Origin: Psychrosphaera sp.
GTDB taxonomy: Bacteria; Pseudomonadota; Gammaproteobacteria; Enterobacterales; Alteromonadaceae
Length of the DNA: 64,000 nt
Assembly: GCA_034111705.1 (NCBI GenBank)
Contig: JAWUWS010000109.1
Coordinates: 1,017 to 65,016, forward strand
Direction of reading: 5' to 3'
The notes beneath the pieces are model-generated. The model worked only from the letters and a program-made list of their open reading frames with translations. It had not been told where the DNA came from and made no database searches. Made by a program: the position numbers and the translations under genes. Positions 1 to 64,000 of this stretch are shown one piece after another. The first letter of the stretch is position 1. The number at the start of each line of letters is the position of its first letter.

Positions 1-1
1 T

Positions 2-1528
2 TACATAGAAAATACTTACCTTAACCGTAAAGACACTAACGGTTTTGATGAACTATCTGTTCGTGCCATGTTAGACGTAGATGTGACCCAAGATTGGACG
101 ATAAAAGCGGTATTACATAAGTTTGACATTGATAATGGTTATGACGCATTTTCTTTAGACTTAAACCGTACCACGTTATCTGACGAACCTGGTTTTGATA
201 AGCAAGATACAACATCGATTGCTATTACTAACACATACTCAGGTTTACAGCTTGCAGATCTTGAAGTGTTTGTTAGCCATTCGTCATCGGATTTAGATTA
301 TGGTTACGATGAAGATTGGGCTTACGGATCTTACAATGATGATTGGTCATTTACGGGGATTCACCCTGATGGTTATTCAAGTACAGATTATTACTTCAGA
401 GAAAGGGATGCTACTCAGTTGGATTTAAGACTTTCTGGTAAAGAGAAAGATTGGGTTGTGGGTTTTTATCAACAACAGAAAGATACAGATTTAATACGCT
501 TATATACATGGAATGATGCTGATTTTAATAGCGATTATAACGTAGCGAATATAGCTATTTATGGTGAAAAACGTTTTGCTTTATCTGACAGTATCACAAT
601 TGCGACAGGGTTACGCGTTGAAAATTATAAAGGTGATTATACGGACAGTAACGGCACAATCTCATCAACTGATGACACTATGTGGGGCGGACACTTCACG
701 GCTAGCAAACAATATAATGAGTCATTTTTAGCTTATTTTAGATTAAGTAAAGGCTTTAAAGCTGGTGGTGTTAATGGTGAAGCTCTGAGTAAGCTTAATG
801 ACGAAAGCTTAGTAAGATTTTATGGTGAGTTAATAGAGCACGCTAACTTTAAACCAGAATCATTAACAAATATTGAACTTGGTCTTAAATACAACTCAAA
901 TGACAATAAGTTAAATGCGACTGCAACGCTGTTTTATTCAACACGCGAAGACATGCAAATTAAACAATGGCTAATAGATAATAGTGAAGCACCTGAATTT
1001 GTGGGCTATTTATCCAATGCACCTACAGGCTTAAACTCAGGTGTTGAAACATCAGTTAGTTATCAATTAACCGAGAAGGTAAACGTGTTTGCTGGCTTGT
1101 CCCTTCTTGAAACGGAAGTTGATAATATTGACCGCCTTGAAACCGACCCTGTTACTTGGGAAGACGTGCGTGTCAGTATTGATGGTAGAGAACAAGCTCA
1201 TGCACCTAAGTATCAATTTAACTTAGGCGCTGATTGGCAAATAACGAATAGCATTGCAGCTAATATTTCATTAAACGGTAAAGACGAATTCTATTATTCA
1301 TATAGTCACGATGAAACGTCAGACGCTGTTGTATTAGCCAATGCAAGTATCACTTATAAAGGTGATATGTTTGACGTTACTTTGTGGGGACGTAATTTAA
1401 CCGATGAAGAATATGGTGTTAGAGGTTTCTATTTTGGTAATGATCCAAGAGATGGTTGGAATGCCAAAAATTACGAGCAGTTTGGTGAGCCAAGAGTAAT
1501 TGGCTTGAAGCTAGATTACGTATTCTAA
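2..1528 (+). CDS. TonB-dependent receptor, 5'-truncated by the window edge (probably thiamine-related)
   Basis: Frame is open from position 2 (YIENTYLNRKDTNGFDELSVRAM...). Beta-barrel pattern, WGRNLTDEEY motif and terminal aromatic residue (LDYVF). Sits upstream of ykoF/pnuC/kinase. Confidence 0.9.
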   Translation, partial: YIENTYLNRKDTNGFDELSVRAMLDVDVTQDWTIKAVLHKFDIDNGYDAFSLDLNRTTLSDEPGFDKQDTTSIAITNTYSGLQLADLEVFVSHSSSDLDYGYDEDWAYGSYNDDWSFTGIHPDGYSSTDYYFRERDATQLDLRLSGKEKDWVVGFYQQQKDTDLIRLYTWNDADFNSDYNVANIAIYGEKRFALSDSITIATGLRVENYKGDYTDSNGTISSTDDTMWGGHFTASKQYNESFLAYFRLSKGFKAGGVNGEALSKLNDESLVRFYGELIEHANFKPESLTNIELGLKYNSNDNKLNATATLFYSTREDMQIKQWLIDNSEAPEFVGYLSNAPTGLNSGVETSVSYQLTEKVNVFAGLSLLETEVDNIDRLETDPVTWEDVRVSIDGREQAHAPKYQFNLGADWQITNSIAANISLNGKDEFYYSYSHDETSDAVVLANASITYKGDMFDVTLWGRNLTDEEYGVRGFYFGNDPRDGWNAKNYEQFGEPRVIGLKLDYVF

Positions 1529-1549
1529 ATCAGTTCTATGTAATGCATG

Positions 1550-1583
1550 TAAAAGTGCATCAATTAGAATTGGTGCACTTTTA
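1550..1583 (+). terminator. Intra-operon hairpin / intrinsic terminator after the TonB receptor
   Basis: TAAAAGTGCATCAAT...ATTGGTGCACTTTTA inverted repeat followed by a T-rich tract. Confidence 0.6.
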
Positions 1584-1617
1584 TATTTTTGGTACAAAAA
1601 AATAACAGGACAACAAG

Positions 1618-1881
1618 ATGCAATTAAGTGTAGAGATAAGTAAGTACCCTTTAAGTGAAATAAACTTTATAGCGGCCATTCAAAACTTTATTGACCGTAT
1701 TAATAAATACGACAATATAACGGTAGTGACGAATGTTATGAGTACTCAATTATTTGGAGACTACGACAAATTAATGGCTGCGTTAAACACGGAACTTAAA
1801 ATAAGTTTTGAGCAATACGGTACAACGGTATTCGTTTGCAAATTTATACCAGGTAACTTATACGAAAAATATGCAGAGTAA
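1618..1881 (+). CDS. YkoF-like thiamine/HMP-binding protein
   Basis: 87 aa; SVEISKYPL and NVMSTQLFGDYD motifs typical of the thiamine-binding (YkoF/DUF77) fold; AGGA RBS. Confidence 0.8.
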   Translation: MQLSVEISKYPLSEINFIAAIQNFIDRINKYDNITVVTNVMSTQLFGDYDKLMAALNTELKISFEQYGTTVFVCKFIPGNLYEKYAE

Positions 1882-1925
1882 TTGCAGGCGACTATTTTTT
1901 TTAAGAAAAATATTTTAGGAGCAGT

Positions 1926-2546
1926 ATGTTAGAAAAAATACTAGCTGGTTTTGAAGCTATGTCTGGCTGGGAATATGTCGGAGTGTTGTTAGGTCTTGCG
2001 TATCTCATCTTGGTGATGAAAGAAAGTTTGTGGTGTTGGCCTGCTGCATTTGTATCTACATTAATTTATACCATTTTATTCTGGCAAGGTGCGCTATTAA
2101 TGGAAAGCGTATTAAGCTTTTATTATTTATTAATGGCAATTTACGGTTGGTGGCAATGGCGTAAGTTGGATCCAAAGACAGGGCAAATAGATACAAAAGA
2201 AATTATAAGCTGGACGCTAGCTACTCATATCAAGTGGATAATGACGGCTACAATTATAGCCATAATATTAGGTTATATTATGGATCAGCATACTCATGCA
2301 AAAATGGCTTACTTAGATTCATTCACGACTATTTTTGCCGTGATGACAACGTATATGGTCACGCAAAAAGTATTGGAAAACTGGCTTTATTGGATTGTTA
2401 TAGACTTAGCCTCAATCTTTTTGTACGTAGAAATGAGTTATTACCCAACCGCTATACTATATGTTTTGTATACTGGACTTGCATGGAAAGGGTATAAAAT
2501 GTGGACAAAGCAAATGACTAGGTCTCAAATAACAAACAGCTACTAA
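1926..2546 (+). CDS. pnuC: PnuC-family vitamin transporter (likely thiamine-specific PnuT type)
   Basis: Highly hydrophobic; WCWP, YGWWQW and ENWLYWIVID PnuC motifs. Confidence 0.9.
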   Translation: MLEKILAGFEAMSGWEYVGVLLGLAYLILVMKESLWCWPAAFVSTLIYTILFWQGALLMESVLSFYYLLMAIYGWWQWRKLDPKTGQIDTKEIISWTLATHIKWIMTATIIAIILGYIMDQHTHAKMAYLDSFTTIFAVMTTYMVTQKVLENWLYWIVIDLASIFLYVEMSYYPTAILYVLYTGLAWKGYKMWTKQMTRSQITNSY

Positions 2547-2547
2547 T

Positions 2548-3438
2548 ATGAGTATGAGAAATAATCCATCAGCATCAGATGACTGGCTAAATAACTTACC
2601 AGCGTCTCATGCTGACTATTTATCATATAACAAGATAACATTAGGCCGACACCCGTCGGCCTTTCTGGTTTATGCAAACGAAATAAAATTTATTAAACAA
2701 GTACCTAAAAATATCCAACATATCGAGTACTCGTTTTTATTTTGGTTGCAGCAATTACAGTTAATTCCAGAATCTTCTCTACACATGCCTGAAGAATTAA
2801 AACTGGCTAAGCCTGACCTATTAACAGCAAGGCCTGATCTATTGGTCACCTCAAAATTAGAGGGTGATGAGTTTTCCAAAGCAAACCTTTTAACTCATTT
2901 ACCTTCTATAAATAAAGCGCTTATTTATATTCATAAATTAGTACATTTAGATACTTTACCGAAAGGCATGTTTCTACCCAAAAAACATGATTTACCCATT
3001 GATATAGATGAGGTAGCTCCTCGTTTTAGAAAACAATTTGTCGATGCGAAAATAAACATAGATAAACAAGGTGCTATTCTAGCTCTGGTTCATGGAGATC
3101 TCTCTGTTGGAAATATTTTGTTTAATAACAATAATAGTGTGAGTAATCAGAACGCGATAAATATTGGTTTGATTGATTGGGAATATGTGGCAATAAGAGA
3201 TTGTCGTTGGGATTTAGCGACGTTGGCTATTGAGTTTGATTTAAGTACAGGTGAGTTTGAAGCTTTGTGTCGTAACTATGTAGAGCAAAGAGAGTTAAGT
3301 GAAATAAAAGAAAGTGACTTTATTCAAGTAGCAAAAAGTTGGTTGGTTGTGTATGCAATCACCTGTTTGTCTTGGGCTAAAGAACATGCACAAGATACAA
3401 ACAGGTATATACAATTTTTACGGCAGCTGAAAAACTAG
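2548..3438 (+). CDS. APH/choline-kinase-like phosphotransferase (putative thiamine kinase)
   Basis: Brenner motif HGDLSVGN and IDWEY...WDLA; starts 1 nt after the pnuC stop. Confidence 0.75.
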   Translation: MSMRNNPSASDDWLNNLPASHADYLSYNKITLGRHPSAFLVYANEIKFIKQVPKNIQHIEYSFLFWLQQLQLIPESSLHMPEELKLAKPDLLTARPDLLVTSKLEGDEFSKANLLTHLPSINKALIYIHKLVHLDTLPKGMFLPKKHDLPIDIDEVAPRFRKQFVDAKINIDKQGAILALVHGDLSVGNILFNNNNSVSNQNAINIGLIDWEYVAIRDCRWDLATLAIEFDLSTGEFEALCRNYVEQRELSEIKESDFIQVAKSWLVVYAITCLSWAKEHAQDTNRYIQFLRQLKN

Positions 3439-3617
3439 ATTCCACCTAAACGCAAAGCGATCTCTTTATATTTTTCAACAGCCTCTTTGTCAAATAGTGG
3501 CTTTCCATCAGGATCTTTATCTGCTGCGCTCAATAAATGTTCACGTTCTAAACGAATAACACGAACATCTTTTACGCCTAAAAATTCTGCAACTTCATCA
3601 ATGGTCATTAGTGACAT
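3435..3617 (-). CDS. Small helix-turn-helix DNA-binding protein (MerR/excisionase-like HTH)
   Basis: 60 aa, MTIDEVAEFLGV start typical of HTH_17/MerR-like; GGAG RBS upstream. Confidence 0.75.
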   Translation of the reverse strand: MSLMTIDEVAEFLGVKDVRVIRLEREHLLSAADKDPDGKPLFDKEAVEKYKEIALRLGGI

Positions 3618-3908
3618 ACATCTTCTCCATAGAAAATAAGGTAATTGTAATTAAAAATACTGAATTACTAGTTTATATTGTCTTCATATTAAGCCATCTA
3701 AACTGCATTTGAAAAGCAAAAGTTGTTTTAATATGAAAATCGTAATAAAAACAATCGGATTACATGCTGTTATTATGAATAAAGGAAAAAAACAGCAGCT
3801 TTTATAACCAATAAAACATTTATTTACTTTATCTTTTACGGAGGTAGTAAATACATGTTTTATTTATTAGAATGCAGGCGCTTTAGGTTATAGCCTAATT
3901 GCAGTTGC

Positions 3909-3983
3909 GCTCTCGTGGTGAAGTGGATCTCACGCGTCCCTCCGGAGGATGAGTCGCAGGTTCGATTCCTGCCGAGAGCGCCA
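3909..3983 (+). tRNA. tRNA-Arg, anticodon CCG
   Basis: Cloverleaf: acceptor GCTCTCG/CGAGAGC, D stem GTGA/TCAC, anticodon arm CGTCC-CT-CCG-GA-GGATG, T arm GCAGG-TTCGATT-CCTGC, discriminator G, encoded CCA. Confidence 0.95.
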
Positions 3984-4100
3984 TTATTAATCACTTCGCT
4001 TTTTATTTAATACTCATCAAAGACAATACATTAATAGTAAATTAGCCCATCCATTATAAATCACAAAGGGCTGGGCTTTAGCTGTTTGATTGAAACCTTT

Positions 4101-4565
4101 TTAGAAAGGTCGAGTAAATGCAACACCAAAAACAAGCGCTTCTTCACCATCAATAAAGTCAATGGCTACTGTTGGGGCAATACCAAAATGATTAACATGA
4201 AAATCATAACCGGCACTCACACGATATAAACTTTCTTTGTGTGGGTGATCGCCATGGATACTCTCTTGACCTAAACCAATACCTAAACGAACATTGCTAT
4301 CAGGGTGATAGAAAGCAGAAACCAGAGAAACGCTAACGCCATCGCCATGGTGAGCGTCACTTGTTACTTCATATACAGCGCCTACACCCCATTGGCTATC
4401 TATTTTATATTCATACTCCAAACCTAGTGTAAGTTCTGTTTCATTGTCAAAGTTTGTGGCGCCAATAAACACACCTGGAATATGTTTAACTTCATCGCTT
4501 GTTTGCGCTGTTGCAGTTAAAGACATGAGTGCAAGGGAAGTGATTGTTAGGATTTTATTTTTCAT
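4101..4565 (-). CDS. Small outer-membrane beta-barrel protein with His-rich loops
   Basis: Signal peptide (ATA-Q), alternating amphipathic strands, terminal Phe; loops DAHHGDG and IHGDHPHKE. Confidence 0.7.
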   Translation of the reverse strand: MKNKILTITSLALMSLTATAQTSDEVKHIPGVFIGATNFDNETELTLGLEYEYKIDSQWGVGAVYEVTSDAHHGDGVSVSLVSAFYHPDSNVRLGIGLGQESIHGDHPHKESLYRVSAGYDFHVNHFGIAPTVAIDFIDGEEALVFGVAFTRPF

Positions 4566-4826
4566 TTTTTTCTCATTTAATTTTTAAGAGATGGTTGGTC
4601 GTTATTCAATAATAATGAGATTACTCACTTAAATAAAATAACATCATCACTACTTACATAAAAATAGTGAAATACTTTAACGATCATACATTTATATAGA
4701 AGAGTTAACATTTATTGTCAAATATTTAGAGTGTAATAAATAGTTTAGTAAGCTTATGAGTTTTTGTTAGAGTGATATGAAAATATACACACGTTAATTA
4801 TGTATGGATTAGAAGAGATAAAGGAT

Positions 4827-5807
4827 ATGAAGGCATTTGTTACAGGTGGTACAGGTTTTTTAGGCTTGAATATTATTCAGCAGTTGCTTGATAAAGGTTG
4901 GCAAGTCGTAGCTATGCATAGGCCTCATTCCAATGTAGATGACCTAATTAAGCTCAATGTTACTTTGGTTGAAGGTAGCTTGAGTAATTTAGACTCATTA
5001 CAAAAAATAATACCAAATGATCTAGATGCAATATTTCATGTAGCAGGCGACACTAATATGTGGAGTTGTAACAATGAACAACAGTTTCAAACTAATGTTG
5101 TTGGTACACAAAATTTGGTTGAAGTTGCACTGCAAAACAACGTTGGCCGATTTATTCACACCTCATCAATTTCAGCTTATGGTTTTCACGACACAATTAT
5201 CACCGAACAAGATAAAAGCACAGCCATAGAAAGCGGAATTCACTACTTAAGAACTAAGTTTCTAGGTGAAAAAGCAGTTAAAGATGCGGTGAAATTAAGA
5301 GGGTTAAATGCGGTTGTGTTAAATCCTTGTGCCATTATTGGTGCGTACGACAGACATAATTGGTCGCAGTTATTTACTATGATAAAAAATGGAAGTTTAC
5401 CGGGGGTACCATCAGGAGAAGGTTCTTATTGTCATGTCAAAGAAGTTGCCGCTGCACACATCGCAGCCTTTCATCAGGGAAAAGTTGGTGAGAATTATAT
5501 TTTGGCAGGCACTGATTGCACATTTTTAGAAGTGGTTACAAAAATTGGTAAGTTATTAGATAAAGAAACCCCAGATAAACCTATACCTAAGTGGATGCTA
5601 CAAATAGTTGGTTACATTTCTTATTGGGGATCTCTATTAACTAAAAAAGAACCGAACATGACGCCAGAAAAAGCCACTATGGTTTCAAAACGAGTAGTAG
5701 CCTCTAGCCATAAAGCGGTTGCGGAATTAGCCTACGTAGATAACGTTTCTATTGATGTTATGTTAGAGGATTGCTATTTGTGGATGAAGTCTGAACAATT
5801 GATTTGA
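4827..5807 (+). CDS. NAD-dependent epimerase/dehydratase (dihydroflavonol reductase-like extended SDR)
   Basis: VTGGTGFLG Rossmann motif, HTSS, YLRTK (YxxxK); ATG at 4827 preferred over 4800. Confidence 0.88.
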   Translation: MKAFVTGGTGFLGLNIIQQLLDKGWQVVAMHRPHSNVDDLIKLNVTLVEGSLSNLDSLQKIIPNDLDAIFHVAGDTNMWSCNNEQQFQTNVVGTQNLVEVALQNNVGRFIHTSSISAYGFHDTIITEQDKSTAIESGIHYLRTKFLGEKAVKDAVKLRGLNAVVLNPCAIIGAYDRHNWSQLFTMIKNGSLPGVPSGEGSYCHVKEVAAAHIAAFHQGKVGENYILAGTDCTFLEVVTKIGKLLDKETPDKPIPKWMLQIVGYISYWGSLLTKKEPNMTPEKATMVSKRVVASSHKAVAELAYVDNVSIDVMLEDCYLWMKSEQLI

Positions 5808-5830
5808 GAGTCATTAATTAAGCTTGGATA

Positions 5831-5856
5831 GCCACCCCTTTATAAAAAGGGATGGC
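5831..5856. terminator. Hairpin between convergent genes
   Basis: GCCACCCCTTT-ATAA-AAAGGGATGGC imperfect inverted repeat. Confidence 0.5.
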
Positions 5857-5896
5857 ATTTAATATCTATATAAATATTGAACTTAGTGTCAGTACA

Positions 5897-7219
5897 TTAA
5901 TTTTTTGGCATTAAGTCTAATAAAGCAAGAACGGTTGCCTCCACTCCTGACCTTATTGATGGTTCAGGGGATATTTTAAATTGTGGGCTATGGTGACTTG
6001 CTACTTTTGTTCCGCCTGCCTTTTCTTGATCAAAGTCAGCTTTAGGTGTACCACCAACATTAAAATAAACACTAGGTATATAAGGGTCTGTTGTGAAGAA
6101 TCCAAAATCTTCAGCGCCCATACCTAATTTAGCCGGAGCTAACAACATATCCTCCCCCATATTTTGGCTTAATATTGACTTTAAACGGCGAGCGAGTTTT
6201 TTATCGTTAAATGTTGGAGGATAAGCTTCTTCACTTATTATAACCTCAGGTAACATATCATCCGAAAGACCTGCTGTTTTGGCTGTGCCTTTTGCAACTC
6301 GCTCTATCGCAGTTAATAGCTGCATTCTTACTCTAGGATTTAAGCTTCTAACTGTCAGTTGTAAGTGTGCTTCTTCAGAAATAATATTGTGTTTTGTGCC
6401 AGAATGGAAAGCACCTACAGTAATGACGCCAGAGTCTCTTGGTGCAAGTTCACGACTAATAATGGTTTGTAGATTAGCCACTATTTGTGCACCTATAACG
6501 ATAGGATCTTTACCTTGATGCGGAGATGCGCCGTGCGCCCCAATGCCATGTACAATAATATCTACGGTATCAGCTCCAGCGTAAGGCGATGCTTCATCAA
6601 CTGTTATTTTTCCAGCTTCAGAATTAGCATCAACGTGGAATGCAAATGCGTAATCAGGTTGGCCAAAACGTTGCCAAATATTATCTTTCATCATGGCTGA
6701 TGCGCCAGGGCCTCTTTCTTCAGCAGGTTGCCCGATTAACATTAATGTACCTGACCATTTATCTTTATTTGAAGCCATATATCTTGCTGTACCAACAAGA
6801 CTGGTCATATGAACATCGTGACCACAAGCATGCATAACACTAACTTTTTCACCATTCCAGTCAGTCATCATTGCGGTTGATGCATTAGGCAACCCTGATA
6901 ATTCTTTAACAGGTAGGCCATCCATATCGGCTCTAACCATTATCATAGGGCCTGAACCATTTTCCATTATGCCCACAATGCCAGTGCCACCTACATTCTC
7001 TGTAACGGTAAAACCAGCGTCACGTAACTCGTTGCTAAGACGCTTTGCTGTTTTTGTTTCCATTAGGGACAATTCTGGATTTTTATGGAAGTGATCCCAT
7101 AAAGGCGCTAAGTGTTGCTTATAATCTTTATCTATCGATGTAGATAAGTCTGCAGATACAGCAATATTAGATGTCCCAATTAGCGAACCAATTAGTAGAG
7201 TTAACATTATTTTTTTCAT
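5897..7219 (-). CDS. M20D-family amidohydrolase with signal peptide
   Basis: HKNPELS, RADMDGLP, MHACGHDVH, QPAEE and GAEDF motifs. Confidence 0.92.
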   Translation of the reverse strand: MKKIMLTLLIGSLIGTSNIAVSADLSTSIDKDYKQHLAPLWDHFHKNPELSLMETKTAKRLSNELRDAGFTVTENVGGTGIVGIMENGSGPMIMVRADMDGLPVKELSGLPNASTAMMTDWNGEKVSVMHACGHDVHMTSLVGTARYMASNKDKWSGTLMLIGQPAEERGPGASAMMKDNIWQRFGQPDYAFAFHVDANSEAGKITVDEASPYAGADTVDIIVHGIGAHGASPHQGKDPIVIGAQIVANLQTIISRELAPRDSGVITVGAFHSGTKHNIISEEAHLQLTVRSLNPRVRMQLLTAIERVAKGTAKTAGLSDDMLPEVIISEEAYPPTFNDKKLARRLKSILSQNMGEDMLLAPAKLGMGAEDFGFFTTDPYIPSVYFNVGGTPKADFDQEKAGGTKVASHHSPQFKISPEPSIRSGVEATVLALLDLMPKN

Positions 7220-7431
7220 TTATCCGCCTTTTATGAGCATATTAAGAGAGCTTAAGTTTGAGTGTATTGTTTACAAAACATTTGTTAAACGTAAAACAAT
7301 AAGCGACACCATAAAACTTTATTTTAAAGAATGCCCCTATAATTTACGTTTAAGCACGATTTAATAAATGAGTAGTTTTCATTTGTAGAAAAGAGGGAGA
7401 CGATAGATAACGATAAAAGGTGTGACCTGAA

Positions 7432-8946
7432 CTATTGGCTTAAATGCGCTAACAATCGGTCCATTGCTCGGTAATTTAAGGCTTCTATTAGATGTCCACG
7501 TGTAATGTTGGGACATGACTGTAAATCAGCAATGGTGCGGGCTACTTTTAGAATTTTATGGTAAGCCCTAATCGACATTTTTAGTTGGTGAATCGTGTTC
7601 TCTAGAAATAGTTGGTCATCTTTGGATAAAGGACAATAATTTGCTACCTCTTTACTGGATAACAATGCATTGGGTTTACCAGCTCTTGACAGCATGATGT
7701 CGCGGGCTTGTTTAACTCTTTGTTTTACTATTGAAGAGCTTTCAACATCTTGATTTTTTTGCGTCAACGCCCCCTTTGGTAAAGCAGGTACATCTATTTG
7801 AATATCAATACGGTCTAATAATGGTCCAGATATTTTATTTAAATATCTTAGTACTTGATCAGACGTGGTTCTGCCATCGTTGTAATGTCCTGTAGGGCTT
7901 GGATTTAATGCACCAACAAATTGAAAGCGTGCAGGGAAGTCGGCTTGTTGAGTTGCACGAGAAATCGTAATCCCTCCCGTTTCCATAGGCTCTCTTAATA
8001 CATCCAACACTTTGCGATCAAACTCGGGTAACTCATCTAAAAATAGAACACCATTGTGTGATAACGATATTTCACCAGGTTTAGGTACACTACCACCTCC
8101 AACTAAAGCAACACCGGATGCAGTATGATGCGGGTTTCTAAATGGACGAGTACGCCACTTAGTAAAATCAAAAGGTTTCCCACTAATTGAGTGAATAGCT
8201 GCAGTTTGCAAAGCTTGTTCAAGACTCATTTCTGGTAATATGCTCGCTAATCTTGACGCTAGCATAGATTTACCTGTCCCTGGCGGGCCTAAAAAAAGTA
8301 AGTTGTGCTGTCCTGCGGCTGCAATTTCTAATGCTCGTTTTGCCATGACTTGACCAATTACATCGCTTAGGTCATTTGGGTTATTATCTTGGTTGGCAAC
8401 TAGGGTTTGTTCAGGTGGGGTAAAGGTTAAGTTTTGTTGACCGGTTAAATGATGGAATACGGCCATTAAAGTGGAGGCTTCTAAAGCCTCTGTTTTTTCA
8501 ACTAATCCTGCTTGAGTTATATTTTCTTTCGGCAATATACAAATTCGATTTGCATCACCACATGCCATTGTTGTTGGTATAGCACCAATAATACCCCGGA
8601 CATCACCGTTTAGACCTAATTCACCATAAAACTCAAACTGTGTTAGTTTGTCTGTAGGAATTTGCGCAGATGCTGCAAGTATTCCAACTGCAATGGCTAG
8701 ATCAAAACGAGCACCTTCTTTTGGAATATCTGCAGGGGATAGGTTTACGGTTAATCTTGTCTGAGGAAACTGAAAGTTACTATTAACTAGCGCACTACGA
8801 ACTCTGTCTCTAGATTCTCGAACGCTAGCATCGGGCAATCCGACTATTTGAAATGATGGAAGTCCATTAGATATATGTACTTCGATGGTGACTAAAGGTG
8901 CACTTATCCCAACTCTTGCACGGCTATAAACAGTAGCGAATGACAT
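7432..8946 (-). CDS. comM: ComM/YifB Mg-chelatase-like AAA+ ATPase
   Basis: VRESRDRVRSAL, Walker A GPPGTGKS, PHH, GVLFLDELPEF; ATG at 8946 (GTG at 8952 alternative). Confidence 0.95.
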   Translation of the reverse strand: MSFATVYSRARVGISAPLVTIEVHISNGLPSFQIVGLPDASVRESRDRVRSALVNSNFQFPQTRLTVNLSPADIPKEGARFDLAIAVGILAASAQIPTDKLTQFEFYGELGLNGDVRGIIGAIPTTMACGDANRICILPKENITQAGLVEKTEALEASTLMAVFHHLTGQQNLTFTPPEQTLVANQDNNPNDLSDVIGQVMAKRALEIAAAGQHNLLFLGPPGTGKSMLASRLASILPEMSLEQALQTAAIHSISGKPFDFTKWRTRPFRNPHHTASGVALVGGGSVPKPGEISLSHNGVLFLDELPEFDRKVLDVLREPMETGGITISRATQQADFPARFQFVGALNPSPTGHYNDGRTTSDQVLRYLNKISGPLLDRIDIQIDVPALPKGALTQKNQDVESSSIVKQRVKQARDIMLSRAGKPNALLSSKEVANYCPLSKDDQLFLENTIHQLKMSIRAYHKILKVARTIADLQSCPNITRGHLIEALNYRAMDRLLAHLSQ

Positions 8947-9080
8947 AGTCACCTCAAATTTCCCTATAATAAGAACAATATAGTTTGGAATGATAAATAT
9001 TCAAGGTTGTGTGTTATTTGAACTATTAAGAACAAAATATTTATTTAAATACTTTCATTCTAGGCAAAAAGTTAATACAC

Positions 9081-9107
9081 TCACTGGTAAGACATCAGAC
9101 CAGTTGA
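9081..9107 (+). promoter_or_regulatory. Putative FadR-type operator upstream of fadE
   Basis: ACTGGT-AAGACATCAG-ACCAGT; arms match the FadR CTGGTC-GACCAG consensus; lies upstream of an acyl-CoA dehydrogenase. Confidence 0.6.
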
Positions 9108-9192
9108 TCGTATAAATGTACTATTTTTTAACTGAGTCTGTCATCAAGGGTAACCTTGGACTATTACACAACAGAATAAAGAGGGGCAAATT

Positions 9193-11409
9193 ATGAGCCT
9201 AAGAACGTCATTTAGAAAAATTTTACCTGAAATTTCTCGCACAGAACAAGAAGCGTTAGACGCTGGGGATACTTGGCTTGAAGCTTCTATATATCAAGGT
9301 AAGCCGGATTTTAATGCTTTGTTACAGACTGCACCTTCTAAGCTAACTGAGCGTGAACAAGCATTCATCGATGGACCTCTTCAAGAGCTGTTAGAAATGA
9401 TAGATGATGTGGAAGTTCATAATAACATTCATATTCCACCACGTATTTTGCAGCATTTAAAAGATCATAAATTTTTCGCCTTTATTATTCCTCAAGAATT
9501 TGGTGGGTTAGAGTTTAGTGCTTATGCAAGTTCTACTATTGTTGCGAGAATCTCAACAAAAAGTAATCCAATTGCAACAACAGTTATGGTTCCAAACTCA
9601 TTAGGACCAGGCGAATTATTAGCGCATTTTGGTACTGATGAACAAAAACAACATTATTTACCGCGTTTATCTGACGGTTTAGAAATTCCATGTTTTGCAT
9701 TAACTAGCCCAGAAGCTGGTTCTGATGCTGGTGGTATTCCAGATACAGCAATTGTTACTAAAGGTATGTATAACGGCGAAGAAGTTGTCGGCTTACGTTG
9801 TACTTGGGACAAACGTTATATTACGTTAGCACCAATTTCGACTGTACTTGGTCTTGCGGTTAAAGCATTTGACCCAGACAACCTTTTAGGTGATGAAGAA
9901 GATTTAGGTATTACTTGCTTGCTACTACCAACAGATTACGAAGGTGTACAAGTTGGTAACCGTCATAACCCATTAGGCGTTAAATTCTATAATGGTACGA
10001 CACGTGGTACTGATGTATTCGTACCAATGGAATTTGTTATCGGTGGACAGAAAAATATCGGTAAAGGCTGGCAAATGCTAGTGGCATGTTTAGGTGCTGG
10101 ACGTGGTGTTTCATTACCTGCAAACGGTTGTGCAACAGGCCATGCTTCACTTAAATCAACGTCAGAGTACGCTGCAATTCGTGAACAATTTGGCATGCCA
10201 ATTGGTAAATTCGAAGGTATTCAAGAGCAACTAGCTCTAATCGGTGGTTTAACTTACAACTTAGAAGCAATGCGTCATTTAGTATTGAATTCTTTAGATG
10301 CAGGTTTAAAACCATCAGTTATTACCGCAATGGCTAAATACCACATGACTGAGATGGGCCGAGATTGTCTTGAAGCGGGCATGGATGTTCAAGCTGGTAA
10401 AGGCATCCAAATGGGTCCTAACAATGTATTGGCAAGTGCTTATTTTGCCACTCCAATCGGTATTACGGTTGAAGGTGCAAACATCTTAACTCGTAACTTA
10501 ATGATCTTTGGTCAAGGTGCAACTCGTTGTCACCCGTATGTTCAAGACTTAATCTCTGTTATTCACTCTGAAGAAAAAGGTGCGGATAAAGAATTTAATA
10601 AGTTAATGAGAAAAACCATTGGCTATAGCACTAAAAACTTCTTACGTGGCGTTGCTACAGCTTATTTACCAGGTTTCGGTGGCGGTAAAAATGCAGAGCC
10701 TATGGTTAAGAAGTTTGAAAAACAAATTAATCGTTTGTCTTCAGCGTTAGCTGTTCAAGCTGATTTTGCTCTATTAGTATTAGGTGGCGATTTAAAACGT
10801 AAAGAAATGTTATCCGCACGTTTAGGCGACGTAATGAGCTACTTATTCATGGCGATGGGTAACATTAAGTTTTACTTACAAAGCGACTGTCGTGAAGAAA
10901 TAAAGCCATATTTCAATTACGGTACTACTTGGGCATTAAAACAAGCTGAAGATGCATTATTTGCTTTCTCAGATAATTTCCCAAATAGATTCGTAGCGGG
11001 CTTTCTAAGTGCTAAGTTAGGTATGCCGTTTATTAAACACTCTAAAATATCTGACAAGATGATCACTGATCTTGCTGAAGCAACATTAAAAGATAATGCA
11101 GCTAAAAAGACCTTAACATCTTTAGTTAGTATGGTAGGTCGTGATGGCTTTACAGTATTAGAAGACGCTTACAAAGCTAAATTAGATGTATTGCCACTGT
11201 TAGATAAAATGAAAGCAGCAACACGTAAAGGAACAATTAAGAAGCAATTAAGATTTGCTGAATTAGTTGATGTAGCTGTAGCTGCTGAAGTGATATCTGC
11301 AGATGAGAAAGTTAAATTAACAGCTTATGATACTAAACGTAAGCTAGCAATTGCTGTTGATGAATACACATTTGATATGGAATTATTGACAAATATAGAT
11401 GCTAAATAA
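9193..11409 (+). CDS. fadE: Acyl-CoA dehydrogenase, FadE family
   Basis: TEQEALDAG, MVPNSLGPGELL, CFALTSPEAGSDAG, ITVEGANILTR; C-terminal FadE (DUF1974-type) domain. Confidence 0.92.
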   Translation: MSLRTSFRKILPEISRTEQEALDAGDTWLEASIYQGKPDFNALLQTAPSKLTEREQAFIDGPLQELLEMIDDVEVHNNIHIPPRILQHLKDHKFFAFIIPQEFGGLEFSAYASSTIVARISTKSNPIATTVMVPNSLGPGELLAHFGTDEQKQHYLPRLSDGLEIPCFALTSPEAGSDAGGIPDTAIVTKGMYNGEEVVGLRCTWDKRYITLAPISTVLGLAVKAFDPDNLLGDEEDLGITCLLLPTDYEGVQVGNRHNPLGVKFYNGTTRGTDVFVPMEFVIGGQKNIGKGWQMLVACLGAGRGVSLPANGCATGHASLKSTSEYAAIREQFGMPIGKFEGIQEQLALIGGLTYNLEAMRHLVLNSLDAGLKPSVITAMAKYHMTEMGRDCLEAGMDVQAGKGIQMGPNNVLASAYFATPIGITVEGANILTRNLMIFGQGATRCHPYVQDLISVIHSEEKGADKEFNKLMRKTIGYSTKNFLRGVATAYLPGFGGGKNAEPMVKKFEKQINRLSSALAVQADFALLVLGGDLKRKEMLSARLGDVMSYLFMAMGNIKFYLQSDCREEIKPYFNYGTTWALKQAEDALFAFSDNFPNRFVAGFLSAKLGMPFIKHSKISDKMITDLAEATLKDNAAKKTLTSLVSMVGRDGFTVLEDAYKAKLDVLPLLDKMKAATRKGTIKKQLRFAELVDVAVAAEVISADEKVKLTAYDTKRKLAIAVDEYTFDMELLTNIDAK

Positions 11410-11437
11410 GCATTATTAGTTAAGCTGATTTAGACAG

Positions 11438-11465
11438 AAAAAGGCGCTTGTTAAGCGTCTTTTTT
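11438..11465 (+). terminator. Intrinsic terminator of fadE
   Basis: AAAAAGGCGCTT-GTT-AAGCGTCTTTTT stem with a T tract. Confidence 0.8.
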
Positions 11466-11475
11466 ATTGCCTAAA

Positions 11476-11517
11476 ATAAGCTATAAGCTATAAGCTATAA
11501 GCTATAAGCTATAAGCT
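11476..11517. repeat. Perfect heptamer tandem repeat (ATAAGCT)x6
   Basis: Six exact copies read directly from the sequence. Confidence 0.95.
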
Positions 11518-11524
11518 TGATGTG

Positions 11525-11650
11525 TGATGTGACCTCGTAAAAGTAGACACGGGGTTAATTTATTTCTTCATATTGCATGGGACTCATATACCCTAGAGTT
11601 CCATGCCTTCTTACTGAGTTGTAATATTTTTCAATATAAAAGCGACTTTG
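11525..11650 (-). mobile_element. IS3-family insertion sequence relic (right terminal inverted repeat plus transposase C-terminus)
   Basis: Minus strand 11650-11555 translates QSRFYIEKYYNSVRRHGTLGYMSPMQYEEIN*, matching the IS3 OrfB tail (YN..RRH..LGY.SP..YE). It is followed by a terminus reading TGATGTGACCTCGTAAAAGTAGACAC on the plus strand, resembling IS3 IRs (TGA...GACAC). Confidence 0.85.
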
Positions 11651-11690
11651 AAAAGTAAATCAATCTATTATGAACCGGATAAAAACGCGA

Positions 11691-11717
11691 AAAAAAACCG
11701 TAACATAAGTTACGGTT
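11691..11717 (-). terminator. Intrinsic terminator of the M28 peptidase gene
   Basis: AACCGTAAC-ATAA-GTTACGGTT stem; A run on the plus strand gives a U tract on the minus strand. Confidence 0.75.
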
Positions 11718-11770
11718 GAATTGTTTTATAAACGTAGCTCTTAACGAACTCAGTTGTTTGTCAAATTGGA

Positions 11771-13417
11771 TTATTTACCAGTTTGACCGAACGTTTTCCC
11801 AAAGAAGCTATCTTCTAACCAATATGGGCGTTCGTCTTGATTAGCAACGATTAAACCAATACGAATATTAACATCAGCAAATACCTTAGCTGCGTCGTAG
11901 TTGATTGGTAAGTCTAATGAATCAGATGGTTTATGGTAATGCTTAGCAAAAAACTCACCCCAAACTTTTCCGCCATCTTCACCTTCCGTTTTTGATGTGA
12001 AACCTGTCATTAAGAAAACAGATGGAACACCCTTTTTAACAAAGTTGTAGTGATCTGAACGAGTAAAAATAGCTTGTTCTGGCATTGGATCTGGACTTAA
12101 GCCAATACCTAATTCGCCAGCCGCTTTTTTAACAATTGAACCCATAGAGCTATGGTTTGCACCAAAGGCAATAACGTCAGCAAAGTCATACAATAAAACT
12201 GGCATATCTAAATTTACGTTAGCAATCATAGATGACAAAGGAACGGTTGGGTTGTTCGCAAAGTAACTTGCCCCTAATAAACCTTTTTCTTCAGCAGTAA
12301 CCACGGTAAATAAGATTGAGCGGCGTGGGCGCTCTGAGTTAGCTAACACACGAGCGGTTTCTAATAATACAGAAACACCTGAAGCATTATCCATAGCACC
12401 GTTATTGATACGGTCTTTAGTTGTCACATCTTTTGCTAAACCAATGTGATCTAAGTGAGCAGTGAATATTACGTATTCATCTTTCAATACTGGATCTGAG
12501 CCAGGTAACACAGCTACAATATTTGGAGATGTAATTTTTTCATGACGAGATTTAGATGCCAATTCAATGCTAGCGTTTAGGTTAAAACCTTTGATCTCTT
12601 TATCTTCATTGTCTAAAGCAAAAATATCTTCTAGTGACGTTGGAGCATTAGCAAATAATTTTTTGCCAGCTTCCATATTCAAATAAGCGCCGCCTTTAAA
12701 TTGTTTTTGTACACCGTGCGGAGCACCTTCTTTATCTAACCAACGAAGAGAAGGAGAGCCTAAGTAATTTAAAGACGTTGTGTATGAACGTACTTTTTCT
12801 CTTTTTGGGGTATGTAATGTTACAAATCCAATCGCACCATGCTTAGCTGCATTTGCTGATTTAAGTTTACCAGAACCTAAATGAGCACCTTCTTCTGACG
12901 GCCAAGCTTTTGGACGACCGGTTAAAGCAACAACGATTTTACCTTCAACATCTAAGCCTTTGTAATCATCGTAGTTATAATCTTCAGCAATTAAGCCATA
13001 ACCAACAAAAACCATGTCTGCTTCTATACTCGATTCGGTAGATGATGTGCTAGCACTCATCATGTAGTCTTGTGGATATTTAAGCTCAATAGTGTCAGAA
13101 CCAGTGTTAATTTTTACCATAGTGCTGGTTTGATCTAAATATGCACGTCTAAATGGCACACGCTGCATGTAACCATCTTCACCCGCTGGCACTAAGCCCA
13201 TTTTTTTAAATTCAGAAGCTACATAATTAGCTGCGATTTCATAACCTTGGCTTCCAGTATCACGGCCTTCTAACTGATCATCAGCTAAAAACTCTAAGTG
13301 AGCCTGTATACGTGCTTTTTCAACGCTAACGGGAGTGACTTCACTCGCTGTTTGCTGCGAACATGCTGCAAGTAATGCAACAAAGACAGTTAGACTAAAT
13401 TGTTTAATTAATTTCAT
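11771..13417 (-). CDS. M28-family metallopeptidase lipoprotein with PA domain
   Basis: Lipobox LAAC, LEGRDTGS, AHLDHIG, NGAMDNASG, AEEKGLLG, RSDH, YHKPSD. Confidence 0.92.
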   Translation of the reverse strand: MKLIKQFSLTVFVALLAACSQQTASEVTPVSVEKARIQAHLEFLADDQLEGRDTGSQGYEIAANYVASEFKKMGLVPAGEDGYMQRVPFRRAYLDQTSTMVKINTGSDTIELKYPQDYMMSASTSSTESSIEADMVFVGYGLIAEDYNYDDYKGLDVEGKIVVALTGRPKAWPSEEGAHLGSGKLKSANAAKHGAIGFVTLHTPKREKVRSYTTSLNYLGSPSLRWLDKEGAPHGVQKQFKGGAYLNMEAGKKLFANAPTSLEDIFALDNEDKEIKGFNLNASIELASKSRHEKITSPNIVAVLPGSDPVLKDEYVIFTAHLDHIGLAKDVTTKDRINNGAMDNASGVSVLLETARVLANSERPRRSILFTVVTAEEKGLLGASYFANNPTVPLSSMIANVNLDMPVLLYDFADVIAFGANHSSMGSIVKKAAGELGIGLSPDPMPEQAIFTRSDHYNFVKKGVPSVFLMTGFTSKTEGEDGGKVWGEFFAKHYHKPSDSLDLPINYDAAKVFADVNIRIGLIVANQDERPYWLEDSFFGKTFGQTGK

Positions 13418-13544
13418 ATTATGATTTTAGTAACCTTATAAATTATGACGTGTGCTGATTCTACATGATTTGGTTATTCTTGATGATAAAAAACTTATAT
13501 AGAAATCCAAATAAATAGATACAGAACAATTCATTTCAGATGTT

Positions 13545-13572
13545 AAAAAGGCAATCTAGATTAGATTGCCTT
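13545..13572 (-). terminator. Intrinsic terminator of hslR-hslO
   Basis: AAGGCAATCTA-GAT-TAGATTGCCTT perfect stem with an adjacent A run. Confidence 0.75.
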
Positions 13573-13593
13573 ATTTGTTGTTTATGAATAACG

Positions 13594-14478
13594 TTAATTC
13601 ACACTGTCGTTCTGTTCGGCAGAGTTTTTAAATAAGGCTTCAACATCAACCGCATCAAAGTGATAGTCAGTTAAGCAAAATTGGCAAGATATTTCGATAT
13701 TGCCACGTTCTTCTATTAATGCCATCGCATCCTCAAAACTTAGTTTTAATATTGCTGCTGAGGTTTTTTCACGAGAACAACCACACTTATAACTGATCTC
13801 TTGTGGTTCAAATAACACCGGATTATCTTCATGGTACAGGCGAGTTAATACTTCTTTTGCAGGAAGGTTTAAAAGCTCTTCATCGGTAATCGTATTTGTT
13901 AACGCTTCTAAATGAGTAAAGTCATCATTAGCTTTAGCTTCTACAGGTAGAATTTGTAACAACATGCCTGCTGACTTACCGTTATGCTCTGATGTATCGG
14001 TAGCTAACCACACTCGAGTACGCAATTGCTCTGAGTTTTTGAAGTATTCTTCAATACATAACGACAATGAATCTTGATCTAATGCAGCAATACCTTGATA
14101 GCGATCGCCTTGATCAGGAGCGATAGTAATAACCATATAACCAGAACCAATCAATTCTGGAATTGTGGCTGGTTTAATATCATCACTATATTTAGCGGTT
14201 GCTCGCATTTGTTGTTTATTATTGCCATTAACAACAGCGTAATTAAGTGGGCCGTCACCTTGTAACTGAACGCTAATGTCACCTTCAAATTTGATGGTTG
14301 CTGTTAATAAGCTAGTAATTGCCAATAACTCACCTAATATTTGCTTAACAATATCTGGGTACTGGTGGTTTTCTAACATAGCATTATAGCTATGGCTCAT
14401 TTGCACAATCTCGCCACGAACGTCACGTTGTTCAAAAATATATCTGTGTAATAAGTCTTGTGTGTGTTTCTTTGTCAT
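13594..14478 (-). CDS. hslO: Hsp33 redox-regulated chaperone
   Basis: DVRGEIV, QLQGDGP, YFKNSEQL, zinc motif CGCSREK...CQFC. Confidence 0.96.
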   Translation of the reverse strand: MTKKHTQDLLHRYIFEQRDVRGEIVQMSHSYNAMLENHQYPDIVKQILGELLAITSLLTATIKFEGDISVQLQGDGPLNYAVVNGNNKQQMRATAKYSDDIKPATIPELIGSGYMVITIAPDQGDRYQGIAALDQDSLSLCIEEYFKNSEQLRTRVWLATDTSEHNGKSAGMLLQILPVEAKANDDFTHLEALTNTITDEELLNLPAKEVLTRLYHEDNPVLFEPQEISYKCGCSREKTSAAILKLSFEDAMALIEERGNIEISCQFCLTDYHFDAVDVEALFKNSAEQNDSVN

Positions 14479-14487
14479 AAAATTTTG

Positions 14488-14883
14488 TTACTCAAAGTTA
14501 TCTATATTTTTAAAATTAATTAGGGTTCTTCGTTGCTTTTTATCTGGTTTGGATATTGGCCTAGGAGAAAATGCAATGCTTTGCTCTCGAGCGAGTTGCG
14601 TACTTTGCCTTTGCTCCATACTGGATTCGGTTTCTTGATAAAGAGTTTGGGCAATTTCAAATTTTTGTCTTTTAGCTGAAATAGCTTTAATAATTATAAC
14701 TTTTTCATCATAGCCTTGCCTTAATTTTACCTTTGCCCCAACATCTACAGCCTTGGAGGCTTTACATCGTTGACCATTATAATGAACTTTACCGCCATTG
14801 ATCATGTCTGTAGCCGTAGAACGAGTTTTATAAAATCGTGCGGCCCATAGCCATTTATCTAAACGCACTTTAGTTTCAGACAT
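14488..14883 (-). CDS. hslR: Ribosome-associated heat shock protein Hsp15
   Basis: VRLDKWLWAARFYKTRS S4 domain and KPDKKQRR tail; adjacent to hslO. Confidence 0.96.
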   Translation of the reverse strand: MSETKVRLDKWLWAARFYKTRSTATDMINGGKVHYNGQRCKASKAVDVGAKVKLRQGYDEKVIIIKAISAKRQKFEIAQTLYQETESSMEQRQSTQLAREQSIAFSPRPISKPDKKQRRTLINFKNIDNFE

Positions 14884-15059
14884 AGTAATTACAATGAACC
14901 TTAAAAAAATAGCCAGAAAAACGCTGATAATTTAGCATATGTAGTGATTTTTAACCACTTGTAGGGTTATACTAAGCGGTATTTTTATTATTAAGCTAAT
15001 AATTTTAGTACTGAAATATAACAATAGTAATAGACGGATATACTGGAGTACAAAAATTA

Positions 15060-16037
15060 ATGGAGTCGTCTCGCGTGTTTGAGCAACTAAATACCTTTAC
15101 AGGTAAATTACCGCATCAAAAGCTGAGTAAAATAGTAGCCATTACACTATTAGTTTATTGTGCCTACTTATTGGCAGATCTTACTTGGCGATTTGTACCT
15201 ACAACCTCAGATCATGGAACCGTTTCAATCCAACCTTCTATAGCTGTCGTTAACTCGTCGGTAAGAAATAATATCAATTTAAATGATTTATTAAGCACTA
15301 ATCTATTTGGCGACTTAAAGAAAAAAGCGATTGATAAACCAGCCCCCAAAATTGACCAGTCAGCACCTAAAACACGCTTAAATGTAAGGTTGACAGGATT
15401 GGTAGCAGATAGTTCAAACGTCACGTCAGCTACAAGTGTAGCCATAATTGAAAGTGCTGGTAGTCAAGATACTTATGGAATAGATGAAAAAATTAATGGT
15501 ACGTCTGCGTCAGTACATCAGATATTAATCGACCGAGTTCTTTTGTATGTTTCAGGTAGGTATGAAACCTTAATGTTGGAGGGTATCGAATATTCAACAA
15601 CTGTTCCAGGCTCTGACAATAAAGCAGATCATCAGAAAGACAAACAAACGGTGAAAAAAGATAATGCACCGTCAAATGATAAACCAATGAAAAAAGAACG
15701 TTTAGATAAGCGTGGCGATATAGAGCTATCACAATCTTTACGTGAACAAAGAGAAAAGTTATTTGATGATCCTAAGAACTTAATAGACGTTATTAGAGTC
15801 AGACCGTATAGGAAAAGTGGTGAGTTAAAAGGATATAAACTCTCCCCTGGAAAAGATGGCAAGTTATTCACAGAAATTGGATTAAAGCGCAATGATTTAG
15901 CTACAAGTATAAATGGCTATGATTTGACCGACATGCAACAATCTCTAACTGTGATGAAAGAGTTGAGTTCAATGACAGAAGCAACAATAACGGTGGTTAG
16001 AAATGACACCGAAATCGATATTATTTTAGCACTTTAA
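15060..16037 (+). CDS. gspC: Type II secretion protein C
   Basis: N-terminal TM, APKTRLNVRLTG HR domain, C-terminal PDZ; first gene of the gsp operon. Confidence 0.93.
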   Translation: MESSRVFEQLNTFTGKLPHQKLSKIVAITLLVYCAYLLADLTWRFVPTTSDHGTVSIQPSIAVVNSSVRNNINLNDLLSTNLFGDLKKKAIDKPAPKIDQSAPKTRLNVRLTGLVADSSNVTSATSVAIIESAGSQDTYGIDEKINGTSASVHQILIDRVLLYVSGRYETLMLEGIEYSTTVPGSDNKADHQKDKQTVKKDNAPSNDKPMKKERLDKRGDIELSQSLREQREKLFDDPKNLIDVIRVRPYRKSGELKGYKLSPGKDGKLFTEIGLKRNDLATSINGYDLTDMQQSLTVMKELSSMTEATITVVRNDTEIDIILAL

Positions 16038-16056
16038 GTCCCCGGAGTTTATTTTA

Positions 16057-18234
16057 ATGGGTTTGTTTACATCATCAATTAATAGCTTAACTATAAACGT
16101 GGTTAAGTATGTTCGTGTTACTGCGCTGTCGAGTTCTTTAACGATTTTGGCATTGTCTAGTTTATGGGTATCACACCCAGTTTATGCCACACAGTACTCA
16201 CCTAATTTTAAAGGTACTGACATCAATGAGTTTATCAATATTGTTGGTAAAATATTAAAGAAAACTATCATTATTGACCCAACGGTAAGAGGTAAAGTTA
16301 ATGTTCGCTCTTACGACTTATTATCAGAAAAGCAATATTATCAATTCTTTTTAAATGTATTAGAAGTATATGGATATGCTGTTGTTGATATGGGTGGCAG
16401 TATTCTAAAAGTAGTAAAAGCTAAAGATGCCAAAAATTCTGCAATTCCTGTCGTTGGTGGTGACGCCCCAGGAGTTGGTGATGAGATGGTCACGCGAGTA
16501 GTTGAAGTTAAAAATGTATCGGTGCGTGAGTTATCACCTTTATTACGTCAATTCAGTAACCAATCTGGTTCTGGTCATGTTGTTCATTATGACCCTTCAA
16601 ATGTGATCATGATGACAGGGTCAGCAGCAACGGTTAATCGTTTGGTTGATATTATTAATCGTGTAGACAGAGCCGGTGATTTAAAAGTAGAAATTATAAA
16701 ATTAGAATTCGCCTCTGCCAGCGAAATTGTTCGTATTCTAGAAAGTATTTACAGTGCCAAAGGCAATAAAGACCAACCAGAATTTTTAATCCCTAAAATT
16801 GTTTCAGATGATCGTACTAATAGCGTGATTGTCAGTGGTGAGCCGCAAGCTCGTAGTCGAGTAATTAAGTTAATTGAACGTTTAGATGCTGAGCTAGAAA
16901 GCACAGGTAACACTCGAGTGCATTACTTAAAATACGCTAACGCTGAAGAAGTCGTGAAAGTATTAACTGGCGTGTCAGATTCTTTAGCAGCAGATGGAAA
17001 AGCCGGAGCTGCAAGTAAAACCAACTCTCGTAGTCAAAAACGTGATTATTCAATTCAAGCACATGAAGACTCTAATTCCCTAGTTATTAACGCAGAACCA
17101 GACATGATGCGCTCTTTAGAACAGATTATTCGCCAGCTAGATATTCGCCGCCAACAAGTATTAGTTGAAGCCATCATAGTGGAAGTGTATGAAAGTGAAG
17201 GTATTAACTTAGGTGTGCAATGGGGCAGTGAAGACATTGGCTTTACCCAGTTTAATAACGGGGCAGTTACCCCTGTATCTTCAATTGCGGGTGCTGCTTA
17301 TGATGCTAGAGAGACCACAACTGAAACTATTGTATACAACACCAATGATGATGGCGAAACTATCGGCTCAGTATTATCGACGACAGAAGAAGGTGATTAC
17401 ACAGCTCTGGCTACGATACTTAGTGGTATGAGTGGTTTTGCTACTGGCATCATTAAAGATGGTTGGGGAGCGGTTATTCAGGCGGTGAGTAATGATACTA
17501 ATTCTAATGTTCTAGCAACACCTTCTATCACTACTCTGGATAATGAAGAAGCCTCTATTTTAGTGGGTTCAGAAGTACCAATTATTACAGGTGCATCAAC
17601 AGGCAGCAATAACGCAAATCCATTTCAAACCGTTGAGCGTACAGAGGTCGGGATTAAGTTAAGTGTCACCCCACAAATAAATGAAGGCACAGCAGTTCAG
17701 TTATTAATTGACCAAGAAGTGTCTAGTGTGAGTGGTGCAACTGGGGTTGATTTGGGTATTAATAAACGTTCTATTAAAACCACTGTACTAGCAGAAGATG
17801 GTGCCACTATTGTGATAGGTGGTTTAATTGATGAAGATGTACAAGAAAGTGTATCTAAAGTTCCACTACTTGGTGATATCCCTTATATAGGTCACTTATT
17901 TAGATCAACGAGCACGACAAAGCGTAAGCGTAATTTGATGGTATTTATCCGAGCTGTAATCATCAGAGAAGGTGATGATTTAGTTGGTGAAAGCCGTCGA
18001 AAATATAATCATATGCGTGCGCTTCAAATAGAACGTGAAGAAGATGGTGTTGAATTAATGCCGTTTACTAGTCATCCAGTGTTAGGTGAATGGGATGAAT
18101 CAATTGCGTTACCGCCGTCTTTTGAAGAGTATTTAAATGAAAAGCAACCCAATGCATTAAAAGATTTAAAGTCGGACGATAAAGACGAGCAGGATGATGA
18201 AAGTAAGAGTGATGAGAGCAAGGGTGACAACTAA
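16057..18234 (+). CDS. gspD: Type II secretion secretin D
   Basis: [12 protein letters not shown]0 domain, [11 protein letters not shown], secretin signature [17 protein letters not shown]. Confidence 0.96.
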
Positions 18235-19784
18235 TGTCAGAAGTAGAACCTCAAACTTTTATATCTAAAAGTACCGACGTTGAAATGGACGCCTCTTGTG
18301 TTGATGACGACTCAGGAATTAAACGCTTACCGTTTGGTTTTGCTCAACGTTTCGGTATTTTAATATCTTATCAGCAAGATAAGCCAAGGATGTTAATTAA
18401 AGCAGCTACCTCAATGCATGCGTTAATTGAGGTTCGTCGTTTTCTAGGTTTTGTATTACCAGCGTCTACTATTTCAGACGATGAATTTGATACAGAACTT
18501 GAGCAAAGTTATCAGCGTAATGCTTCTGAAACTCAACAGCTTATGGAAGACATAGGTAACGAAGTTGATTTATTTTCAATTGCTGAAGAAATGCCAGGAA
18601 CGGAAGACTTACTTGAAGGTGAAGATGACGCACCTATCATTAAACTGATCAATGCAACATTATCAGAGGCGATAAAAGAAGGAGCTTCTGACATTCATAT
18701 TGAGACGTTTGAGAAGCAGCTCGTAATACGCTTTCGTGTTGATGGTGTATTACGTGAAGTGTTGTCCCCAAATCGTAAATTATCCTCTTTACTTGTCTCC
18801 AGAATAAAAGTTATGGCGCATTTAGACATAGCTGAGAAACGTATTCCGCAAGATGGTCGTATATCATTACGGATTGCAGGTCGTGCTATTGATGTACGTG
18901 TATCAACTATGCCGTCGTCCTATGGTGAACGTGTGGTTATGCGTTTGTTAGACAAAAATAACGCCAGATTAGACTTAGTAGATTTAGGTATGACACCTGC
19001 TAATCAACAAAAATTTGCTGAACTGCTACGTAAACCTCACGGAATTATTTTAGTTACAGGGCCAACAGGCTCAGGTAAAAGTACGACCTTGTATGCGGGC
19101 CTTACCAATATAAATAGCAAAGACAGAAATATTTTAACGGTAGAAGATCCGGTGGAATATGAACTCGCTGGTGTTGGTCAAACTCAAGTTAATACTAAAG
19201 TTGATATGACCTTTGCTCGAGGATTACGCGCTATCTTACGCCAAGATCCAGACGTTGTGATGATAGGTGAAATTCGAGATTTAGAAACTGCAGAAATTGC
19301 AGTTCAGGCCAGTTTAACGGGTCACTTAGTTATTTCCACATTACATACCAATACCGCATCTGGTGCGATTACTCGTATGGAAGATATGGGAGTAGAACCG
19401 TTTTTATTATCATCAAGTTTGTTAGCTGTTATTTCACAACGCTTAGTTAGAACCTTATGTGGTAGTTGTAAAATTGATTACACGCCTGATGCAGCAGAAA
19501 AGCAAATGCTAGGTTTAGCTAGCGATGATGACCGTACTATTTATCATCCAAAAGGTTGTGATAAGTGTAATTTCACAGGTTATCGTGGCCGAGTGGGAAT
19601 TCATGAGTTACTCGTTGTTGATGAAGTGGTACGTGAACATATTCACAACGGACAAGGCGAACAGTCGATTGAAAAATATGTTCGTCAACATGCGCCAGGC
19701 ATTAGAGATGATGGTATGGGTAAAGTATTAGCTGGGGTCACAACATTAGAAGAAGTGTTACGTGTTACCCGCGAGGATAACTAA
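18234..19784 (+). CDS. gspE: Type II secretion ATPase E
   Basis: [25 protein letters not shown], Cys metal motif. Confidence 0.97.
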
Positions 19785-21004
19785 TGGCGGCGTTTGAATA
19801 CAAAGCCCTAGATAGCAAAGGCAAATCTAAAAAAGGCATATTAGAAGCTGACACAGCGAAACAAGTTCGTCAGCAGCTAAGGGAAAAAGGATTCATTCCC
19901 ATTGATATTAGCCAAGCTAGTCAAAACGAAAAACAAACTGAAGCTGGAATTTCATTATTCCAAGCTAAAATATCAGCTTCAGATTTAGCACTTATTACTC
20001 GTCAACTTGCTACTTTAGTCGGTTCTGCATTGACGATAGAGTCGGCATTATTAGCGGTCGCTGAACAATGTGATAAACCTAGATTAAAACGTACAGTGAT
20101 GGCCATTCGTTCTAAAGTTGTAGAGGGTTATAGTTTGGCCGAAGGGATGAAAGAATTTCCTTACATATTCGACCATTTGTTTCGTTCTATGGTGGCTGCG
20201 GGTGAAAAGTCAGGTCATTTAGATGAAGTCTTAAATCGACTTGCTGATTACACTGAAAAGCGTCAAGAAACAAAATCTCAATTAACCCAAGCAATGGTTT
20301 ATCCAATAATGCTAACTGTATTTGCCATTGGCATAGTAACGTTTTTATTGGCGTCTGTTGTTCCTCAAATTGTCGGGCAAGTGACAAAATCAGGTCAGGA
20401 GTTACCTGGTTCAACGCAATTCTTATTAACGTTAAGTGACTTTATTATTAATTATGGCATGTACTTAGCTATTTTTGTTGTTGCAGGGATTGTGATATTT
20501 CAACGGATGCTAAAACGTCCTAGTGTGCGATTGAAATTTGATCAATCATTATTAAAATTACCTTTAGTTGGTAAAGCTATCGTTGGGGTAAATACCGCAC
20601 GTTTTGCACGTACTTTAAGTATTTTAACTTCCAGTGCCGTACCAATCCTTGAAGGTATGAAAATATCAGGGCAGGTTTTATCCAATACATTTATAAAAAA
20701 AGCAGTATTAGAAGCATCAGATAATGTAAGGGAGGGCTCATCATTAAAAGCAGCACTGAGCCATTCAAAAACATTTCCACCTATGATGATACACATGATT
20801 GGTAGTGGTGAAAAATCGGGTGAGTTAGAGCAAATGTTAAAGCGTTGTGCTGATAATCAAGACAACGAATTAGACGCCAGTTTAAAAATAAGTTTAAGTT
20901 TATTAACACCATTAATTGTTGCAGTCATGGCCGGAATGGTAATGTTTATTGTTATGGCAATTATGCAGCCAATTATGCAAATGAATAACTTAGCTGGTGT
21001 TTAA
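19784..21004 (+). CDS. gspF: Type II secretion inner-membrane platform protein F
   Basis: [30 protein letters not shown] motifs. Confidence 0.96.
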   Translation: MAAFEYKALDSKGKSKKGILEADTAKQVRQQLREKGFIPIDISQASQNEKQTEAGISLFQAKISASDLALITRQLATLVGSALTIESALLAVAEQCDKPRLKRTVMAIRSKVVEGYSLAEGMKEFPYIFDHLFRSMVAAGEKSGHLDEVLNRLADYTEKRQETKSQLTQAMVYPIMLTVFAIGIVTFLLASVVPQIVGQVTKSGQELPGSTQFLLTLSDFIINYGMYLAIFVVAGIVIFQRMLKRPSVRLKFDQSLLKLPLVGKAIVGVNTARFARTLSILTSSAVPILEGMKISGQVLSNTFIKKAVLEASDNVREGSSLKAALSHSKTFPPMMIHMIGSGEKSGELEQMLKRCADNQDNELDASLKISLSLLTPLIVAVMAGMVMFIVMAIMQPIMQMNNLAGV

Positions 21005-21051
21005 GTTAATTAAAAATGTAGATAATTTTACTAAGATAAACGGAGTACAAA

Positions 21052-21501
21052 GTGAAAAGCTTAAATAAAAAAACAAAAACAACTCAAAACGGTTTTACCA
21101 TTTTAGAAGTCATGATCGTTATTGCTATTTTGGGCATGATGGCATCACTTGTTGTCGGTAATCTAATGGATAATGCCGACGAAGCAAAAGTTCAGAGCAC
21201 GGCTATAGAGATTAAAAATATAGAATCGATTTTAGATTTATATAAATTAAAAGCTGGTCAATACCCAACGACAGAGCAAGGTTTAGAAGCATTAGTTTCT
21301 GCTCCAGAAATTGAGCCAATTCCGCGTAATTACCCAGCCAATGGTTTCTTAGATGAATTACCACAAGACAAGTGGGGTAATGATTATCAATTAGTTAGCC
21401 CTGGTGAAATGGGTAAATATGATCTGTTTTCAATCGGTCCAGATGGCGAAGCAGGAACAGAAGATGATATTGGTAATTGGAACGTAAAAGACTATTTATA
21501 A
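21052..21501 (+). CDS. gspG: Major pseudopilin G
   Basis: GFTILEVMIV prepilin site, YPTTEQGLEALV, DKWGNDYQ, DDIGNW. Confidence 0.96.
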   Translation: MKSLNKKTKTTQNGFTILEVMIVIAILGMMASLVVGNLMDNADEAKVQSTAIEIKNIESILDLYKLKAGQYPTTEQGLEALVSAPEIEPIPRNYPANGFLDELPQDKWGNDYQLVSPGEMGKYDLFSIGPDGEAGTEDDIGNWNVKDYL

Positions 21502-21612
21502 TACGCCTTTTATTACGTAACTATTACTCTAGGTCTAAATAACTTATATAACGAAGTTTGTGAATTAGACCTCGCTTTCTTAATATGAGTCCCATCTGGC
21601 AAGGATATACAA

Positions 21613-22197
21613 GTGAACAAACATAAAGGTTTTACTCTTTTTGAGTTGATGCTTGTTATCATGCTAATGGCTCTTATTGTCAGTACAGTTAAATTCCCAA
21701 ATTTAACCCAAGAGCCATTTGATCAAGTTGATCAGCAAAGCAAAAAAGTAGCTGCGTTAATTAATTTAGCCAGTGAATATGCCGTATTAAACAATACTTT
21801 ATTAGGGTTTTCTATCACAGATACAAGTTATGCCTTTTTAATGTTTAATGGTGAAAAATGGGAGCCTATCGTTGAGCCTCCGTTTATTGAAAGCGAGTTT
21901 GATGAAGATATAAAAATGGAATTAACTCTAGATGGTTTAGAGTGGCAAGAAGAAAACCTGTTAAGCGCGGTTAAATGGATTGATGAAGAACAGCTTGAAG
22001 AAGCAAGCGCCGAAACAGATGAAGAAAAGAAAATGTTTTTCCCTCAAATCTTTATTTTATCGTCCGGTGAAATTTCCCCTTTTGATCTTGATATCAGTTA
22101 CGACGATGGTTTTGAAACACCAATTACTTTTAAAGTAAGAGGTGAGTTTATAACACCAGTATTAGTTTTTGATCCGCAACAAATAGAAGAATTATAA
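21613..22197 (+). CDS. gspH: Minor pseudopilin H
   Basis: GFTLFELM prepilin site, PQIFILSSGEISPF; operon position. Confidence 0.92.
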   Translation: MNKHKGFTLFELMLVIMLMALIVSTVKFPNLTQEPFDQVDQQSKKVAALINLASEYAVLNNTLLGFSITDTSYAFLMFNGEKWEPIVEPPFIESEFDEDIKMELTLDGLEWQEENLLSAVKWIDEEQLEEASAETDEEKKMFFPQIFILSSGEISPFDLDISYDDGFETPITFKVRGEFITPVLVFDPQQIEEL

Positions 22198-22198
22198 C

Positions 22199-22609
22199 GT
22201 GAGTAAGTTGCAAACCAAACACTCATCAAAAGGTTTTACGTTAATTGAATTATTATTGGCGTTAGCCATATTTGCGTATTCTGCCAGTGCTATTTTGGGA
22301 GTAGTGGGTACGGCATCAAATAACTTAGGGCAAATAGAGGAAATGACATTTGCCTCTTGGGTTGCTAATAATCGTCTAGTCGAATTACAAGTTGCTCAAC
22401 AATGGCCACCAAAAGATAAAGAAAAAGGCGAAGCAGAACTCGCTGGGAAAAAATGGTATTGGCAGCAAAAAGTAGTCAAAACTGAAGATGATGATTTACG
22501 AGCCATAACAGTTTCCGTTTCAGCCAACAAAGACATGTCATTTTCAATTTATTCGTTAACTACTTATCTTAGCCCCAACCCTAATGCTGAAGAGGGGTTG
22601 TCACGATGA
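22199..22609 (+). CDS. gspI: Minor pseudopilin I
   Basis: GFTLIELLLALAIF, ASWVANNRL, WYWQQ. Confidence 0.92.
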   Translation: MSKLQTKHSSKGFTLIELLLALAIFAYSASAILGVVGTASNNLGQIEEMTFASWVANNRLVELQVAQQWPPKDKEKGEAELAGKKWYWQQKVVKTEDDDLRAITVSVSANKDMSFSIYSLTTYLSPNPNAEEGLSR

Positions 22610-23256
22610 ACTGTAAACATAGAATCAAAACTAAACGTGGCTTTACATTGTTAGAGGTTTTGGTGTCTTTAGCAATATTTGCCATGTTAGGTGTTGCAAC
22701 GTATTCGGTGATCAATACCACAGTAAATGGACACGAAACGGTTATTAATCAAAACAAACAGATGACGGATTTACAACGTGCTTTTGTGATCATGGAAAAT
22801 GATTTTACTCAATTAGCTCAACGTAAAGTAAGAATAAACGGTGAGGAATCTGATGGTTCGTTTTTCCATGCCAGTGAGTACTTATTTGATTCAGAAGCGA
22901 TAGGTTTTACTTTTGTTAGAGACGGCTGGACTAATCCAGTTATGGTTTTACCTAGAAGCGAATTGCAATTAGTTGCTTATCGATTAATCGAAAATAGGCT
23001 GGAACGACTTTACTTCAACTTTGTAGACAATGAATACGGAACAGAGCCTAAAGTACAAGTGCTGCTAAATGGCGTTAAAGAATTAAGATTATTATATTAT
23101 GTCGATGGCAGTTGGGAAGAAGAGCTCGAAGACGAAGAAACAAAACAATTACCGGTAGCAATAAAGTTAGTATTAAAAACAGATACTTTTGGCTTGATTG
23201 AACGTAGCTTTCTTATTATAAAAACTACAAAAGAGAGTACGTCGAATGGTGGGTAA
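22606..23256 (+). CDS. gspJ: Minor pseudopilin J
   Basis: GFTLLEVLVSLAIF, RDGWTNP...PRSELQLVAYRL. Confidence 0.93.
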   Translation: MNCKHRIKTKRGFTLLEVLVSLAIFAMLGVATYSVINTTVNGHETVINQNKQMTDLQRAFVIMENDFTQLAQRKVRINGEESDGSFFHASEYLFDSEAIGFTFVRDGWTNPVMVLPRSELQLVAYRLIENRLERLYFNFVDNEYGTEPKVQVLLNGVKELRLLYYVDGSWEEELEDEETKQLPVAIKLVLKTDTFGLIERSFLIIKTTKESTSNGG

Positions 23257-24283
23257 ATTAAAGCTTAATAAAGCTCCCTTACCAAGAAAACAAAAAGGTG
23301 TGGCTCTCATATCTGTCTTACTGGCTGTTGCTTTATGCGTTATATTAGCGACAGAGATTCTATCGGCACAAAAATTTCAAGTACAGCGTGTGCAAAATAT
23401 ATTGGAGCGCCAACAAGCTTACTGGTATGCCATTAGTTCAGAGAACTTTGTAAAAGCTTTGTTAAAGAGAACAGCCGAAGACGACAAGGGAGTCTTTAAT
23501 TTAGATCAACCCTGGGCAATGACGGATATGGTTTTCCCCGTAGATGATGGTCTAATTGAAGGGAAAATAATCGACTTGTCATCCTGTTTTAATTTAAACA
23601 GCTTATATTATTCAGATATTACGGATGATGAAAAAACACAACGTATGGAATTATTTGTTCGTGTGTTGTCAAACTTAGACATTGAATCAGAATCTAGTCA
23701 TGAAGATTTAGCGGCTAATTTATATGATTGGCTGGATAACGACAATTATCCATCAGGAGCTGTTGGTTATGATGGTGATATGTACACAGGTCTTTCATTT
23801 CCATATTTAAGTGCTAACTCAATGTTGGCTCATGAGAATGAGTTAAGAGTGATTTATGGATTTGATATTGAAGTGATCAGTCAACTTATAAACAAAGTAT
23901 GTGTAATACCAAATAGTGAAGAGTTAAAGGTTAATATCAATACCATAAGTACAGAAGCCCCAGAGTTTTTAATGGCAATGTTAGATGTTGATCGTACTAA
24001 AGTTGATGAAATTCTATTAGAACGTCCGGAAGATGGGTTTGATTCAGTTGATGAGTTTTTTGCATTGACTCAAGTTTCTTCTTTATCAAATATAGCAACA
24101 CTAGATAAGAGTCAATTTACGGTGAGTAGTAGCTTTTTTAGACTAGTTACTAACGCCTATTTTAATGAAATTAAATTCGAGTTGACGAGTGTGTTTCAAT
24201 TAGATGAAAAATATAACGCCAATGTTATAGCACGTCGTTTTGGAGGAAAAATTGAGCGAAAAGCTAATACTGAGACTGAGTAG
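23246..24283 (+). CDS. gspK: Minor pseudopilin K
   Basis: KGVALISVLL (no Glu5), LDQPWA, CFNLNSL, DWLDND, VNINT. Confidence 0.93.
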   Translation: MVGKLKLNKAPLPRKQKGVALISVLLAVALCVILATEILSAQKFQVQRVQNILERQQAYWYAISSENFVKALLKRTAEDDKGVFNLDQPWAMTDMVFPVDDGLIEGKIIDLSSCFNLNSLYYSDITDDEKTQRMELFVRVLSNLDIESESSHEDLAANLYDWLDNDNYPSGAVGYDGDMYTGLSFPYLSANSMLAHENELRVIYGFDIEVISQLINKVCVIPNSEELKVNINTISTEAPEFLMAMLDVDRTKVDEILLERPEDGFDSVDEFFALTQVSSLSNIATLDKSQFTVSSSFFRLVTNAYFNEIKFELTSVFQLDEKYNANVIARRFGGKIERKANTETE

Positions 24284-25556
24284 TCAGAGCTCAAGTTGTA
24301 TCCCTTGGTTGGTTTGGTCACAAGCCACAAAAGAAATCATTGTATCTGGGGAACTGGAGCACCAAGATAATTTATCGGTATTAACTGAATATGCCAAAGG
24401 TCGTCATGTCACGGTATTAGTTGATAGTGCCGATGTGCGATTACATCGCCATTTTATGCCGAGTAAACCAACTCGCCAGTTACTCAAAGCATTACCGTTT
24501 ATGCTAGAAGATGAATTGGCCGAAGACATAGAAAATTTACACTTTGCTATTGAGGAAACGGGATATGATAAAAGCGTAGAGCAACATTGGGTCAATATCG
24601 CTATTGTAAAAAATTCGTTACTACAGAATTGGTTATCGTTATTGGCACAAGCGAATATTTCAGTAAAACGCATGTTACCTGATGTGTTATGTCTACCTAA
24701 TTTATCTACGCAATTCGATGAAGACAGTCAAAGTATCTCAATTTTAGAATATGCAGATGGTTGGTTAATAAGAGAAAGTGCTTGGCGCGGCTTATTTTTA
24801 CCTAACAGCTGGCTGCCTATGTATTTTGAAAAACTGTTATCGGCGAACAGTCTAACGTCTGATGTAAAATCAGAAACAACAAATCCTAATATTGAAGTAA
24901 ATTATTTTTCGCCATTACCGTCAGAGCTCACAGCAAATTTAATAGAGTCAGAACAAGTTAATATCACAGCAGCAGAGCAAGAACTGCCAATGTTATTATT
25001 AGCTCAGCAGGCTGAGAGCGTTAAGTGGAATTTATTACAGGGTGACTTTGCCCAGAAAAAAGCGGTTAGTAAAAATTGGGCTTTATGGCGTCCAGCTGCA
25101 GCTTTTCTGATCATTACGCTTACTATTCAGTTTGTAATGACCATTGCCAGATGGCAATCCGCCACGAGTGATCTTGAAGTAGCAAAAAATGAATTAGGAC
25201 AAATGTATCAAGAAGCGTTTCCAAAAGAAAAACTTAGAATGAATGTTTTACGTACTCAATTAAAGCGTAAAGTTGCAGCTGTAGGTGGAGAGTCAAATAC
25301 CACTACTACCGGTTTTCTTGAGCTTATGACGAGGTTGACACCAGTGTTCAAAAAAACGCCAGATGTTAATTTAGATTCTATTCGTTATGACTATAATCGT
25401 GGCGAACTTAGATTAAATGCAAACGCACCATCTTTCCAACAATTTGAACTGTTTAAAACTGATATTGAAAAGTTAGGATTAGAAGTGAAACAAGGTGCGG
25501 TAAATAATGAAGGTAGTACAGTAGCTGGCTCGTTAAGCATACAGGAGGCTAAGTAA
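24252..25556 (+). CDS. gspL: Type II secretion protein L
   Basis: IPWLVWS, LPFMLEDELA, PDVLCLP, NLLQGDF; TTG at 24252 preceded by GGAGG. Confidence 0.92.
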   Translation: MSEKLILRLSSQSSSCIPWLVWSQATKEIIVSGELEHQDNLSVLTEYAKGRHVTVLVDSADVRLHRHFMPSKPTRQLLKALPFMLEDELAEDIENLHFAIEETGYDKSVEQHWVNIAIVKNSLLQNWLSLLAQANISVKRMLPDVLCLPNLSTQFDEDSQSISILEYADGWLIRESAWRGLFLPNSWLPMYFEKLLSANSLTSDVKSETTNPNIEVNYFSPLPSELTANLIESEQVNITAAEQELPMLLLAQQAESVKWNLLQGDFAQKKAVSKNWALWRPAAAFLIITLTIQFVMTIARWQSATSDLEVAKNELGQMYQEAFPKEKLRMNVLRTQLKRKVAAVGGESNTTTTGFLELMTRLTPVFKKTPDVNLDSIRYDYNRGELRLNANAPSFQQFELFKTDIEKLGLEVKQGAVNNEGSTVAGSLSIQEAK

Positions 25557-25558
25557 AT

Positions 25559-26053
25559 ATGGATAAATTAAAACAAACAATAAACACTTGGCTTAATAGT
25601 AAAACTCAAAGTGAGAAACAATTAATTAAACTAGCTAGTTTGTTTTTCATTTTGTTTTTGGTCATTATTCTGGTAACCACAATTAATAAGAATGTAGCCG
25701 AATCAGAAAAAAAACTCACTCAACAAATAGAGCTGAACAGTTGGGCTAAACAACAGATTACTGTGATACAACAAGCAAATAAAAGTCTTGGAAAAACACA
25801 GTCGAATAAACAGTCAATTACACAAGTTATTAACTCAACAGCAAAAAGATATAATGTGTTGGTAGAGCGTATTCAGCCACAAAAAGATGATTTAGTTAAA
25901 GTTGGGATTGATGAAATTGGATTTAATAACTTAATGAATTGGTTAACTGAGTTAGAGACAAAACATAGTATTAACGTTCAAAATATTGATTTTTCTAAAG
26001 CCGACTCATTAGGCGTAGTGAAGATAAGACGACTAGATTTGGGACGAGAATAA
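25559..26053 (+). CDS. gspM: Type II secretion protein M
   Basis: Single N-terminal TM, RIQPQ...FNNLMNWL; operon position. Confidence 0.88.
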   Translation: MDKLKQTINTWLNSKTQSEKQLIKLASLFFILFLVIILVTTINKNVAESEKKLTQQIELNSWAKQQITVIQQANKSLGKTQSNKQSITQVINSTAKRYNVLVERIQPQKDDLVKVGIDEIGFNNLMNWLTELETKHSINVQNIDFSKADSLGVVKIRRLDLGRE

Positions 26054-26791
26054 ATGAGTAAAATTAAGTTAGCGGTATTATTTATAATTAGCTTTGTGAT
26101 TTTTACTGCCGTATTAGTTCCAATTAGCCTAGTAGTCAGTTCATTACCTATCCCTAAAAATGTTGCCTATCAAGGTTTGTCAGGCTCTATTTGGCAGGGC
26201 GATGTTAAAACGATACAAGTGAATAAAATGTTGTTTGAAAATGTTCATTGGCAGTTTGAACTAAGCAGTTTATTTCATGGTAATTTAGGTTTCGATATTA
26301 AGTTTGGAAACGCTAGAAATAGCGGTCAATTAAGTGGCCGAGGTATAATTTCCTCTGGTTTGACAGGGCTTCAAGTGCGAGATTTTGTATTTAGAATGCC
26401 AGCCAGTGGAGTAAAACCATTTTTACCTTTACCTGTCAGTGTGATTAATGGAAGACTGATCACGAGTATTGATATTTTTCAGCTAGGCAAGCCAGTTTGT
26501 GAACAAATGGCTGGTGAGTTTGTTTGGGTGAAAGCAGGCACTGATATTGATGGCCCTATTTCATTCGGGACAATAACGTCTACATTATTATGTGAAGACA
26601 ATAAGTTAGTTGCCAAATTTGATGGTGAAAATTTGTTAGGACTTGAAGGTAGTGCAGTTGTTGAATCAGGTAAAAAATACAGTTTTGACGGATTTGTAAA
26701 ACCAGACGTGAGTTTACCAGCTGTTGTGCATCAAGGAGTTGGTTTCCTTGGTAAAATGGACAGTAAAGGTAAATATAAAATTAAACTCTAA
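26054..26791 (+). CDS. gspN: Type II secretion protein N
   Basis: GLSGSIWQG motif, N-terminal TM, last gsp gene. Confidence 0.88.
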   Translation: MSKIKLAVLFIISFVIFTAVLVPISLVVSSLPIPKNVAYQGLSGSIWQGDVKTIQVNKMLFENVHWQFELSSLFHGNLGFDIKFGNARNSGQLSGRGIISSGLTGLQVRDFVFRMPASGVKPFLPLPVSVINGRLITSIDIFQLGKPVCEQMAGEFVWVKAGTDIDGPISFGTITSTLLCEDNKLVAKFDGENLLGLEGSAVVESGKKYSFDGFVKPDVSLPAVVHQGVGFLGKMDSKGKYKIKL

Positions 26792-26812
26792 ATTTAAAGC
26801 CAATATAAATAA

Positions 26813-26860
26813 GTCATTGCCGAGGTGTTAAGCAGTTAACGGTAATGACATTGTTGTTTT
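26813..26860 (+). terminator. Probable terminator of the gsp operon
   Basis: GTCATTGCCG...CGGTAATGAC stem followed by T-rich sequence. Confidence 0.5.
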
Positions 26861-26908
26861 ATGTTTGCAACTCAACGGATTTATTGACGTAGATAAAAGC
26901 ATAAAGAC

Positions 26909-27466
26909 ATGAAGAAAATAAGTAATATTTCAAAATTAAAACTACTAGAGTTCTTAAATCGAGTTCCATTATTCAAAAGTTTGGAACCGCATGACAGGCA
27001 AACGGTTGCTAATATCCCTAATATTGTTGTGTTAATTGAGCAGGGATCAGTGTTCATTAAGCAAGATCAACTTGATTCTGATTTTTATATTCTTTTAAAC
27101 GGTGAAGCAGAAATATCAGTAGATAAGCAGTTCATAGCTACTACTACGTCAGGTCACTTTATTGGTGAAGTTGGCTTTATTTGCAATGAACCAAGAAGTG
27201 CTTCTGTAAAGGCGATAACCGACATCATTGCTCTTAGAGTAACCCGTGACTTATTTGATGTGTTACCACTTAGGGTTAAAGAGTCAATTAAACAAAAAAT
27301 TATCAATGGTTTGGTAACTCGAGTATCTAAGCAAAATGGTAAAATCATTAGCCTGGAAGAGCAAGTCGATCATCTTGAACTGCAATTAAATCCAGACCGA
27401 GATAAAGTCCCGGAAAACGCTCCAGCTGACGATGGCTTAAAACACGTATTAAATATTAAAGAATAA
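26909..27466 (+). CDS. Stand-alone cyclic-nucleotide-binding domain protein
   Basis: VPLFKSL, FYILLNG, FIGEVGFICNEPRSASV phosphate-binding cassette; coiled-coil tail, no HTH seen. Confidence 0.85.
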   Translation: MKKISNISKLKLLEFLNRVPLFKSLEPHDRQTVANIPNIVVLIEQGSVFIKQDQLDSDFYILLNGEAEISVDKQFIATTTSGHFIGEVGFICNEPRSASVKAITDIIALRVTRDLFDVLPLRVKESIKQKIINGLVTRVSKQNGKIISLEEQVDHLELQLNPDRDKVPENAPADDGLKHVLNIKE

Positions 27467-27510
27467 TTGAGTAACTCCTTCTTTGTTTATTCATAATAAT
27501 TAAAAAGTCG

Positions 27511-27523
27511 GAATAATATATTC
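27511..27523. promoter_or_regulatory. Candidate MurR/RpiR operator upstream of dld
   Basis: GAATAATATATTC, the exact reverse complement of the 13-mer at 48886-48898; may alternatively be part of a terminator hairpin. Confidence 0.45.
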
Positions 27524-27627
27524 TAGCCTTTTTATTTTATTCACTTAAAATCAATCCATATCTATTCGCTTGTTTCATATTTAGTTTCTGGTTACAGAAG
27601 TTGGATCACAGTTAGGAAAGTAACACG

Positions 27628-29328
27628 ATGACGCATCAGCAGTTACAGCAACGACTTGAAGACGTTGTAGGTCAAAGTCAAATTATTATAAATAAACAAA
27701 AATCACGACCGTTTCGTTTTGGTTGGCGAACAGGCGGCGGCGATGCGCTGGCTGTTATAAAACCCCAAAGCTTATTAATGTTTTATCAAGCATTAGAAGT
27801 GTGCGTTAAACACAAAGCTATCATCATTATGCAAGCTGCTAATACAGGCTTAACAGAAGGCTCGACACCTAGCGGTGATGATTACGACAGACCTATAGTG
27901 ATCATTAATACACTGGCAATGGATAAGGTTTATTTGCTAGAACAAGGTCAACAAGTTCTAAGCTTCCCCGGTGCAACTTTATTTAGTTTAGAAAAAAAAC
28001 TGAAATCGATTAAGCGCACACCTCATTCTGTTATTGGTTCTTCATGTTTGGGGGCATCTGTGGTTGGCGGTATTGCGAATAATTCTGGCGGAGCATTAAT
28101 TAAACGTGGGCCTGCTTACACAGAGATGGCGTTGTTTGCCAAAGTAACAGAACAAGGTGAGTTACAGCTAGTAAATCACTTAGGTATTGAATTAGGTGAA
28201 ACGCCAGAACAAATGTTAACTAACTTAGCAAATGGTAATTTTACCAAAGACAACTTAATGTCGAGTGATGCAAAATGTTCGGATACCGAATATCAACAAC
28301 GAGTTCGTCAAGTTAATGAAGACAGCCCAAGTCGTTTTAATGCCGACCCAAGGCGGTTATTTGAAGCCAGTGGGTGTGCAGGTAAGTTAGCGGTTTTTGC
28401 GGTTAGGTTAGATACGTTTGAAGTTGCTGAGCAGGAACAAACATTTTATCTCGGCACTAATGATCCCTTAGTATTAGGCAGATTTAGACGAGACGTTTTA
28501 CAAAAGTATCAAAATCTGCCTGAAGTTGGTGAGTACTTACATAAAGATATTTTTGATGTGTCAGCTAAATACGGTAAAGATACTTTTTTGAGCGTAAAAC
28601 ACCTAGGTACAGATCGCCTACCAAAACTGTTTGCTTTGAAAGCTAGAGTGGATGGTTTGTGTAAATCACTGCCTTTTGTATCTAGTCATTTAACTGATTG
28701 GGTTATGCAGCTGGCCAGTCTTTTTTTTCCACAACATTTGCCTTCACGTATTTTGCAATATAGAGCTAAATACGATCACCATCTGATTTTGAAAATGAGT
28801 GGGCAAGGAATAAAAGAGGCTAAGACTCATTTGTCCCATTTTTTTGCAGAGCATGAAGGCGACTTTTTTGAATGTGATGCAAAAGAAACCGAAGCCGCAG
28901 TACTAAATCGTTTTGCTGCTGCGGGTGCTGCAATGCGTTATCACACTTTATACCAAGAAGATGTTGGTGATTTATTGTCTTTGGATATTGCATTAAGACG
29001 AGATGATATTGATTGGTTAGAGCAACTGCCAGAAGACTTAGATCAGCAATTAGAAATGAAGCTTTATTATGGTCACTTTTTCTGTCACGTATTCCACCAG
29101 GACTATATTCTGAAAAAAGGATCCGATCCTAAAAAAGTAAAAAACAGAATGCTTGAGTTGTTAAATCAACGTGGTGTTAAGTATCCAGCAGAGCATAATG
29201 TCGGGCATTTATATGAAGCAGAACAAACGTTAAAAGACTTTTATCTAACACTCGACCCAACCAATACGTTTAACCCAGGTATTGGTAAGACCGACAAACA
29301 TCAACGTAATTGCAGTTGTCAGCATTAG
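27628..29328 (+). CDS. dld: FAD-dependent (quinone) D-lactate dehydrogenase
   Basis: IMQAANTGLTEGSTP, PHSVIGSSC, ASGCAGKLAVFAVRLDTF, YYGHFFCHVFHQDY, YPAEHNVGHLY, FNPGIGKT match E. coli-type Dld. Confidence 0.96.
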   Translation: MTHQQLQQRLEDVVGQSQIIINKQKSRPFRFGWRTGGGDALAVIKPQSLLMFYQALEVCVKHKAIIIMQAANTGLTEGSTPSGDDYDRPIVIINTLAMDKVYLLEQGQQVLSFPGATLFSLEKKLKSIKRTPHSVIGSSCLGASVVGGIANNSGGALIKRGPAYTEMALFAKVTEQGELQLVNHLGIELGETPEQMLTNLANGNFTKDNLMSSDAKCSDTEYQQRVRQVNEDSPSRFNADPRRLFEASGCAGKLAVFAVRLDTFEVAEQEQTFYLGTNDPLVLGRFRRDVLQKYQNLPEVGEYLHKDIFDVSAKYGKDTFLSVKHLGTDRLPKLFALKARVDGLCKSLPFVSSHLTDWVMQLASLFFPQHLPSRILQYRAKYDHHLILKMSGQGIKEAKTHLSHFFAEHEGDFFECDAKETEAAVLNRFAAAGAAMRYHTLYQEDVGDLLSLDIALRRDDIDWLEQLPEDLDQQLEMKLYYGHFFCHVFHQDYILKKGSDPKKVKNRMLELLNQRGVKYPAEHNVGHLYEAEQTLKDFYLTLDPTNTFNPGIGKTDKHQRNCSCQH

Positions 29329-29452
29329 TCTGGTTATAACAAACAGCTTGGTTCACAACTATTAATCGAATCTAGTAGCGTTCAGTCTAATAGCGTAAAG
29401 CTAACTAACATATTACGAGCATTCATTTACCTAACAAAAAAATGCGCTTAAT

Positions 29453-30229
29453 TTAAAGCGCTGGTAAGCCCCACTCAGCTTGCTTTTTCTTGTACTCATC
29501 TTTTGGTAACGCTAAGTAGCGAGGATTTTTCTCTGGCTTTAACCAAGCAAGTAATTGATCCATTTTAGGCTCTTCCATTGATGTGCAACCAGCAGTAGGA
29601 ACTTCTGGTCCAAACCATAAATGCAAGAAAATACAGCTGCCTTTGTCACTAATGTTTTCTGGGTTATGGTCTAACACTATGCCTTTTTTATAAATGCTTT
29701 GACCTTCTTTGTGAATGTCTCGGCGCATTGGTTCAGTTGAGCCTTCAACTGCTTCTTTACCTACTGTATTTTCGTCAACAATTTGGTTGTACAAAGGGGA
29801 TTGATTGACATCCATACAATAATGGTTGGCTGACATAGGTTGGTATGGCATATCTGTAACTGCGTCAGGTAAATAACCAAAGGTAGTGCTTAAATCGAAT
29901 ATTCCTGCTGTGGCTTTTCCGTCCCCTTCTTTTTTATAATACCCAGTCTGGGTAGGGTGAAGACCTAAACCCCATGCCAATCCAGTACGACCTAAATTAA
30001 CAGGGAAAGCCGAAGCTACTTCTTGCCAAGTATCATTAATCCATTCAAATTTTTGCAGCGTTGCGGTTGTGGCATCCCAATCGTCGGATACCACTACAAC
30101 TAATTGTTTGGTGTTCAGGCTCTGTAACAAAGGTTGAGCCTTGTCAGGTTTTGAGTCGCAAGCGCTGAGTAAACTGGTTAATAACATTAGCGTTCCCATA
30201 ACGGTGTAACGTGAATTTAAAAAGGCCAT
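29453..30229 (-). CDS. YkuD/L,D-transpeptidase-like lipoprotein
   Basis: Lipobox LSAC, KKEGDGKATAGIF, catalytic GSCIFLH...PTAGC. Confidence 0.82.
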   Translation of the reverse strand: MAFLNSRYTVMGTLMLLTSLLSACDSKPDKAQPLLQSLNTKQLVVVVSDDWDATTATLQKFEWINDTWQEVASAFPVNLGRTGLAWGLGLHPTQTGYYKKEGDGKATAGIFDLSTTFGYLPDAVTDMPYQPMSANHYCMDVNQSPLYNQIVDENTVGKEAVEGSTEPMRRDIHKEGQSIYKKGIVLDHNPENISDKGSCIFLHLWFGPEVPTAGCTSMEEPKMDQLLAWLKPEKNPRYLALPKDEYKKKQAEWGLPAL

Positions 30230-31320
30230 ACTAGTTCCTGTAAATTGTTAATGTTTTCAATACCAAGACCTGCGCCTTGGCCTAATTTAATGTTAGATAA
30301 GCTAAAATCAACGCCTCCAACTACTGGATCATATTGTCCTAATGCGGGTCCATCTAAGTCGATTAAAGAGATACTTGATGATTTTGCGACCGCTAAGTGA
30401 GCTGCTGCAGCAACACTAACACTGCCTTCTAACATACAACCTATCATGCAAGGAATGTTATGTAACTCTGCTAAATCAGCAATTTTAATTGCTTGGCTTA
30501 GTCCTGCACATTTCATTAATTTAATATTAATAATATCGGCAGCGCCAGTGCGGATTAAATGTAAAACTTGTTGCGGTGAAAATGCACTTTCATCAGCCAT
30601 AACTGCGGTGGTGATACGTTCGCTTATATAACGTAAACCATTAAGGTCGTTACTTTTTACTGGCTGTTCGATTAATTCTAGCTCAACACCCAAGTTTTCT
30701 AATTTTTGGATAGCATAAACAGTTTGTTTAGCTGTCCAACCTTGGTTAACGTCTAATCTAATAATGGCTCGTTTAGCAACATCTTGATAGATTGAATGTA
30801 CTCGTTCTATGTCGTTCTCTATATCGGTACCAATTTTAATTTTTAATGTATCGAAGCCTTGTTTTATAGCGAGATTAACGTCTGTCAGCATTTTGTCTAT
30901 ATGATCAACACTGATGGTTACATCTGTTGTTAGCTGAGGTGTACCGCCACCTAACATTTTATACAAAGGCGCATCAAAACGCTTAGCCCATAAATCGTAA
31001 ATAGCTATTTCAACAGCAGCTTTGGCACTACTGTTGGCAACAATAGCATGTTGGATTTTATGACAAATTGCATTTAGATTTTCAACGTCCATTCCAATAA
31101 TGTGCGGTGCGATAACATTGGTAATTGCATAGCACACTGACCCATGAGTATCACCTGTGATGACTGGAGTTGCTGGAGCCGCGCCGTAACCTAATACTCC
31201 TGTATCGGTTTCTACTATTACCACAAGATCAGTAATACTTTGTACCGTACGCATGGCTGTTTTAAACGGAGTAACTAACGGAACTTCTAATTTTGCAAAA
31301 CGGATTGCTGTGATCTTCAT
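30217..31320 (-). CDS. L-Ala-D/L-Glu dipeptide epimerase (enolase superfamily, YkfB/YcjG type)
   Basis: PFKTAMRTV, LKIKIG, LDVNQG, IEQP, MADES, NIKLMK, GCMLE, DLD motif; no signal peptide. Confidence 0.92.
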   Translation of the reverse strand: MKITAIRFAKLEVPLVTPFKTAMRTVQSITDLVVIVETDTGVLGYGAAPATPVITGDTHGSVCYAITNVIAPHIIGMDVENLNAICHKIQHAIVANSSAKAAVEIAIYDLWAKRFDAPLYKMLGGGTPQLTTDVTISVDHIDKMLTDVNLAIKQGFDTLKIKIGTDIENDIERVHSIYQDVAKRAIIRLDVNQGWTAKQTVYAIQKLENLGVELELIEQPVKSNDLNGLRYISERITTAVMADESAFSPQQVLHLIRTGAADIINIKLMKCAGLSQAIKIADLAELHNIPCMIGCMLEGSVSVAAAAHLAVAKSSSISLIDLDGPALGQYDPVVGGVDFSLSNIKLGQGAGLGIENINNLQELVWPF

Positions 31321-31325
31321 AGTGG

Positions 31326-32762
31326 TTAGTGGCCTTCAACATTGTTGAGAGTAAGACGCTTAATATTATAAATTTTATCTATATACGTTGTGGTTTCGTT
31401 TAAATGTAAAGTGATCAAAGGGGTCACAGAAACGGCGTTTAATACACCTTCATAAAACTCACCTTCTGGTGTCCAATAAGCTAAGCCTTTTACATCATGA
31501 ATAACAACAGGTTGATTGTTCTCTTGTCCTAAATAAACCATAACATGACCAGGAATATAGATAAGATCACCAATTTGTAATTTCTCTATTACCGCCATTT
31601 TACTCGCACGGTCGCTATTCTTATCAAAGCGGAAATTAGTACCGTATTTACCATTACCTTGTTGGCCAGAGTTACGAGGCATTAGGATGCCAAAGGTTTT
31701 ATATATCTCACCAACAAAACCAGTACAATCACGTCCGTTGTAATCGTGACCCCAGCCGTAGCGTTCGCCTAAAAATTTGAAAGCTTGGGCTATTACGTTT
31801 TCTGGAGTGTATTCTAAGTAACCTTTTTGAACATCTTGAGTACGACCAATTAACGCGACTTTGATGCTAAGGCTACCGTCTTTATTTCGTACAGGTAGTT
31901 TTACTTCATAACTGCCGGCTGTGCTTTGACCATATAATTCACCATGTTGTTCAGTGCTGCTTAATAATGGAATTTTAACGCCCATGTCTAATTGTACTTG
32001 TGATATCTCTGGTTCATTAGGCACATAACTAGTCAGTACTTTTGCCCCTGAAATTAGTAAGAAGTCTTGGTGATTTAAATATGTTTGTATTTCTTGTTTA
32101 TCACCAATAGCAATGTCACTGCGCTGCACCCAAGCTAAGTAATTGTAGTTTTGTACTAACAGCCATTTACCGTCAGTACTTATATGTAAAATCGCTACTG
32201 GTTCTGTTGGAAATACACCGGTTTCTTGAAAACGGTCTAAATCAAAATCCATTCCTTTGTTAAACACACGATCTAAAGTAGGGAAGGTTCGTAGTGCAGA
32301 GCGTTGAGTCACTAGGCCAAATTGCACTTTATTGTTATCTTTAACTCCCTGAATATTCAGATTGTCAGTGTAAACTTTGAACTCTTGGGCTGTAAGCTGA
32401 GCACCATTTTCATAAAAACGAGCACTTTTAGGAATGCTGCTAATACTTTGAATTTTAGCAATTAGTTCATTTTTACTGAAATTATTTGGTGTTGTTAATG
32501 GCTTTACCACATGAGGGTCAGTGTCAAACAATTGCTGGTTGAAGGCAGCGATATCTTTATTTTTCATCGACATAACCCCGTTATTATCTAGTTTATTTTG
32601 CCAGTGTTGAGCATTTAGTTGCTGGCTTGTGATCTCTGTAATTGTTTTATTATTTGTAGTGACACTACTACAAGCACTTAGTGCTGATAATAAAATGAGA
32701 CATTGTAAATTGCGATAAAGTTTGTGAGTTTTATGTGTTTGTTTTTTCACTATATTTAACAT
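31326..32762 (-). CDS. SH3-containing NlpC/P60 lipoprotein (YkfC-like gamma-D-Glu-diamino acid endopeptidase)
   Basis: Lipobox LSAC, DRFQET SH3 region, YGWG...RDCTG, PRNS, PGHV...IHD catalytic residues. Confidence 0.9.
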   Translation of the reverse strand: MLNIVKKQTHKTHKLYRNLQCLILLSALSACSSVTTNNKTITEITSQQLNAQHWQNKLDNNGVMSMKNKDIAAFNQQLFDTDPHVVKPLTTPNNFSKNELIAKIQSISSIPKSARFYENGAQLTAQEFKVYTDNLNIQGVKDNNKVQFGLVTQRSALRTFPTLDRVFNKGMDFDLDRFQETGVFPTEPVAILHISTDGKWLLVQNYNYLAWVQRSDIAIGDKQEIQTYLNHQDFLLISGAKVLTSYVPNEPEISQVQLDMGVKIPLLSSTEQHGELYGQSTAGSYEVKLPVRNKDGSLSIKVALIGRTQDVQKGYLEYTPENVIAQAFKFLGERYGWGHDYNGRDCTGFVGEIYKTFGILMPRNSGQQGNGKYGTNFRFDKNSDRASKMAVIEKLQIGDLIYIPGHVMVYLGQENNQPVVIHDVKGLAYWTPEGEFYEGVLNAVSVTPLITLHLNETTTYIDKIYNIKRLTLNNVEGH

Positions 32763-32993
32763 GGTAATAACTCATTTTTGTTGTAGTCGAGATATGAATT
32801 TAAAACTGAACCTATGCTTACTGCAGTAACTGCTTAGATCTGCGAAACATCTACTATGCGGTAATTGAGCAGACTTATCTATTAAATCTACACATTCCCA
32901 ATAACGCTTAATAACAAAATTTACATTCCGTTCTTCTGATATCAGTCGCGTTGCAATATAAATAGTTTATTGCTGTTCATTATTTATCTCGTG

Positions 32994-33039
32994 TAATATT
33001 ATATTCCTTGAGTTTTAGTATAAATAGAATAATTATTTC
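32994..33039. promoter_or_regulatory. Two candidate MurR/RpiR boxes in the divergent nlpC/DUF819 promoter
   Basis: TAATATTATATTC (32994-33006) and GAATAATTATTTC (33027-33039), 33 bp apart. Confidence 0.5.
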
Positions 33040-33181
33040 AACAAGAGTTATTTTTAAAAGTGAAAAAATAGTTTTATCTATTTCTGACGTTTAAGACAAA
33101 TAGTATTCAGCATCGTTTTGCGTTGTCGTTTGAATTATTTCTACTGCAATGCAGCGGTTTGTTAAATCAAGGAACATCATT

Positions 33182-34348
33182 TTGATCACCAGTTCATTTA
33201 TCTACGTTACTGCTTTATTCGTTATTGCTGGAAGTTTAAAACTTCTGGAAACTTCCACAAGGTGGCGTTTATTTGAGTATTTACCAGCCGTTGTGTCTCT
33301 ATATTTTGTGGTGATGCTGTGCTCTACATTTGGGGTATGGGAAAAGACGGAAGAGATCACCAACGCCTATAAAATGTTACGGAATAATTTACTGCCTGCG
33401 ATGATATTTTTGATGTTGCTTGATGCTGACTTAAGACAAATCAAACAACTAGGAGGTCGTGTATTACTCGCGTTTTTCATTGCTGCTATAAGTATCGGTG
33501 TGGCTTTTGTATTGGCTTTTACTGTATTTCAACATTACTTACCGGCCGACGCATGGAAAACGCTTGCTGCATTAAGCGGTAGTTGGATGGGTGGCACGGG
33601 TAATATGGTCGCGATTCAGTTGGCATTAGATGTACCTGACACGAGTATGGGTTATACCTTGTTAATAGACTCAATTGATTACGCGTTATGGGTTATGTTT
33701 TTACTAGCTTTAGTGCCCCATGCTAAACGGTTTAACAAATGGGTAAAAGCCGACAGCGAATTGTTAAAACAAATAGGTGCCAACATTAATATAGAAAAAG
33801 AACAGAAACCGGTAGATGCGGGTAACTTGTTAATCTTGTTAGCGTCGGCTTTGTTAGTGTCTGCTTTAGCCCAAAGTACTGCACTATGGTTGCCTACTTC
33901 GGCTTATTTCACAACAACGGCTTGGACTGTATTACTTGTGACGCTTGCTGGTGTCATTGGCGCATTAACACCGTTAGGAAAAATGGCTGGAGCCAGCCAA
34001 TTGTCTATGCTGATGTTGTATTTAATAATTGCTTTGATAGCGTCACGTGCAAACTTAGCCGAACTTACCCAAGCACCAATATATATTTTGTTAGGGTTAA
34101 TGATTTTGCTGTTTCATGGCGTCATTATGTTGATTATGGCGAAATGGTTAAAGTTAGACTTATTTACTTGTGGTGTAGCTTCCCTTGCGAATATTGGTGG
34201 TGTTGCTTCTGCGCCTATTTTAGCTGCATCTTATTCAAAGTCACTCATTCCTGTTGGAGTGTTAATGGCAATGATAGGGTATATTGTTGGAACTGGTGGC
34301 GGTTTGCTGGTTGGTAAGGCGTTGTCGTTTATTGCATCTTACAGTTAA
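33182..34348 (+). CDS. DUF819-family integral membrane protein (candidate transporter)
   Basis: About 10-11 TM segments with GSWMGGTGNM and ASLANIGG motifs typical of DUF819; TTG at 33182 has an AGGA RBS. Confidence 0.85.
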   Translation: MITSSFIYVTALFVIAGSLKLLETSTRWRLFEYLPAVVSLYFVVMLCSTFGVWEKTEEITNAYKMLRNNLLPAMIFLMLLDADLRQIKQLGGRVLLAFFIAAISIGVAFVLAFTVFQHYLPADAWKTLAALSGSWMGGTGNMVAIQLALDVPDTSMGYTLLIDSIDYALWVMFLLALVPHAKRFNKWVKADSELLKQIGANINIEKEQKPVDAGNLLILLASALLVSALAQSTALWLPTSAYFTTTAWTVLLVTLAGVIGALTPLGKMAGASQLSMLMLYLIIALIASRANLAELTQAPIYILLGLMILLFHGVIMLIMAKWLKLDLFTCGVASLANIGGVASAPILAASYSKSLIPVGVLMAMIGYIVGTGGGLLVGKALSFIASYS

Positions 34349-34444
34349 GAGCCATATTTGAAGCTAAACTCAAGCTAGGCTATTAAGCGAGCTAGGTTAA
34401 TTCAAGCTAGATTATTCACGTTATGCTAATGGACATGACTCTAT

Positions 34445-36022
34445 CTAGAGCTTTGTAAAGTCTAAATCTTGGAAGTCATAACTGAAATCAATATTTTTTG
34501 ATGCAGGTAATAGGGTCATTCCGGTGACGTTTCCTTGTTTGTCGCGTTTAAAGTTAATAATTGCGTCAGCTTCCAAACTACGATCGTCCCAACGTATTAG
34601 TAAACTATCTTTACTGTTGTGCAGATATAAATCCCCAACAAATTTTTCAACGCGTAATGAACGAATACGTAAGTTTGCTTCTTTATCTTGTGTGCTTGGT
34701 TCAATAATAAATTGTCCTAGCCATGCATCTTGATAAGTACCAATATAGGCGTTTAATTCAGAACTGGATGTATTCGTTAGAACATACTTTTGGGTTAGTT
34801 CATGTGATGCATTAGATACCGGTTTATTCACTGGCTTTTTAGGTGCAAATATCGCGAGCCAATCTGTATTGCCATCTCCTAAATACGGTTTCATTACGGT
34901 GTACATTAAGGCACTACGAGCTGCGCTTGATTGTTGGTTAGTTAACACAACAAAGCCTAAATCTAACTCTGGAAACAAGCTAACAAAAGAATACATGCCA
35001 GCTAAACTGCCAGTGTGGTGTACTTGTAAATAACCGTCTATGTCATTAATACGCCAACCTAATCCATAAGCACTAAGATGGGTATTGTCTAAACGTTTAC
35101 TGCGGGAAGACACAGGCATTATGGTATGCGGCGTCCACATCATTTTATGCTGAGCTTTTGAAAATAGCGCGTTATCGTTTGTTATTTGACCTTGGTTAAG
35201 CTGAACTTTCACCCATTTAAGCATGTCGTTGAGACTACATTGTATGCCTCCAGCTGGTGCTGAAACACTTGGTTTATCGGGATCAATAGGGCGGATAATA
35301 GTTTGTAATTTTCCATCAACAATACCGTGAGGTGTCGCAATGTTATTTTGTTTTTGTAAACTGACATTACCAGCAAAGCAATGTTGCATGGACAAAGGTT
35401 GTATGATTTTTTGTTCCACAAACTCTTCCCAACTTTTTCCTGTTACGGCTGGGATAATTTCACTGGCGACGATATAAAGTAGATTGTCATAGGCGTAGTC
35501 AGCTCTAAATTCGCCCGTTGGTTTTAGGTGACGTAAATTATGTAAGACTTGTCGGCGAGTAAAACTCGACGGCTCAGGCCACAACATTAAGTCGCCAGCA
35601 CCTAAACCTAGACCACTACGATGAGTGAGTAAGTCTATTATATTAAAGTGCTCCGTGACCCAAGGGTCGTGCATTTTAAAATTGGGTAAATAATCAAGGA
35701 CTTTACCTTCCCAGCTAAGCTTTCCTTCATCCACTAAAATCGCTAAAGCTGCAGCGGTAAAAGCTTTTGTGTTTGAAGCTATTTTAAAAATACTATTACT
35801 ATCTACAAAATCATCACTACCTATGGTTTTAACACCAAAACCTTGAGCTGCAATTACTTTCCCATCCTTTACGACACCAATCGCTGCGCCAGGAATTTGT
35901 AATTGTTGCATGATCTTTTGTATTTTTTTCTCGTTCAAAGTCGAACTCTCCACATTGGTGGATACACTTAATCCAATTGTTAATATGCAGCAGATTAAAA
36001 GTTTAGATAATACATGTAACAT
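34445..36022 (-). CDS. Exported serine hydrolase, beta-lactamase/AmpC fold with C-terminal DUF3471-like domain
   Basis: Signal peptide, FKIASNTK (SxxK), LLTHRSG, YDN, HTG. Confidence 0.88.
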   Translation of the reverse strand: MLHVLSKLLICCILTIGLSVSTNVESSTLNEKKIQKIMQQLQIPGAAIGVVKDGKVIAAQGFGVKTIGSDDFVDSNSIFKIASNTKAFTAAALAILVDEGKLSWEGKVLDYLPNFKMHDPWVTEHFNIIDLLTHRSGLGLGAGDLMLWPEPSSFTRRQVLHNLRHLKPTGEFRADYAYDNLLYIVASEIIPAVTGKSWEEFVEQKIIQPLSMQHCFAGNVSLQKQNNIATPHGIVDGKLQTIIRPIDPDKPSVSAPAGGIQCSLNDMLKWVKVQLNQGQITNDNALFSKAQHKMMWTPHTIMPVSSRSKRLDNTHLSAYGLGWRINDIDGYLQVHHTGSLAGMYSFVSLFPELDLGFVVLTNQQSSAARSALMYTVMKPYLGDGNTDWLAIFAPKKPVNKPVSNASHELTQKYVLTNTSSSELNAYIGTYQDAWLGQFIIEPSTQDKEANLRIRSLRVEKFVGDLYLHNSKDSLLIRWDDRSLEADAIINFKRDKQGNVTGMTLLPASKNIDFSYDFQDLDFTKL

Positions 36023-36031
36023 CAGATGTTC

Positions 36032-38536
36032 CTATTGGTTATCTAGTACGGCTTCGTACACTAAGCTAACAATACTGCCAAACTTGCCAGTTTCAAATAA
36101 TTTACCTTCAAATTCTGGATCTTTATCTTCTCGCTCAACAATTTCACTGTGGCGTGCATTGGTTAGTAAAATAATGGCTAGGTCATATTCAGGATCTATT
36201 ACGGTAACTGTACCTGTCCAGCCTGTGTGACCATAAGCGGATGCACTAGCGTAAGGACCAAAGTGCCATTTACGTTGACCATTAGCAGCGCGGCGCCAAC
36301 CTAAACCAAAACTAGCATCATTTTCTTCTGGTTTAATGAATTTATCGAGAACGGTATGATCAAAGACTTTGTGTTTACCGTAACCACCTCCATTTAATAA
36401 CGTCTGGGTTAATACCGCTAAATCATCGACAGTAGAAAACAACCCAGCATGACCAGCAACGCCTGCAAAAGAGTGAAATGCTTTTTCATCATGTACCTCT
36501 CCTTGTAATACGTGAGTACGTACATTGTCGAAGTAAACCTTACCTCCGCGGGTCGTACCCATTATTTCTGTTGCGGCAAATTGGTTTTTACTAAAGCCTT
36601 TTTGTAGCGGGTTAAATAGAGTGTTACTAAGTCCAAGAGGGTTATAAATATGCTGCTCAGCATATAAATCTAATGGTTTATTGGTAACTCGTTCAATTAA
36701 CAAACTTAGCAGCATATAGTCTGTGTCGCTGTATACAGATTTGGTTTGTCGGCCCATTTCAAATGGTACTTTAGATAATAATAAATGTTCAGTTTGTGTC
36801 TTATTTTGAGAGAAAAATGCAGGGCCTAATTCATTATCTTTAGTGAAAAAACGCACTTGTGGAGAATACCCTGCGGTGTGAGTCAGTAAGTCCCTTACCA
36901 ATCTACTTTCTCGCCCTTGGCCTTGGTACTCAGCTAGGTAATTACTGATAGGGTTGTTAACGTTAATCTTACCTTCTGATACCAATTTCATCAGTGCAAA
37001 GTTAGTAGCGAACATTTTTGTATTTGAAGCTAAGTCAAAAAGGTGATCCGCTTTCATCTTAATTGGTTTTTCTAATGGAAGACCACCGTCAGCAAATTTT
37101 CTGGCATAACCGTAAGCACTACGTTTAATTACTTTCCCATCTTTTACGACTAATAAAACGGCTCCTGGGAAACCGGTATCTATATCGTTATTAATAAGCT
37201 TATCTACTTTTGCAAATCGTTTATCACTGTCAGGCGAGTATTGTTTCTTTAATTTTGGATACGGGATCATGACTCGAATACTGCTGCCCTCAGGCAATAC
37301 ATTCTCAACTCGTAATGTGTTCTCTCCGTTTTTAGTTCTTTTTGCTAAAGAGTAGTTATAACGTTGATAAGGTTGTAATGCTGTTTCTATGTTGAGTTTT
37401 TTGCCATTAATATAAATCTCAGCACTTTGTGCGTTAACATTATCAATTATAATATCTCCTTCACCGTCATAACTTTTAAAAATTCCACGGTCATTTACCC
37501 ATTCACGTGTACTTCTTTCTATATTTGGAAAAACATCATTTATTTGATAGTAACTTAAATTAGTTACTGGTGGCTCTGGAAGTTTTTCGATTTGATAGCG
37601 TATTAGTAAGTCATCAACTTTTTTAGGAAAATATTTATCAATTAACGCGAATAATACTGCAGCGGTTTTACTATCTAATTTGCCATTTACGGACCAAGGT
37701 AAAAAATGCATTTGAAAGGCGGATAATGTATCGAGCGTTGCGCTATCGATAATGCCGGTTTCTATAATGTCGTAACCATAAACATTTAAAGCATGTTGTA
37801 TTAAACCTATGCTAGCTGGGGAGTCGTTAAACATTTCCCAGTATGTTTTTAGAGTGTCGTTGTCATACCAAGCGCCAATGCCATTTTGATAAAGTTGATA
37901 CCAAGGAAAACGAGGCCCGGGATCATTCTTGCGAGTTGGTGCTATATCTGAGTGACCTACGACTGCTGTTGGTGAGATATCAGGATTTCTTGCTAGGATA
38001 TCTTTAGATAAAGTGATTAATAATTCTATTTGTTGTGGATCGTAATCAGGGAAAAGGCAAAGACGGTTGGGGCCATTTTCTTGTTGTAGATGAATATTTG
38101 CCTCGTCACGCATGCACTCTGGAACATTGACGATTTCTATTCCTATAGATTGATCATTCAAATCTTTTCTACCTTGCCAGTAACTTATACCAGCATGCCA
38201 TGCTCTACTTGACTCATCAACTAACTGAATAACTTCTAATTTTTTATCTTGGTATGTAGGGTCGTTGCGTTCTGGGATAAGGTAATGGGCACTCAAGCCA
38301 CCTTCATCAACTAATGCGGTAACGGATTTTTGATAATCTATGGCGGTAAAATGCATCACTAAAAATTTAATGCGTTGACTGAAATTTTTAGATTGCATGT
38401 GAGTTAAAGAAAGAGATGTGCAACTAGTAAGAAATACAGTTAACCCAATGGTTAGCCATATTCGATTTGCCAGTGAAGAAGCCTTGTGCCACTTTAATAG
38501 ATATTTCACGAAAAACTTCATAATAACGCCACCCAT
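36032..38536 (-). CDS. Fusion lipoprotein: AmiD-like Zn N-acetylmuramoyl-L-alanine amidase + YfeW(PBP4B)/AmiE-like serine hydrolase
   Basis: Lipobox-like LTSC; Amidase_2 motifs VMHFT, SAHYLI, RAWHAG, SIGIE, GHSDIAP.RK.DPG; PG-binding AFQMHF; then FDLASNTKMFATN, YSD, GEVHDE, GHTGWTG. Confidence 0.9.
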   Translation of the reverse strand: MGGVIMKFFVKYLLKWHKASSLANRIWLTIGLTVFLTSCTSLSLTHMQSKNFSQRIKFLVMHFTAIDYQKSVTALVDEGGLSAHYLIPERNDPTYQDKKLEVIQLVDESSRAWHAGISYWQGRKDLNDQSIGIEIVNVPECMRDEANIHLQQENGPNRLCLFPDYDPQQIELLITLSKDILARNPDISPTAVVGHSDIAPTRKNDPGPRFPWYQLYQNGIGAWYDNDTLKTYWEMFNDSPASIGLIQHALNVYGYDIIETGIIDSATLDTLSAFQMHFLPWSVNGKLDSKTAAVLFALIDKYFPKKVDDLLIRYQIEKLPEPPVTNLSYYQINDVFPNIERSTREWVNDRGIFKSYDGEGDIIIDNVNAQSAEIYINGKKLNIETALQPYQRYNYSLAKRTKNGENTLRVENVLPEGSSIRVMIPYPKLKKQYSPDSDKRFAKVDKLINNDIDTGFPGAVLLVVKDGKVIKRSAYGYARKFADGGLPLEKPIKMKADHLFDLASNTKMFATNFALMKLVSEGKINVNNPISNYLAEYQGQGRESRLVRDLLTHTAGYSPQVRFFTKDNELGPAFFSQNKTQTEHLLLSKVPFEMGRQTKSVYSDTDYMLLSLLIERVTNKPLDLYAEQHIYNPLGLSNTLFNPLQKGFSKNQFAATEIMGTTRGGKVYFDNVRTHVLQGEVHDEKAFHSFAGVAGHAGLFSTVDDLAVLTQTLLNGGGYGKHKVFDHTVLDKFIKPEENDASFGLGWRRAANGQRKWHFGPYASASAYGHTGWTGTVTVIDPEYDLAIILLTNARHSEIVEREDKDPEFEGKLFETGKFGSIVSLVYEAVLDNQ

Positions 38537-38571
38537 CTAGAATAAATAATTATTACAATAAGAATAATAAG

Positions 38572-38583
38572 GAATAATTATTC
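38572..38583. promoter_or_regulatory. Perfect palindrome near the amidase-fusion start; candidate MurR box (12-bp variant)
   Basis: GAATAATTATTC. Confidence 0.45.
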
Positions 38584-38700
38584 TACATGTATTTTTGTAT
38601 AAATAATAAGTTATTTATTAATTATAGTTAATTAAAATATCACTAAAGCTCTTGTTAATACTAATGTTTGCATTGTATTTATTATCCATTTGGTTGTTTT

Positions 38701-38787
38701 GAATAATTAATTCGCTATCTTTTTTATATTAACAAATATAAATTATTACAAATAAAGTTCGCTTTGTTGAAAATATTATTCTTGACC
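38701..38787. promoter_or_regulatory. Two candidate MurR boxes upstream of the TonB receptor
   Basis: GAATAATTAATTC (38701-38713) and GAAAATATTATTC (38769-38781), the second directly abutting a -35-like TTGACC. Confidence 0.5.
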
Positions 38788-38911
38788 TTATTGGTTAATA
38801 TTTGTTAAATAAAGCCACTGTTCGAAATGCCAGTCGTCAAAAGAGTGTTAGTAACAGAATTTGTTGGAGCAATGACACGAATATAATTCTTATAAAAACA
38901 AGGTGGAACAC

Positions 38912-41900
38912 ATGTCAACGAAAAATAACAATTTCAAAAGGGGGCACCTGCATCAGGTTGTCTGTAAAATATTAAGGACTCCAGCTGCATCTATTTCAGC
39001 TTTAATGCTCACAAGTGCATTAATGAGTTCTCCAGTTATGGCGCAACAGAACAGTGCTATTAAAGGGAAAGTGGAAACGCAGGCTGCTAATGTATTAGTC
39101 TCTGGCGTTACTGTTACAGCATCAAGTGATGTTATGCCAAAGCCAAGAACGGTTATGACTAAAGCGGATGGTAGTTATGTATTACCCGCTCTTAAACCAG
39201 GCACATATACCTTAACATTTACATCTGTCGATGGTTCAGTTCGTCAAATGACAGTAGATGTATTATTAGATCAAACTGCAAAAGTTGACGTAGCATTTGA
39301 AGCCGCACCAACTGGTAGTACAGAAGTTATTCAAATTATTGGTGCTCGTGTTAGCCGAGAAGGTGACTCATCGTTAAGTGGTTCATTAGGTAAAGACGTG
39401 TTAGACCGTGCTCCAATCGGACAAGATTACCGTTCATTATTAGCCATTATCCCAGGTGTTCAATACTCTGAAAATTCTACATTAGGTCCATCAGCAGGCG
39501 GTTCTGGTCGTGATAATAAATACGGCTTTGATGGTGTAGATGTTTCTTTGCCTATGTACGGTAACTTAGCGTCTGAGCCATCTACTCAAGATGTTGCCTT
39601 TGTTTCAATTGACCGTGGCGGTGCTAAAGCAATTGGCTTTAACCGTGCTGGTGGTATGTCAATTAATACAATGTCTAAGTCAGGTACTAACGATTTTCAT
39701 GCAAGTGTAGAGTTACGTGTAGAGCCTGCAAGTTTAGCCGCTGATAAAAAAACTACAGATAGTTCAACAGAAACGTATAAAGAAAGTAAAACTTGGTTTA
39801 GTGCTAATGTAAGTGGTGCATTACTTGAAGATGAGTTGTTCTTTTACGGTTCATATTACGGACCTTCTGTAACGCGTGATAATAAAGAAACTGCTTATGG
39901 TAGTGTTAAAAATTACAGTAGTGAACGTGATGAATATTTTGCTAAATTTACTTGGGCACCAACGGATGACTTATTATTAAACTTAAGTTACCGAGATTCT
40001 GATAAAACAGTAGAAGGCGAATCTATCGGCTCTACATCAACCGATTCAACCTCAGGGGGAAGTTCGGTATCTCAGACAATCTTTACGTTAGATGGTTCTT
40101 ATATTCTAGGTGATTACACTACATTAAGTTTTCAATACAGTGACTTTGAGAATAAAAACTTAGGTGGGCCTGATACTGTCTTTTCTAGTGTTAACGCCAG
40201 TGTTGATGGCTCATTAGATCTTGATAATTTAGATCTCCAAGGTAATTTTTATGTACCTGAAATAACAACGGATATTGGCTATGATAATGGTACAGCACAG
40301 GATTTAATTGACGCTTATGGTTATGAACTAAATGGTGTGATGACTGGCGGTGGTGATGTTGGTGGTTACTCTTATTTTAATAACCAAGACTTCTATCGTG
40401 AAAGCTTTGAAATAAAATTAGATCATGAAGCTGAATTAGGTAACATGATACATAACTTACACTTTGGTTTTCAGTGGAAAGAAAATACAGAAGTTCTAAC
40501 TCGTAACTCTAATGGTTGGGGTACGATTAGCTATGTAGGCGGCTTAGAAGTAGATACTGATTTTGTTGCTGCATCACCAATATATTATGCAGCGTCTGTA
40601 TACTCTAATAGTTTGTCAGAAAATGAATTAAATCCATTAACCTCATCATCTGAGAATATTAATATTGAGATAAATGACACCATTGAATATGGTGACTTTA
40701 CTCTTAACCTTGGTGTTCTACTTAGTAATGATGTGTTGTATGGACAAGGTTTGAAAGAGGACTCTTCTACTATTTCTGGTTATGTAGCGGCCCCTGGCGA
40801 AAAATACAAAATGTATGAGCTAGACTTTGCAGACATGATCCAACCTCGTTTAGGTATTACATGGGCGTATGATGCGGATAGTACTGTATTTGCTAACTAT
40901 GCTAGTTATAATCCTGATACAACGTCATTAGCACGTGCTGCATCTTGGGATCGTAATAATCAATCAACACAAGTCGTTTATTTTGATGAAAATGGTGACT
41001 CTGTTGGTAGCACGACCGCGGGTGGTTCATCTGGTAAGTTGTTCCAAGAAGACTTAAAAGCACGTCGTACAGATGAATTTACTATTGGTATGACTAAAAA
41101 TATCTCTAATGAATTCTTTATTCGCACTCATTGGCGTCAACGTAAAGCACTGCATGCTTGGGAAGACACATGGAATGGTTCACGAGGCTATGATTATGAA
41201 GGCCCATTTGGTGGGGTTCCAGACAATATAGCAGCTAAAGGCTTGTATATTGAGAATTTAGATGCTTATCTTGCGCAAATTGGCAGTGGTTCTACTTATG
41301 TAATTGCGGAGCTAGACGGTGCTGAAAATACTTATTATGAATGGAGTATTGAAGGTGACTATACTGGTGAGAACTTCTACTTAAATATGTCTTATGTATG
41401 GAGCCATTACTTTGGTAACTACGACCAAGATATTACTAGCACGGCTTCTGATGGTAACTTATTTGTAGGATCATCTAACTTAGCTGACGGTATTGGTCGC
41501 CAATTATGGGATGGCAAATACGGTAAGTTAAATGGTGACAGACCTCATATTCTAAAAGCGTTAGGTTATTATACAACTGACTGGGAAGCTGATATCGGTT
41601 TCAACTTTGTATTCCAATCAGGTGATGTATGGGAAGCTTGGGACGGTTCATTATATGGCTATTCAAGTGACACTATTCGTTATGCTGAAGCAGCTGGGAG
41701 CCGTCGTGAAGCAAGCCATTGGCAGTTAGACTTAAACTATGCACAAAGCTTTACATTAAGTAATGACTTAGTACTACAGTTGAAAGCCGATGTGTATAAC
41801 GTATTTGATAAACAAACTGGTTATAATTATGACCCTATTGTATCAAGCACTACATTTGGTGAAGCTCAAACGTTAATAAACCCTCGTAGAGTACAGCTTT

Positions 41901-41920
41901 CTGTAAATGTAAGCTTCTAA
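38912..41920 (+). CDS. Oar-type TonB-dependent receptor with N-terminal carboxypeptidase-regulatory-like domain
   Basis: Signal peptide, T.ADGSY..PAL.PGTYTL N-domain, SKSGTNDFH, QPRLGITW, DVYNVFD, terminal VSF; ATG at 38912. Confidence 0.92.
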   Translation: MSTKNNNFKRGHLHQVVCKILRTPAASISALMLTSALMSSPVMAQQNSAIKGKVETQAANVLVSGVTVTASSDVMPKPRTVMTKADGSYVLPALKPGTYTLTFTSVDGSVRQMTVDVLLDQTAKVDVAFEAAPTGSTEVIQIIGARVSREGDSSLSGSLGKDVLDRAPIGQDYRSLLAIIPGVQYSENSTLGPSAGGSGRDNKYGFDGVDVSLPMYGNLASEPSTQDVAFVSIDRGGAKAIGFNRAGGMSINTMSKSGTNDFHASVELRVEPASLAADKKTTDSSTETYKESKTWFSANVSGALLEDELFFYGSYYGPSVTRDNKETAYGSVKNYSSERDEYFAKFTWAPTDDLLLNLSYRDSDKTVEGESIGSTSTDSTSGGSSVSQTIFTLDGSYILGDYTTLSFQYSDFENKNLGGPDTVFSSVNASVDGSLDLDNLDLQGNFYVPEITTDIGYDNGTAQDLIDAYGYELNGVMTGGGDVGGYSYFNNQDFYRESFEIKLDHEAELGNMIHNLHFGFQWKENTEVLTRNSNGWGTISYVGGLEVDTDFVAASPIYYAASVYSNSLSENELNPLTSSSENINIEINDTIEYGDFTLNLGVLLSNDVLYGQGLKEDSSTISGYVAAPGEKYKMYELDFADMIQPRLGITWAYDADSTVFANYASYNPDTTSLARAASWDRNNQSTQVVYFDENGDSVGSTTAGGSSGKLFQEDLKARRTDEFTIGMTKNISNEFFIRTHWRQRKALHAWEDTWNGSRGYDYEGPFGGVPDNIAAKGLYIENLDAYLAQIGSGSTYVIAELDGAENTYYEWSIEGDYTGENFYLNMSYVWSHYFGNYDQDITSTASDGNLFVGSSNLADGIGRQLWDGKYGKLNGDRPHILKALGYYTTDWEADIGFNFVFQSGDVWEAWDGSLYGYSSDTIRYAEAAGSRREASHWQLDLNYAQSFTLSNDLVLQLKADVYNVFDKQTGYNYDPIVSSTTFGEAQTLINPRRVQLSVNVSF

Positions 41921-41953
41921 GCTAGGTATTATTTATAACGTTGTTAAATTAGG

Positions 41954-41985
41954 AAAATCCTCGCTCTAGGGTGGGGATTTTTTAT
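41954..41985 (+). terminator. Intrinsic terminator after the TonB receptor
   Basis: AAAATCCTCGC...GTGGGGATTTT stem followed by a T tract. Confidence 0.7.
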
Positions 41986-42133
41986 TTGTGAACTAAAATA
42001 TTTAATGGATTAGTTTATCGATAACTTGATGTGATAACTTATTATTAAATATAAGTTAAAAGAGCAACTATTGTTAAAAGATCAAGCACCTTTGAGTTAC
42101 AATTATTTTTAATCGATTAATCAATAGTTATGA

Positions 42134-42988
42134 GTGGCAATGTCAACATTTTCTAAAATTAAAGCAATCAAAGACTCGTTGTCCAGTAGCGAGCTAAAAC
42201 TAGCTAAATTTGCATTGGACTCATCTAATGCCATCCGAGAATTATCTTCACTGGAGCTAGCTAATGTTGTTGGTGTTAGCCAGTCATCTGTTGTTAAGTT
42301 TTCGCAAAAGTTGGGCTATAAAGGTTACCCTGCATTTAAATTGGGGATCATTGACGCATTAAATATTTCAACAGCGAGTAATAACTTACACGGAAAAATA
42401 ACCATTAATGACAGTTTTGGCCAAATGTCAGATAAATTGCTTAGCAGTAAAGTATCCGTGTTGAATGAAACTCAGAAACTTAATGATGAACAAGCATTCA
42501 TCGAAGCTGTTGGTTTACTTAAATCGTCAAAACGTATTTTGATTTGTGGTTTAGGTGGTTCCGCATTAGTAGGGAAAGACTTTTCTTACAAGTTACAAAA
42601 GTTAGGGATGCTGGCAATATCAGAGGCTGATGCTCACGCTCAATTGGCGTATGCCGCTACCTTATCTGAGAATGATTTAGTGTTTGCTATTAGTGAATCA
42701 GGTAACACCAAAGAAATGATCAATGTGGTTTCTGAAGCAAAACGTAATAACGCTAAAATAATATCCGTAACGCGTTTTGGTAGTACACCGATTTCTGATA
42801 TGGCTAATATAAAACTTTATTCTGTAGCGGATGATGAGTCAGCTCGTCTCTCATCAATTTTAACCAGAACTGCTCAGGAATTTGTTATTGATATCTTGTT
42901 TATTGCGATTACGCAATCATCTCGTCAAGGCCGCCAAATTCTTGAGAAAACAAATACAGTTGTAAGTGATTTTAGACGTAGTCTGTAA
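42134..42988 (+). CDS. murR: MurR/RpiR-family transcriptional regulator
   Basis: HTH VGVSQSSVVKFSQKLGYKGY plus SIS domain (GLGGS, ISESGNT); located in a murQ-containing locus. Confidence 0.88.
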   Translation: MAMSTFSKIKAIKDSLSSSELKLAKFALDSSNAIRELSSLELANVVGVSQSSVVKFSQKLGYKGYPAFKLGIIDALNISTASNNLHGKITINDSFGQMSDKLLSSKVSVLNETQKLNDEQAFIEAVGLLKSSKRILICGLGGSALVGKDFSYKLQKLGMLAISEADAHAQLAYAATLSENDLVFAISESGNTKEMINVVSEAKRNNAKIISVTRFGSTPISDMANIKLYSVADDESARLSSILTRTAQEFVIDILFIAITQSSRQGRQILEKTNTVVSDFRRSL

Positions 42989-43021
42989 ATAGTAAGAATT
43001 GAATTAGTCGTTTTCTAAATT

Positions 43022-43051
43022 AAAAAAACGCAGTTATTACTGCGTTTTTTT
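43022..43051. terminator. Bidirectional intrinsic terminator
   Basis: AAAAAAACGCAGT-TATT-ACTGCGTTTTTTT between convergent genes. Confidence 0.85.
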
Positions 43052-43081
43052 ATGCATAAAATAAATCGATGACGAGTTTAT

Positions 43082-43312
43082 TTAGCTTTTCTTAATTGTA
43101 TTAACTACCGTTAATACAATCCCAAATAATGATATTACACCTAAGTAAATAAAGATCCCTCGCGCGCTCCCATATAAACAAGCAAACAATACAGCAGAGG
43201 TAATACTAAATATTACGGAGATTAAGCGGTGCTTTTTATTTTGAGTGTATGAGCCATTTTGATTTAAAAAATAAATACCAACTATGGAGGTAACAAAAGC
43301 TAAAAATAACAT
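43082..43312 (-). CDS. Small membrane protein (DUF3325-like partner of PepSY-TM genes)
   Basis: 76 aa, three hydrophobic segments, starts 1 nt after the PepSY gene stop. Confidence 0.65.
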   Translation of the reverse strand: MLFLAFVTSIVGIYFLNQNGSYTQNKKHRLISVIFSITSAVLFACLYGSARGIFIYLGVISLFGIVLTVVNTIKKS

Positions 43313-43313
43313 A

Positions 43314-44948
43314 TTATGCTTTCTCCTCAGTTAATGTTTCATCTTGTTCGGAGTCTTTACTGTCTGAATGTTCGCTAGATAATGAAAACAGTTTTTTATA
43401 GCAGAACAACATTAATAAACCTAAGAAGAATAAAACCCAGTCAACTGAAACAGACACAAAATGTTGAGTCTCAAGTACATTAAATATGTGACTAGACGTT
43501 AGGATTGCATCCATTGGCATAACGATTGTTAACAACCCAGCGATAAGTAGAAATATCAGTTTAATTGCTTTTTTATAATCCACAACAAAAGGAATGATCA
43601 GAGCAATTAACCAGACACTAAAGAAAACATTAAAAATAACACTGGTGTGATCAAGGTCATGCATGACTCTATTTAATATAAGTTGGGTAGGGAATAAGGC
43701 AGCAGTAGCTAGAACAATTCCTCCACACGAACCGATTAATAATTTGTTAAAATTTTGATAAGTACGACGACTATGATTTGGTTGTTGAGAATTAAGGCCG
43801 CGTTCAATCCATAACATAAGTCCACTTATAGGTAATAACGCTGTTATCATTCCTAATATGCACCAAATTATTTTTACTAATACACCACCAAAATTACCGT
43901 AATGTAGAGGGAACATTGCATCAAGAATTTTTCCAGTAAAGCCTTCTAATCGACCAAACCTAGCTTGGCTTTTTATATATTCCCCTGTAGCTCCTTTATA
44001 ACTTAAGAACTCTCCACCCATTTGTTCGCCACCGGTACCATATACATAAACTAAAGCATTTTGATCACCGTAACCCATAATTGTGACGTCACGGAACGTT
44101 AAGTCAGGTCTGTTTTCTTCAACATGCTCTAATATGTTAGATAATTGTGTTGGCTGTTCTACGTGTGAAATAATCGCTGGTTTTACCACAGTAAATGTAT
44201 CTAGTAACTTCTCTTGGTCGCCATTGAAACTAACATAAGCTGCAGCAGGTACTAAAATTACAGTGGCTAACCCCAAGAAAGCACCAGTGAAAGCAATAGT
44301 ACTATGAAACAAAACAGCCCAAACACTCATCACTTTATGTCCGTCAGTCAGCATTAAGGAAAATGTTTTTCTAATTCTGAAAGTAAATAATTGAGGCAAT
44401 ATTTTACGATGGATAAAAAGCCCTGTGACAATTGAAACCATTAAGGTTAACCCAAGTAACCCCGTTAAGATTAAACCGAGAGGGCTTCCTAAATGTAAGT
44501 CAGCATGGAAATGAGCTAAGAAACTAGACATGTCTAATTTATCTTGCTCAAAAAAAGTACCCATATCGGTTTTGGTTAATTCTTCTAATGTCTCTGGGTG
44601 AAACTCATAAACAATACCTTTATGTTCTTCTTTGCCCTTTTCGTTTTCAAAATGGCCTTCAAAAATAACACGAGAGGCATGAGAAATACGTGATGATGGT
44701 AGTCTAATATGGATTTCTTCAAGGTACTCAGGACCAACTCTGTTTGAATAGTCATCAATGAGCTGCTCTAGACCTTGTGAGTTACTTTGAATAGGGGCTC
44801 TTATTTCATCATTTGCCCAAATTTTTAATTCTGGCAATGTGAATACGGCAACAGCACCACTAAACGCGATAATAAAGAGTAAAATACCAGTAATTAAACC
44901 AACCCACGAATGAAGTTGATATAACTTCTTTATTGTAAAACTTTTCAT
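43314..44948 (-). CDS. PepSY-associated TM helix protein (iron-uptake / siderophore reductase type)
   Basis: LHSWVGL..G, HFHADLH, TGLFIH, PLHYGNFGG conserved His motifs. Confidence 0.9.
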   Translation of the reverse strand: MKSFTIKKLYQLHSWVGLITGILLFIIAFSGAVAVFTLPELKIWANDEIRAPIQSNSQGLEQLIDDYSNRVGPEYLEEIHIRLPSSRISHASRVIFEGHFENEKGKEEHKGIVYEFHPETLEELTKTDMGTFFEQDKLDMSSFLAHFHADLHLGSPLGLILTGLLGLTLMVSIVTGLFIHRKILPQLFTFRIRKTFSLMLTDGHKVMSVWAVLFHSTIAFTGAFLGLATVILVPAAAYVSFNGDQEKLLDTFTVVKPAIISHVEQPTQLSNILEHVEENRPDLTFRDVTIMGYGDQNALVYVYGTGGEQMGGEFLSYKGATGEYIKSQARFGRLEGFTGKILDAMFPLHYGNFGGVLVKIIWCILGMITALLPISGLMLWIERGLNSQQPNHSRRTYQNFNKLLIGSCGGIVLATAALFPTQLILNRVMHDLDHTSVIFNVFFSVWLIALIIPFVVDYKKAIKLIFLLIAGLLTIVMPMDAILTSSHIFNVLETQHFVSVSVDWVLFFLGLLMLFCYKKLFSLSSEHSDSKDSEQDETLTEEKA

Positions 44949-44957
44949 TAAACGCCC

Positions 44958-45248
44958 TTATTTACTAAATAAAGCAAAATATATACATGTGATATGGATC
45001 GCATTAAGACCGATCATCACTAACCAAACATTTTTAACTGACGTAGCCATATAGCTATATATAAATAACCCAGTCCAAATAAATGGAAAAAGAAGAACGG
45101 GAATACCAATAGCATCCTGCTGAACAACAGGAAGGTATGTTGGCATTGCTGGGATCATAAGAACTGAGGTAATTAACGTTAAAATCACAGCCAAGAATGT
45201 GCGATTTTTAAAAGCTGTAAATGTGCTCTTTTTAGAGGTTGTTTCCAT
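44958..45248 (-). CDS. Small membrane protein (DUF3649-like) upstream of the PepSY gene
   Basis: Three TM segments; ATG at 45248 preferred because 45296 lies next to the Fur box. Confidence 0.65.
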   Translation of the reverse strand: METTSKKSTFTAFKNRTFLAVILTLITSVLMIPAMPTYLPVVQQDAIGIPVLLFPFIWTGLFIYSYMATSVKNVWLVMIGLNAIHITCIYFALFSK

Positions 45249-45303
45249 AACACTTATCACATAAAAAATAATCAACACAAAATACATGAAATTCATTGAT
45301 TTA

Positions 45304-45328
45304 GCAAATGAGAATGATTACCATTTGC
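45304..45328. promoter_or_regulatory. Fur box
   Basis: GCA-AATGAGAATGATTACCATT-TGC; the 19-mer matches the AATGAGAATnATTnTCATT consensus, with palindromic flanks, between divergent iron-uptake-type genes. Confidence 0.85.
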
Positions 45329-45368
45329 AAGTCAATCGAATTAATAACTCATCTCAAAGTGGAAAAAA

Positions 45369-47741
45369 ATGAAGCTAACTAAACTCGCCCTCGCAGTAAG
45401 TTTTGGACTAAATACTATCTCTTTAAATGCTATGGCAGATATTTCTGCTATTGAAGATGTGGCCCAAGAAGGTACAAATGAAAAGAGTGCCCCTCAAAAA
45501 ATAGAAGCTATTGTAGTCAGAGGTCAAAAAATAGACCGTAGTATACAAGAAACACCTACCAGTGTTGCTGTTGTTACAGCTAAAGATATAGAGAAACAGA
45601 ATGTGCAAAACGTGAGTGACGTATTTTCTGGTATGGCTAATGTAACTGGCACATTAAGTGACGGTTTTACTATTCGAGGTATAGATGCATTTAACGTTTC
45701 TGGTGGTGGTGGTAGTTATTTAGCGACTATGTATCTTGATGGAGCTCCATTACCTTGGCGTATTGTTAACAATGGTGCAGTACCTGTTTGGGACCTTTCT
45801 CAAGTAGAAGTTTTCCGTGGACCGCAATCTACATTACAAGGTCGTAATGCTTTAGCTGGTGCCGTGCATATCAGGAGCCAGGATCCAACCTATGACTGGA
45901 GTGGTAAAGGTAAAGTCACTATTGGTAATTTAGGAAAAAAAGAATACGCATTTGCTGGAGGAGGCAGCATCATTGATGACATGCTTGCGTTTAGAGTGAG
46001 TGTTGAAGATAAAGAACTTGAAGGTGATATTTATAATGTGACTAGAGAGGAAATGTCTAATTACGAAGAGTCAAATACCGTTAGAGGTAAATTGTTATAT
46101 CAACCGACTGATAACGTAACGGCATTACTTAGTTTATCAAACACAACGAGTAAGATAGGCGTGCAGTGGGCAACCTATGAGTATGGTGCCGATATATTCG
46201 ATAGAAAAAACTACTTTAACTCTCCAACTTGGAGGGACTCTGATACAGACATAGCAACATTAGAATTATCTTGGGATATTACTGATGAACTTTCTTTGGT
46301 GTCTGTTATCACGACAAATACGTCAGATTCTGGATATAACTGGGATGCCGATTTAACATCTGAACAATTATCGACCGATACACAAAATACTCGAACGGAT
46401 AAAACCAATAGCCAAGAGTTAAGACTTACCTATGATGGTGAAAACCTACAAGGTGTGGTTGGTTTTTACGCATCAGACTTAGATGTTGTGGATAACTCTT
46501 TAGGTGGCTCAAGCATTGATTTAGAAAGTGTTATTGGTTATGACTTCACAACGGCGGTTACTGGCCTTTTAATAGCAAATGGACTTGATACTGCAACCGC
46601 AAGCTATTTGGCTGGTGCGGTTGCTCCGTTGTACCCAGATATAGATCCTATTCTACTTGATTTTACTTCTGATTTTACTCAATCGGTGTCAACGCAGGCT
46701 TTATTTGCGGATGTTACTTATTCAATTACTGATTCGTTAGATTTATTAGCAGGTCTACGATTTGAAAATGAAAAGCAAACAAATGACAAAGCCTCGGTTT
46801 ATTCAATAACAAATACAATGCCAGATGCTAGCTTATATGATGCAACGACAGGCGCGATAATAACGGCGATAAATGACTATTTGAATGATCTAGCTGACAG
46901 TGCTTCTGGAACAGAGCCTTTATCATCGACAGACTTTAATGCATTTTTGCCTAAATTAGGTGTTAGTTATCATATTAATCAAGACATGACGACTAGCTTT
47001 ATTTACCAGAAAGGTTATCGCTCTGGTGGTGTAGGAACGAATACGGCACAGAATTATTTATACACTTACGATGCCGAATATACTGACAATTATGAACTGT
47101 CATACCGTTCCGTGTGGATGGAAGGCCAATTCGTGTTTAACGCCAATGCTTTTTTTACTCAATGGAAAGACCAACAAGTACTAAATCAATTGTCGACCAG
47201 ACAATATGATGTGGAAACACAAAATGCAGGTGAGTCAGAAATTAAAGGTATTGAAACAGAGGTGGTGTATTACCCAAGTAATCAGTTACGTGTTACCGCA
47301 GGCCTAGGTTATTCAAAATCAGAGTTTATTGATTACACTTATGTATTACCTACAACGGGTGAAGATGTAGATTTATCTGGCCGTTCATTTGCCGATGCAC
47401 CTACGATAACCGCAAATTTTTCAGTTGATTACGATTTTGATTCTGGCGTATACGCCAATGTTAATGCTAATTATCAAGACGCTTCAAAAGCGTACTTAGA
47501 TCCTGAAAACACTATAGGCGAGGTTGATGATGGTGACCCTGAAAATGATGCTCGTATGCTAGTAAATGCTCAAGTGGGTTATGACTTTGGTAATTATCAG
47601 GTGCGTTTTGATGTTAGAAACTTACTTGATGAAGAATACATTTCTGTTTACTCCAATGGTGCCATTGAAAATGGGGATGACGGAAATCATATTATCGGGC
47701 GTTCAAGACAAGTAAGTCTAAGTATTCAAGCTGCATTTTAG
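45369..47741 (+). CDS. TonB-dependent receptor (probably siderophore/iron)
   Basis: Signal peptide, IVVRGQK TonB box region, VEVFRGPQSTLQGRNALAG plug, NLLDEEY, terminal F; Fur box upstream. Confidence 0.92.
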   Translation: MKLTKLALAVSFGLNTISLNAMADISAIEDVAQEGTNEKSAPQKIEAIVVRGQKIDRSIQETPTSVAVVTAKDIEKQNVQNVSDVFSGMANVTGTLSDGFTIRGIDAFNVSGGGGSYLATMYLDGAPLPWRIVNNGAVPVWDLSQVEVFRGPQSTLQGRNALAGAVHIRSQDPTYDWSGKGKVTIGNLGKKEYAFAGGGSIIDDMLAFRVSVEDKELEGDIYNVTREEMSNYEESNTVRGKLLYQPTDNVTALLSLSNTTSKIGVQWATYEYGADIFDRKNYFNSPTWRDSDTDIATLELSWDITDELSLVSVITTNTSDSGYNWDADLTSEQLSTDTQNTRTDKTNSQELRLTYDGENLQGVVGFYASDLDVVDNSLGGSSIDLESVIGYDFTTAVTGLLIANGLDTATASYLAGAVAPLYPDIDPILLDFTSDFTQSVSTQALFADVTYSITDSLDLLAGLRFENEKQTNDKASVYSITNTMPDASLYDATTGAIITAINDYLNDLADSASGTEPLSSTDFNAFLPKLGVSYHINQDMTTSFIYQKGYRSGGVGTNTAQNYLYTYDAEYTDNYELSYRSVWMEGQFVFNANAFFTQWKDQQVLNQLSTRQYDVETQNAGESEIKGIETEVVYYPSNQLRVTAGLGYSKSEFIDYTYVLPTTGEDVDLSGRSFADAPTITANFSVDYDFDSGVYANVNANYQDASKAYLDPENTIGEVDDGDPENDARMLVNAQVGYDFGNYQVRFDVRNLLDEEYISVYSNGAIENGDDGNHIIGRSRQVSLSIQAAF

Positions 47742-47854
47742 CAATATTGAAATTTAGATAATAAGTGGCAGAAAGTACCTTGGAAGTAGATTATACACTT
47801 GGTACTTTTTGGCTTTCATTTGTTCGCGAAGCACTAAAAGAAAGTATTCGGGTT

Positions 47855-48781
47855 CTAAATCAATTTTACATCAACCGCTTTTCGTAAAAAGCCCTTATTT
47901 TGTTGTAATAGTAATTTAGCTTCTTGTGCATTTGTGCCGGCTAGTATCATCATAATCGCAACCTTAGCCTCACTATTTGCTGCTTTTAATGCATTAGATG
48001 CCGTTTGCTCATCACATTCTGTTGCTTGCATAACAATGAGTACTGCCCTTGCATATAACTTTTTATTACTCGCGTTTACATCAACCATTAAATTTTGATA
48101 GGTTTTGCCTATTTTAATCATGCTAGCGGTACTGAGCATGTTAAGAATTAATTTTTGTGCAGTCCCTGATTTCATACGAGTAGAACCGGTTAACACTTCA
48201 GGTCCAACTGCAGCACAAATATCTACATTGGCTTCTTTACCAATAGGGGAATTAGGGTTGCAACTAACCGCAACTGATTTGGCACCAATAAGATTAGCAT
48301 ATTGCAAGGCTGAAATAACATAAGGGGTTCGGCCACTGGCGGCAATACCAACTAACACGTCTTTTTCGTTAAAGTTAACGGCTTTTAAATCTTCAAATGC
48401 GGCTTCTTTATCATCTTCTGCACCTTCAACTGCGACTTTTATGGCTTTTTCACCGCCCGCAATAATAGCAATAACCATGTCCTTTTCCACACTGAATGTT
48501 GGAATGCATTCAACGGCATCTAGAATACCTAAACGGCCACTTGTCCCTGCACCTAAATAGATTAATCGACCTCCACGGTTAAAGGTTTCAACAATTGTAT
48601 CTACGGCAACTGCGATATTAGGTAACGCTTGTTGAACAGCAAGTGCTACTTTTTGATCTTCATCATTAATTTTTTGCAAAATGTCAGCTGTGGACAATAA
48701 ATCAATATTTACAGTTTCAGTATTACGCATTTCTGACAAAATCGTATTTAGTTCACTTAAAAGTAAATTATTATTCATCAC
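47855..48781 (-). CDS. murQ: N-acetylmuramic acid 6-phosphate etherase
   Basis: [54 protein letters not shown]. Confidence 0.97.
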
Positions 48782-48883
48782 TGTTTTCCATTTTTAACTC
48801 TGAAGTTATACCTATAAAGGTTGAAGCTAAGAAGAACCTAGCTTTGACACAATGAGGCAATTTAACTCTTAATCTTGAAAAGT

Positions 48884-48900
48884 AAGAATATATTATTCTT
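48884..48900. promoter_or_regulatory. Candidate MurR/RpiR operator in the murQ/alr divergent promoter
   Basis: AA-GAATATATTATTC-TT near-perfect 17-bp palindrome. Confidence 0.6.
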
Positions 48901-49010
48901 TAAATGTTGTACATAAGAAATAATAATTGATTATTATTACTCGAATGGTTTATTGTCTTGTGTAAAGGTGCGTTAGTACTTATCGATACTATTAATTTAA
49001 GAGTAACAAA

Positions 49011-50090
49011 ATGAAGGTATTTGGAAGGTGTACTCATGCTGAGATAAATATTGCAGCTGTAGTTGATAATTTTAAACAAATATCAGCGTTAGCCCCCAAT
49101 AGCCAAACGTTAGCTGTTATTAAAGCCGATGCATATGGCCATGGTGCAGTACCGATTGCTCAAGCGTTATCAAAGAACGCAGAAGCCTTTGCAGTTGCTT
49201 TTATAGATGAGGCTGTACATTTACGAGAGCATGCGATTGTTCAACCAATTTTGCTACTTGAAGGGGTTATGAGCGAACCTGAAATGCTATTAGCCTATGA
49301 ACTCGACCTTTGGGTTATGTTACATACTAAAGAACATTTTGAATGGTTACGTAATTTGACACCAACGCAGCGGCCAAAAGTATGGATAAAAGTCGATACT
49401 GGTATGCATCGATTAGGAATTGAATTAACCGAGGTTGAATCAATTCTAGCTGAGTTTAATGAATTACTAACTCCCTCAACGGTATTATGCAGCCATTTAG
49501 CCTGTGCGGATGAAAAGTATAATCAAGCGAATGTCTTGCAAACAAATCAGTTAGAAAAATTAGCCTTGGCTCATGGCTTGCCGTTTAGCCTAGCCAATTC
49601 AGCTGGGATACTAGAGTGGCCTAATACTTATGGAGCTTGGAATCGTTTAGGAATAGCGTTGTACGGGTCTTCATTGATCAATACTAAAGAGCTAATGTTA
49701 CAACCTGTGATGAAAGTTACAGCACCCATTATTGCTTTGAGAACATTGGAAAAGGGTGAATGTGTTGGCTATGGACAAAGTTGGACTGCTCAGCGTAAGA
49801 CCATAATTGCTACGGTCGCAATAGGTTACGCAGATGGCTACCCTCGTCACGCCCGTGTAGGTACTCCAGCTTGGTTACATGATAAAAAAGTGCCCTTAGT
49901 TGGACGGGTGTCCATGGATATGATCACGTTTGATGTTACCGACATTGGCCAAGTTAAAGTAGCGGACAATATAGAACTTTGGGGGGAGCATGTATCAGTT
50001 GAAGAAGTGGCTGAATGCGCTTCAACTATTTCTTACGAGTTATTAAGTAGGTTATCTCCAAGGGTTAAACGTTCTTATATTAATAATTAA
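49011..50090 (+). CDS. alr: Alanine racemase
   Basis: AVIKADAYGHG PLP lysine, KVDTGMHRLG, GYADGYPR, GRVSMDM. Confidence 0.96.
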   Translation: MKVFGRCTHAEINIAAVVDNFKQISALAPNSQTLAVIKADAYGHGAVPIAQALSKNAEAFAVAFIDEAVHLREHAIVQPILLLEGVMSEPEMLLAYELDLWVMLHTKEHFEWLRNLTPTQRPKVWIKVDTGMHRLGIELTEVESILAEFNELLTPSTVLCSHLACADEKYNQANVLQTNQLEKLALAHGLPFSLANSAGILEWPNTYGAWNRLGIALYGSSLINTKELMLQPVMKVTAPIIALRTLEKGECVGYGQSWTAQRKTIIATVAIGYADGYPRHARVGTPAWLHDKKVPLVGRVSMDMITFDVTDIGQVKVADNIELWGEHVSVEEVAECASTISYELLSRLSPRVKRSYINN

Positions 50091-50165
50091 TTACATCTTC
50101 TAGAAACAGGAAGTGTAATTTTGAATAAACGTTACGTTTTGTATTTAAATTGTTTTGGTAGGGTT

Positions 50166-51380
50166 ATGCATTCACATATTGAACAGTTACATCATATTTC
50201 TAACAAAGAGTCACGGTTAATTATTGGCCTAATGAGTGGTACGTCTTTAGATGGATTGGATATTGCCCTTTGTAAAATGAGTCATTCCGGTACCCAAACT
50301 GAGTGTGAATTATTGGGTTTTACCACAATCGATTACTGCGATGATTATCGACAGCATGTTAAAGGTATATTTGCGAAATCTGTTGGTAGCATTGAACATG
50401 TGTGTATGTTGAATGCATGGATTGGACGTTATCACGCTAAATTAGTAAATCAGGCGATTCAACAATTTGGTTATCAAAATGCCGACATTGATGTGATTGC
50501 CAGTCATGGTCAAACGATTTACCACAGCCCAATAGAGCAACATCAATATCAAGAATTCCCCAACGCTACTTTACAAATAGGGGATGGCGATCATATTGCT
50601 GTATTAACGAATATCATTACCTTAAGTGATTTTAGACAAAAGCACATTGCCGCTGGAGGTCAAGGTGCACCACTTGTTATGTATGGTGATTACTTGTTGT
50701 TTCATAGTCTTGATGAAAATCGCATTATGCTTAATATCGGTGGCATAGCTAATTTAACTTATTTGCCAAGTAAAGATTGTGTATCCAATATATTTAGTTC
50801 AGATATAGGACCTGGAAATACAATAATGGATGCATTTGTGCAGAGCCATTATTCAGGCCTGCATTATGATAAAGATGCAGCAATTGCCAGTGCAGGTAAA
50901 GTGCATCAAGGTTTACTCAACGGACTTTCAGATTCATCGTTTTTTTCACAAGCTCTACCAAAAACAACAGGCCCTGAGGTGTTTAATTTAACTTATTTAC
51001 AGACGGCACAAACAAAAGCTAAAGCACAAGGTTTGTCGGATGAAGATATTATGGCAACCCTTTGTGAATTTAGTGCGCAGTGCATCGCCGACAGTATTAT
51101 TTTGCTTGGAAAAGGATTACCCAATTTAATGGTTTATGTTAGTGGAGGAGGTATCCATAATCCTTTATTGATGGATCGGATCAAGGTGAAGCTGAACAAA
51201 AGCTTACCTCAGTCTCAAATTGGAACGACAGGCTTATTAGCGTTAGACCCAGATGCGAAAGAGGCGGTGTTGTTTGCTCTTTTAGCTAATGAAACGTTAT
51301 GTGCAAATACAGAAACATTACCTCCAGATCAAACAAATATGCCCAACGTTAGTATGGGGAAAATCAGCTTTCCCGCTTAA
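50166..51380 (+). CDS. anmK: Anhydro-N-acetylmuramic acid kinase
   Basis: IGLMSGTSLDGLD, SHGQT, DFR...AGGQGAPL, NIGGIAN, DIGPGN, PKTTGPE, KEA; ATG at 50166. Confidence 0.96.
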   Translation: MHSHIEQLHHISNKESRLIIGLMSGTSLDGLDIALCKMSHSGTQTECELLGFTTIDYCDDYRQHVKGIFAKSVGSIEHVCMLNAWIGRYHAKLVNQAIQQFGYQNADIDVIASHGQTIYHSPIEQHQYQEFPNATLQIGDGDHIAVLTNIITLSDFRQKHIAAGGQGAPLVMYGDYLLFHSLDENRIMLNIGGIANLTYLPSKDCVSNIFSSDIGPGNTIMDAFVQSHYSGLHYDKDAAIASAGKVHQGLLNGLSDSSFFSQALPKTTGPEVFNLTYLQTAQTKAKAQGLSDEDIMATLCEFSAQCIADSIILLGKGLPNLMVYVSGGGIHNPLLMDRIKVKLNKSLPQSQIGTTGLLALDPDAKEAVLFALLANETLCANTETLPPDQTNMPNVSMGKISFPA

Positions 51381-51443
51381 TGTTTAAGCGGTAATGCAAT
51401 TGAAGATGCAACATAAATATAAGTTACATAAATAAGGAGTGAT

Positions 51444-52496
51444 ATGAATCAGCTCATCACATTTAGTCATCCGCCTTCTAACGCTATTGTTGGCTGTGCT
51501 TCAACGACATTAACAGAACATGAAATAACGTTGTTTAAACGAATGCGTCCTTTGGGACTTATTTTGTTTGCACGCAATATTACAGATCCTAAACAAGTCA
51601 GCGCACTTGTCGATGAGTTTAAATTTATCACTGATAATCAATATGCATTGATCTTAATTGACCAAGAAGGTGGTCGAGTATCACGGTTACCTGAACCGCA
51701 TTGGCGTAGACCGCCAAGTCCTACAGAATTTGCCAAATTGTATAAACACGCTCCCGAGGCAGCCATTCGTGCATGTGAAATTAATTATCAGTTAATTGGT
51801 GCTGACTTAAAACGTATTGGCGTTAATGTCGATTGTGCGCCTATGTTAGATATTCCACAGCCTGATGCTTCTACTGTTGTAACAGACAGAGCATTAGGCG
51901 ATACACCTGAAAGTGTTATTGCTTTAGGTCAGGCGACTATTAACGGTTTGCAACTTAGCGGAGTGGAACCTGTTATAAAACATGGTCCTGGTCATGGACG
52001 TGGAACAAAAGACAGTCACAAAGCTTTACCTGTTGTAGACGCAGGTATGGAAGCGCTTGCGAAATGGGACTTCTTACCTTTTCAACACTTTAAACACGAA
52101 TCTATGTTAATGACGGCACATATTCTTTATACCGCTATAGATGCTGAACTTCCTGGGACCTTAAGTCCTAAAGTTATAAACGAAGTGTTAAGAAGATATA
52201 TTGGTTTTGATGGTCTTATAATGACCGATGATATTGATATGCATGCCTTAACAGGAAGTACCGCAGAAAAGGCGCAACAAGCACTAAATGCAGGTTGCGA
52301 CATCGTGTTGCAGTGCAGTGGTAATATTGATGATTTATTGTCTCTTGAATCTGCGATACAACCATTGTCGGGTAAAGCACTTAAACGTGCTGAAATCGCC
52401 GCTACAAAGTCAGCGTTACAACAAAAAGATATTGATAGTGTTGCACTATTAGCTGAACTGTCAGAGCTTTTATCAAAAGGAAACGAGTCACCATGA
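51444..52496 (+). CDS. nagZ: GH3 beta-N-acetylhexosaminidase
   Basis: ILFARN, IDQEGGRV, KHGPGHG...DSH, MTAH, TDDIDM; no signal peptide. Confidence 0.93.
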   Translation: MNQLITFSHPPSNAIVGCASTTLTEHEITLFKRMRPLGLILFARNITDPKQVSALVDEFKFITDNQYALILIDQEGGRVSRLPEPHWRRPPSPTEFAKLYKHAPEAAIRACEINYQLIGADLKRIGVNVDCAPMLDIPQPDASTVVTDRALGDTPESVIALGQATINGLQLSGVEPVIKHGPGHGRGTKDSHKALPVVDAGMEALAKWDFLPFQHFKHESMLMTAHILYTAIDAELPGTLSPKVINEVLRRYIGFDGLIMTDDIDMHALTGSTAEKAQQALNAGCDIVLQCSGNIDDLLSLESAIQPLSGKALKRAEIAATKSALQQKDIDSVALLAELSELLSKGNESP

Positions 52497-54106
52497 TTGA
52501 CCAATATACTGGGTTAGATGTAGCTGTTTTTGCATTGTATTTTCTAATATTACTGATCACAGGTTATATATTTAACCGACGTGCGAAAAACTCGAATGAT
52601 TATTTTTTAGGTGGTAACAATATGTCGATTTGGGTAGTGAGTATTTCGGTACTCGCTACGTCGCAGTCTGCTGCTACGTTTCTTGGTGGGCCAGACCAAG
52701 GCTATCGTGGAGATTTAACGTATCTTTCTACAAATATTGCTGGGTTTATAGCTGCTTTTTTTGTAGCTAAATTCTTATTGCCTAGATTTTATGCGCTTAA
52801 AGCCTTTACTGTATATGAGTTACTAGGCAGCCGTTTTGGTGATAATGCAAAATATCAAGCGGGTATGGTTTATTTGTTTGGTCGTTTGTTTGCCAGTGGC
52901 GCTAGACTATTTATGGCAGCAATCGCAGTTTCAATGATCTTATTTGGCGATGTTGAACCAAGCTCTGTTTCTATCGCTATCTGTATTATTTCGGTGGTAG
53001 GTTTTACTTACACCGTTTACGGTGGCATTCGTACCGTTATTTATTCAGATGTTGTGCAATGTGTTATTTATGTTGGAGCCGCGGTGCTTGTTCTTTGGCA
53101 TCTTATGCAGTCAATCCCACTCAGTACTGGAGAAATCATAAATGTATTGCAGTCACCGGGTGTTGACCAATCATCTAAGCTGACATTTATTGATTTTACA
53201 GTCGACTTTACTAGTTCTGGCGTTTTTAATATTTGGTCAATTCTGACTGGTTTTGTGTTGTTAAATATCGCCGCTTTTGGTCTTGATCAAGACGTAACTC
53301 AACGCATGTTGACGTGCAAAGATGCAAAAAGTGCGACTAAAGCGCTTGTTTCATCAATTATTATGGGCATTCCAATTGTTTTAGTGTTCGTTTGTATTGG
53401 CTTGCTGCTTTTCATTTTTTATCAACGTCCAGATATTATGGCTCAAGCGGCTGGTGGAGCACCCATTCCTGAATTTGAAGGACAAACGGTTACCATCTTT
53501 ATGTATTATGTTTTAACCAGTTTACCTAATGGAATTAAAGCGGTTGTTACTATAGGTATTGTGGCTGCAGCATTATCGACTCTTAATTCAGGTTTGAATT
53601 CAATGTCGTCGGTGGCAGTGCAGGATATTTATCGTGGCTGGTACAAAAAGGGTGTGGCCATCAGTGAAGATAAGTTAGTGAACATAGGTCGCTGGTCTAT
53701 GGGAATAGTGGCAGTTGCACTTAGTTGTGTTGCGCTACTTTGTTATTACTGGCAGCAATATACTGACACACCTCTTTTAGCCTTTGCTTTAAGTGTCATG
53801 GTGTTTTCATATAGTGGTCTTTTAGGTATATATTTCACTGCGTTATTTTCTGAGCGTGGAAGTCCGGGTTCTATTGTTAGCGCTTTGCTGGTTGGCTTTG
53901 CAACTCCAATGTTAATGCAACCATATATCCAGTCTTTGTATTTACCAGAGTCATGGCAATTTGATTTGGCCTTCACATGGCAATTGGTTGTTGGTACTGC
54001 AATATCTACGTTAGTTTGTTTATCAAGAAAGAATAATCATATTCAGCCGCAAAGTATTTCTAAAGATGATCTCAGCAGCTCTCAGCCAATTAAAGGAACA
54101 GTATAA
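52493..54106 (+). CDS. Sodium:solute symporter (SSS family)
   Basis: DYFLGG, SAATFLG, YGGIRTVIYSDVVQ, DQDVTQR, AAALST; about 13 TM segments. Confidence 0.93.
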   Translation: MIDQYTGLDVAVFALYFLILLITGYIFNRRAKNSNDYFLGGNNMSIWVVSISVLATSQSAATFLGGPDQGYRGDLTYLSTNIAGFIAAFFVAKFLLPRFYALKAFTVYELLGSRFGDNAKYQAGMVYLFGRLFASGARLFMAAIAVSMILFGDVEPSSVSIAICIISVVGFTYTVYGGIRTVIYSDVVQCVIYVGAAVLVLWHLMQSIPLSTGEIINVLQSPGVDQSSKLTFIDFTVDFTSSGVFNIWSILTGFVLLNIAAFGLDQDVTQRMLTCKDAKSATKALVSSIIMGIPIVLVFVCIGLLLFIFYQRPDIMAQAAGGAPIPEFEGQTVTIFMYYVLTSLPNGIKAVVTIGIVAAALSTLNSGLNSMSSVAVQDIYRGWYKKGVAISEDKLVNIGRWSMGIVAVALSCVALLCYYWQQYTDTPLLAFALSVMVFSYSGLLGIYFTALFSERGSPGSIVSALLVGFATPMLMQPYIQSLYLPESWQFDLAFTWQLVVGTAISTLVCLSRKNNHIQPQSISKDDLSSSQPIKGTV

Positions 54107-55122
54107 TGTCACAATCTCTAATGGCTCAAGAAGCCTTACAAACGCCAAAAAAAATAGCGGATCAACTTGACCAGAATCAAAATAGAGTAAAAGCGATTGT
54201 TGAAGGAATAAAAACGTTTGCTCCTAAGTCCGTTATGATAATTGGACGAGGTTCATCGGATCATGCCGGCGTATACGCAAAATATTTAATAGAGACTGAA
54301 CTTGGTATCCCTGTTTCTGCTGCCGCACCCTCAGTGAGTACGTTATTTGGTAAAACCCTTAAGTTAGACACTACGCTAGTGATTTGTATTTCACAGTCAG
54401 GAAGAAGTCCTGACATTTTGCATCAAGTTGAAAAAGCCAAGCAAACCGGTGCGTTTTGTTTAGCATTAGTAAATGACGAGTCATCACCTTTAGCTGAACT
54501 AGCCAATGAAGTATTACCACTTCAAGCTGGTCCTGAAAAAGCGGTTGCAGCAACTAAAAGCTTTTTATGTACGCTAAGCGCTATCGTATCGCTTGTTGCT
54601 ACTTGGTCAGGATCCTCGGAGTTATTAGCTGGATTACAACAATTACCAAAACAGTTAGAGAATGTTGTAAAACAGCCTCCTCAATTAACGTTTGATGCAT
54701 TGGATAATGTGAAGCATTGCGTGGTATTAGGACGTGGGTTTGGTTATGCAATAAGTCGAGAGCTAGCCCTTAAACTGAAAGAGGTATGTGGTATTCATGC
54801 TGAGTCATTTAGTAGTGCAGAGTTTTTGCACGGGCCTATCACGCTTGTGGCGAAAAAGCTGATGTTAATTGATATAGAAATTGCAGACGAAACCTTTATA
54901 CATCATAAAAAACAAGTCGATGAAGTCATCAGTAGAGGCGGAGATGTCATTAGTTTAAAAGTAAAACAAGACAATATATCTGAAAGCGATAAAATACATA
55001 AACGTTTGGCTCCATTAGCTATAATGTTACGTTTTTATCTTGATATTGAACAGGTTGCACAACAAATGGGATTAAACCCAGATGAACCTGTAGGTTTGAA
55101 TAAAGTGACACAAACTCTTTAA
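54106..55122 (+). CDS. nagB-II: SIS-domain glucosamine-6-phosphate deaminase (NagB-II type)
   Basis: GRGSSDHA, ISQSGRSPD, GPEKAVAATKS, ALKLKEV, AEFLHGP, LNKVTQTL; no glutaminase domain. Confidence 0.88.
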   Translation: MSQSLMAQEALQTPKKIADQLDQNQNRVKAIVEGIKTFAPKSVMIIGRGSSDHAGVYAKYLIETELGIPVSAAAPSVSTLFGKTLKLDTTLVICISQSGRSPDILHQVEKAKQTGAFCLALVNDESSPLAELANEVLPLQAGPEKAVAATKSFLCTLSAIVSLVATWSGSSELLAGLQQLPKQLENVVKQPPQLTFDALDNVKHCVVLGRGFGYAISRELALKLKEVCGIHAESFSSAEFLHGPITLVAKKLMLIDIEIADETFIHHKKQVDEVISRGGDVISLKVKQDNISESDKIHKRLAPLAIMLRFYLDIEQVAQQMGLNPDEPVGLNKVTQTL

Positions 55123-55154
55123 TTGGCATAATACAAATAACAGGTGCTTTGAAT

Positions 55155-56270
55155 ATGACATGGTTTTGCGCAAAACAGTTTTTTGATGGTGTTGATTTAC
55201 ATACGGATCATTACTTTCAAGTAAGAAGCGGTGTTATTTCATCTGTTTCAAGTGAGCCTGTTACTTGTGATGTGCACATAGATGGTCTGGTTACTCCAGG
55301 CTTTGTTGATACACAAGTGAATGGTGGAGGTGGGGTATTATTTAACCAAGCTCCAACAGCACAATCACTTAGGACTATGTTTAAAGCTCATCAACAGTTT
55401 GGCACAACGGCAATGACGCCAACCTTGATCACCGACAATCTCAATGTTATGCAACACGCAGCTGATGCGATAGCAGAAGCTATATCAGAGGAAATGGAAG
55501 GAATTGTAGGAGTCCATTTTGAAGGTCCTCACTTAAGCATAGCTAAACGTGGAATTCATCCATCTGATCAAGTACGTGCTATGACCGATGCCGAGCTTAA
55601 GCTGGTCACACGTAAGGATTTAGGTAAAGTATTGTTAACTGTTGCACCTGAAAATGTTAGCCCTGATGTTATAAAAGACTTAGTAAACGAAGGTGTAATT
55701 GTTGCCTTGGGTCATTCAAATGCCGATTTTGATACCGTTTTGGCTGCAATAGATGCAGGCGCCACGGGTGCAACACATTTATTTAACGCTATGTCTGGTT
55801 TACAAGCTAGAACGCCTGGATTAATTGGTGCTGCATTAGACGATGAACGTATTACTGCTGGCTTGATAGTGGACTTGTTACATGTACACCGCACAAACTG
55901 CCGTTTAGCGTTTAAGGCTAAATCAGCAAAAGGCATTATGTTAGTAACGGATGCAATGGCGCATGTCGGTTGTGATTTAGTGTCTTTACCTTGGTTGGAC
56001 TCAACGATTATCAGAGACGGTAATAAGTTAACCACACCAGATGGTACGTTGGCTGGCTCTTGCCTTGATATGATCTCTGCCGTTAAGCAATCACATCAGA
56101 TATTGGGGATTACTTTACAGGATGCTCTGCACAGTGCCACACAAGTTCCGGCTAAGTTTCTAGGATTAAATGATGTTGGTCATTTACAAGTAGGGGCTAA
56201 AGCTGACTTTTTAGTTATTGATAAACATGTAAATATTGAGCGGATTTATCAAGCCGGTAAGTTAGTTTAA
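55155..56270 (+). CDS. nagA: N-acetylglucosamine-6-phosphate deacetylase
   Basis: PGFVDTQVNGGGG, HFEGP, GHS, THLFNAM, VTDAM, LAGS; ATG at 55155 (TTG at 55149 alternative). Confidence 0.96.
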   Translation: MTWFCAKQFFDGVDLHTDHYFQVRSGVISSVSSEPVTCDVHIDGLVTPGFVDTQVNGGGGVLFNQAPTAQSLRTMFKAHQQFGTTAMTPTLITDNLNVMQHAADAIAEAISEEMEGIVGVHFEGPHLSIAKRGIHPSDQVRAMTDAELKLVTRKDLGKVLLTVAPENVSPDVIKDLVNEGVIVALGHSNADFDTVLAAIDAGATGATHLFNAMSGLQARTPGLIGAALDDERITAGLIVDLLHVHRTNCRLAFKAKSAKGIMLVTDAMAHVGCDLVSLPWLDSTIIRDGNKLTTPDGTLAGSCLDMISAVKQSHQILGITLQDALHSATQVPAKFLGLNDVGHLQVGAKADFLVIDKHVNIERIYQAGKLV

Positions 56271-56278
56271 ACTTCGTA

Positions 56279-56938
56279 TTATTTTATGTAAGGTATTAAT
56301 TGCCTAAAGTCGGTTGTATTTATATACCCTTTAATTTCTTTTGCTGCTTTTTTACTGTCTGGATTTGCTACAGCTAATAAATGTTTAATCCCAAACTTTT
56401 TCGCTGACGCTAAAACGGGTTTTGAGTCATCAACAAATAAGGTGTGTTTGTTGTCAAAACCAATGTCTTGTTGAAGCTGCTGCCATAAACTCTGACTTTC
56501 TTTACTAACGCCATACTGATGGCATGAAATTAATGTGTCTATATGACTATCTAATTGGGTCATCTCTACTTTTAAACTGAGTGAATTGGGATGAGCATTC
56601 GTCACCAAAATTACTTTTTTACCAGCAGCTTTTAATGCATCTAAAAACGGAATAGTGTCTTCGCGTAGTTGAATTAAATGACTAATTTCTCGTTTTAACT
56701 CAACTATCGGTAAATCTAATTCCTGCTGCCAGTAATCTAAGCAATACCACTCTAGCTGACCATGGACTGCATCGTTTTGCTTTTTAAGTTCGTATTTAGC
56801 TTGTTGTAAGGGAATATCATGCTTTTTAGCGAATGCTTTTGGCGTATGTTCCATCCAAAAATGATTGTCAAAATGCAAATCAAGTAACGTCCCATCCATA
56901 TCAAGTAAAACAGTGTGTATATCAGACCAATTAAGCAT
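56279..56938 (-). CDS. yrfG: GMP/IMP nucleotidase (HAD family)
   Basis: LLDMDGTLLDLHFDNHFW, WYCLDYW, VTNAHP, FVDDS. Confidence 0.95.
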   Translation of the reverse strand: MLNWSDIHTVLLDMDGTLLDLHFDNHFWMEHTPKAFAKKHDIPLQQAKYELKKQNDAVHGQLEWYCLDYWQQELDLPIVELKREISHLIQLREDTIPFLDALKAAGKKVILVTNAHPNSLSLKVEMTQLDSHIDTLISCHQYGVSKESQSLWQQLQQDIGFDNKHTLFVDDSKPVLASAKKFGIKHLLAVANPDSKKAAKEIKGYINTTDFRQLIPYIK

Positions 56939-57001
56939 AGATTTTTAATCTTTGTTCGTTATAGTAGTAGCTAGGTATCCGATTCTAGCAGAAGGCAATC
57001 C

Positions 57002-57568
57002 ATGTCGGAGCACATAAAGCAAAAAAAACCGCAATTACCTGTTATTCATAGTTCTGAATTAGTAGCTAAAAGTCGTTTATTTAAAATAGAACAACTGGAA
57101 TTAGAGTTTTCCAATGGTGAACAACGCACTTATGAGCGCATGAAAAGTTCAGGCCGAGGTGCGGTCATGGTTGTACCTATTGTTAATGAGCAAGAATTTT
57201 TACTGGTTAGTGAATATTGCGCTGGAACCCACAGTTATGAACTTGGTTTTCCTAAAGGGCTTATTGATCCAGGTGAGTCTCCAGAACAAGCTGCAAACCG
57301 TGAGTTGAAAGAAGAGATCGGTTTTGGAGCCAAACGTTTAATTAAGTTAAAAACCTTATCAATTGCGCCAAGCTATTTTAACTCGTTTATGCATATATAT
57401 ATCGCACTTGATCTTTATCCTGAATCTCTTGAAGGTGATGAGCCAGAACCTCTCGAGGTTATTAATTGGCAATGGGATAATATCGATCAGTTATTAAGTA
57501 GAGATGATTTTACAGAGGCTCGAAGCGTATCAGCCTTGTTTATGGCGAAAGAGAAACTAACCTTATAA
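57002..57568 (+). CDS. nudE: ADP compounds hydrolase NudE
   Basis: SRLFKIE, FSNG..RTYER, Nudix box GLIDPGE...AANRELKEEIG, GDEPEPL. Confidence 0.95.
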   Translation: MSEHIKQKKPQLPVIHSSELVAKSRLFKIEQLELEFSNGEQRTYERMKSSGRGAVMVVPIVNEQEFLLVSEYCAGTHSYELGFPKGLIDPGESPEQAANRELKEEIGFGAKRLIKLKTLSIAPSYFNSFMHIYIALDLYPESLEGDEPEPLEVINWQWDNIDQLLSRDDFTEARSVSALFMAKEKLTL

Positions 57569-57593
57569 TCATTAGCATCTTGGGGAGTTAAGA

Positions 57594-58424
57594 GTGACAT
57601 TACCACTGGAACAATTAGCAACACATGCAGTTGAAATAGCAAGTACAGCCGGTGCTGCTATTTTAGAGTTTTTTGAAGATGGCGACTTTGAACAATTTAG
57701 TAAACTTGATGAATCTCCAGTAACCAGTGCAGATTATGCCGCCAATGAAATTGTGATGAGGGAGTTAACTCGATTAACACCTAACATCCCAATTATGTCA
57801 GAAGAAATTGAAAATATTCCCCTATCAGAGCGTAGGCTCTGGACTCGTTATTGGTTAATCGACCCGTTAGATGGTACTCAAGAATTTGTAGCAGGTCGTT
57901 CAGATTTTGCGGTGAATATTGCATTGGTTGAGAATGGCAAACCTGTACTTGGTGTTGTGCATGTACCTGTCACTAAAGCTACGTTTTGGGCCGTTGTAGG
58001 GTTAGGTGCTCATAAAATATCTAATGGTAAAACCAAACAAATAACTGCTACTTCAGTTGACCCTCAAACTTCTTGTCTGCGTGTTGCTATCAGCCGAGTA
58101 CAAAAGTTAGACATTATCACAAAATTTATTAAACCAAATATTGCTTTAGAATTCATATCTATGGGCAGTGCTGCGTTAAAATCATGTTTAGTAGCTGAAG
58201 GATTGGCTGATATTTATATTCGAATTGGCCCTACGGGTGAGTGGGATACAGGTGCCCCTCAGATTATTGTAGAAGAAGCAGGCGGTTGTATTATGGATTC
58301 AGAATTTGGGGAATTAAGTTATAATAAGAGAGAATCAGTATTAAACCCTAATTTTATGGTCGTCAGCGATAAATTAGTGGATTGGTCAACTATCGCTATT
58401 CCTCATACTTCAAGAAGAGACTAA
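57594..58424 (+). CDS. cysQ: 3'(2'),5'-bisphosphate nucleotidase
   Basis: SPVTSAD, SEE, WLIDPLDGTQEF, GPTGEWDTGA. Confidence 0.95.
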   Translation: MTLPLEQLATHAVEIASTAGAAILEFFEDGDFEQFSKLDESPVTSADYAANEIVMRELTRLTPNIPIMSEEIENIPLSERRLWTRYWLIDPLDGTQEFVAGRSDFAVNIALVENGKPVLGVVHVPVTKATFWAVVGLGAHKISNGKTKQITATSVDPQTSCLRVAISRVQKLDIITKFIKPNIALEFISMGSAALKSCLVAEGLADIYIRIGPTGEWDTGAPQIIVEEAGGCIMDSEFGELSYNKRESVLNPNFMVVSDKLVDWSTIAIPHTSRRD

Positions 58425-58437
58425 GGAAAAATTCACT

Positions 58438-58947
58438 ATGATCACGGATATTAATAATTTGATTGGTTGTGCGATGTCTTTGTTAAGTGGACAAGAAGCT
58501 AATTATGTTGATGGTAAAGTATTAAGCCCACAATCAGCCGATGATATGAAGATCATTACGCATGATATTACGGAATACCTAAAAAATAGTTCTATGAAAT
58601 CCGAAGTGGAAATGCAAAAGCTAGAGCACTATAAATATACATTATTAGCCATTTCACCGTTTGGTAGCCGTTATATTTCAAACCGACACGATCATTATTT
58701 TGTTGTTCAGTGCGAGTTTGATTTTGATTTGTTAGAAGACGCGTTTGAGCATGAAACGTTAGACGACATGTATGACTCCATGTCTATTGCTCATGATTTT
58801 AATCGTGAAGAGTTTGAGTCAACTGCAATCATTGTCCGTAATATTGATAACAATATACTTGCCTGTGACTTACGCGGTTGTTGGAGTCCTCTGGCTGACA
58901 AGTTTGCCGTTAGGGTTGAAGACTGGGTCGATCATTACGCTATTTGA
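58438..58947 (+). CDS. Hypothetical acidic protein
   Basis: 169-aa ORF filling the gap after cysQ, with an AAGGA RBS; no motif recognised. Confidence 0.7.
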   Translation: MITDINNLIGCAMSLLSGQEANYVDGKVLSPQSADDMKIITHDITEYLKNSSMKSEVEMQKLEHYKYTLLAISPFGSRYISNRHDHYFVVQCEFDFDLLEDAFEHETLDDMYDSMSIAHDFNREEFESTAIIVRNIDNNILACDLRGCWSPLADKFAVRVEDWVDHYAI

Positions 58948-58989
58948 ACAATCAGCTAAATATAAAAACAACTAATAATAGGAAAGCCG

Positions 58990-59208
58990 CTAACCTTTAA
59001 AATCGTTAGCGGCCATTAAATTTACGGTTTCATGCAATTCCGAATAAACTAAAACAATATCACCGTTATTAAGTTGATGTTTCACATTTAACTTTTTCTC
59101 ATCAAATGAGATTTCAGCCTCTCCGTAGTCGGTTCCTTCTCGCATAACAAATTCTTCAATAATACTGTTTAAAGCATCTGGGCTAATTTGTTGCCATGGG
59201 ATTATCAT
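58990..59208 (-). CDS. yheU: YheU family protein
   Basis: MIIPWQ...IEEFVMREGTDYG...YSELHETVN. Confidence 0.93.
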   Translation of the reverse strand: MIIPWQQISPDALNSIIEEFVMREGTDYGEAEISFDEKKLNVKHQLNNGDIVLVYSELHETVNLMAANDFKG

Positions 59209-60200
59209 TGTTTCTCAGTTAATAATTGATTAATAAATTTAACACTGCGAGTTTCCAACCAAAATTCAGGTTTGAAAGGGTTTTTACCCGTTAAAAAGCC
59301 AACGTGACCGCCTTTTTTAGACAATTCAAACTGTACACTATCAGACATTTCATCGTTATTAGGGATCACTGATTGATTCATAAAAGGGTCGTCTTCGGCA
59401 TGAATGATCAATGTAGGCGTAGTGACGGTAGATAAAAACTGTTTTCCACTGGATTTTTGATAATAATCTTCAGCACTGGAAAATCCATTTAATGGAGCAG
59501 TAACCAGCTGGTCAAACTCATTGATGTTCGAGATGCCTTCTAGTTCCCTTTGGGTTAATAATAAAGGATCACTGCCATTTAATGCTTCAATTTTCTGAGC
59601 CGTACTTTTCTTTAGTTTTTCTAATAAGTACTTTTGGTAAACTTTTGAAAAACCTTGATTGATGGTCTTTGAACATTCAGATAAATTTAATGGGGCTGAT
59701 ATAGAAATAGCACCATCTAAGTGGGACTCTAGATTTTCACCTACATATTTAGCAAGTACATTACCACCTAATGAAAAACCAATTGAGAACAATGGATTGG
59801 ATGGATGATTTTGTTTTAAGAATTGAATGAATTCACGGACATCTTCTGTTTGTCCAGAATGATAGGTCTGTGTTTTGCGATTTGTTTTTGTTCCACAACC
59901 CCTAAAATGCATTAATACTGCAACCCAGCCTTGTTGGTATATAGTATTCATCATACGTTTAGTATAAAAGCTATCAAATGAGCCTTCTAAGCCATGAAAC
60001 AGTAAAACAATAGGTTGGTTGGCTTTTATCTTATTAATTTGGTGAGACCAAGTGACTTCCACAAAATCACCATCACTGAGCTCAAACTCTTGAAACGCAG
60101 GTTTGAAGTGAGAAGTAATAGGGTACGTTCTTGGTAAAATGGTTTGTAAATGACGATTAGTCATCCACCATGCAGGTTTGAATTCAGATTTTACTAACAT
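59205..60200 (-). CDS. yheT: YheT-like alpha/beta hydrolase
   Basis: NRHLQT, HGLEGS, GFSLGG nucleophile elbow, DDPF, GGHVGF; coupled to yheU. Confidence 0.9.
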   Translation of the reverse strand: MLVKSEFKPAWWMTNRHLQTILPRTYPITSHFKPAFQEFELSDGDFVEVTWSHQINKIKANQPIVLLFHGLEGSFDSFYTKRMMNTIYQQGWVAVLMHFRGCGTKTNRKTQTYHSGQTEDVREFIQFLKQNHPSNPLFSIGFSLGGNVLAKYVGENLESHLDGAISISAPLNLSECSKTINQGFSKVYQKYLLEKLKKSTAQKIEALNGSDPLLLTQRELEGISNINEFDQLVTAPLNGFSSAEDYYQKSSGKQFLSTVTTPTLIIHAEDDPFMNQSVIPNNDEMSDSVQFELSKKGGHVGFLTGKNPFKPEFWLETRSVKFINQLLTEKQ

Positions 60201-60358
60201 ATAAGCCTCAATATTGATCTTACTTAGGTGGGGCTTAATTGAGTAAATTCAAATTTTATTTATATTTTTTAAGTTATTGGAACAAATGAATTTTATATGT
60301 GAGGTTAATAAAATAAATAGCTTAATAAGCTAAATACATAAATGGTAAGACTCTAGTG

Positions 60359-60574
60359 CTATTGCCAGCCTATTTTCCACTTAAGTGGGTCTTTTAAATC
60401 ACGCCAGTTTATTTCGTATTGTTGATTGTTAATCACCGCTTCAACAACGCACAAAGTAACGACTTTATCTTCATCAAATTCGACTTCTATAACAACGAAA
60501 TGTTTTTCTTTGTTGCTGATCTGACTTTTTGTCCATTTACTGTTGAATAATGCTTTTGGGTTAACCTTATTCAT
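60359..60574 (-). CDS. TIGR02450-type Trp-rich small protein
   Basis: NSKWT...KEKHF...WRDLKD...W..GW. Confidence 0.85.
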   Translation of the reverse strand: MNKVNPKALFNSKWTKSQISNKEKHFVVIEVEFDEDKVVTLCVVEAVINNQQYEINWRDLKDPLKWKIGWQ

Positions 60575-60851
60575 GGTTTAAACCTCGGCTATGTTTTCGT
60601 TGGTTTTGTATTAAATTGTATTCTTTTAAGGCTTCATTTTGAAATGCAGTAAAGCTAGATTTATTGTCGTATACATAGGAAAGGCGACTATGAAATAACA
60701 AGGTTAAAGTGACGTCTTGATAACCTAAATAACATGTATAACCGTCAATCTCATGCCAAGCGGTTAAGTTATTGAAATGAATTTTACCTTCTATTCTTTC
60801 ACCATGAGTGAGTACATAGTTAAATAACTCAAGATAATGTGTGTATGTCAT
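60567..60851 (-). CDS. DUF3081-like protein
   Basis: DGYTCYL...VTLTLLFH motif; AGGTG RBS; overlaps the next gene by 8 nt. Confidence 0.7.
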   Translation of the reverse strand: MTYTHYLELFNYVLTHGERIEGKIHFNNLTAWHEIDGYTCYLGYQDVTLTLLFHSRLSYVYDNKSSFTAFQNEALKEYNLIQNQRKHSRGLNHE

Positions 60852-60951
60852 ATTTCACCTAAGCCTTTTAATCTTAAATTTATTGGACTGAATGGTTAAC
60901 TAATTTCAATACGTATAAACCAAGTATAAGGTTCATAAATATATTTTGTAT

Positions 60952-61857
60952 TCAGTTTAGTGGAGCTTGGAATAATTTACGGGACTCTGTAAGTAAATGC
61001 TGAACTGCAGGGTGTTTTACTTTCCGCTCTGGAGAAATAAGGTAATAGTGCTCCATAATTTGATCGGTTCTTCCTATTACTGATAAATCAAACTGATTGA
61101 TCACATGTTGTTCAATAATAGTAGGGGCGCAACATATTCCATAATTTGCTTGGCAAAAATACTTGGTGAGCACTGAGTCATCAAATTCACCAATGATTTT
61201 TGGTTGAACACCAATTCGTTCAAACCAAGACAGTACATTTATTCTCTGATTACTCCCCTCTCCGGCAAGAAAAAAAGGTGCTCCATCAAGTGACTGTGGG
61301 AATGTTTGTTTTAAGTATTGAGCTTCCTTTGGGGTGGAAAAAAAGCTCATGCCGCTTTTACCAACAAAGTGATTAAATGCTTTAACTGCAGTATAAGCAG
61401 GAAGTGAAGTATCACTTAATACTGCATCTAATTTATTAATGGCTAATTCCCTTAATAAAGTGTCTAAGCTGGTTTCTTTGCAGATAAGCTTAATTGAGTC
61501 ATCCATTGTATAAATTTGTTTTAAAAAATTAAATGAGAAGACTTTAGCAATAACGTCTGTTACGCCAATAGCGAATTTAAAAGCAAATTGTTCGGAATGA
61601 TTTTGTAATGAATTTAATAATTCATCGCCAAGATCAAATATTTCTTTTGCGTAACTGTATGTCACATTTCCCATAGCATTGAGATGCATCTTTTTACCAA
61701 TACGGTCAAACAAAGTGTAACCAAGTTGTTCTTCTAGTTTTTGCAACTGAGAACTTAATGTTTGTGGAGTGATATGTAGAGCTAACGACGCTTTGGCAAT
61801 ACTACCGTGAGTAGCTATGGCATAAAAGTATTGTAAGTGGTGATAGTTTAATCGCAT
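60952..61857 (-). CDS. nhaR: LysR-family activator NhaR
   Basis: LNYHHLQYF, TPQTLSSQ, FPQSLDGAPF, EFDDS, ERKVKHPAV; divergent from nhaA; ATG at 61857. Confidence 0.92.
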   Translation of the reverse strand: MRLNYHHLQYFYAIATHGSIAKASLALHITPQTLSSQLQKLEEQLGYTLFDRIGKKMHLNAMGNVTYSYAKEIFDLGDELLNSLQNHSEQFAFKFAIGVTDVIAKVFSFNFLKQIYTMDDSIKLICKETSLDTLLRELAINKLDAVLSDTSLPAYTAVKAFNHFVGKSGMSFFSTPKEAQYLKQTFPQSLDGAPFFLAGEGSNQRINVLSWFERIGVQPKIIGEFDDSVLTKYFCQANYGICCAPTIIEQHVINQFDLSVIGRTDQIMEHYYLISPERKVKHPAVQHLLTESRKLFQAPLN

Positions 61858-62002
61858 AAGTTTCCTTAAATAATCATCAGTTATATACACAGGGTATAAA
61901 GTAATTATCAATTTATATCTGATGATAACTCAGTTATAAGCGACTGTTTAATAATTCTTTCCTCAGTTATAACGTGTGACTAGTCAGTCATGAGGAGTTC
62001 AT

Positions 62003-63187
62003 ATGTCAGAAAACGCACTTATTTTAAAGTGGAAAGACTTTATTAAAACCGACGCTAGTTCAGGCATTATTCTTGTACTAGCTTCTTTGCTTGCATTAAT
62101 TTTAGCAAACAGTCCACTTAGTCCAGCCTATAACTCATTCTTAGAGTTCCCTGTCAGTATCGTACTTGGTTCATTTGAAATAAGTAAACCATTGGTTTTA
62201 TGGATCAATGATGGCTTGATGGCAATATTCTTTTTTGTTGTGGGATTAGAAATAAAAAGAGAATTGTTATACGGCCAATTAGCATCCAAGGACCAAGTTG
62301 TTCTGCCATTTTTAGCTGCGGCTGCAGGGATAATATTCCCAGCTCTTATATACGTAGCATTAAATTACGAAGACGCCATTGCAATGAACGGTTGGGCTAT
62401 ACCATCCGCTACAGACATCGCATTTGCTTTGGGATTATTTATACTTTTTGGTAAGCATCTCCCACCAAGTTTAAAATTATTCCTTTTGTCTGTCGCGATT
62501 ATCGATGATATTGGAGCTGTGATAATAATCGCTTTATTCTATTCTTCAGATTTAGCGCCAAATTCACTTATCATTGCCACTGCAGGTTTGTTCACATTAT
62601 TGTTATTTAATCGTCTACAACTATCTAATAAAACACCTTTTATTTTGGTTTCTATTATTGTCTGGGCAGCGGTTTTAAAATCTGGCGTACATGCAACATT
62701 GGCGGGGTTTGCAGTTGCATTGTTTATCCCAATTGCTAAAGAAAAACCCGAGTCAATGTCTTATCAAATTGAACATAGTTTACATCCATGGATTGCTTTT
62801 TTTGTGTTACCTGTCTTTGCCTTTTCCAATGCTGGTGTTGAGCTGATTGGTACATCGGTCTCTGAATTCTTCACCCCTGTTTCCTTTGGCATTATTGGGG
62901 GGCTATTTATTGGTAAACAGTTGGGTATTTTTGCAGCTTGTTATGCAGCTATCAAATTAAATCTTTGCAAACTACCAAAAGATGCAACCTGGACTCAATT
63001 ATATGGTGTGTGTTTACTCTGTGGTGTTGGTTTTACTATGAGCTTATTTATTGGTTCTTTAGCATTTGAAGAGCAAGGTTTAGCCTATCAAACACAGGTT
63101 AAGGTTGGTGTTTTGGTAGGCTCGATATTGTCTGGTGTCTTGGGTGCTGTACTTATAAAACGTTCGTCTAATAAAATAAAAATATAA
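62003..63187 (+). CDS. nhaA: Na+/H+ antiporter NhaA
   Basis: WINDGLMAIFF, GLEIKRE, GWAIPSATDIAF, AIIDD, KSGVHAT, GVGFTMSLFI. Confidence 0.97.
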   Translation: MSENALILKWKDFIKTDASSGIILVLASLLALILANSPLSPAYNSFLEFPVSIVLGSFEISKPLVLWINDGLMAIFFFVVGLEIKRELLYGQLASKDQVVLPFLAAAAGIIFPALIYVALNYEDAIAMNGWAIPSATDIAFALGLFILFGKHLPPSLKLFLLSVAIIDDIGAVIIIALFYSSDLAPNSLIIATAGLFTLLLFNRLQLSNKTPFILVSIIVWAAVLKSGVHATLAGFAVALFIPIAKEKPESMSYQIEHSLHPWIAFFVLPVFAFSNAGVELIGTSVSEFFTPVSFGIIGGLFIGKQLGIFAACYAAIKLNLCKLPKDATWTQLYGVCLLCGVGFTMSLFIGSLAFEEQGLAYQTQVKVGVLVGSILSGVLGAVLIKRSSNKIKI

Positions 63188-63198
63188 GGTTAATAGAT

Positions 63199-63624
63199 AT
63201 GAATATCAAAATAATTAAAAATGTATTTATTGTTACTGGGCTTACATTAATGTCCTTTGTTGTGAAAGCCGATTTCAAATCTGAAATTATTGAGTCGTGT
63301 ACTGAGTATCAAAAAAATGATGGAGGAAAGTTCGTTAACGCATGTAAATTATATATTGATGGGTTTATAGATGCGTCCATGCAATACCATGAAAGTACAC
63401 ATAATGATGATAAGAATGACTTTATTAAGCGAGTTTACCGCACCCGAACTATGTCAGGTGAATTAGTAAGTAGTGACTTTGAAAGGCCTTTTTGCATACC
63501 AAAAAAAATGAAAAGACAGGAAGTCGCATCGTCAATTGCCAAATCTATGGATTTATCTAATCTTGATATTACGGATTTTAGATTGGTGGTGCATCATTCT
63601 TTAGTAAAAATCTATCCTTGTTAA
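63199..63624 (+). CDS. Exported Cys-containing protein, Rap1a/Tai-like
   Basis: Signal peptide (VKA-D); C..YIDG..D, FCIP and terminal YPC pattern. Confidence 0.6.
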   Translation: MNIKIIKNVFIVTGLTLMSFVVKADFKSEIIESCTEYQKNDGGKFVNACKLYIDGFIDASMQYHESTHNDDKNDFIKRVYRTRTMSGELVSSDFERPFCIPKKMKRQEVASSIAKSMDLSNLDITDFRLVVHHSLVKIYPC

Positions 63625-63662
63625 AAATTCACCTATAAGGATTTTTAATTGAATTACCAAAT

Positions 63663-63699
63663 ACAACCCTTTCAAGTAATGGAGTACTTGAAGGGTTGT
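63663..63699 (+). terminator. Long hairpin after the nhaA operon
   Basis: ACAACCCTTTCAAGTA...TACTTGAAGGGTTGT; no clear U tract. Confidence 0.55.
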
Positions 63700-63794
63700 C
63701 CATCTAACACTACATCTTATAATCAAATGTGATCGCTAAGTAGACCACCTCCGTATTTAAATATGGTAACTAGGTTTATATAGAAGTGGTGATC

Positions 63795-64000
63795 ATGCAG
63801 CATTTAAATAACAAGGCTTTAACTGAGATGCCTACACGTTACAGGGTTCAGTTAGTTAATAGCTTATCTGGCTTTAAGAGTGCTAACCTTATCGGTACAT
63901 GTGACAAGCAAGGTAACAATAATCTTGCAATATTCAGCTCGGTTTTCCATTTAGGAGCATCGCCTGCATTGGTCGGTTTTATCATGCGACCAGACAGTGT
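63795..64000 (+). CDS. Flavin reductase family protein (DIM6/NTAB-like), 3'-truncated
   Basis: Not in the ORF track; translates MQHLNNKALTEMPTRYRVQLVNSLSGFKSANLIGT...NLAIFSSVFHLGASPALVGFIMRP and runs off the window. Confidence 0.85.
   Translation, partial: MQHLNNKALTEMPTRYRVQLVNSLSGFKSANLIGTCDKQGNNNLAIFSSVFHLGASPALVGFIMRPDS

Follow-up and report, generated by a model that had tools for sequence, protein, structure and literature searches.

The 29-kb block at 27628-56270 of the window, the 64,000-nucleotide stretch of Psychrosphaera sp. DNA that was analyzed, is probably an inducible regulon that imports external soluble cell-wall fragments and burns them for carbon, nitrogen, and energy. Since an importer, wall-peptide enzymes, and sugar-burning enzymes share a control motif, the cell likely feeds on wall fragments shed by other bacteria. 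The sequence-only reading had proposed such scavenging of other cells' murein. Synteny, the shared operator, substitutes for the end enzymes, and housekeeping recycling genes elsewhere in the genome support it, and we infer that the wall comes from other cells and does not consist of fragments leaked by the cell itself. All substrates and transporter assignments in the block are likewise predictions.

Nearly all bacteria make peptidoglycan. According to the available text of PMC10877868, it is not known to build up in marine particulate matter. The literature that we searched gave no molecular handle on which cells remove it or on how its fragments pass the Gram-negative outer membrane. From the locus come a candidate transporter, an operator sequence, and a gene that can serve as a marker, found in roughly one in five of the sampled family genomes. 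For DUF819 it suggests a substrate that can be tested, and the route itself could be examined in cultured relatives.

Genes of the block and the proposed route

The gene inventory proposed earlier was borne out by profile searches: every named gene is an intact open reading frame of the expected family (Table 1), including both inner-membrane transporter candidates, the cytoplasmic sugar route (NagZ, AnmK, MurQ, NagA, and NagB-II), and the RpiR regulator. Catalytic motifs were found in the block's enzymes and are near-invariant in aligned orthologues of the NlpC/P60, amidase-PBP4B, YkuD-like, serine peptidase, and epimerase proteins. Some details changed. Beside the single TonB receptor that had been listed, the block holds a second one, which belongs to a separate, iron-uptake-like insert of 4.4 kb (43314-47741) outside the regulon. 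This insert has a Fur-box-like sequence in front of its receptor gene, does not have the block's operator, and occupies the place of namZ in the closest Paraglaciecola locus, L070. The four wall hydrolases are exported, as had been claimed, but they are predicted to cut only the stem peptide. There was no exported muramidase or other glycan-cleaving exported enzyme among the block's genes, so the system would use soluble fragments and not whole sacculi. Dld keeps its family but not its place among the peptide enzymes, and is best read as oxidizing the D-lactate that MurQ frees; a D-lactate dehydrogenase of either type is predicted at 10/31 receptor loci.

Table 1. Predicted genes and operator sites in and beside the block
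Feature	Position	Strand	Basis or remark
Operator, 14.1 bits, upstream of dld	27509-27525		Reached by 3/1000 shuffles
Dld, FAD-dependent D-lactate dehydrogenase	27628-29328	+	NF008387, 905 bits
YkuD-like lipoprotein, predicted L,D-peptidase (His203, Cys215)	29453-30229	-	PF03734, E 7e-4, below cut-off; lipobox LSAC
L-Ala-D/L-Glu-type dipeptide epimerase, no signal peptide	30217-31320	-	Best PDB match 1jpm, L-Ala-D/L-Glu epimerase, E 1.5e-93
SH3b-NlpC/P60 lipoprotein, predicted gamma-D-Glu-DAP endopeptidase acting on free stem peptides	31326-32762	-	DvLysin 3m1u, E 5.6e-25
Operators, 15.0 and 9.6 bits, between divergent nlpC and DUF819 genes	32992-33041
DUF819 membrane protein, ~9 helices	33149-34348	+	PF05684
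Exported serine D,D-peptidase-like protein, beta-lactamase fold and DUF3471	34445-36022	-	Signal peptide by inspection
Lipoprotein fusion of AmiD/AmpDh3-type Zn amidase, PG-binding domain, and PBP4B-type peptidase	36032-38536	-	Sequence comparison
Operator cluster, 15.0, 10.0, 10.6, 9.9, and 11.9 bits, between divergent amidase and receptor genes	38538-38783
TonB-dependent transporter, N-terminal carboxypeptidase-regulatory-like domain; candidate muropeptide importer	38903-41920	+	AlphaFold2, Foldseek, synteny
RpiR/MurR-like regulator, predicted MurNAc-6-P sensor	42134-42988	+	Best PDB match E. coli MurR, E 1.4e-27
PepSY-TM (insert)	43314-44948	-	Found in 1/30 receptor loci
112-aa membrane protein (insert)	44958-45296	-
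Fur-box-like site (insert)	45304-45328
Siderophore-receptor-like TonB receptor (insert)	45369-47741	+
MurQ, MurNAc-6-P etherase	47855-48781	-	TIGR00274, 413 bits, above cut-off
Operators, 18.7 (genome's best) and 11.3 bits, between murQ and alr	48884-48935
Alanine racemase (Alr)	49011-50090	+	TIGR00492, above cut-off; at 5/31 receptor loci
Operator, 12.0 bits, upstream of anmK	50079-50095		Reached by 10/1000 shuffles
AnmK, second copy, non-canonical	50166-51380	+	PF03702; frame opens TTG 50121, likely start ATG 50166
Short NagZ-type GH3, no clear signal peptide	51444-52496	+	NF003740, 218 bits, barely above cut-off
Sodium:solute symporter (SSS)	52493-54106	+	PF00474
NagB-II glucosamine-6-P deaminase	54106-55122	+	NF046059, 513 bits, above cut-off
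NagA GlcNAc-6-P deacetylase	55149-56270	+	TIGR00221, above cut-off

Near-identical contigs of seawater run X1 span 36001-38996, 41530-43274, 48005-54816, and 54789-56000. X1 is possibly the source sample, and its contigs therefore give no independent support for the assembly. The gene order is the same as in relative G085, save that anmK is absent at the corresponding place there.

The amidase-PBP4B fusion matched AmpDh3 (E 4.7e-61) and AmiD (E 4.4e-48), scored above the NF002968 cut-off with 500 bits, and keeps its Zn and catalytic residues in 32/32 orthologues. All 16 orthologues of the serine D,D-peptidase-like protein have SxxK, YxN, and HTG. The YkuD-like protein, for which a PDB search returned no match, retains the catalytic His and Cys in 16/16. 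For the NlpC/P60 protein, a Tyr/Asp pair at the SH3b1-catalytic interface served as the criterion for a stem-peptide-specific (YkfC-type) enzyme. Tyr208 aligns with Ala211 of DvLysin and is Tyr in 26/26 orthologues. In this mapping by sequence alignment, the place where Asp would be expected is probably that of Asn364, which is also the situation in DvLysin A211Y. The epimerase scores under the NCBIfam epimerase cut-offs (250 of 500 bits and 108 of 343 bits). Its residues R24, K160/K162, D190, E218, D243, K267, and D321-x-D323 are kept in 26/26 orthologues, and we take this set of enolase-superfamily catalytic residues, R24 and DxD included, to be the L-Ala-D/L-Glu epimerase signature.

AnmK is a variable part of the block, its match being 33% to the copy on contig C98 and 72% to L070. 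Relatives more usually have NamZ (16/31 receptor loci) with a BadF-family kinase (15/31), which suit non-anhydro MurNAc; the substrate of AnmK is anhydro-MurNAc, a product of lytic transglycosylases of the cell itself and of others. SSS, a candidate importer of (anh)MurNAc or a disaccharide, occurs in 18/31 receptor loci and mostly adjoins murQ or its kinase. The DUF819 gene adjoins nlpC in 6/30 receptor loci and in G388, and its product is a candidate importer of L-Ala-D-Glu or D-amino acids.

In the proposed route, the TonB-dependent receptor would take muropeptides across the outer membrane. Within the periplasm, the amidase-PBP4B fusion would detach the stem peptide from the sugar, D-Ala would be removed by the D,D- and L,D-peptidases, and NlpC/P60 would cleave the freed peptide to L-Ala-D-Glu and DAP. 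DUF819 may bring in the dipeptide and SSS the amino sugar. Once in the cytoplasm, D-residues would be converted to L-residues by the epimerase and Alr, the sugar would pass through NagZ-AnmK-MurQ-NagA-NagB-II and end as fructose-6-P and ammonia, and the D-lactate freed from it would be oxidized by Dld. The MurR-like regulator would sit on the AGAATAnnnTATTCT-type operator, to be released by accumulating MurNAc-6-P.

Receptor, operator, and linkage in relatives

The AlphaFold2 model of the main receptor (pLDDT 84.9) is a predicted plug-and-barrel. All Foldseek matches were TonB-dependent receptors, the best being YddB (E 1.6e-31) and FusA, with 9-13% identity among the matches listed. A CUT locus is a TonB-dependent type of utilization cluster, and by its predicted model the receptor qualifies as the TonB-dependent transporter of one. 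Orthologues are present in 31/150 family genomes, including Paraglaciecola mesophila, P. polaris, Thalassotalea profundi, Neptunicella marina, and Pseudoalteromonas shioyasakiensis.

The co-occurrence in relatives on which the sequence-only reading had depended was found. Peptidoglycan-catabolic genes lie within 20 kb of 28/31 receptor orthologues, in many gene orders, and within 10 kb of 27/31 versus 0/20 paralogue controls, counts in which related genomes are non-independent samples. As in CUT-type loci, degrading enzymes, inner-membrane transporter, and regulator are linked and jointly conserved. The receptor also has such neighbors outside the family, in G388, G464, and G554. All 31 receptor-positive genomes contain murQ, compared with 31/119 others. 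Against the proposed role, 31 of the 62 murQ-positive relatives are without the main receptor, and several of these hold the enzyme cluster. The catabolic end enzymes recur across loci as non-homologous substitutes: an FAD/Fe-S oxidoreductase interpreted as a D-lactate dehydrogenase (7/31), the D-amino-acid aminotransferase family (5/31), D-Ala-D-Ala dipeptidase (5/31), LD-carboxypeptidase (4/31), and D-Glu cyclase with carboxyltransferase-domain subunits (4/31).

A palindromic operator matrix was trained without the window's sequence; its AATA-3-TATT dyad was observed 54 times against 3.5 expected. All five promoter regions of the block carry the operator at 12.0-18.7 bits, compared with at most 9.9 bits in the window's 15 other intergenic regions, and the dld site is one of two strict-pattern matches genome-wide. 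A point on the other side is that the predicted operator is AT-rich, and the genome has 63 sites of at least 11 bits. Sites of at least 10.6 bits were found upstream of 18/18 held-out receptor orthologues and 0/19 controls (at most 9.6). Three of these 18 have no wall genes nearby. Through the common operator, the receptor is linked with the block also at loci where it is separated from the enzymes.

The regulator keeps five of the six ligand residues mutated in E. coli MurR (S146, K159, H171, S190, S192, and K195). Among the five is the lysine with which E. coli MurR holds the lactyl group, kept in 30/30 orthologues; the K195 position is Thr in 30/30, usually with an adjacent Lys or Arg. Its scores are below the NCBIfam MurR cut-offs (NF012026, 158.6 of 408 bits; NF008590, 232 of 355), and it presumably acts on the block's operator. 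On balance, we lean towards the view that the receptor defines a clade, so far undescribed, of TonB-dependent peptidoglycan-fragment transporters ranging from Alteromonadaceae to Holophagaceae. With the MurR-like regulator and operator it may form a mobile peptidoglycan-utilization regulon, by which common marine bacteria would consume wall material from neighbors, lysed or growing, and obtain pyruvate, fructose-6-P, and L-amino acids.

Own or foreign fragments

AnmK and the short NagZ suit anhydro-muropeptides, which, with the lack of an exported muramidase, would fit a locus that chiefly recaptures the cell's own turnover fragments leaking over the outer membrane, or that substitutes periplasmic breakdown for AmpG. 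Further points in favor of this unlikely reading are a 12.3-bit operator-like site over the start of the genome's ampD and a periplasmic self-recycling path of similar steps proposed for Bacteroides (PMC4600125, in the text available). ampG is present in 140/151 genomes. Among the receptor-positive ones, it was not found in G072, G081, G114, and G131, so the locus may do self-recycling there, and G115 gave only a weak match; the other 26/31 have it, which argues against self-recapture. The block has neither ampG nor mpl, as the earlier reading had said, and the genome carries separate housekeeping genes: ampG on contig C38, ampD on C61, anmK on C98, and nagZ. The ampG, anmK2, and nagZ promoters score only -0.4 to 1.2 bits for the operator. 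Mur-ligase-family genes lie on contig C119, and the sole BadF kinase found is a fusion with MurQ on C41. No match to mpl was found in this 71% complete genome; mpl is present in 5/5 relatives tested. The block's end enzymes would also destroy reusable units. Finally, the block is patchily distributed, and congener G040 has lost it except for dld, the PepSY pair, the end of nagB, and nagA, so it is dispensable.

The receptor could instead belong to the regulon and carry only part of the material, for instance stem peptides in free form or other peptides with D-amino acids, with sugars entering by porins or another receptor. Its most constant neighbors are the amidase fusion (23/31), NlpC/P60 (22/31), and the epimerase (21/31), G149 and G018 have just NlpC/P60 and the epimerase near it, and some loci have a second, distant receptor in tandem. 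We consider this improbable, since an amidase is required only when sugar-peptide units reach the periplasm, and the sugar genes share the receptor's operator.

It is hardly credible that the receptor serves to export a wall hydrolase or to anchor it at the surface, as is reported for Myxococcus Oar with PopC, or that a GlcNAc operon and wall-remodeling genes merged by chance: the N-terminal domain is presumably that of Oar-like receptors, FusA among the nearest solved folds is a ferredoxin receptor, and nagB-nagA is at just 2/30 receptor loci, but the common operator, linkage recurring in rearranged orders, the predicted stem-peptide-type NlpC/P60, and a type II secretion operon available upstream stand against it.

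Comparison with known systems

The literature searched gave no description of such a locus, and the available text of two Shewanella surveys of sugar use and regulons (PMC2996990, PMC3223726) does not mention murQ, MurR, or peptidoglycan. The PUL-like organization proposed earlier holds as CUT-type linkage but not as a SusC/SusD pair. The block is not a Bacteroidota PUL in the strict sense, as no block protein matched the SusD family and the RpiR regulator gene comes after the receptor. CUT loci and the GlcNAc clusters of Xanthomonas and Caulobacter similarly combine a TonB receptor, inner-membrane transporter, NagA, NagB, and regulator in an inducible cluster; as far as the text available goes, their substrate is GlcNAc or its oligomers, and they have no stem-peptide hydrolases or MurQ (PMC13046382; PMC4173781).

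The murTKQ operon of Tannerella forsythia encodes a sodium-symporter-family transporter, a sugar kinase, and MurQ for exogenous MurNAc (PMC5790795, in part). At the family level, the block resembles it in SSS and MurQ, and the sss-BadF kinase-murQ-namZ module found in relatives is made up of the same families. In contrast, the block's kinase is AnmK and not a BadF-family MurNAc kinase such as MurK, a family that suits non-anhydro MurNAc. Tannerella is a MurNAc auxotroph rebuilding its wall, whereas the block's products would go to central metabolism. The block also links a receptor and peptide hydrolases, and neither TonB nor the outer membrane comes up in the Tannerella text available.

Fidelibacter multiformis IA91 uses exogenous muropeptide as a carbon and energy source, and a D-lactate dehydrogenase oxidizes the D-lactate from MurNAc-6-P, both of which are proposed for the block. 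It is an anaerobic wall auxotroph of another phylum, and the text available has no TonB or transporters (PMC11652737).

The SH3b-NlpC/P60 and Ala-Glu epimerase, with the amidase acting first and the endopeptidase next, recall the YkfC/YkfB route. The A211Y mutation made DvLysin a stem-peptide enzyme, and the block's protein is a DvLysin scaffold bearing that Tyr; linkage to a TonB receptor is unmentioned in the available text (PMC4600125).

A canonical AmpG/AmpD/Mpl self-recycling locus does not fit, since ampG, a cytoplasmic ampD, and mpl are all absent from the block. The cytoplasmic sugar route is the same as in E. coli AmpG/AmpD/NagZ/AnmK/MurQ recycling, and, as in E. coli MurR-murQP, an RpiR-family regulator with phosphate- and lactyl-binding residues adjoins MurQ. 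The differences, judged against the available text of PMC9177960, are that the block has no PTS MurP, that K195 is replaced by Thr in a regulator under the NCBIfam MurR cut-off, and that five promoter regions belong to the predicted regulon, among them those of an outer-membrane receptor and periplasmic peptidases.

The receptor and its neighbours in relatives

The main TonB-dependent transporter of the block (the receptor) was modelled with alignment-based AlphaFold2 using 100 sequences, giving a pLDDT of 84.9 and a pTM of 0.86. When this model was searched with Foldseek, all the rows listed were TonB-dependent receptors, the best being YddB and FusA, at 9-13% identity. A full-length orthologue was found in 31 of 150 family genomes (the carriers; 43-85% identity), while the other matches covered the N-terminal part alone at 27-34%. 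Its named homologues belong to Paraglaciecola, Thalassotalea, Colwellia, Pseudoalteromonas, Rheinheimera, Neptunicella, Glaciecola and Kangiellaceae, and a full-length homologue groups with Holophagaceae proteins. The receptor is rare beyond the family, being present in 1 of 299 class-level genomes and, in an order-level sample of 200, in three from other families. In G114, G072, G099 and G059 (loci L036, L012, L046-L047 and L019), the orthologue has a second, distant receptor of the same architecture (25-28%) beside it in tandem.

Synteny was compared for all 31 orthologues in flanks of up to 20 kb on either side, some contigs being shorter. The sequence-only reading had expected these genes to co-occur in relatives, and peptidoglycan-catabolic genes were indeed found near the receptor, at least one in 28 of the 31 loci and at least two in 26, in varying orders and orientations. 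Within 10 kb, such neighbours were present at 27/31 orthologues versus 0/20 paralogue loci. These controls were 20 of 27 weak-match places; three tandem copies inside orthologue loci and four others were left out. Full clusters also occur outside the family, in G388, G464 and G554; none was seen on the receptor contig of G553, which is only 6.5 kb long. All 31 carriers have murQ versus 31 of 119 non-carriers, a contrast that is only descriptive because kin are not independent.

The sugar arm is interchangeable. Relatives usually have namZ, murQ, a BadF-family kinase, SSS and a GH3 lipoprotein, and the family sample has AnmK in 0 of its 30 receptor loci. The anmK-nagZ-sss-nagB-nagA arm was found in the closest Paraglaciecola locus (L070), and the block's type of AnmK occurs in 28/150 genomes, sometimes adjoining the same SSS. 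Recurring extra neighbours include an aminotransferase class IV, an S66 LD-carboxypeptidase, a D-Ala-D-Ala dipeptidase, a D-glutamate cyclase with carboxyltransferase-domain subunits and, in 7/31 loci, an FAD/Fe-S oxidoreductase, which we take to be a Dld-II type D-lactate dehydrogenase. G070, G081, G112 and G131 share a 460-aa protein with no Pfam match near the locus (L039:10047-11429). Passages of two papers describe D-lactate as the product released by MurQ (PMC9177960) and its oxidation by D-lactate dehydrogenase in Fidelibacter IA91 (PMC11652737). Two unrelated types of D-lactate dehydrogenase adjoining MurQ thus point to catabolism.

Content and predicted control of the block

The host genome (G000) is 2.62 Mb and 71% complete, and the window is its contig C109. 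The closest named locus, L064 from Psychrosphaera sp., has the same gene order and a receptor of 83% identity; of the public runs, a seawater metagenome matches the window best. The block is filled by 19 ORFs, with a type II secretion operon on one side and yrfG-nudE-cysQ on the other. Pfam and NCBIfam bore out the gene names first assigned to it, but a 4.4-kb insert with a second TonB receptor had been overlooked.

Coordinates of the block and of features in and around it, in the window
Feature	Coordinates	Length
Block	27628-56270	
Short imperfect AAGCTAG repeats, DUF819-serine peptidase gap	34350-34420	
Receptor	38903-41920	
RpiR/MurR-like regulator	42134-42988	
Iron-uptake-like insert (Fur-box-like site flanked by genes for PepSY-TM, a 112-aa membrane protein and a siderophore-type TonB receptor)	43314-47741	4.4 kb
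Best Fur-box match of the window	45304-45328	
Ordinary-looking flanking features: TonB receptor off the window start (1-1528), type II secretion operon, nhaR-nhaA, Rap1a-like small protein	1-1528, 16057-26791, 60952-63624	

The insert occupies the position held by namZ in L070. Its second receptor and PepSY genes were rejected as members of the system: they have no operator, the PepSY gene occurs in 1/30 receptor loci, and the insert holds the window's best Fur-box match (15/19 to the Fur-box consensus). A congener with most of the block deleted (G040) retains the PepSY pair without the insert's receptor, and GCTATA-type tandem repeats lie near its left deletion junction (L130:7040-7130). In public run X2, one low-depth contig weakly suggests alr joined to nagZ without anmK, as in G085 (window 49939-51428; short side of 20 letters).

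A predicted palindromic operator was derived from the intergenic regions that precede these genes in 17 loci, with the window and G085 left out. In this training DNA, AATA-3-TATT was observed 54 times versus 3.5 expected and GAAT-5-ATTC 20 times versus 1.6. Scores of 9 bits or more with this matrix fell at 17 places in the window; 16 were within the five promoter regions of the block, and the murQ-alr site has the top score in the genome. The block makes up 1.1% of the genome and contains 7 of its 63 sites of at least 11 bits; shuffled sequences attained the observed block maxima in 0-10 of 1000 trials. Upstream of held-out receptor orthologues, 18/18 regions scored 10.6-18.9 bits, compared to a maximum of 9.6 bits in 19 scorable control regions. 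The operator precedes the receptors of G115, G033 and G071 too, though no wall genes are near. A strict pattern matched in 10 of 41 genomes versus 7 for the reversed control and so does not by itself separate carriers; a scan for sigma-70 promoters did no better than chance (42 vs 44.3). The best solved relative of the regulator is E. coli MurR, and we infer that the regulator binds the operator motif.

Exported enzymes and a predicted order of cutting

Of the four exported hydrolases, three carry a lipobox and one a hydrophobic signal. By inspection, hydrolase orthologues have signal-like N-termini and the epimerases have none. All four exported enzymes come from families acting on stem peptides, and none is a glycan cleaver. 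The amidase domain, nearest AmpDh3 and AmiD, forms a fusion with a PBP4B-type domain. Class C beta-lactamase identity was rejected for the serine hydrolases, with scores far under the cut-offs, and a PDB sequence search gave no match for the YkuD-like protein. A paralogous amidase-PBP fusion elsewhere in the genome (L091, G000:C21:10775-14536) has a PBP half without the SxxK, YxN and HTG motifs searched and a very long branch in the tree. It adjoins an NhaC-family transporter with orthologues in 13/30 receptor loci.

The NlpC/P60 protein is a relative of DvLysin, which, as Xu et al. report, is converted from a wall lysin to a stem-peptide enzyme by A211Y (PMC4600125). Since its Tyr208, kept in 26/26 orthologues, aligns with the A211 position, the NlpC/P60 protein is predicted to act downstream of the amidase and would spare intact wall. 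Such an order, read from residues, would be consistent with soluble substrates.

Foreign wall, own wall and known systems

Recycling of the cell's own wall is the main alternative to feeding on foreign wall. G000 has ampG, ampD and a second nagZ apart from the block, as well as a second anmK adjoining an M23-peptidase-like gene. ampG is present in 140/151 genomes and mpl in 5/5 relatives tested. A matrix scan found no operator upstream of ampG, the second anmK or nagZ in G000. A 12.3-bit operator-like site at the ampD start (L092:1080 = G000:C61:11579) is within the background range. At the block site, G040 retains only dld, the PepSY pair, the nagB end and nagA. Counted against the foreign-wall reading are carriers among the genomes without an ampG match, 5 of 11; four of these five still gave no match at E 1e-5, one genome being only 87% complete. 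Genomes with no match are G072, G114, G131 and G081, also G050, G093, G006, G056, G135 and G148; most are near-complete, and those listed keep murQ or the receptor locus. They may mark an AmpG-independent recycling route. In G000, amgK was not found, with two PF01636 matches and no murU-like neighbour in the one locus examined, a result that carries no weight at 71% completeness. We consider feeding on foreign wall the likely and best reading of the block.

A second wall-sugar cluster in G000 (L090, C41:5929-11209) encodes NamZ, a BadF-kinase-MurQ fusion and a GH3 lipoprotein, and this type is common to 3/3 congeners examined. It may supply the glycan-cutting steps missing from the block. An 11.5-bit operator-like site between its divergent genes is within the background range.

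The window MurQ falls within the g5 and named Paraglaciecola sequences (support 97/87), apart from the C41 copy, and the amidase fusion is placed likewise in a quick tree. Block proteins share 66-88% identity with those of L070. For the flanking GspE, identity is 69% to the protein of the L070 genome and 93% to those of two congeners. This pattern would fit movement of the block by horizontal transfer, in either direction.

The block is real and conserved, and it is probably co-regulated. It would work as a CUT-type locus for the use of peptidoglycan fragments, as the proposed organisation implied, but it is not a SusC/SusD PUL. In the openly available full text searched, no description of a TonB-linked locus for peptidoglycan use in these bacteria was found. 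As far as the relevant part of a Tannerella review goes, wall-fragment foraging by its receptors is only suggested (PMC13764152). The enzymes of the block belong to known families, and parts of its logic have precedents in Tannerella, Fidelibacter, E. coli MurR and the YkfC route.
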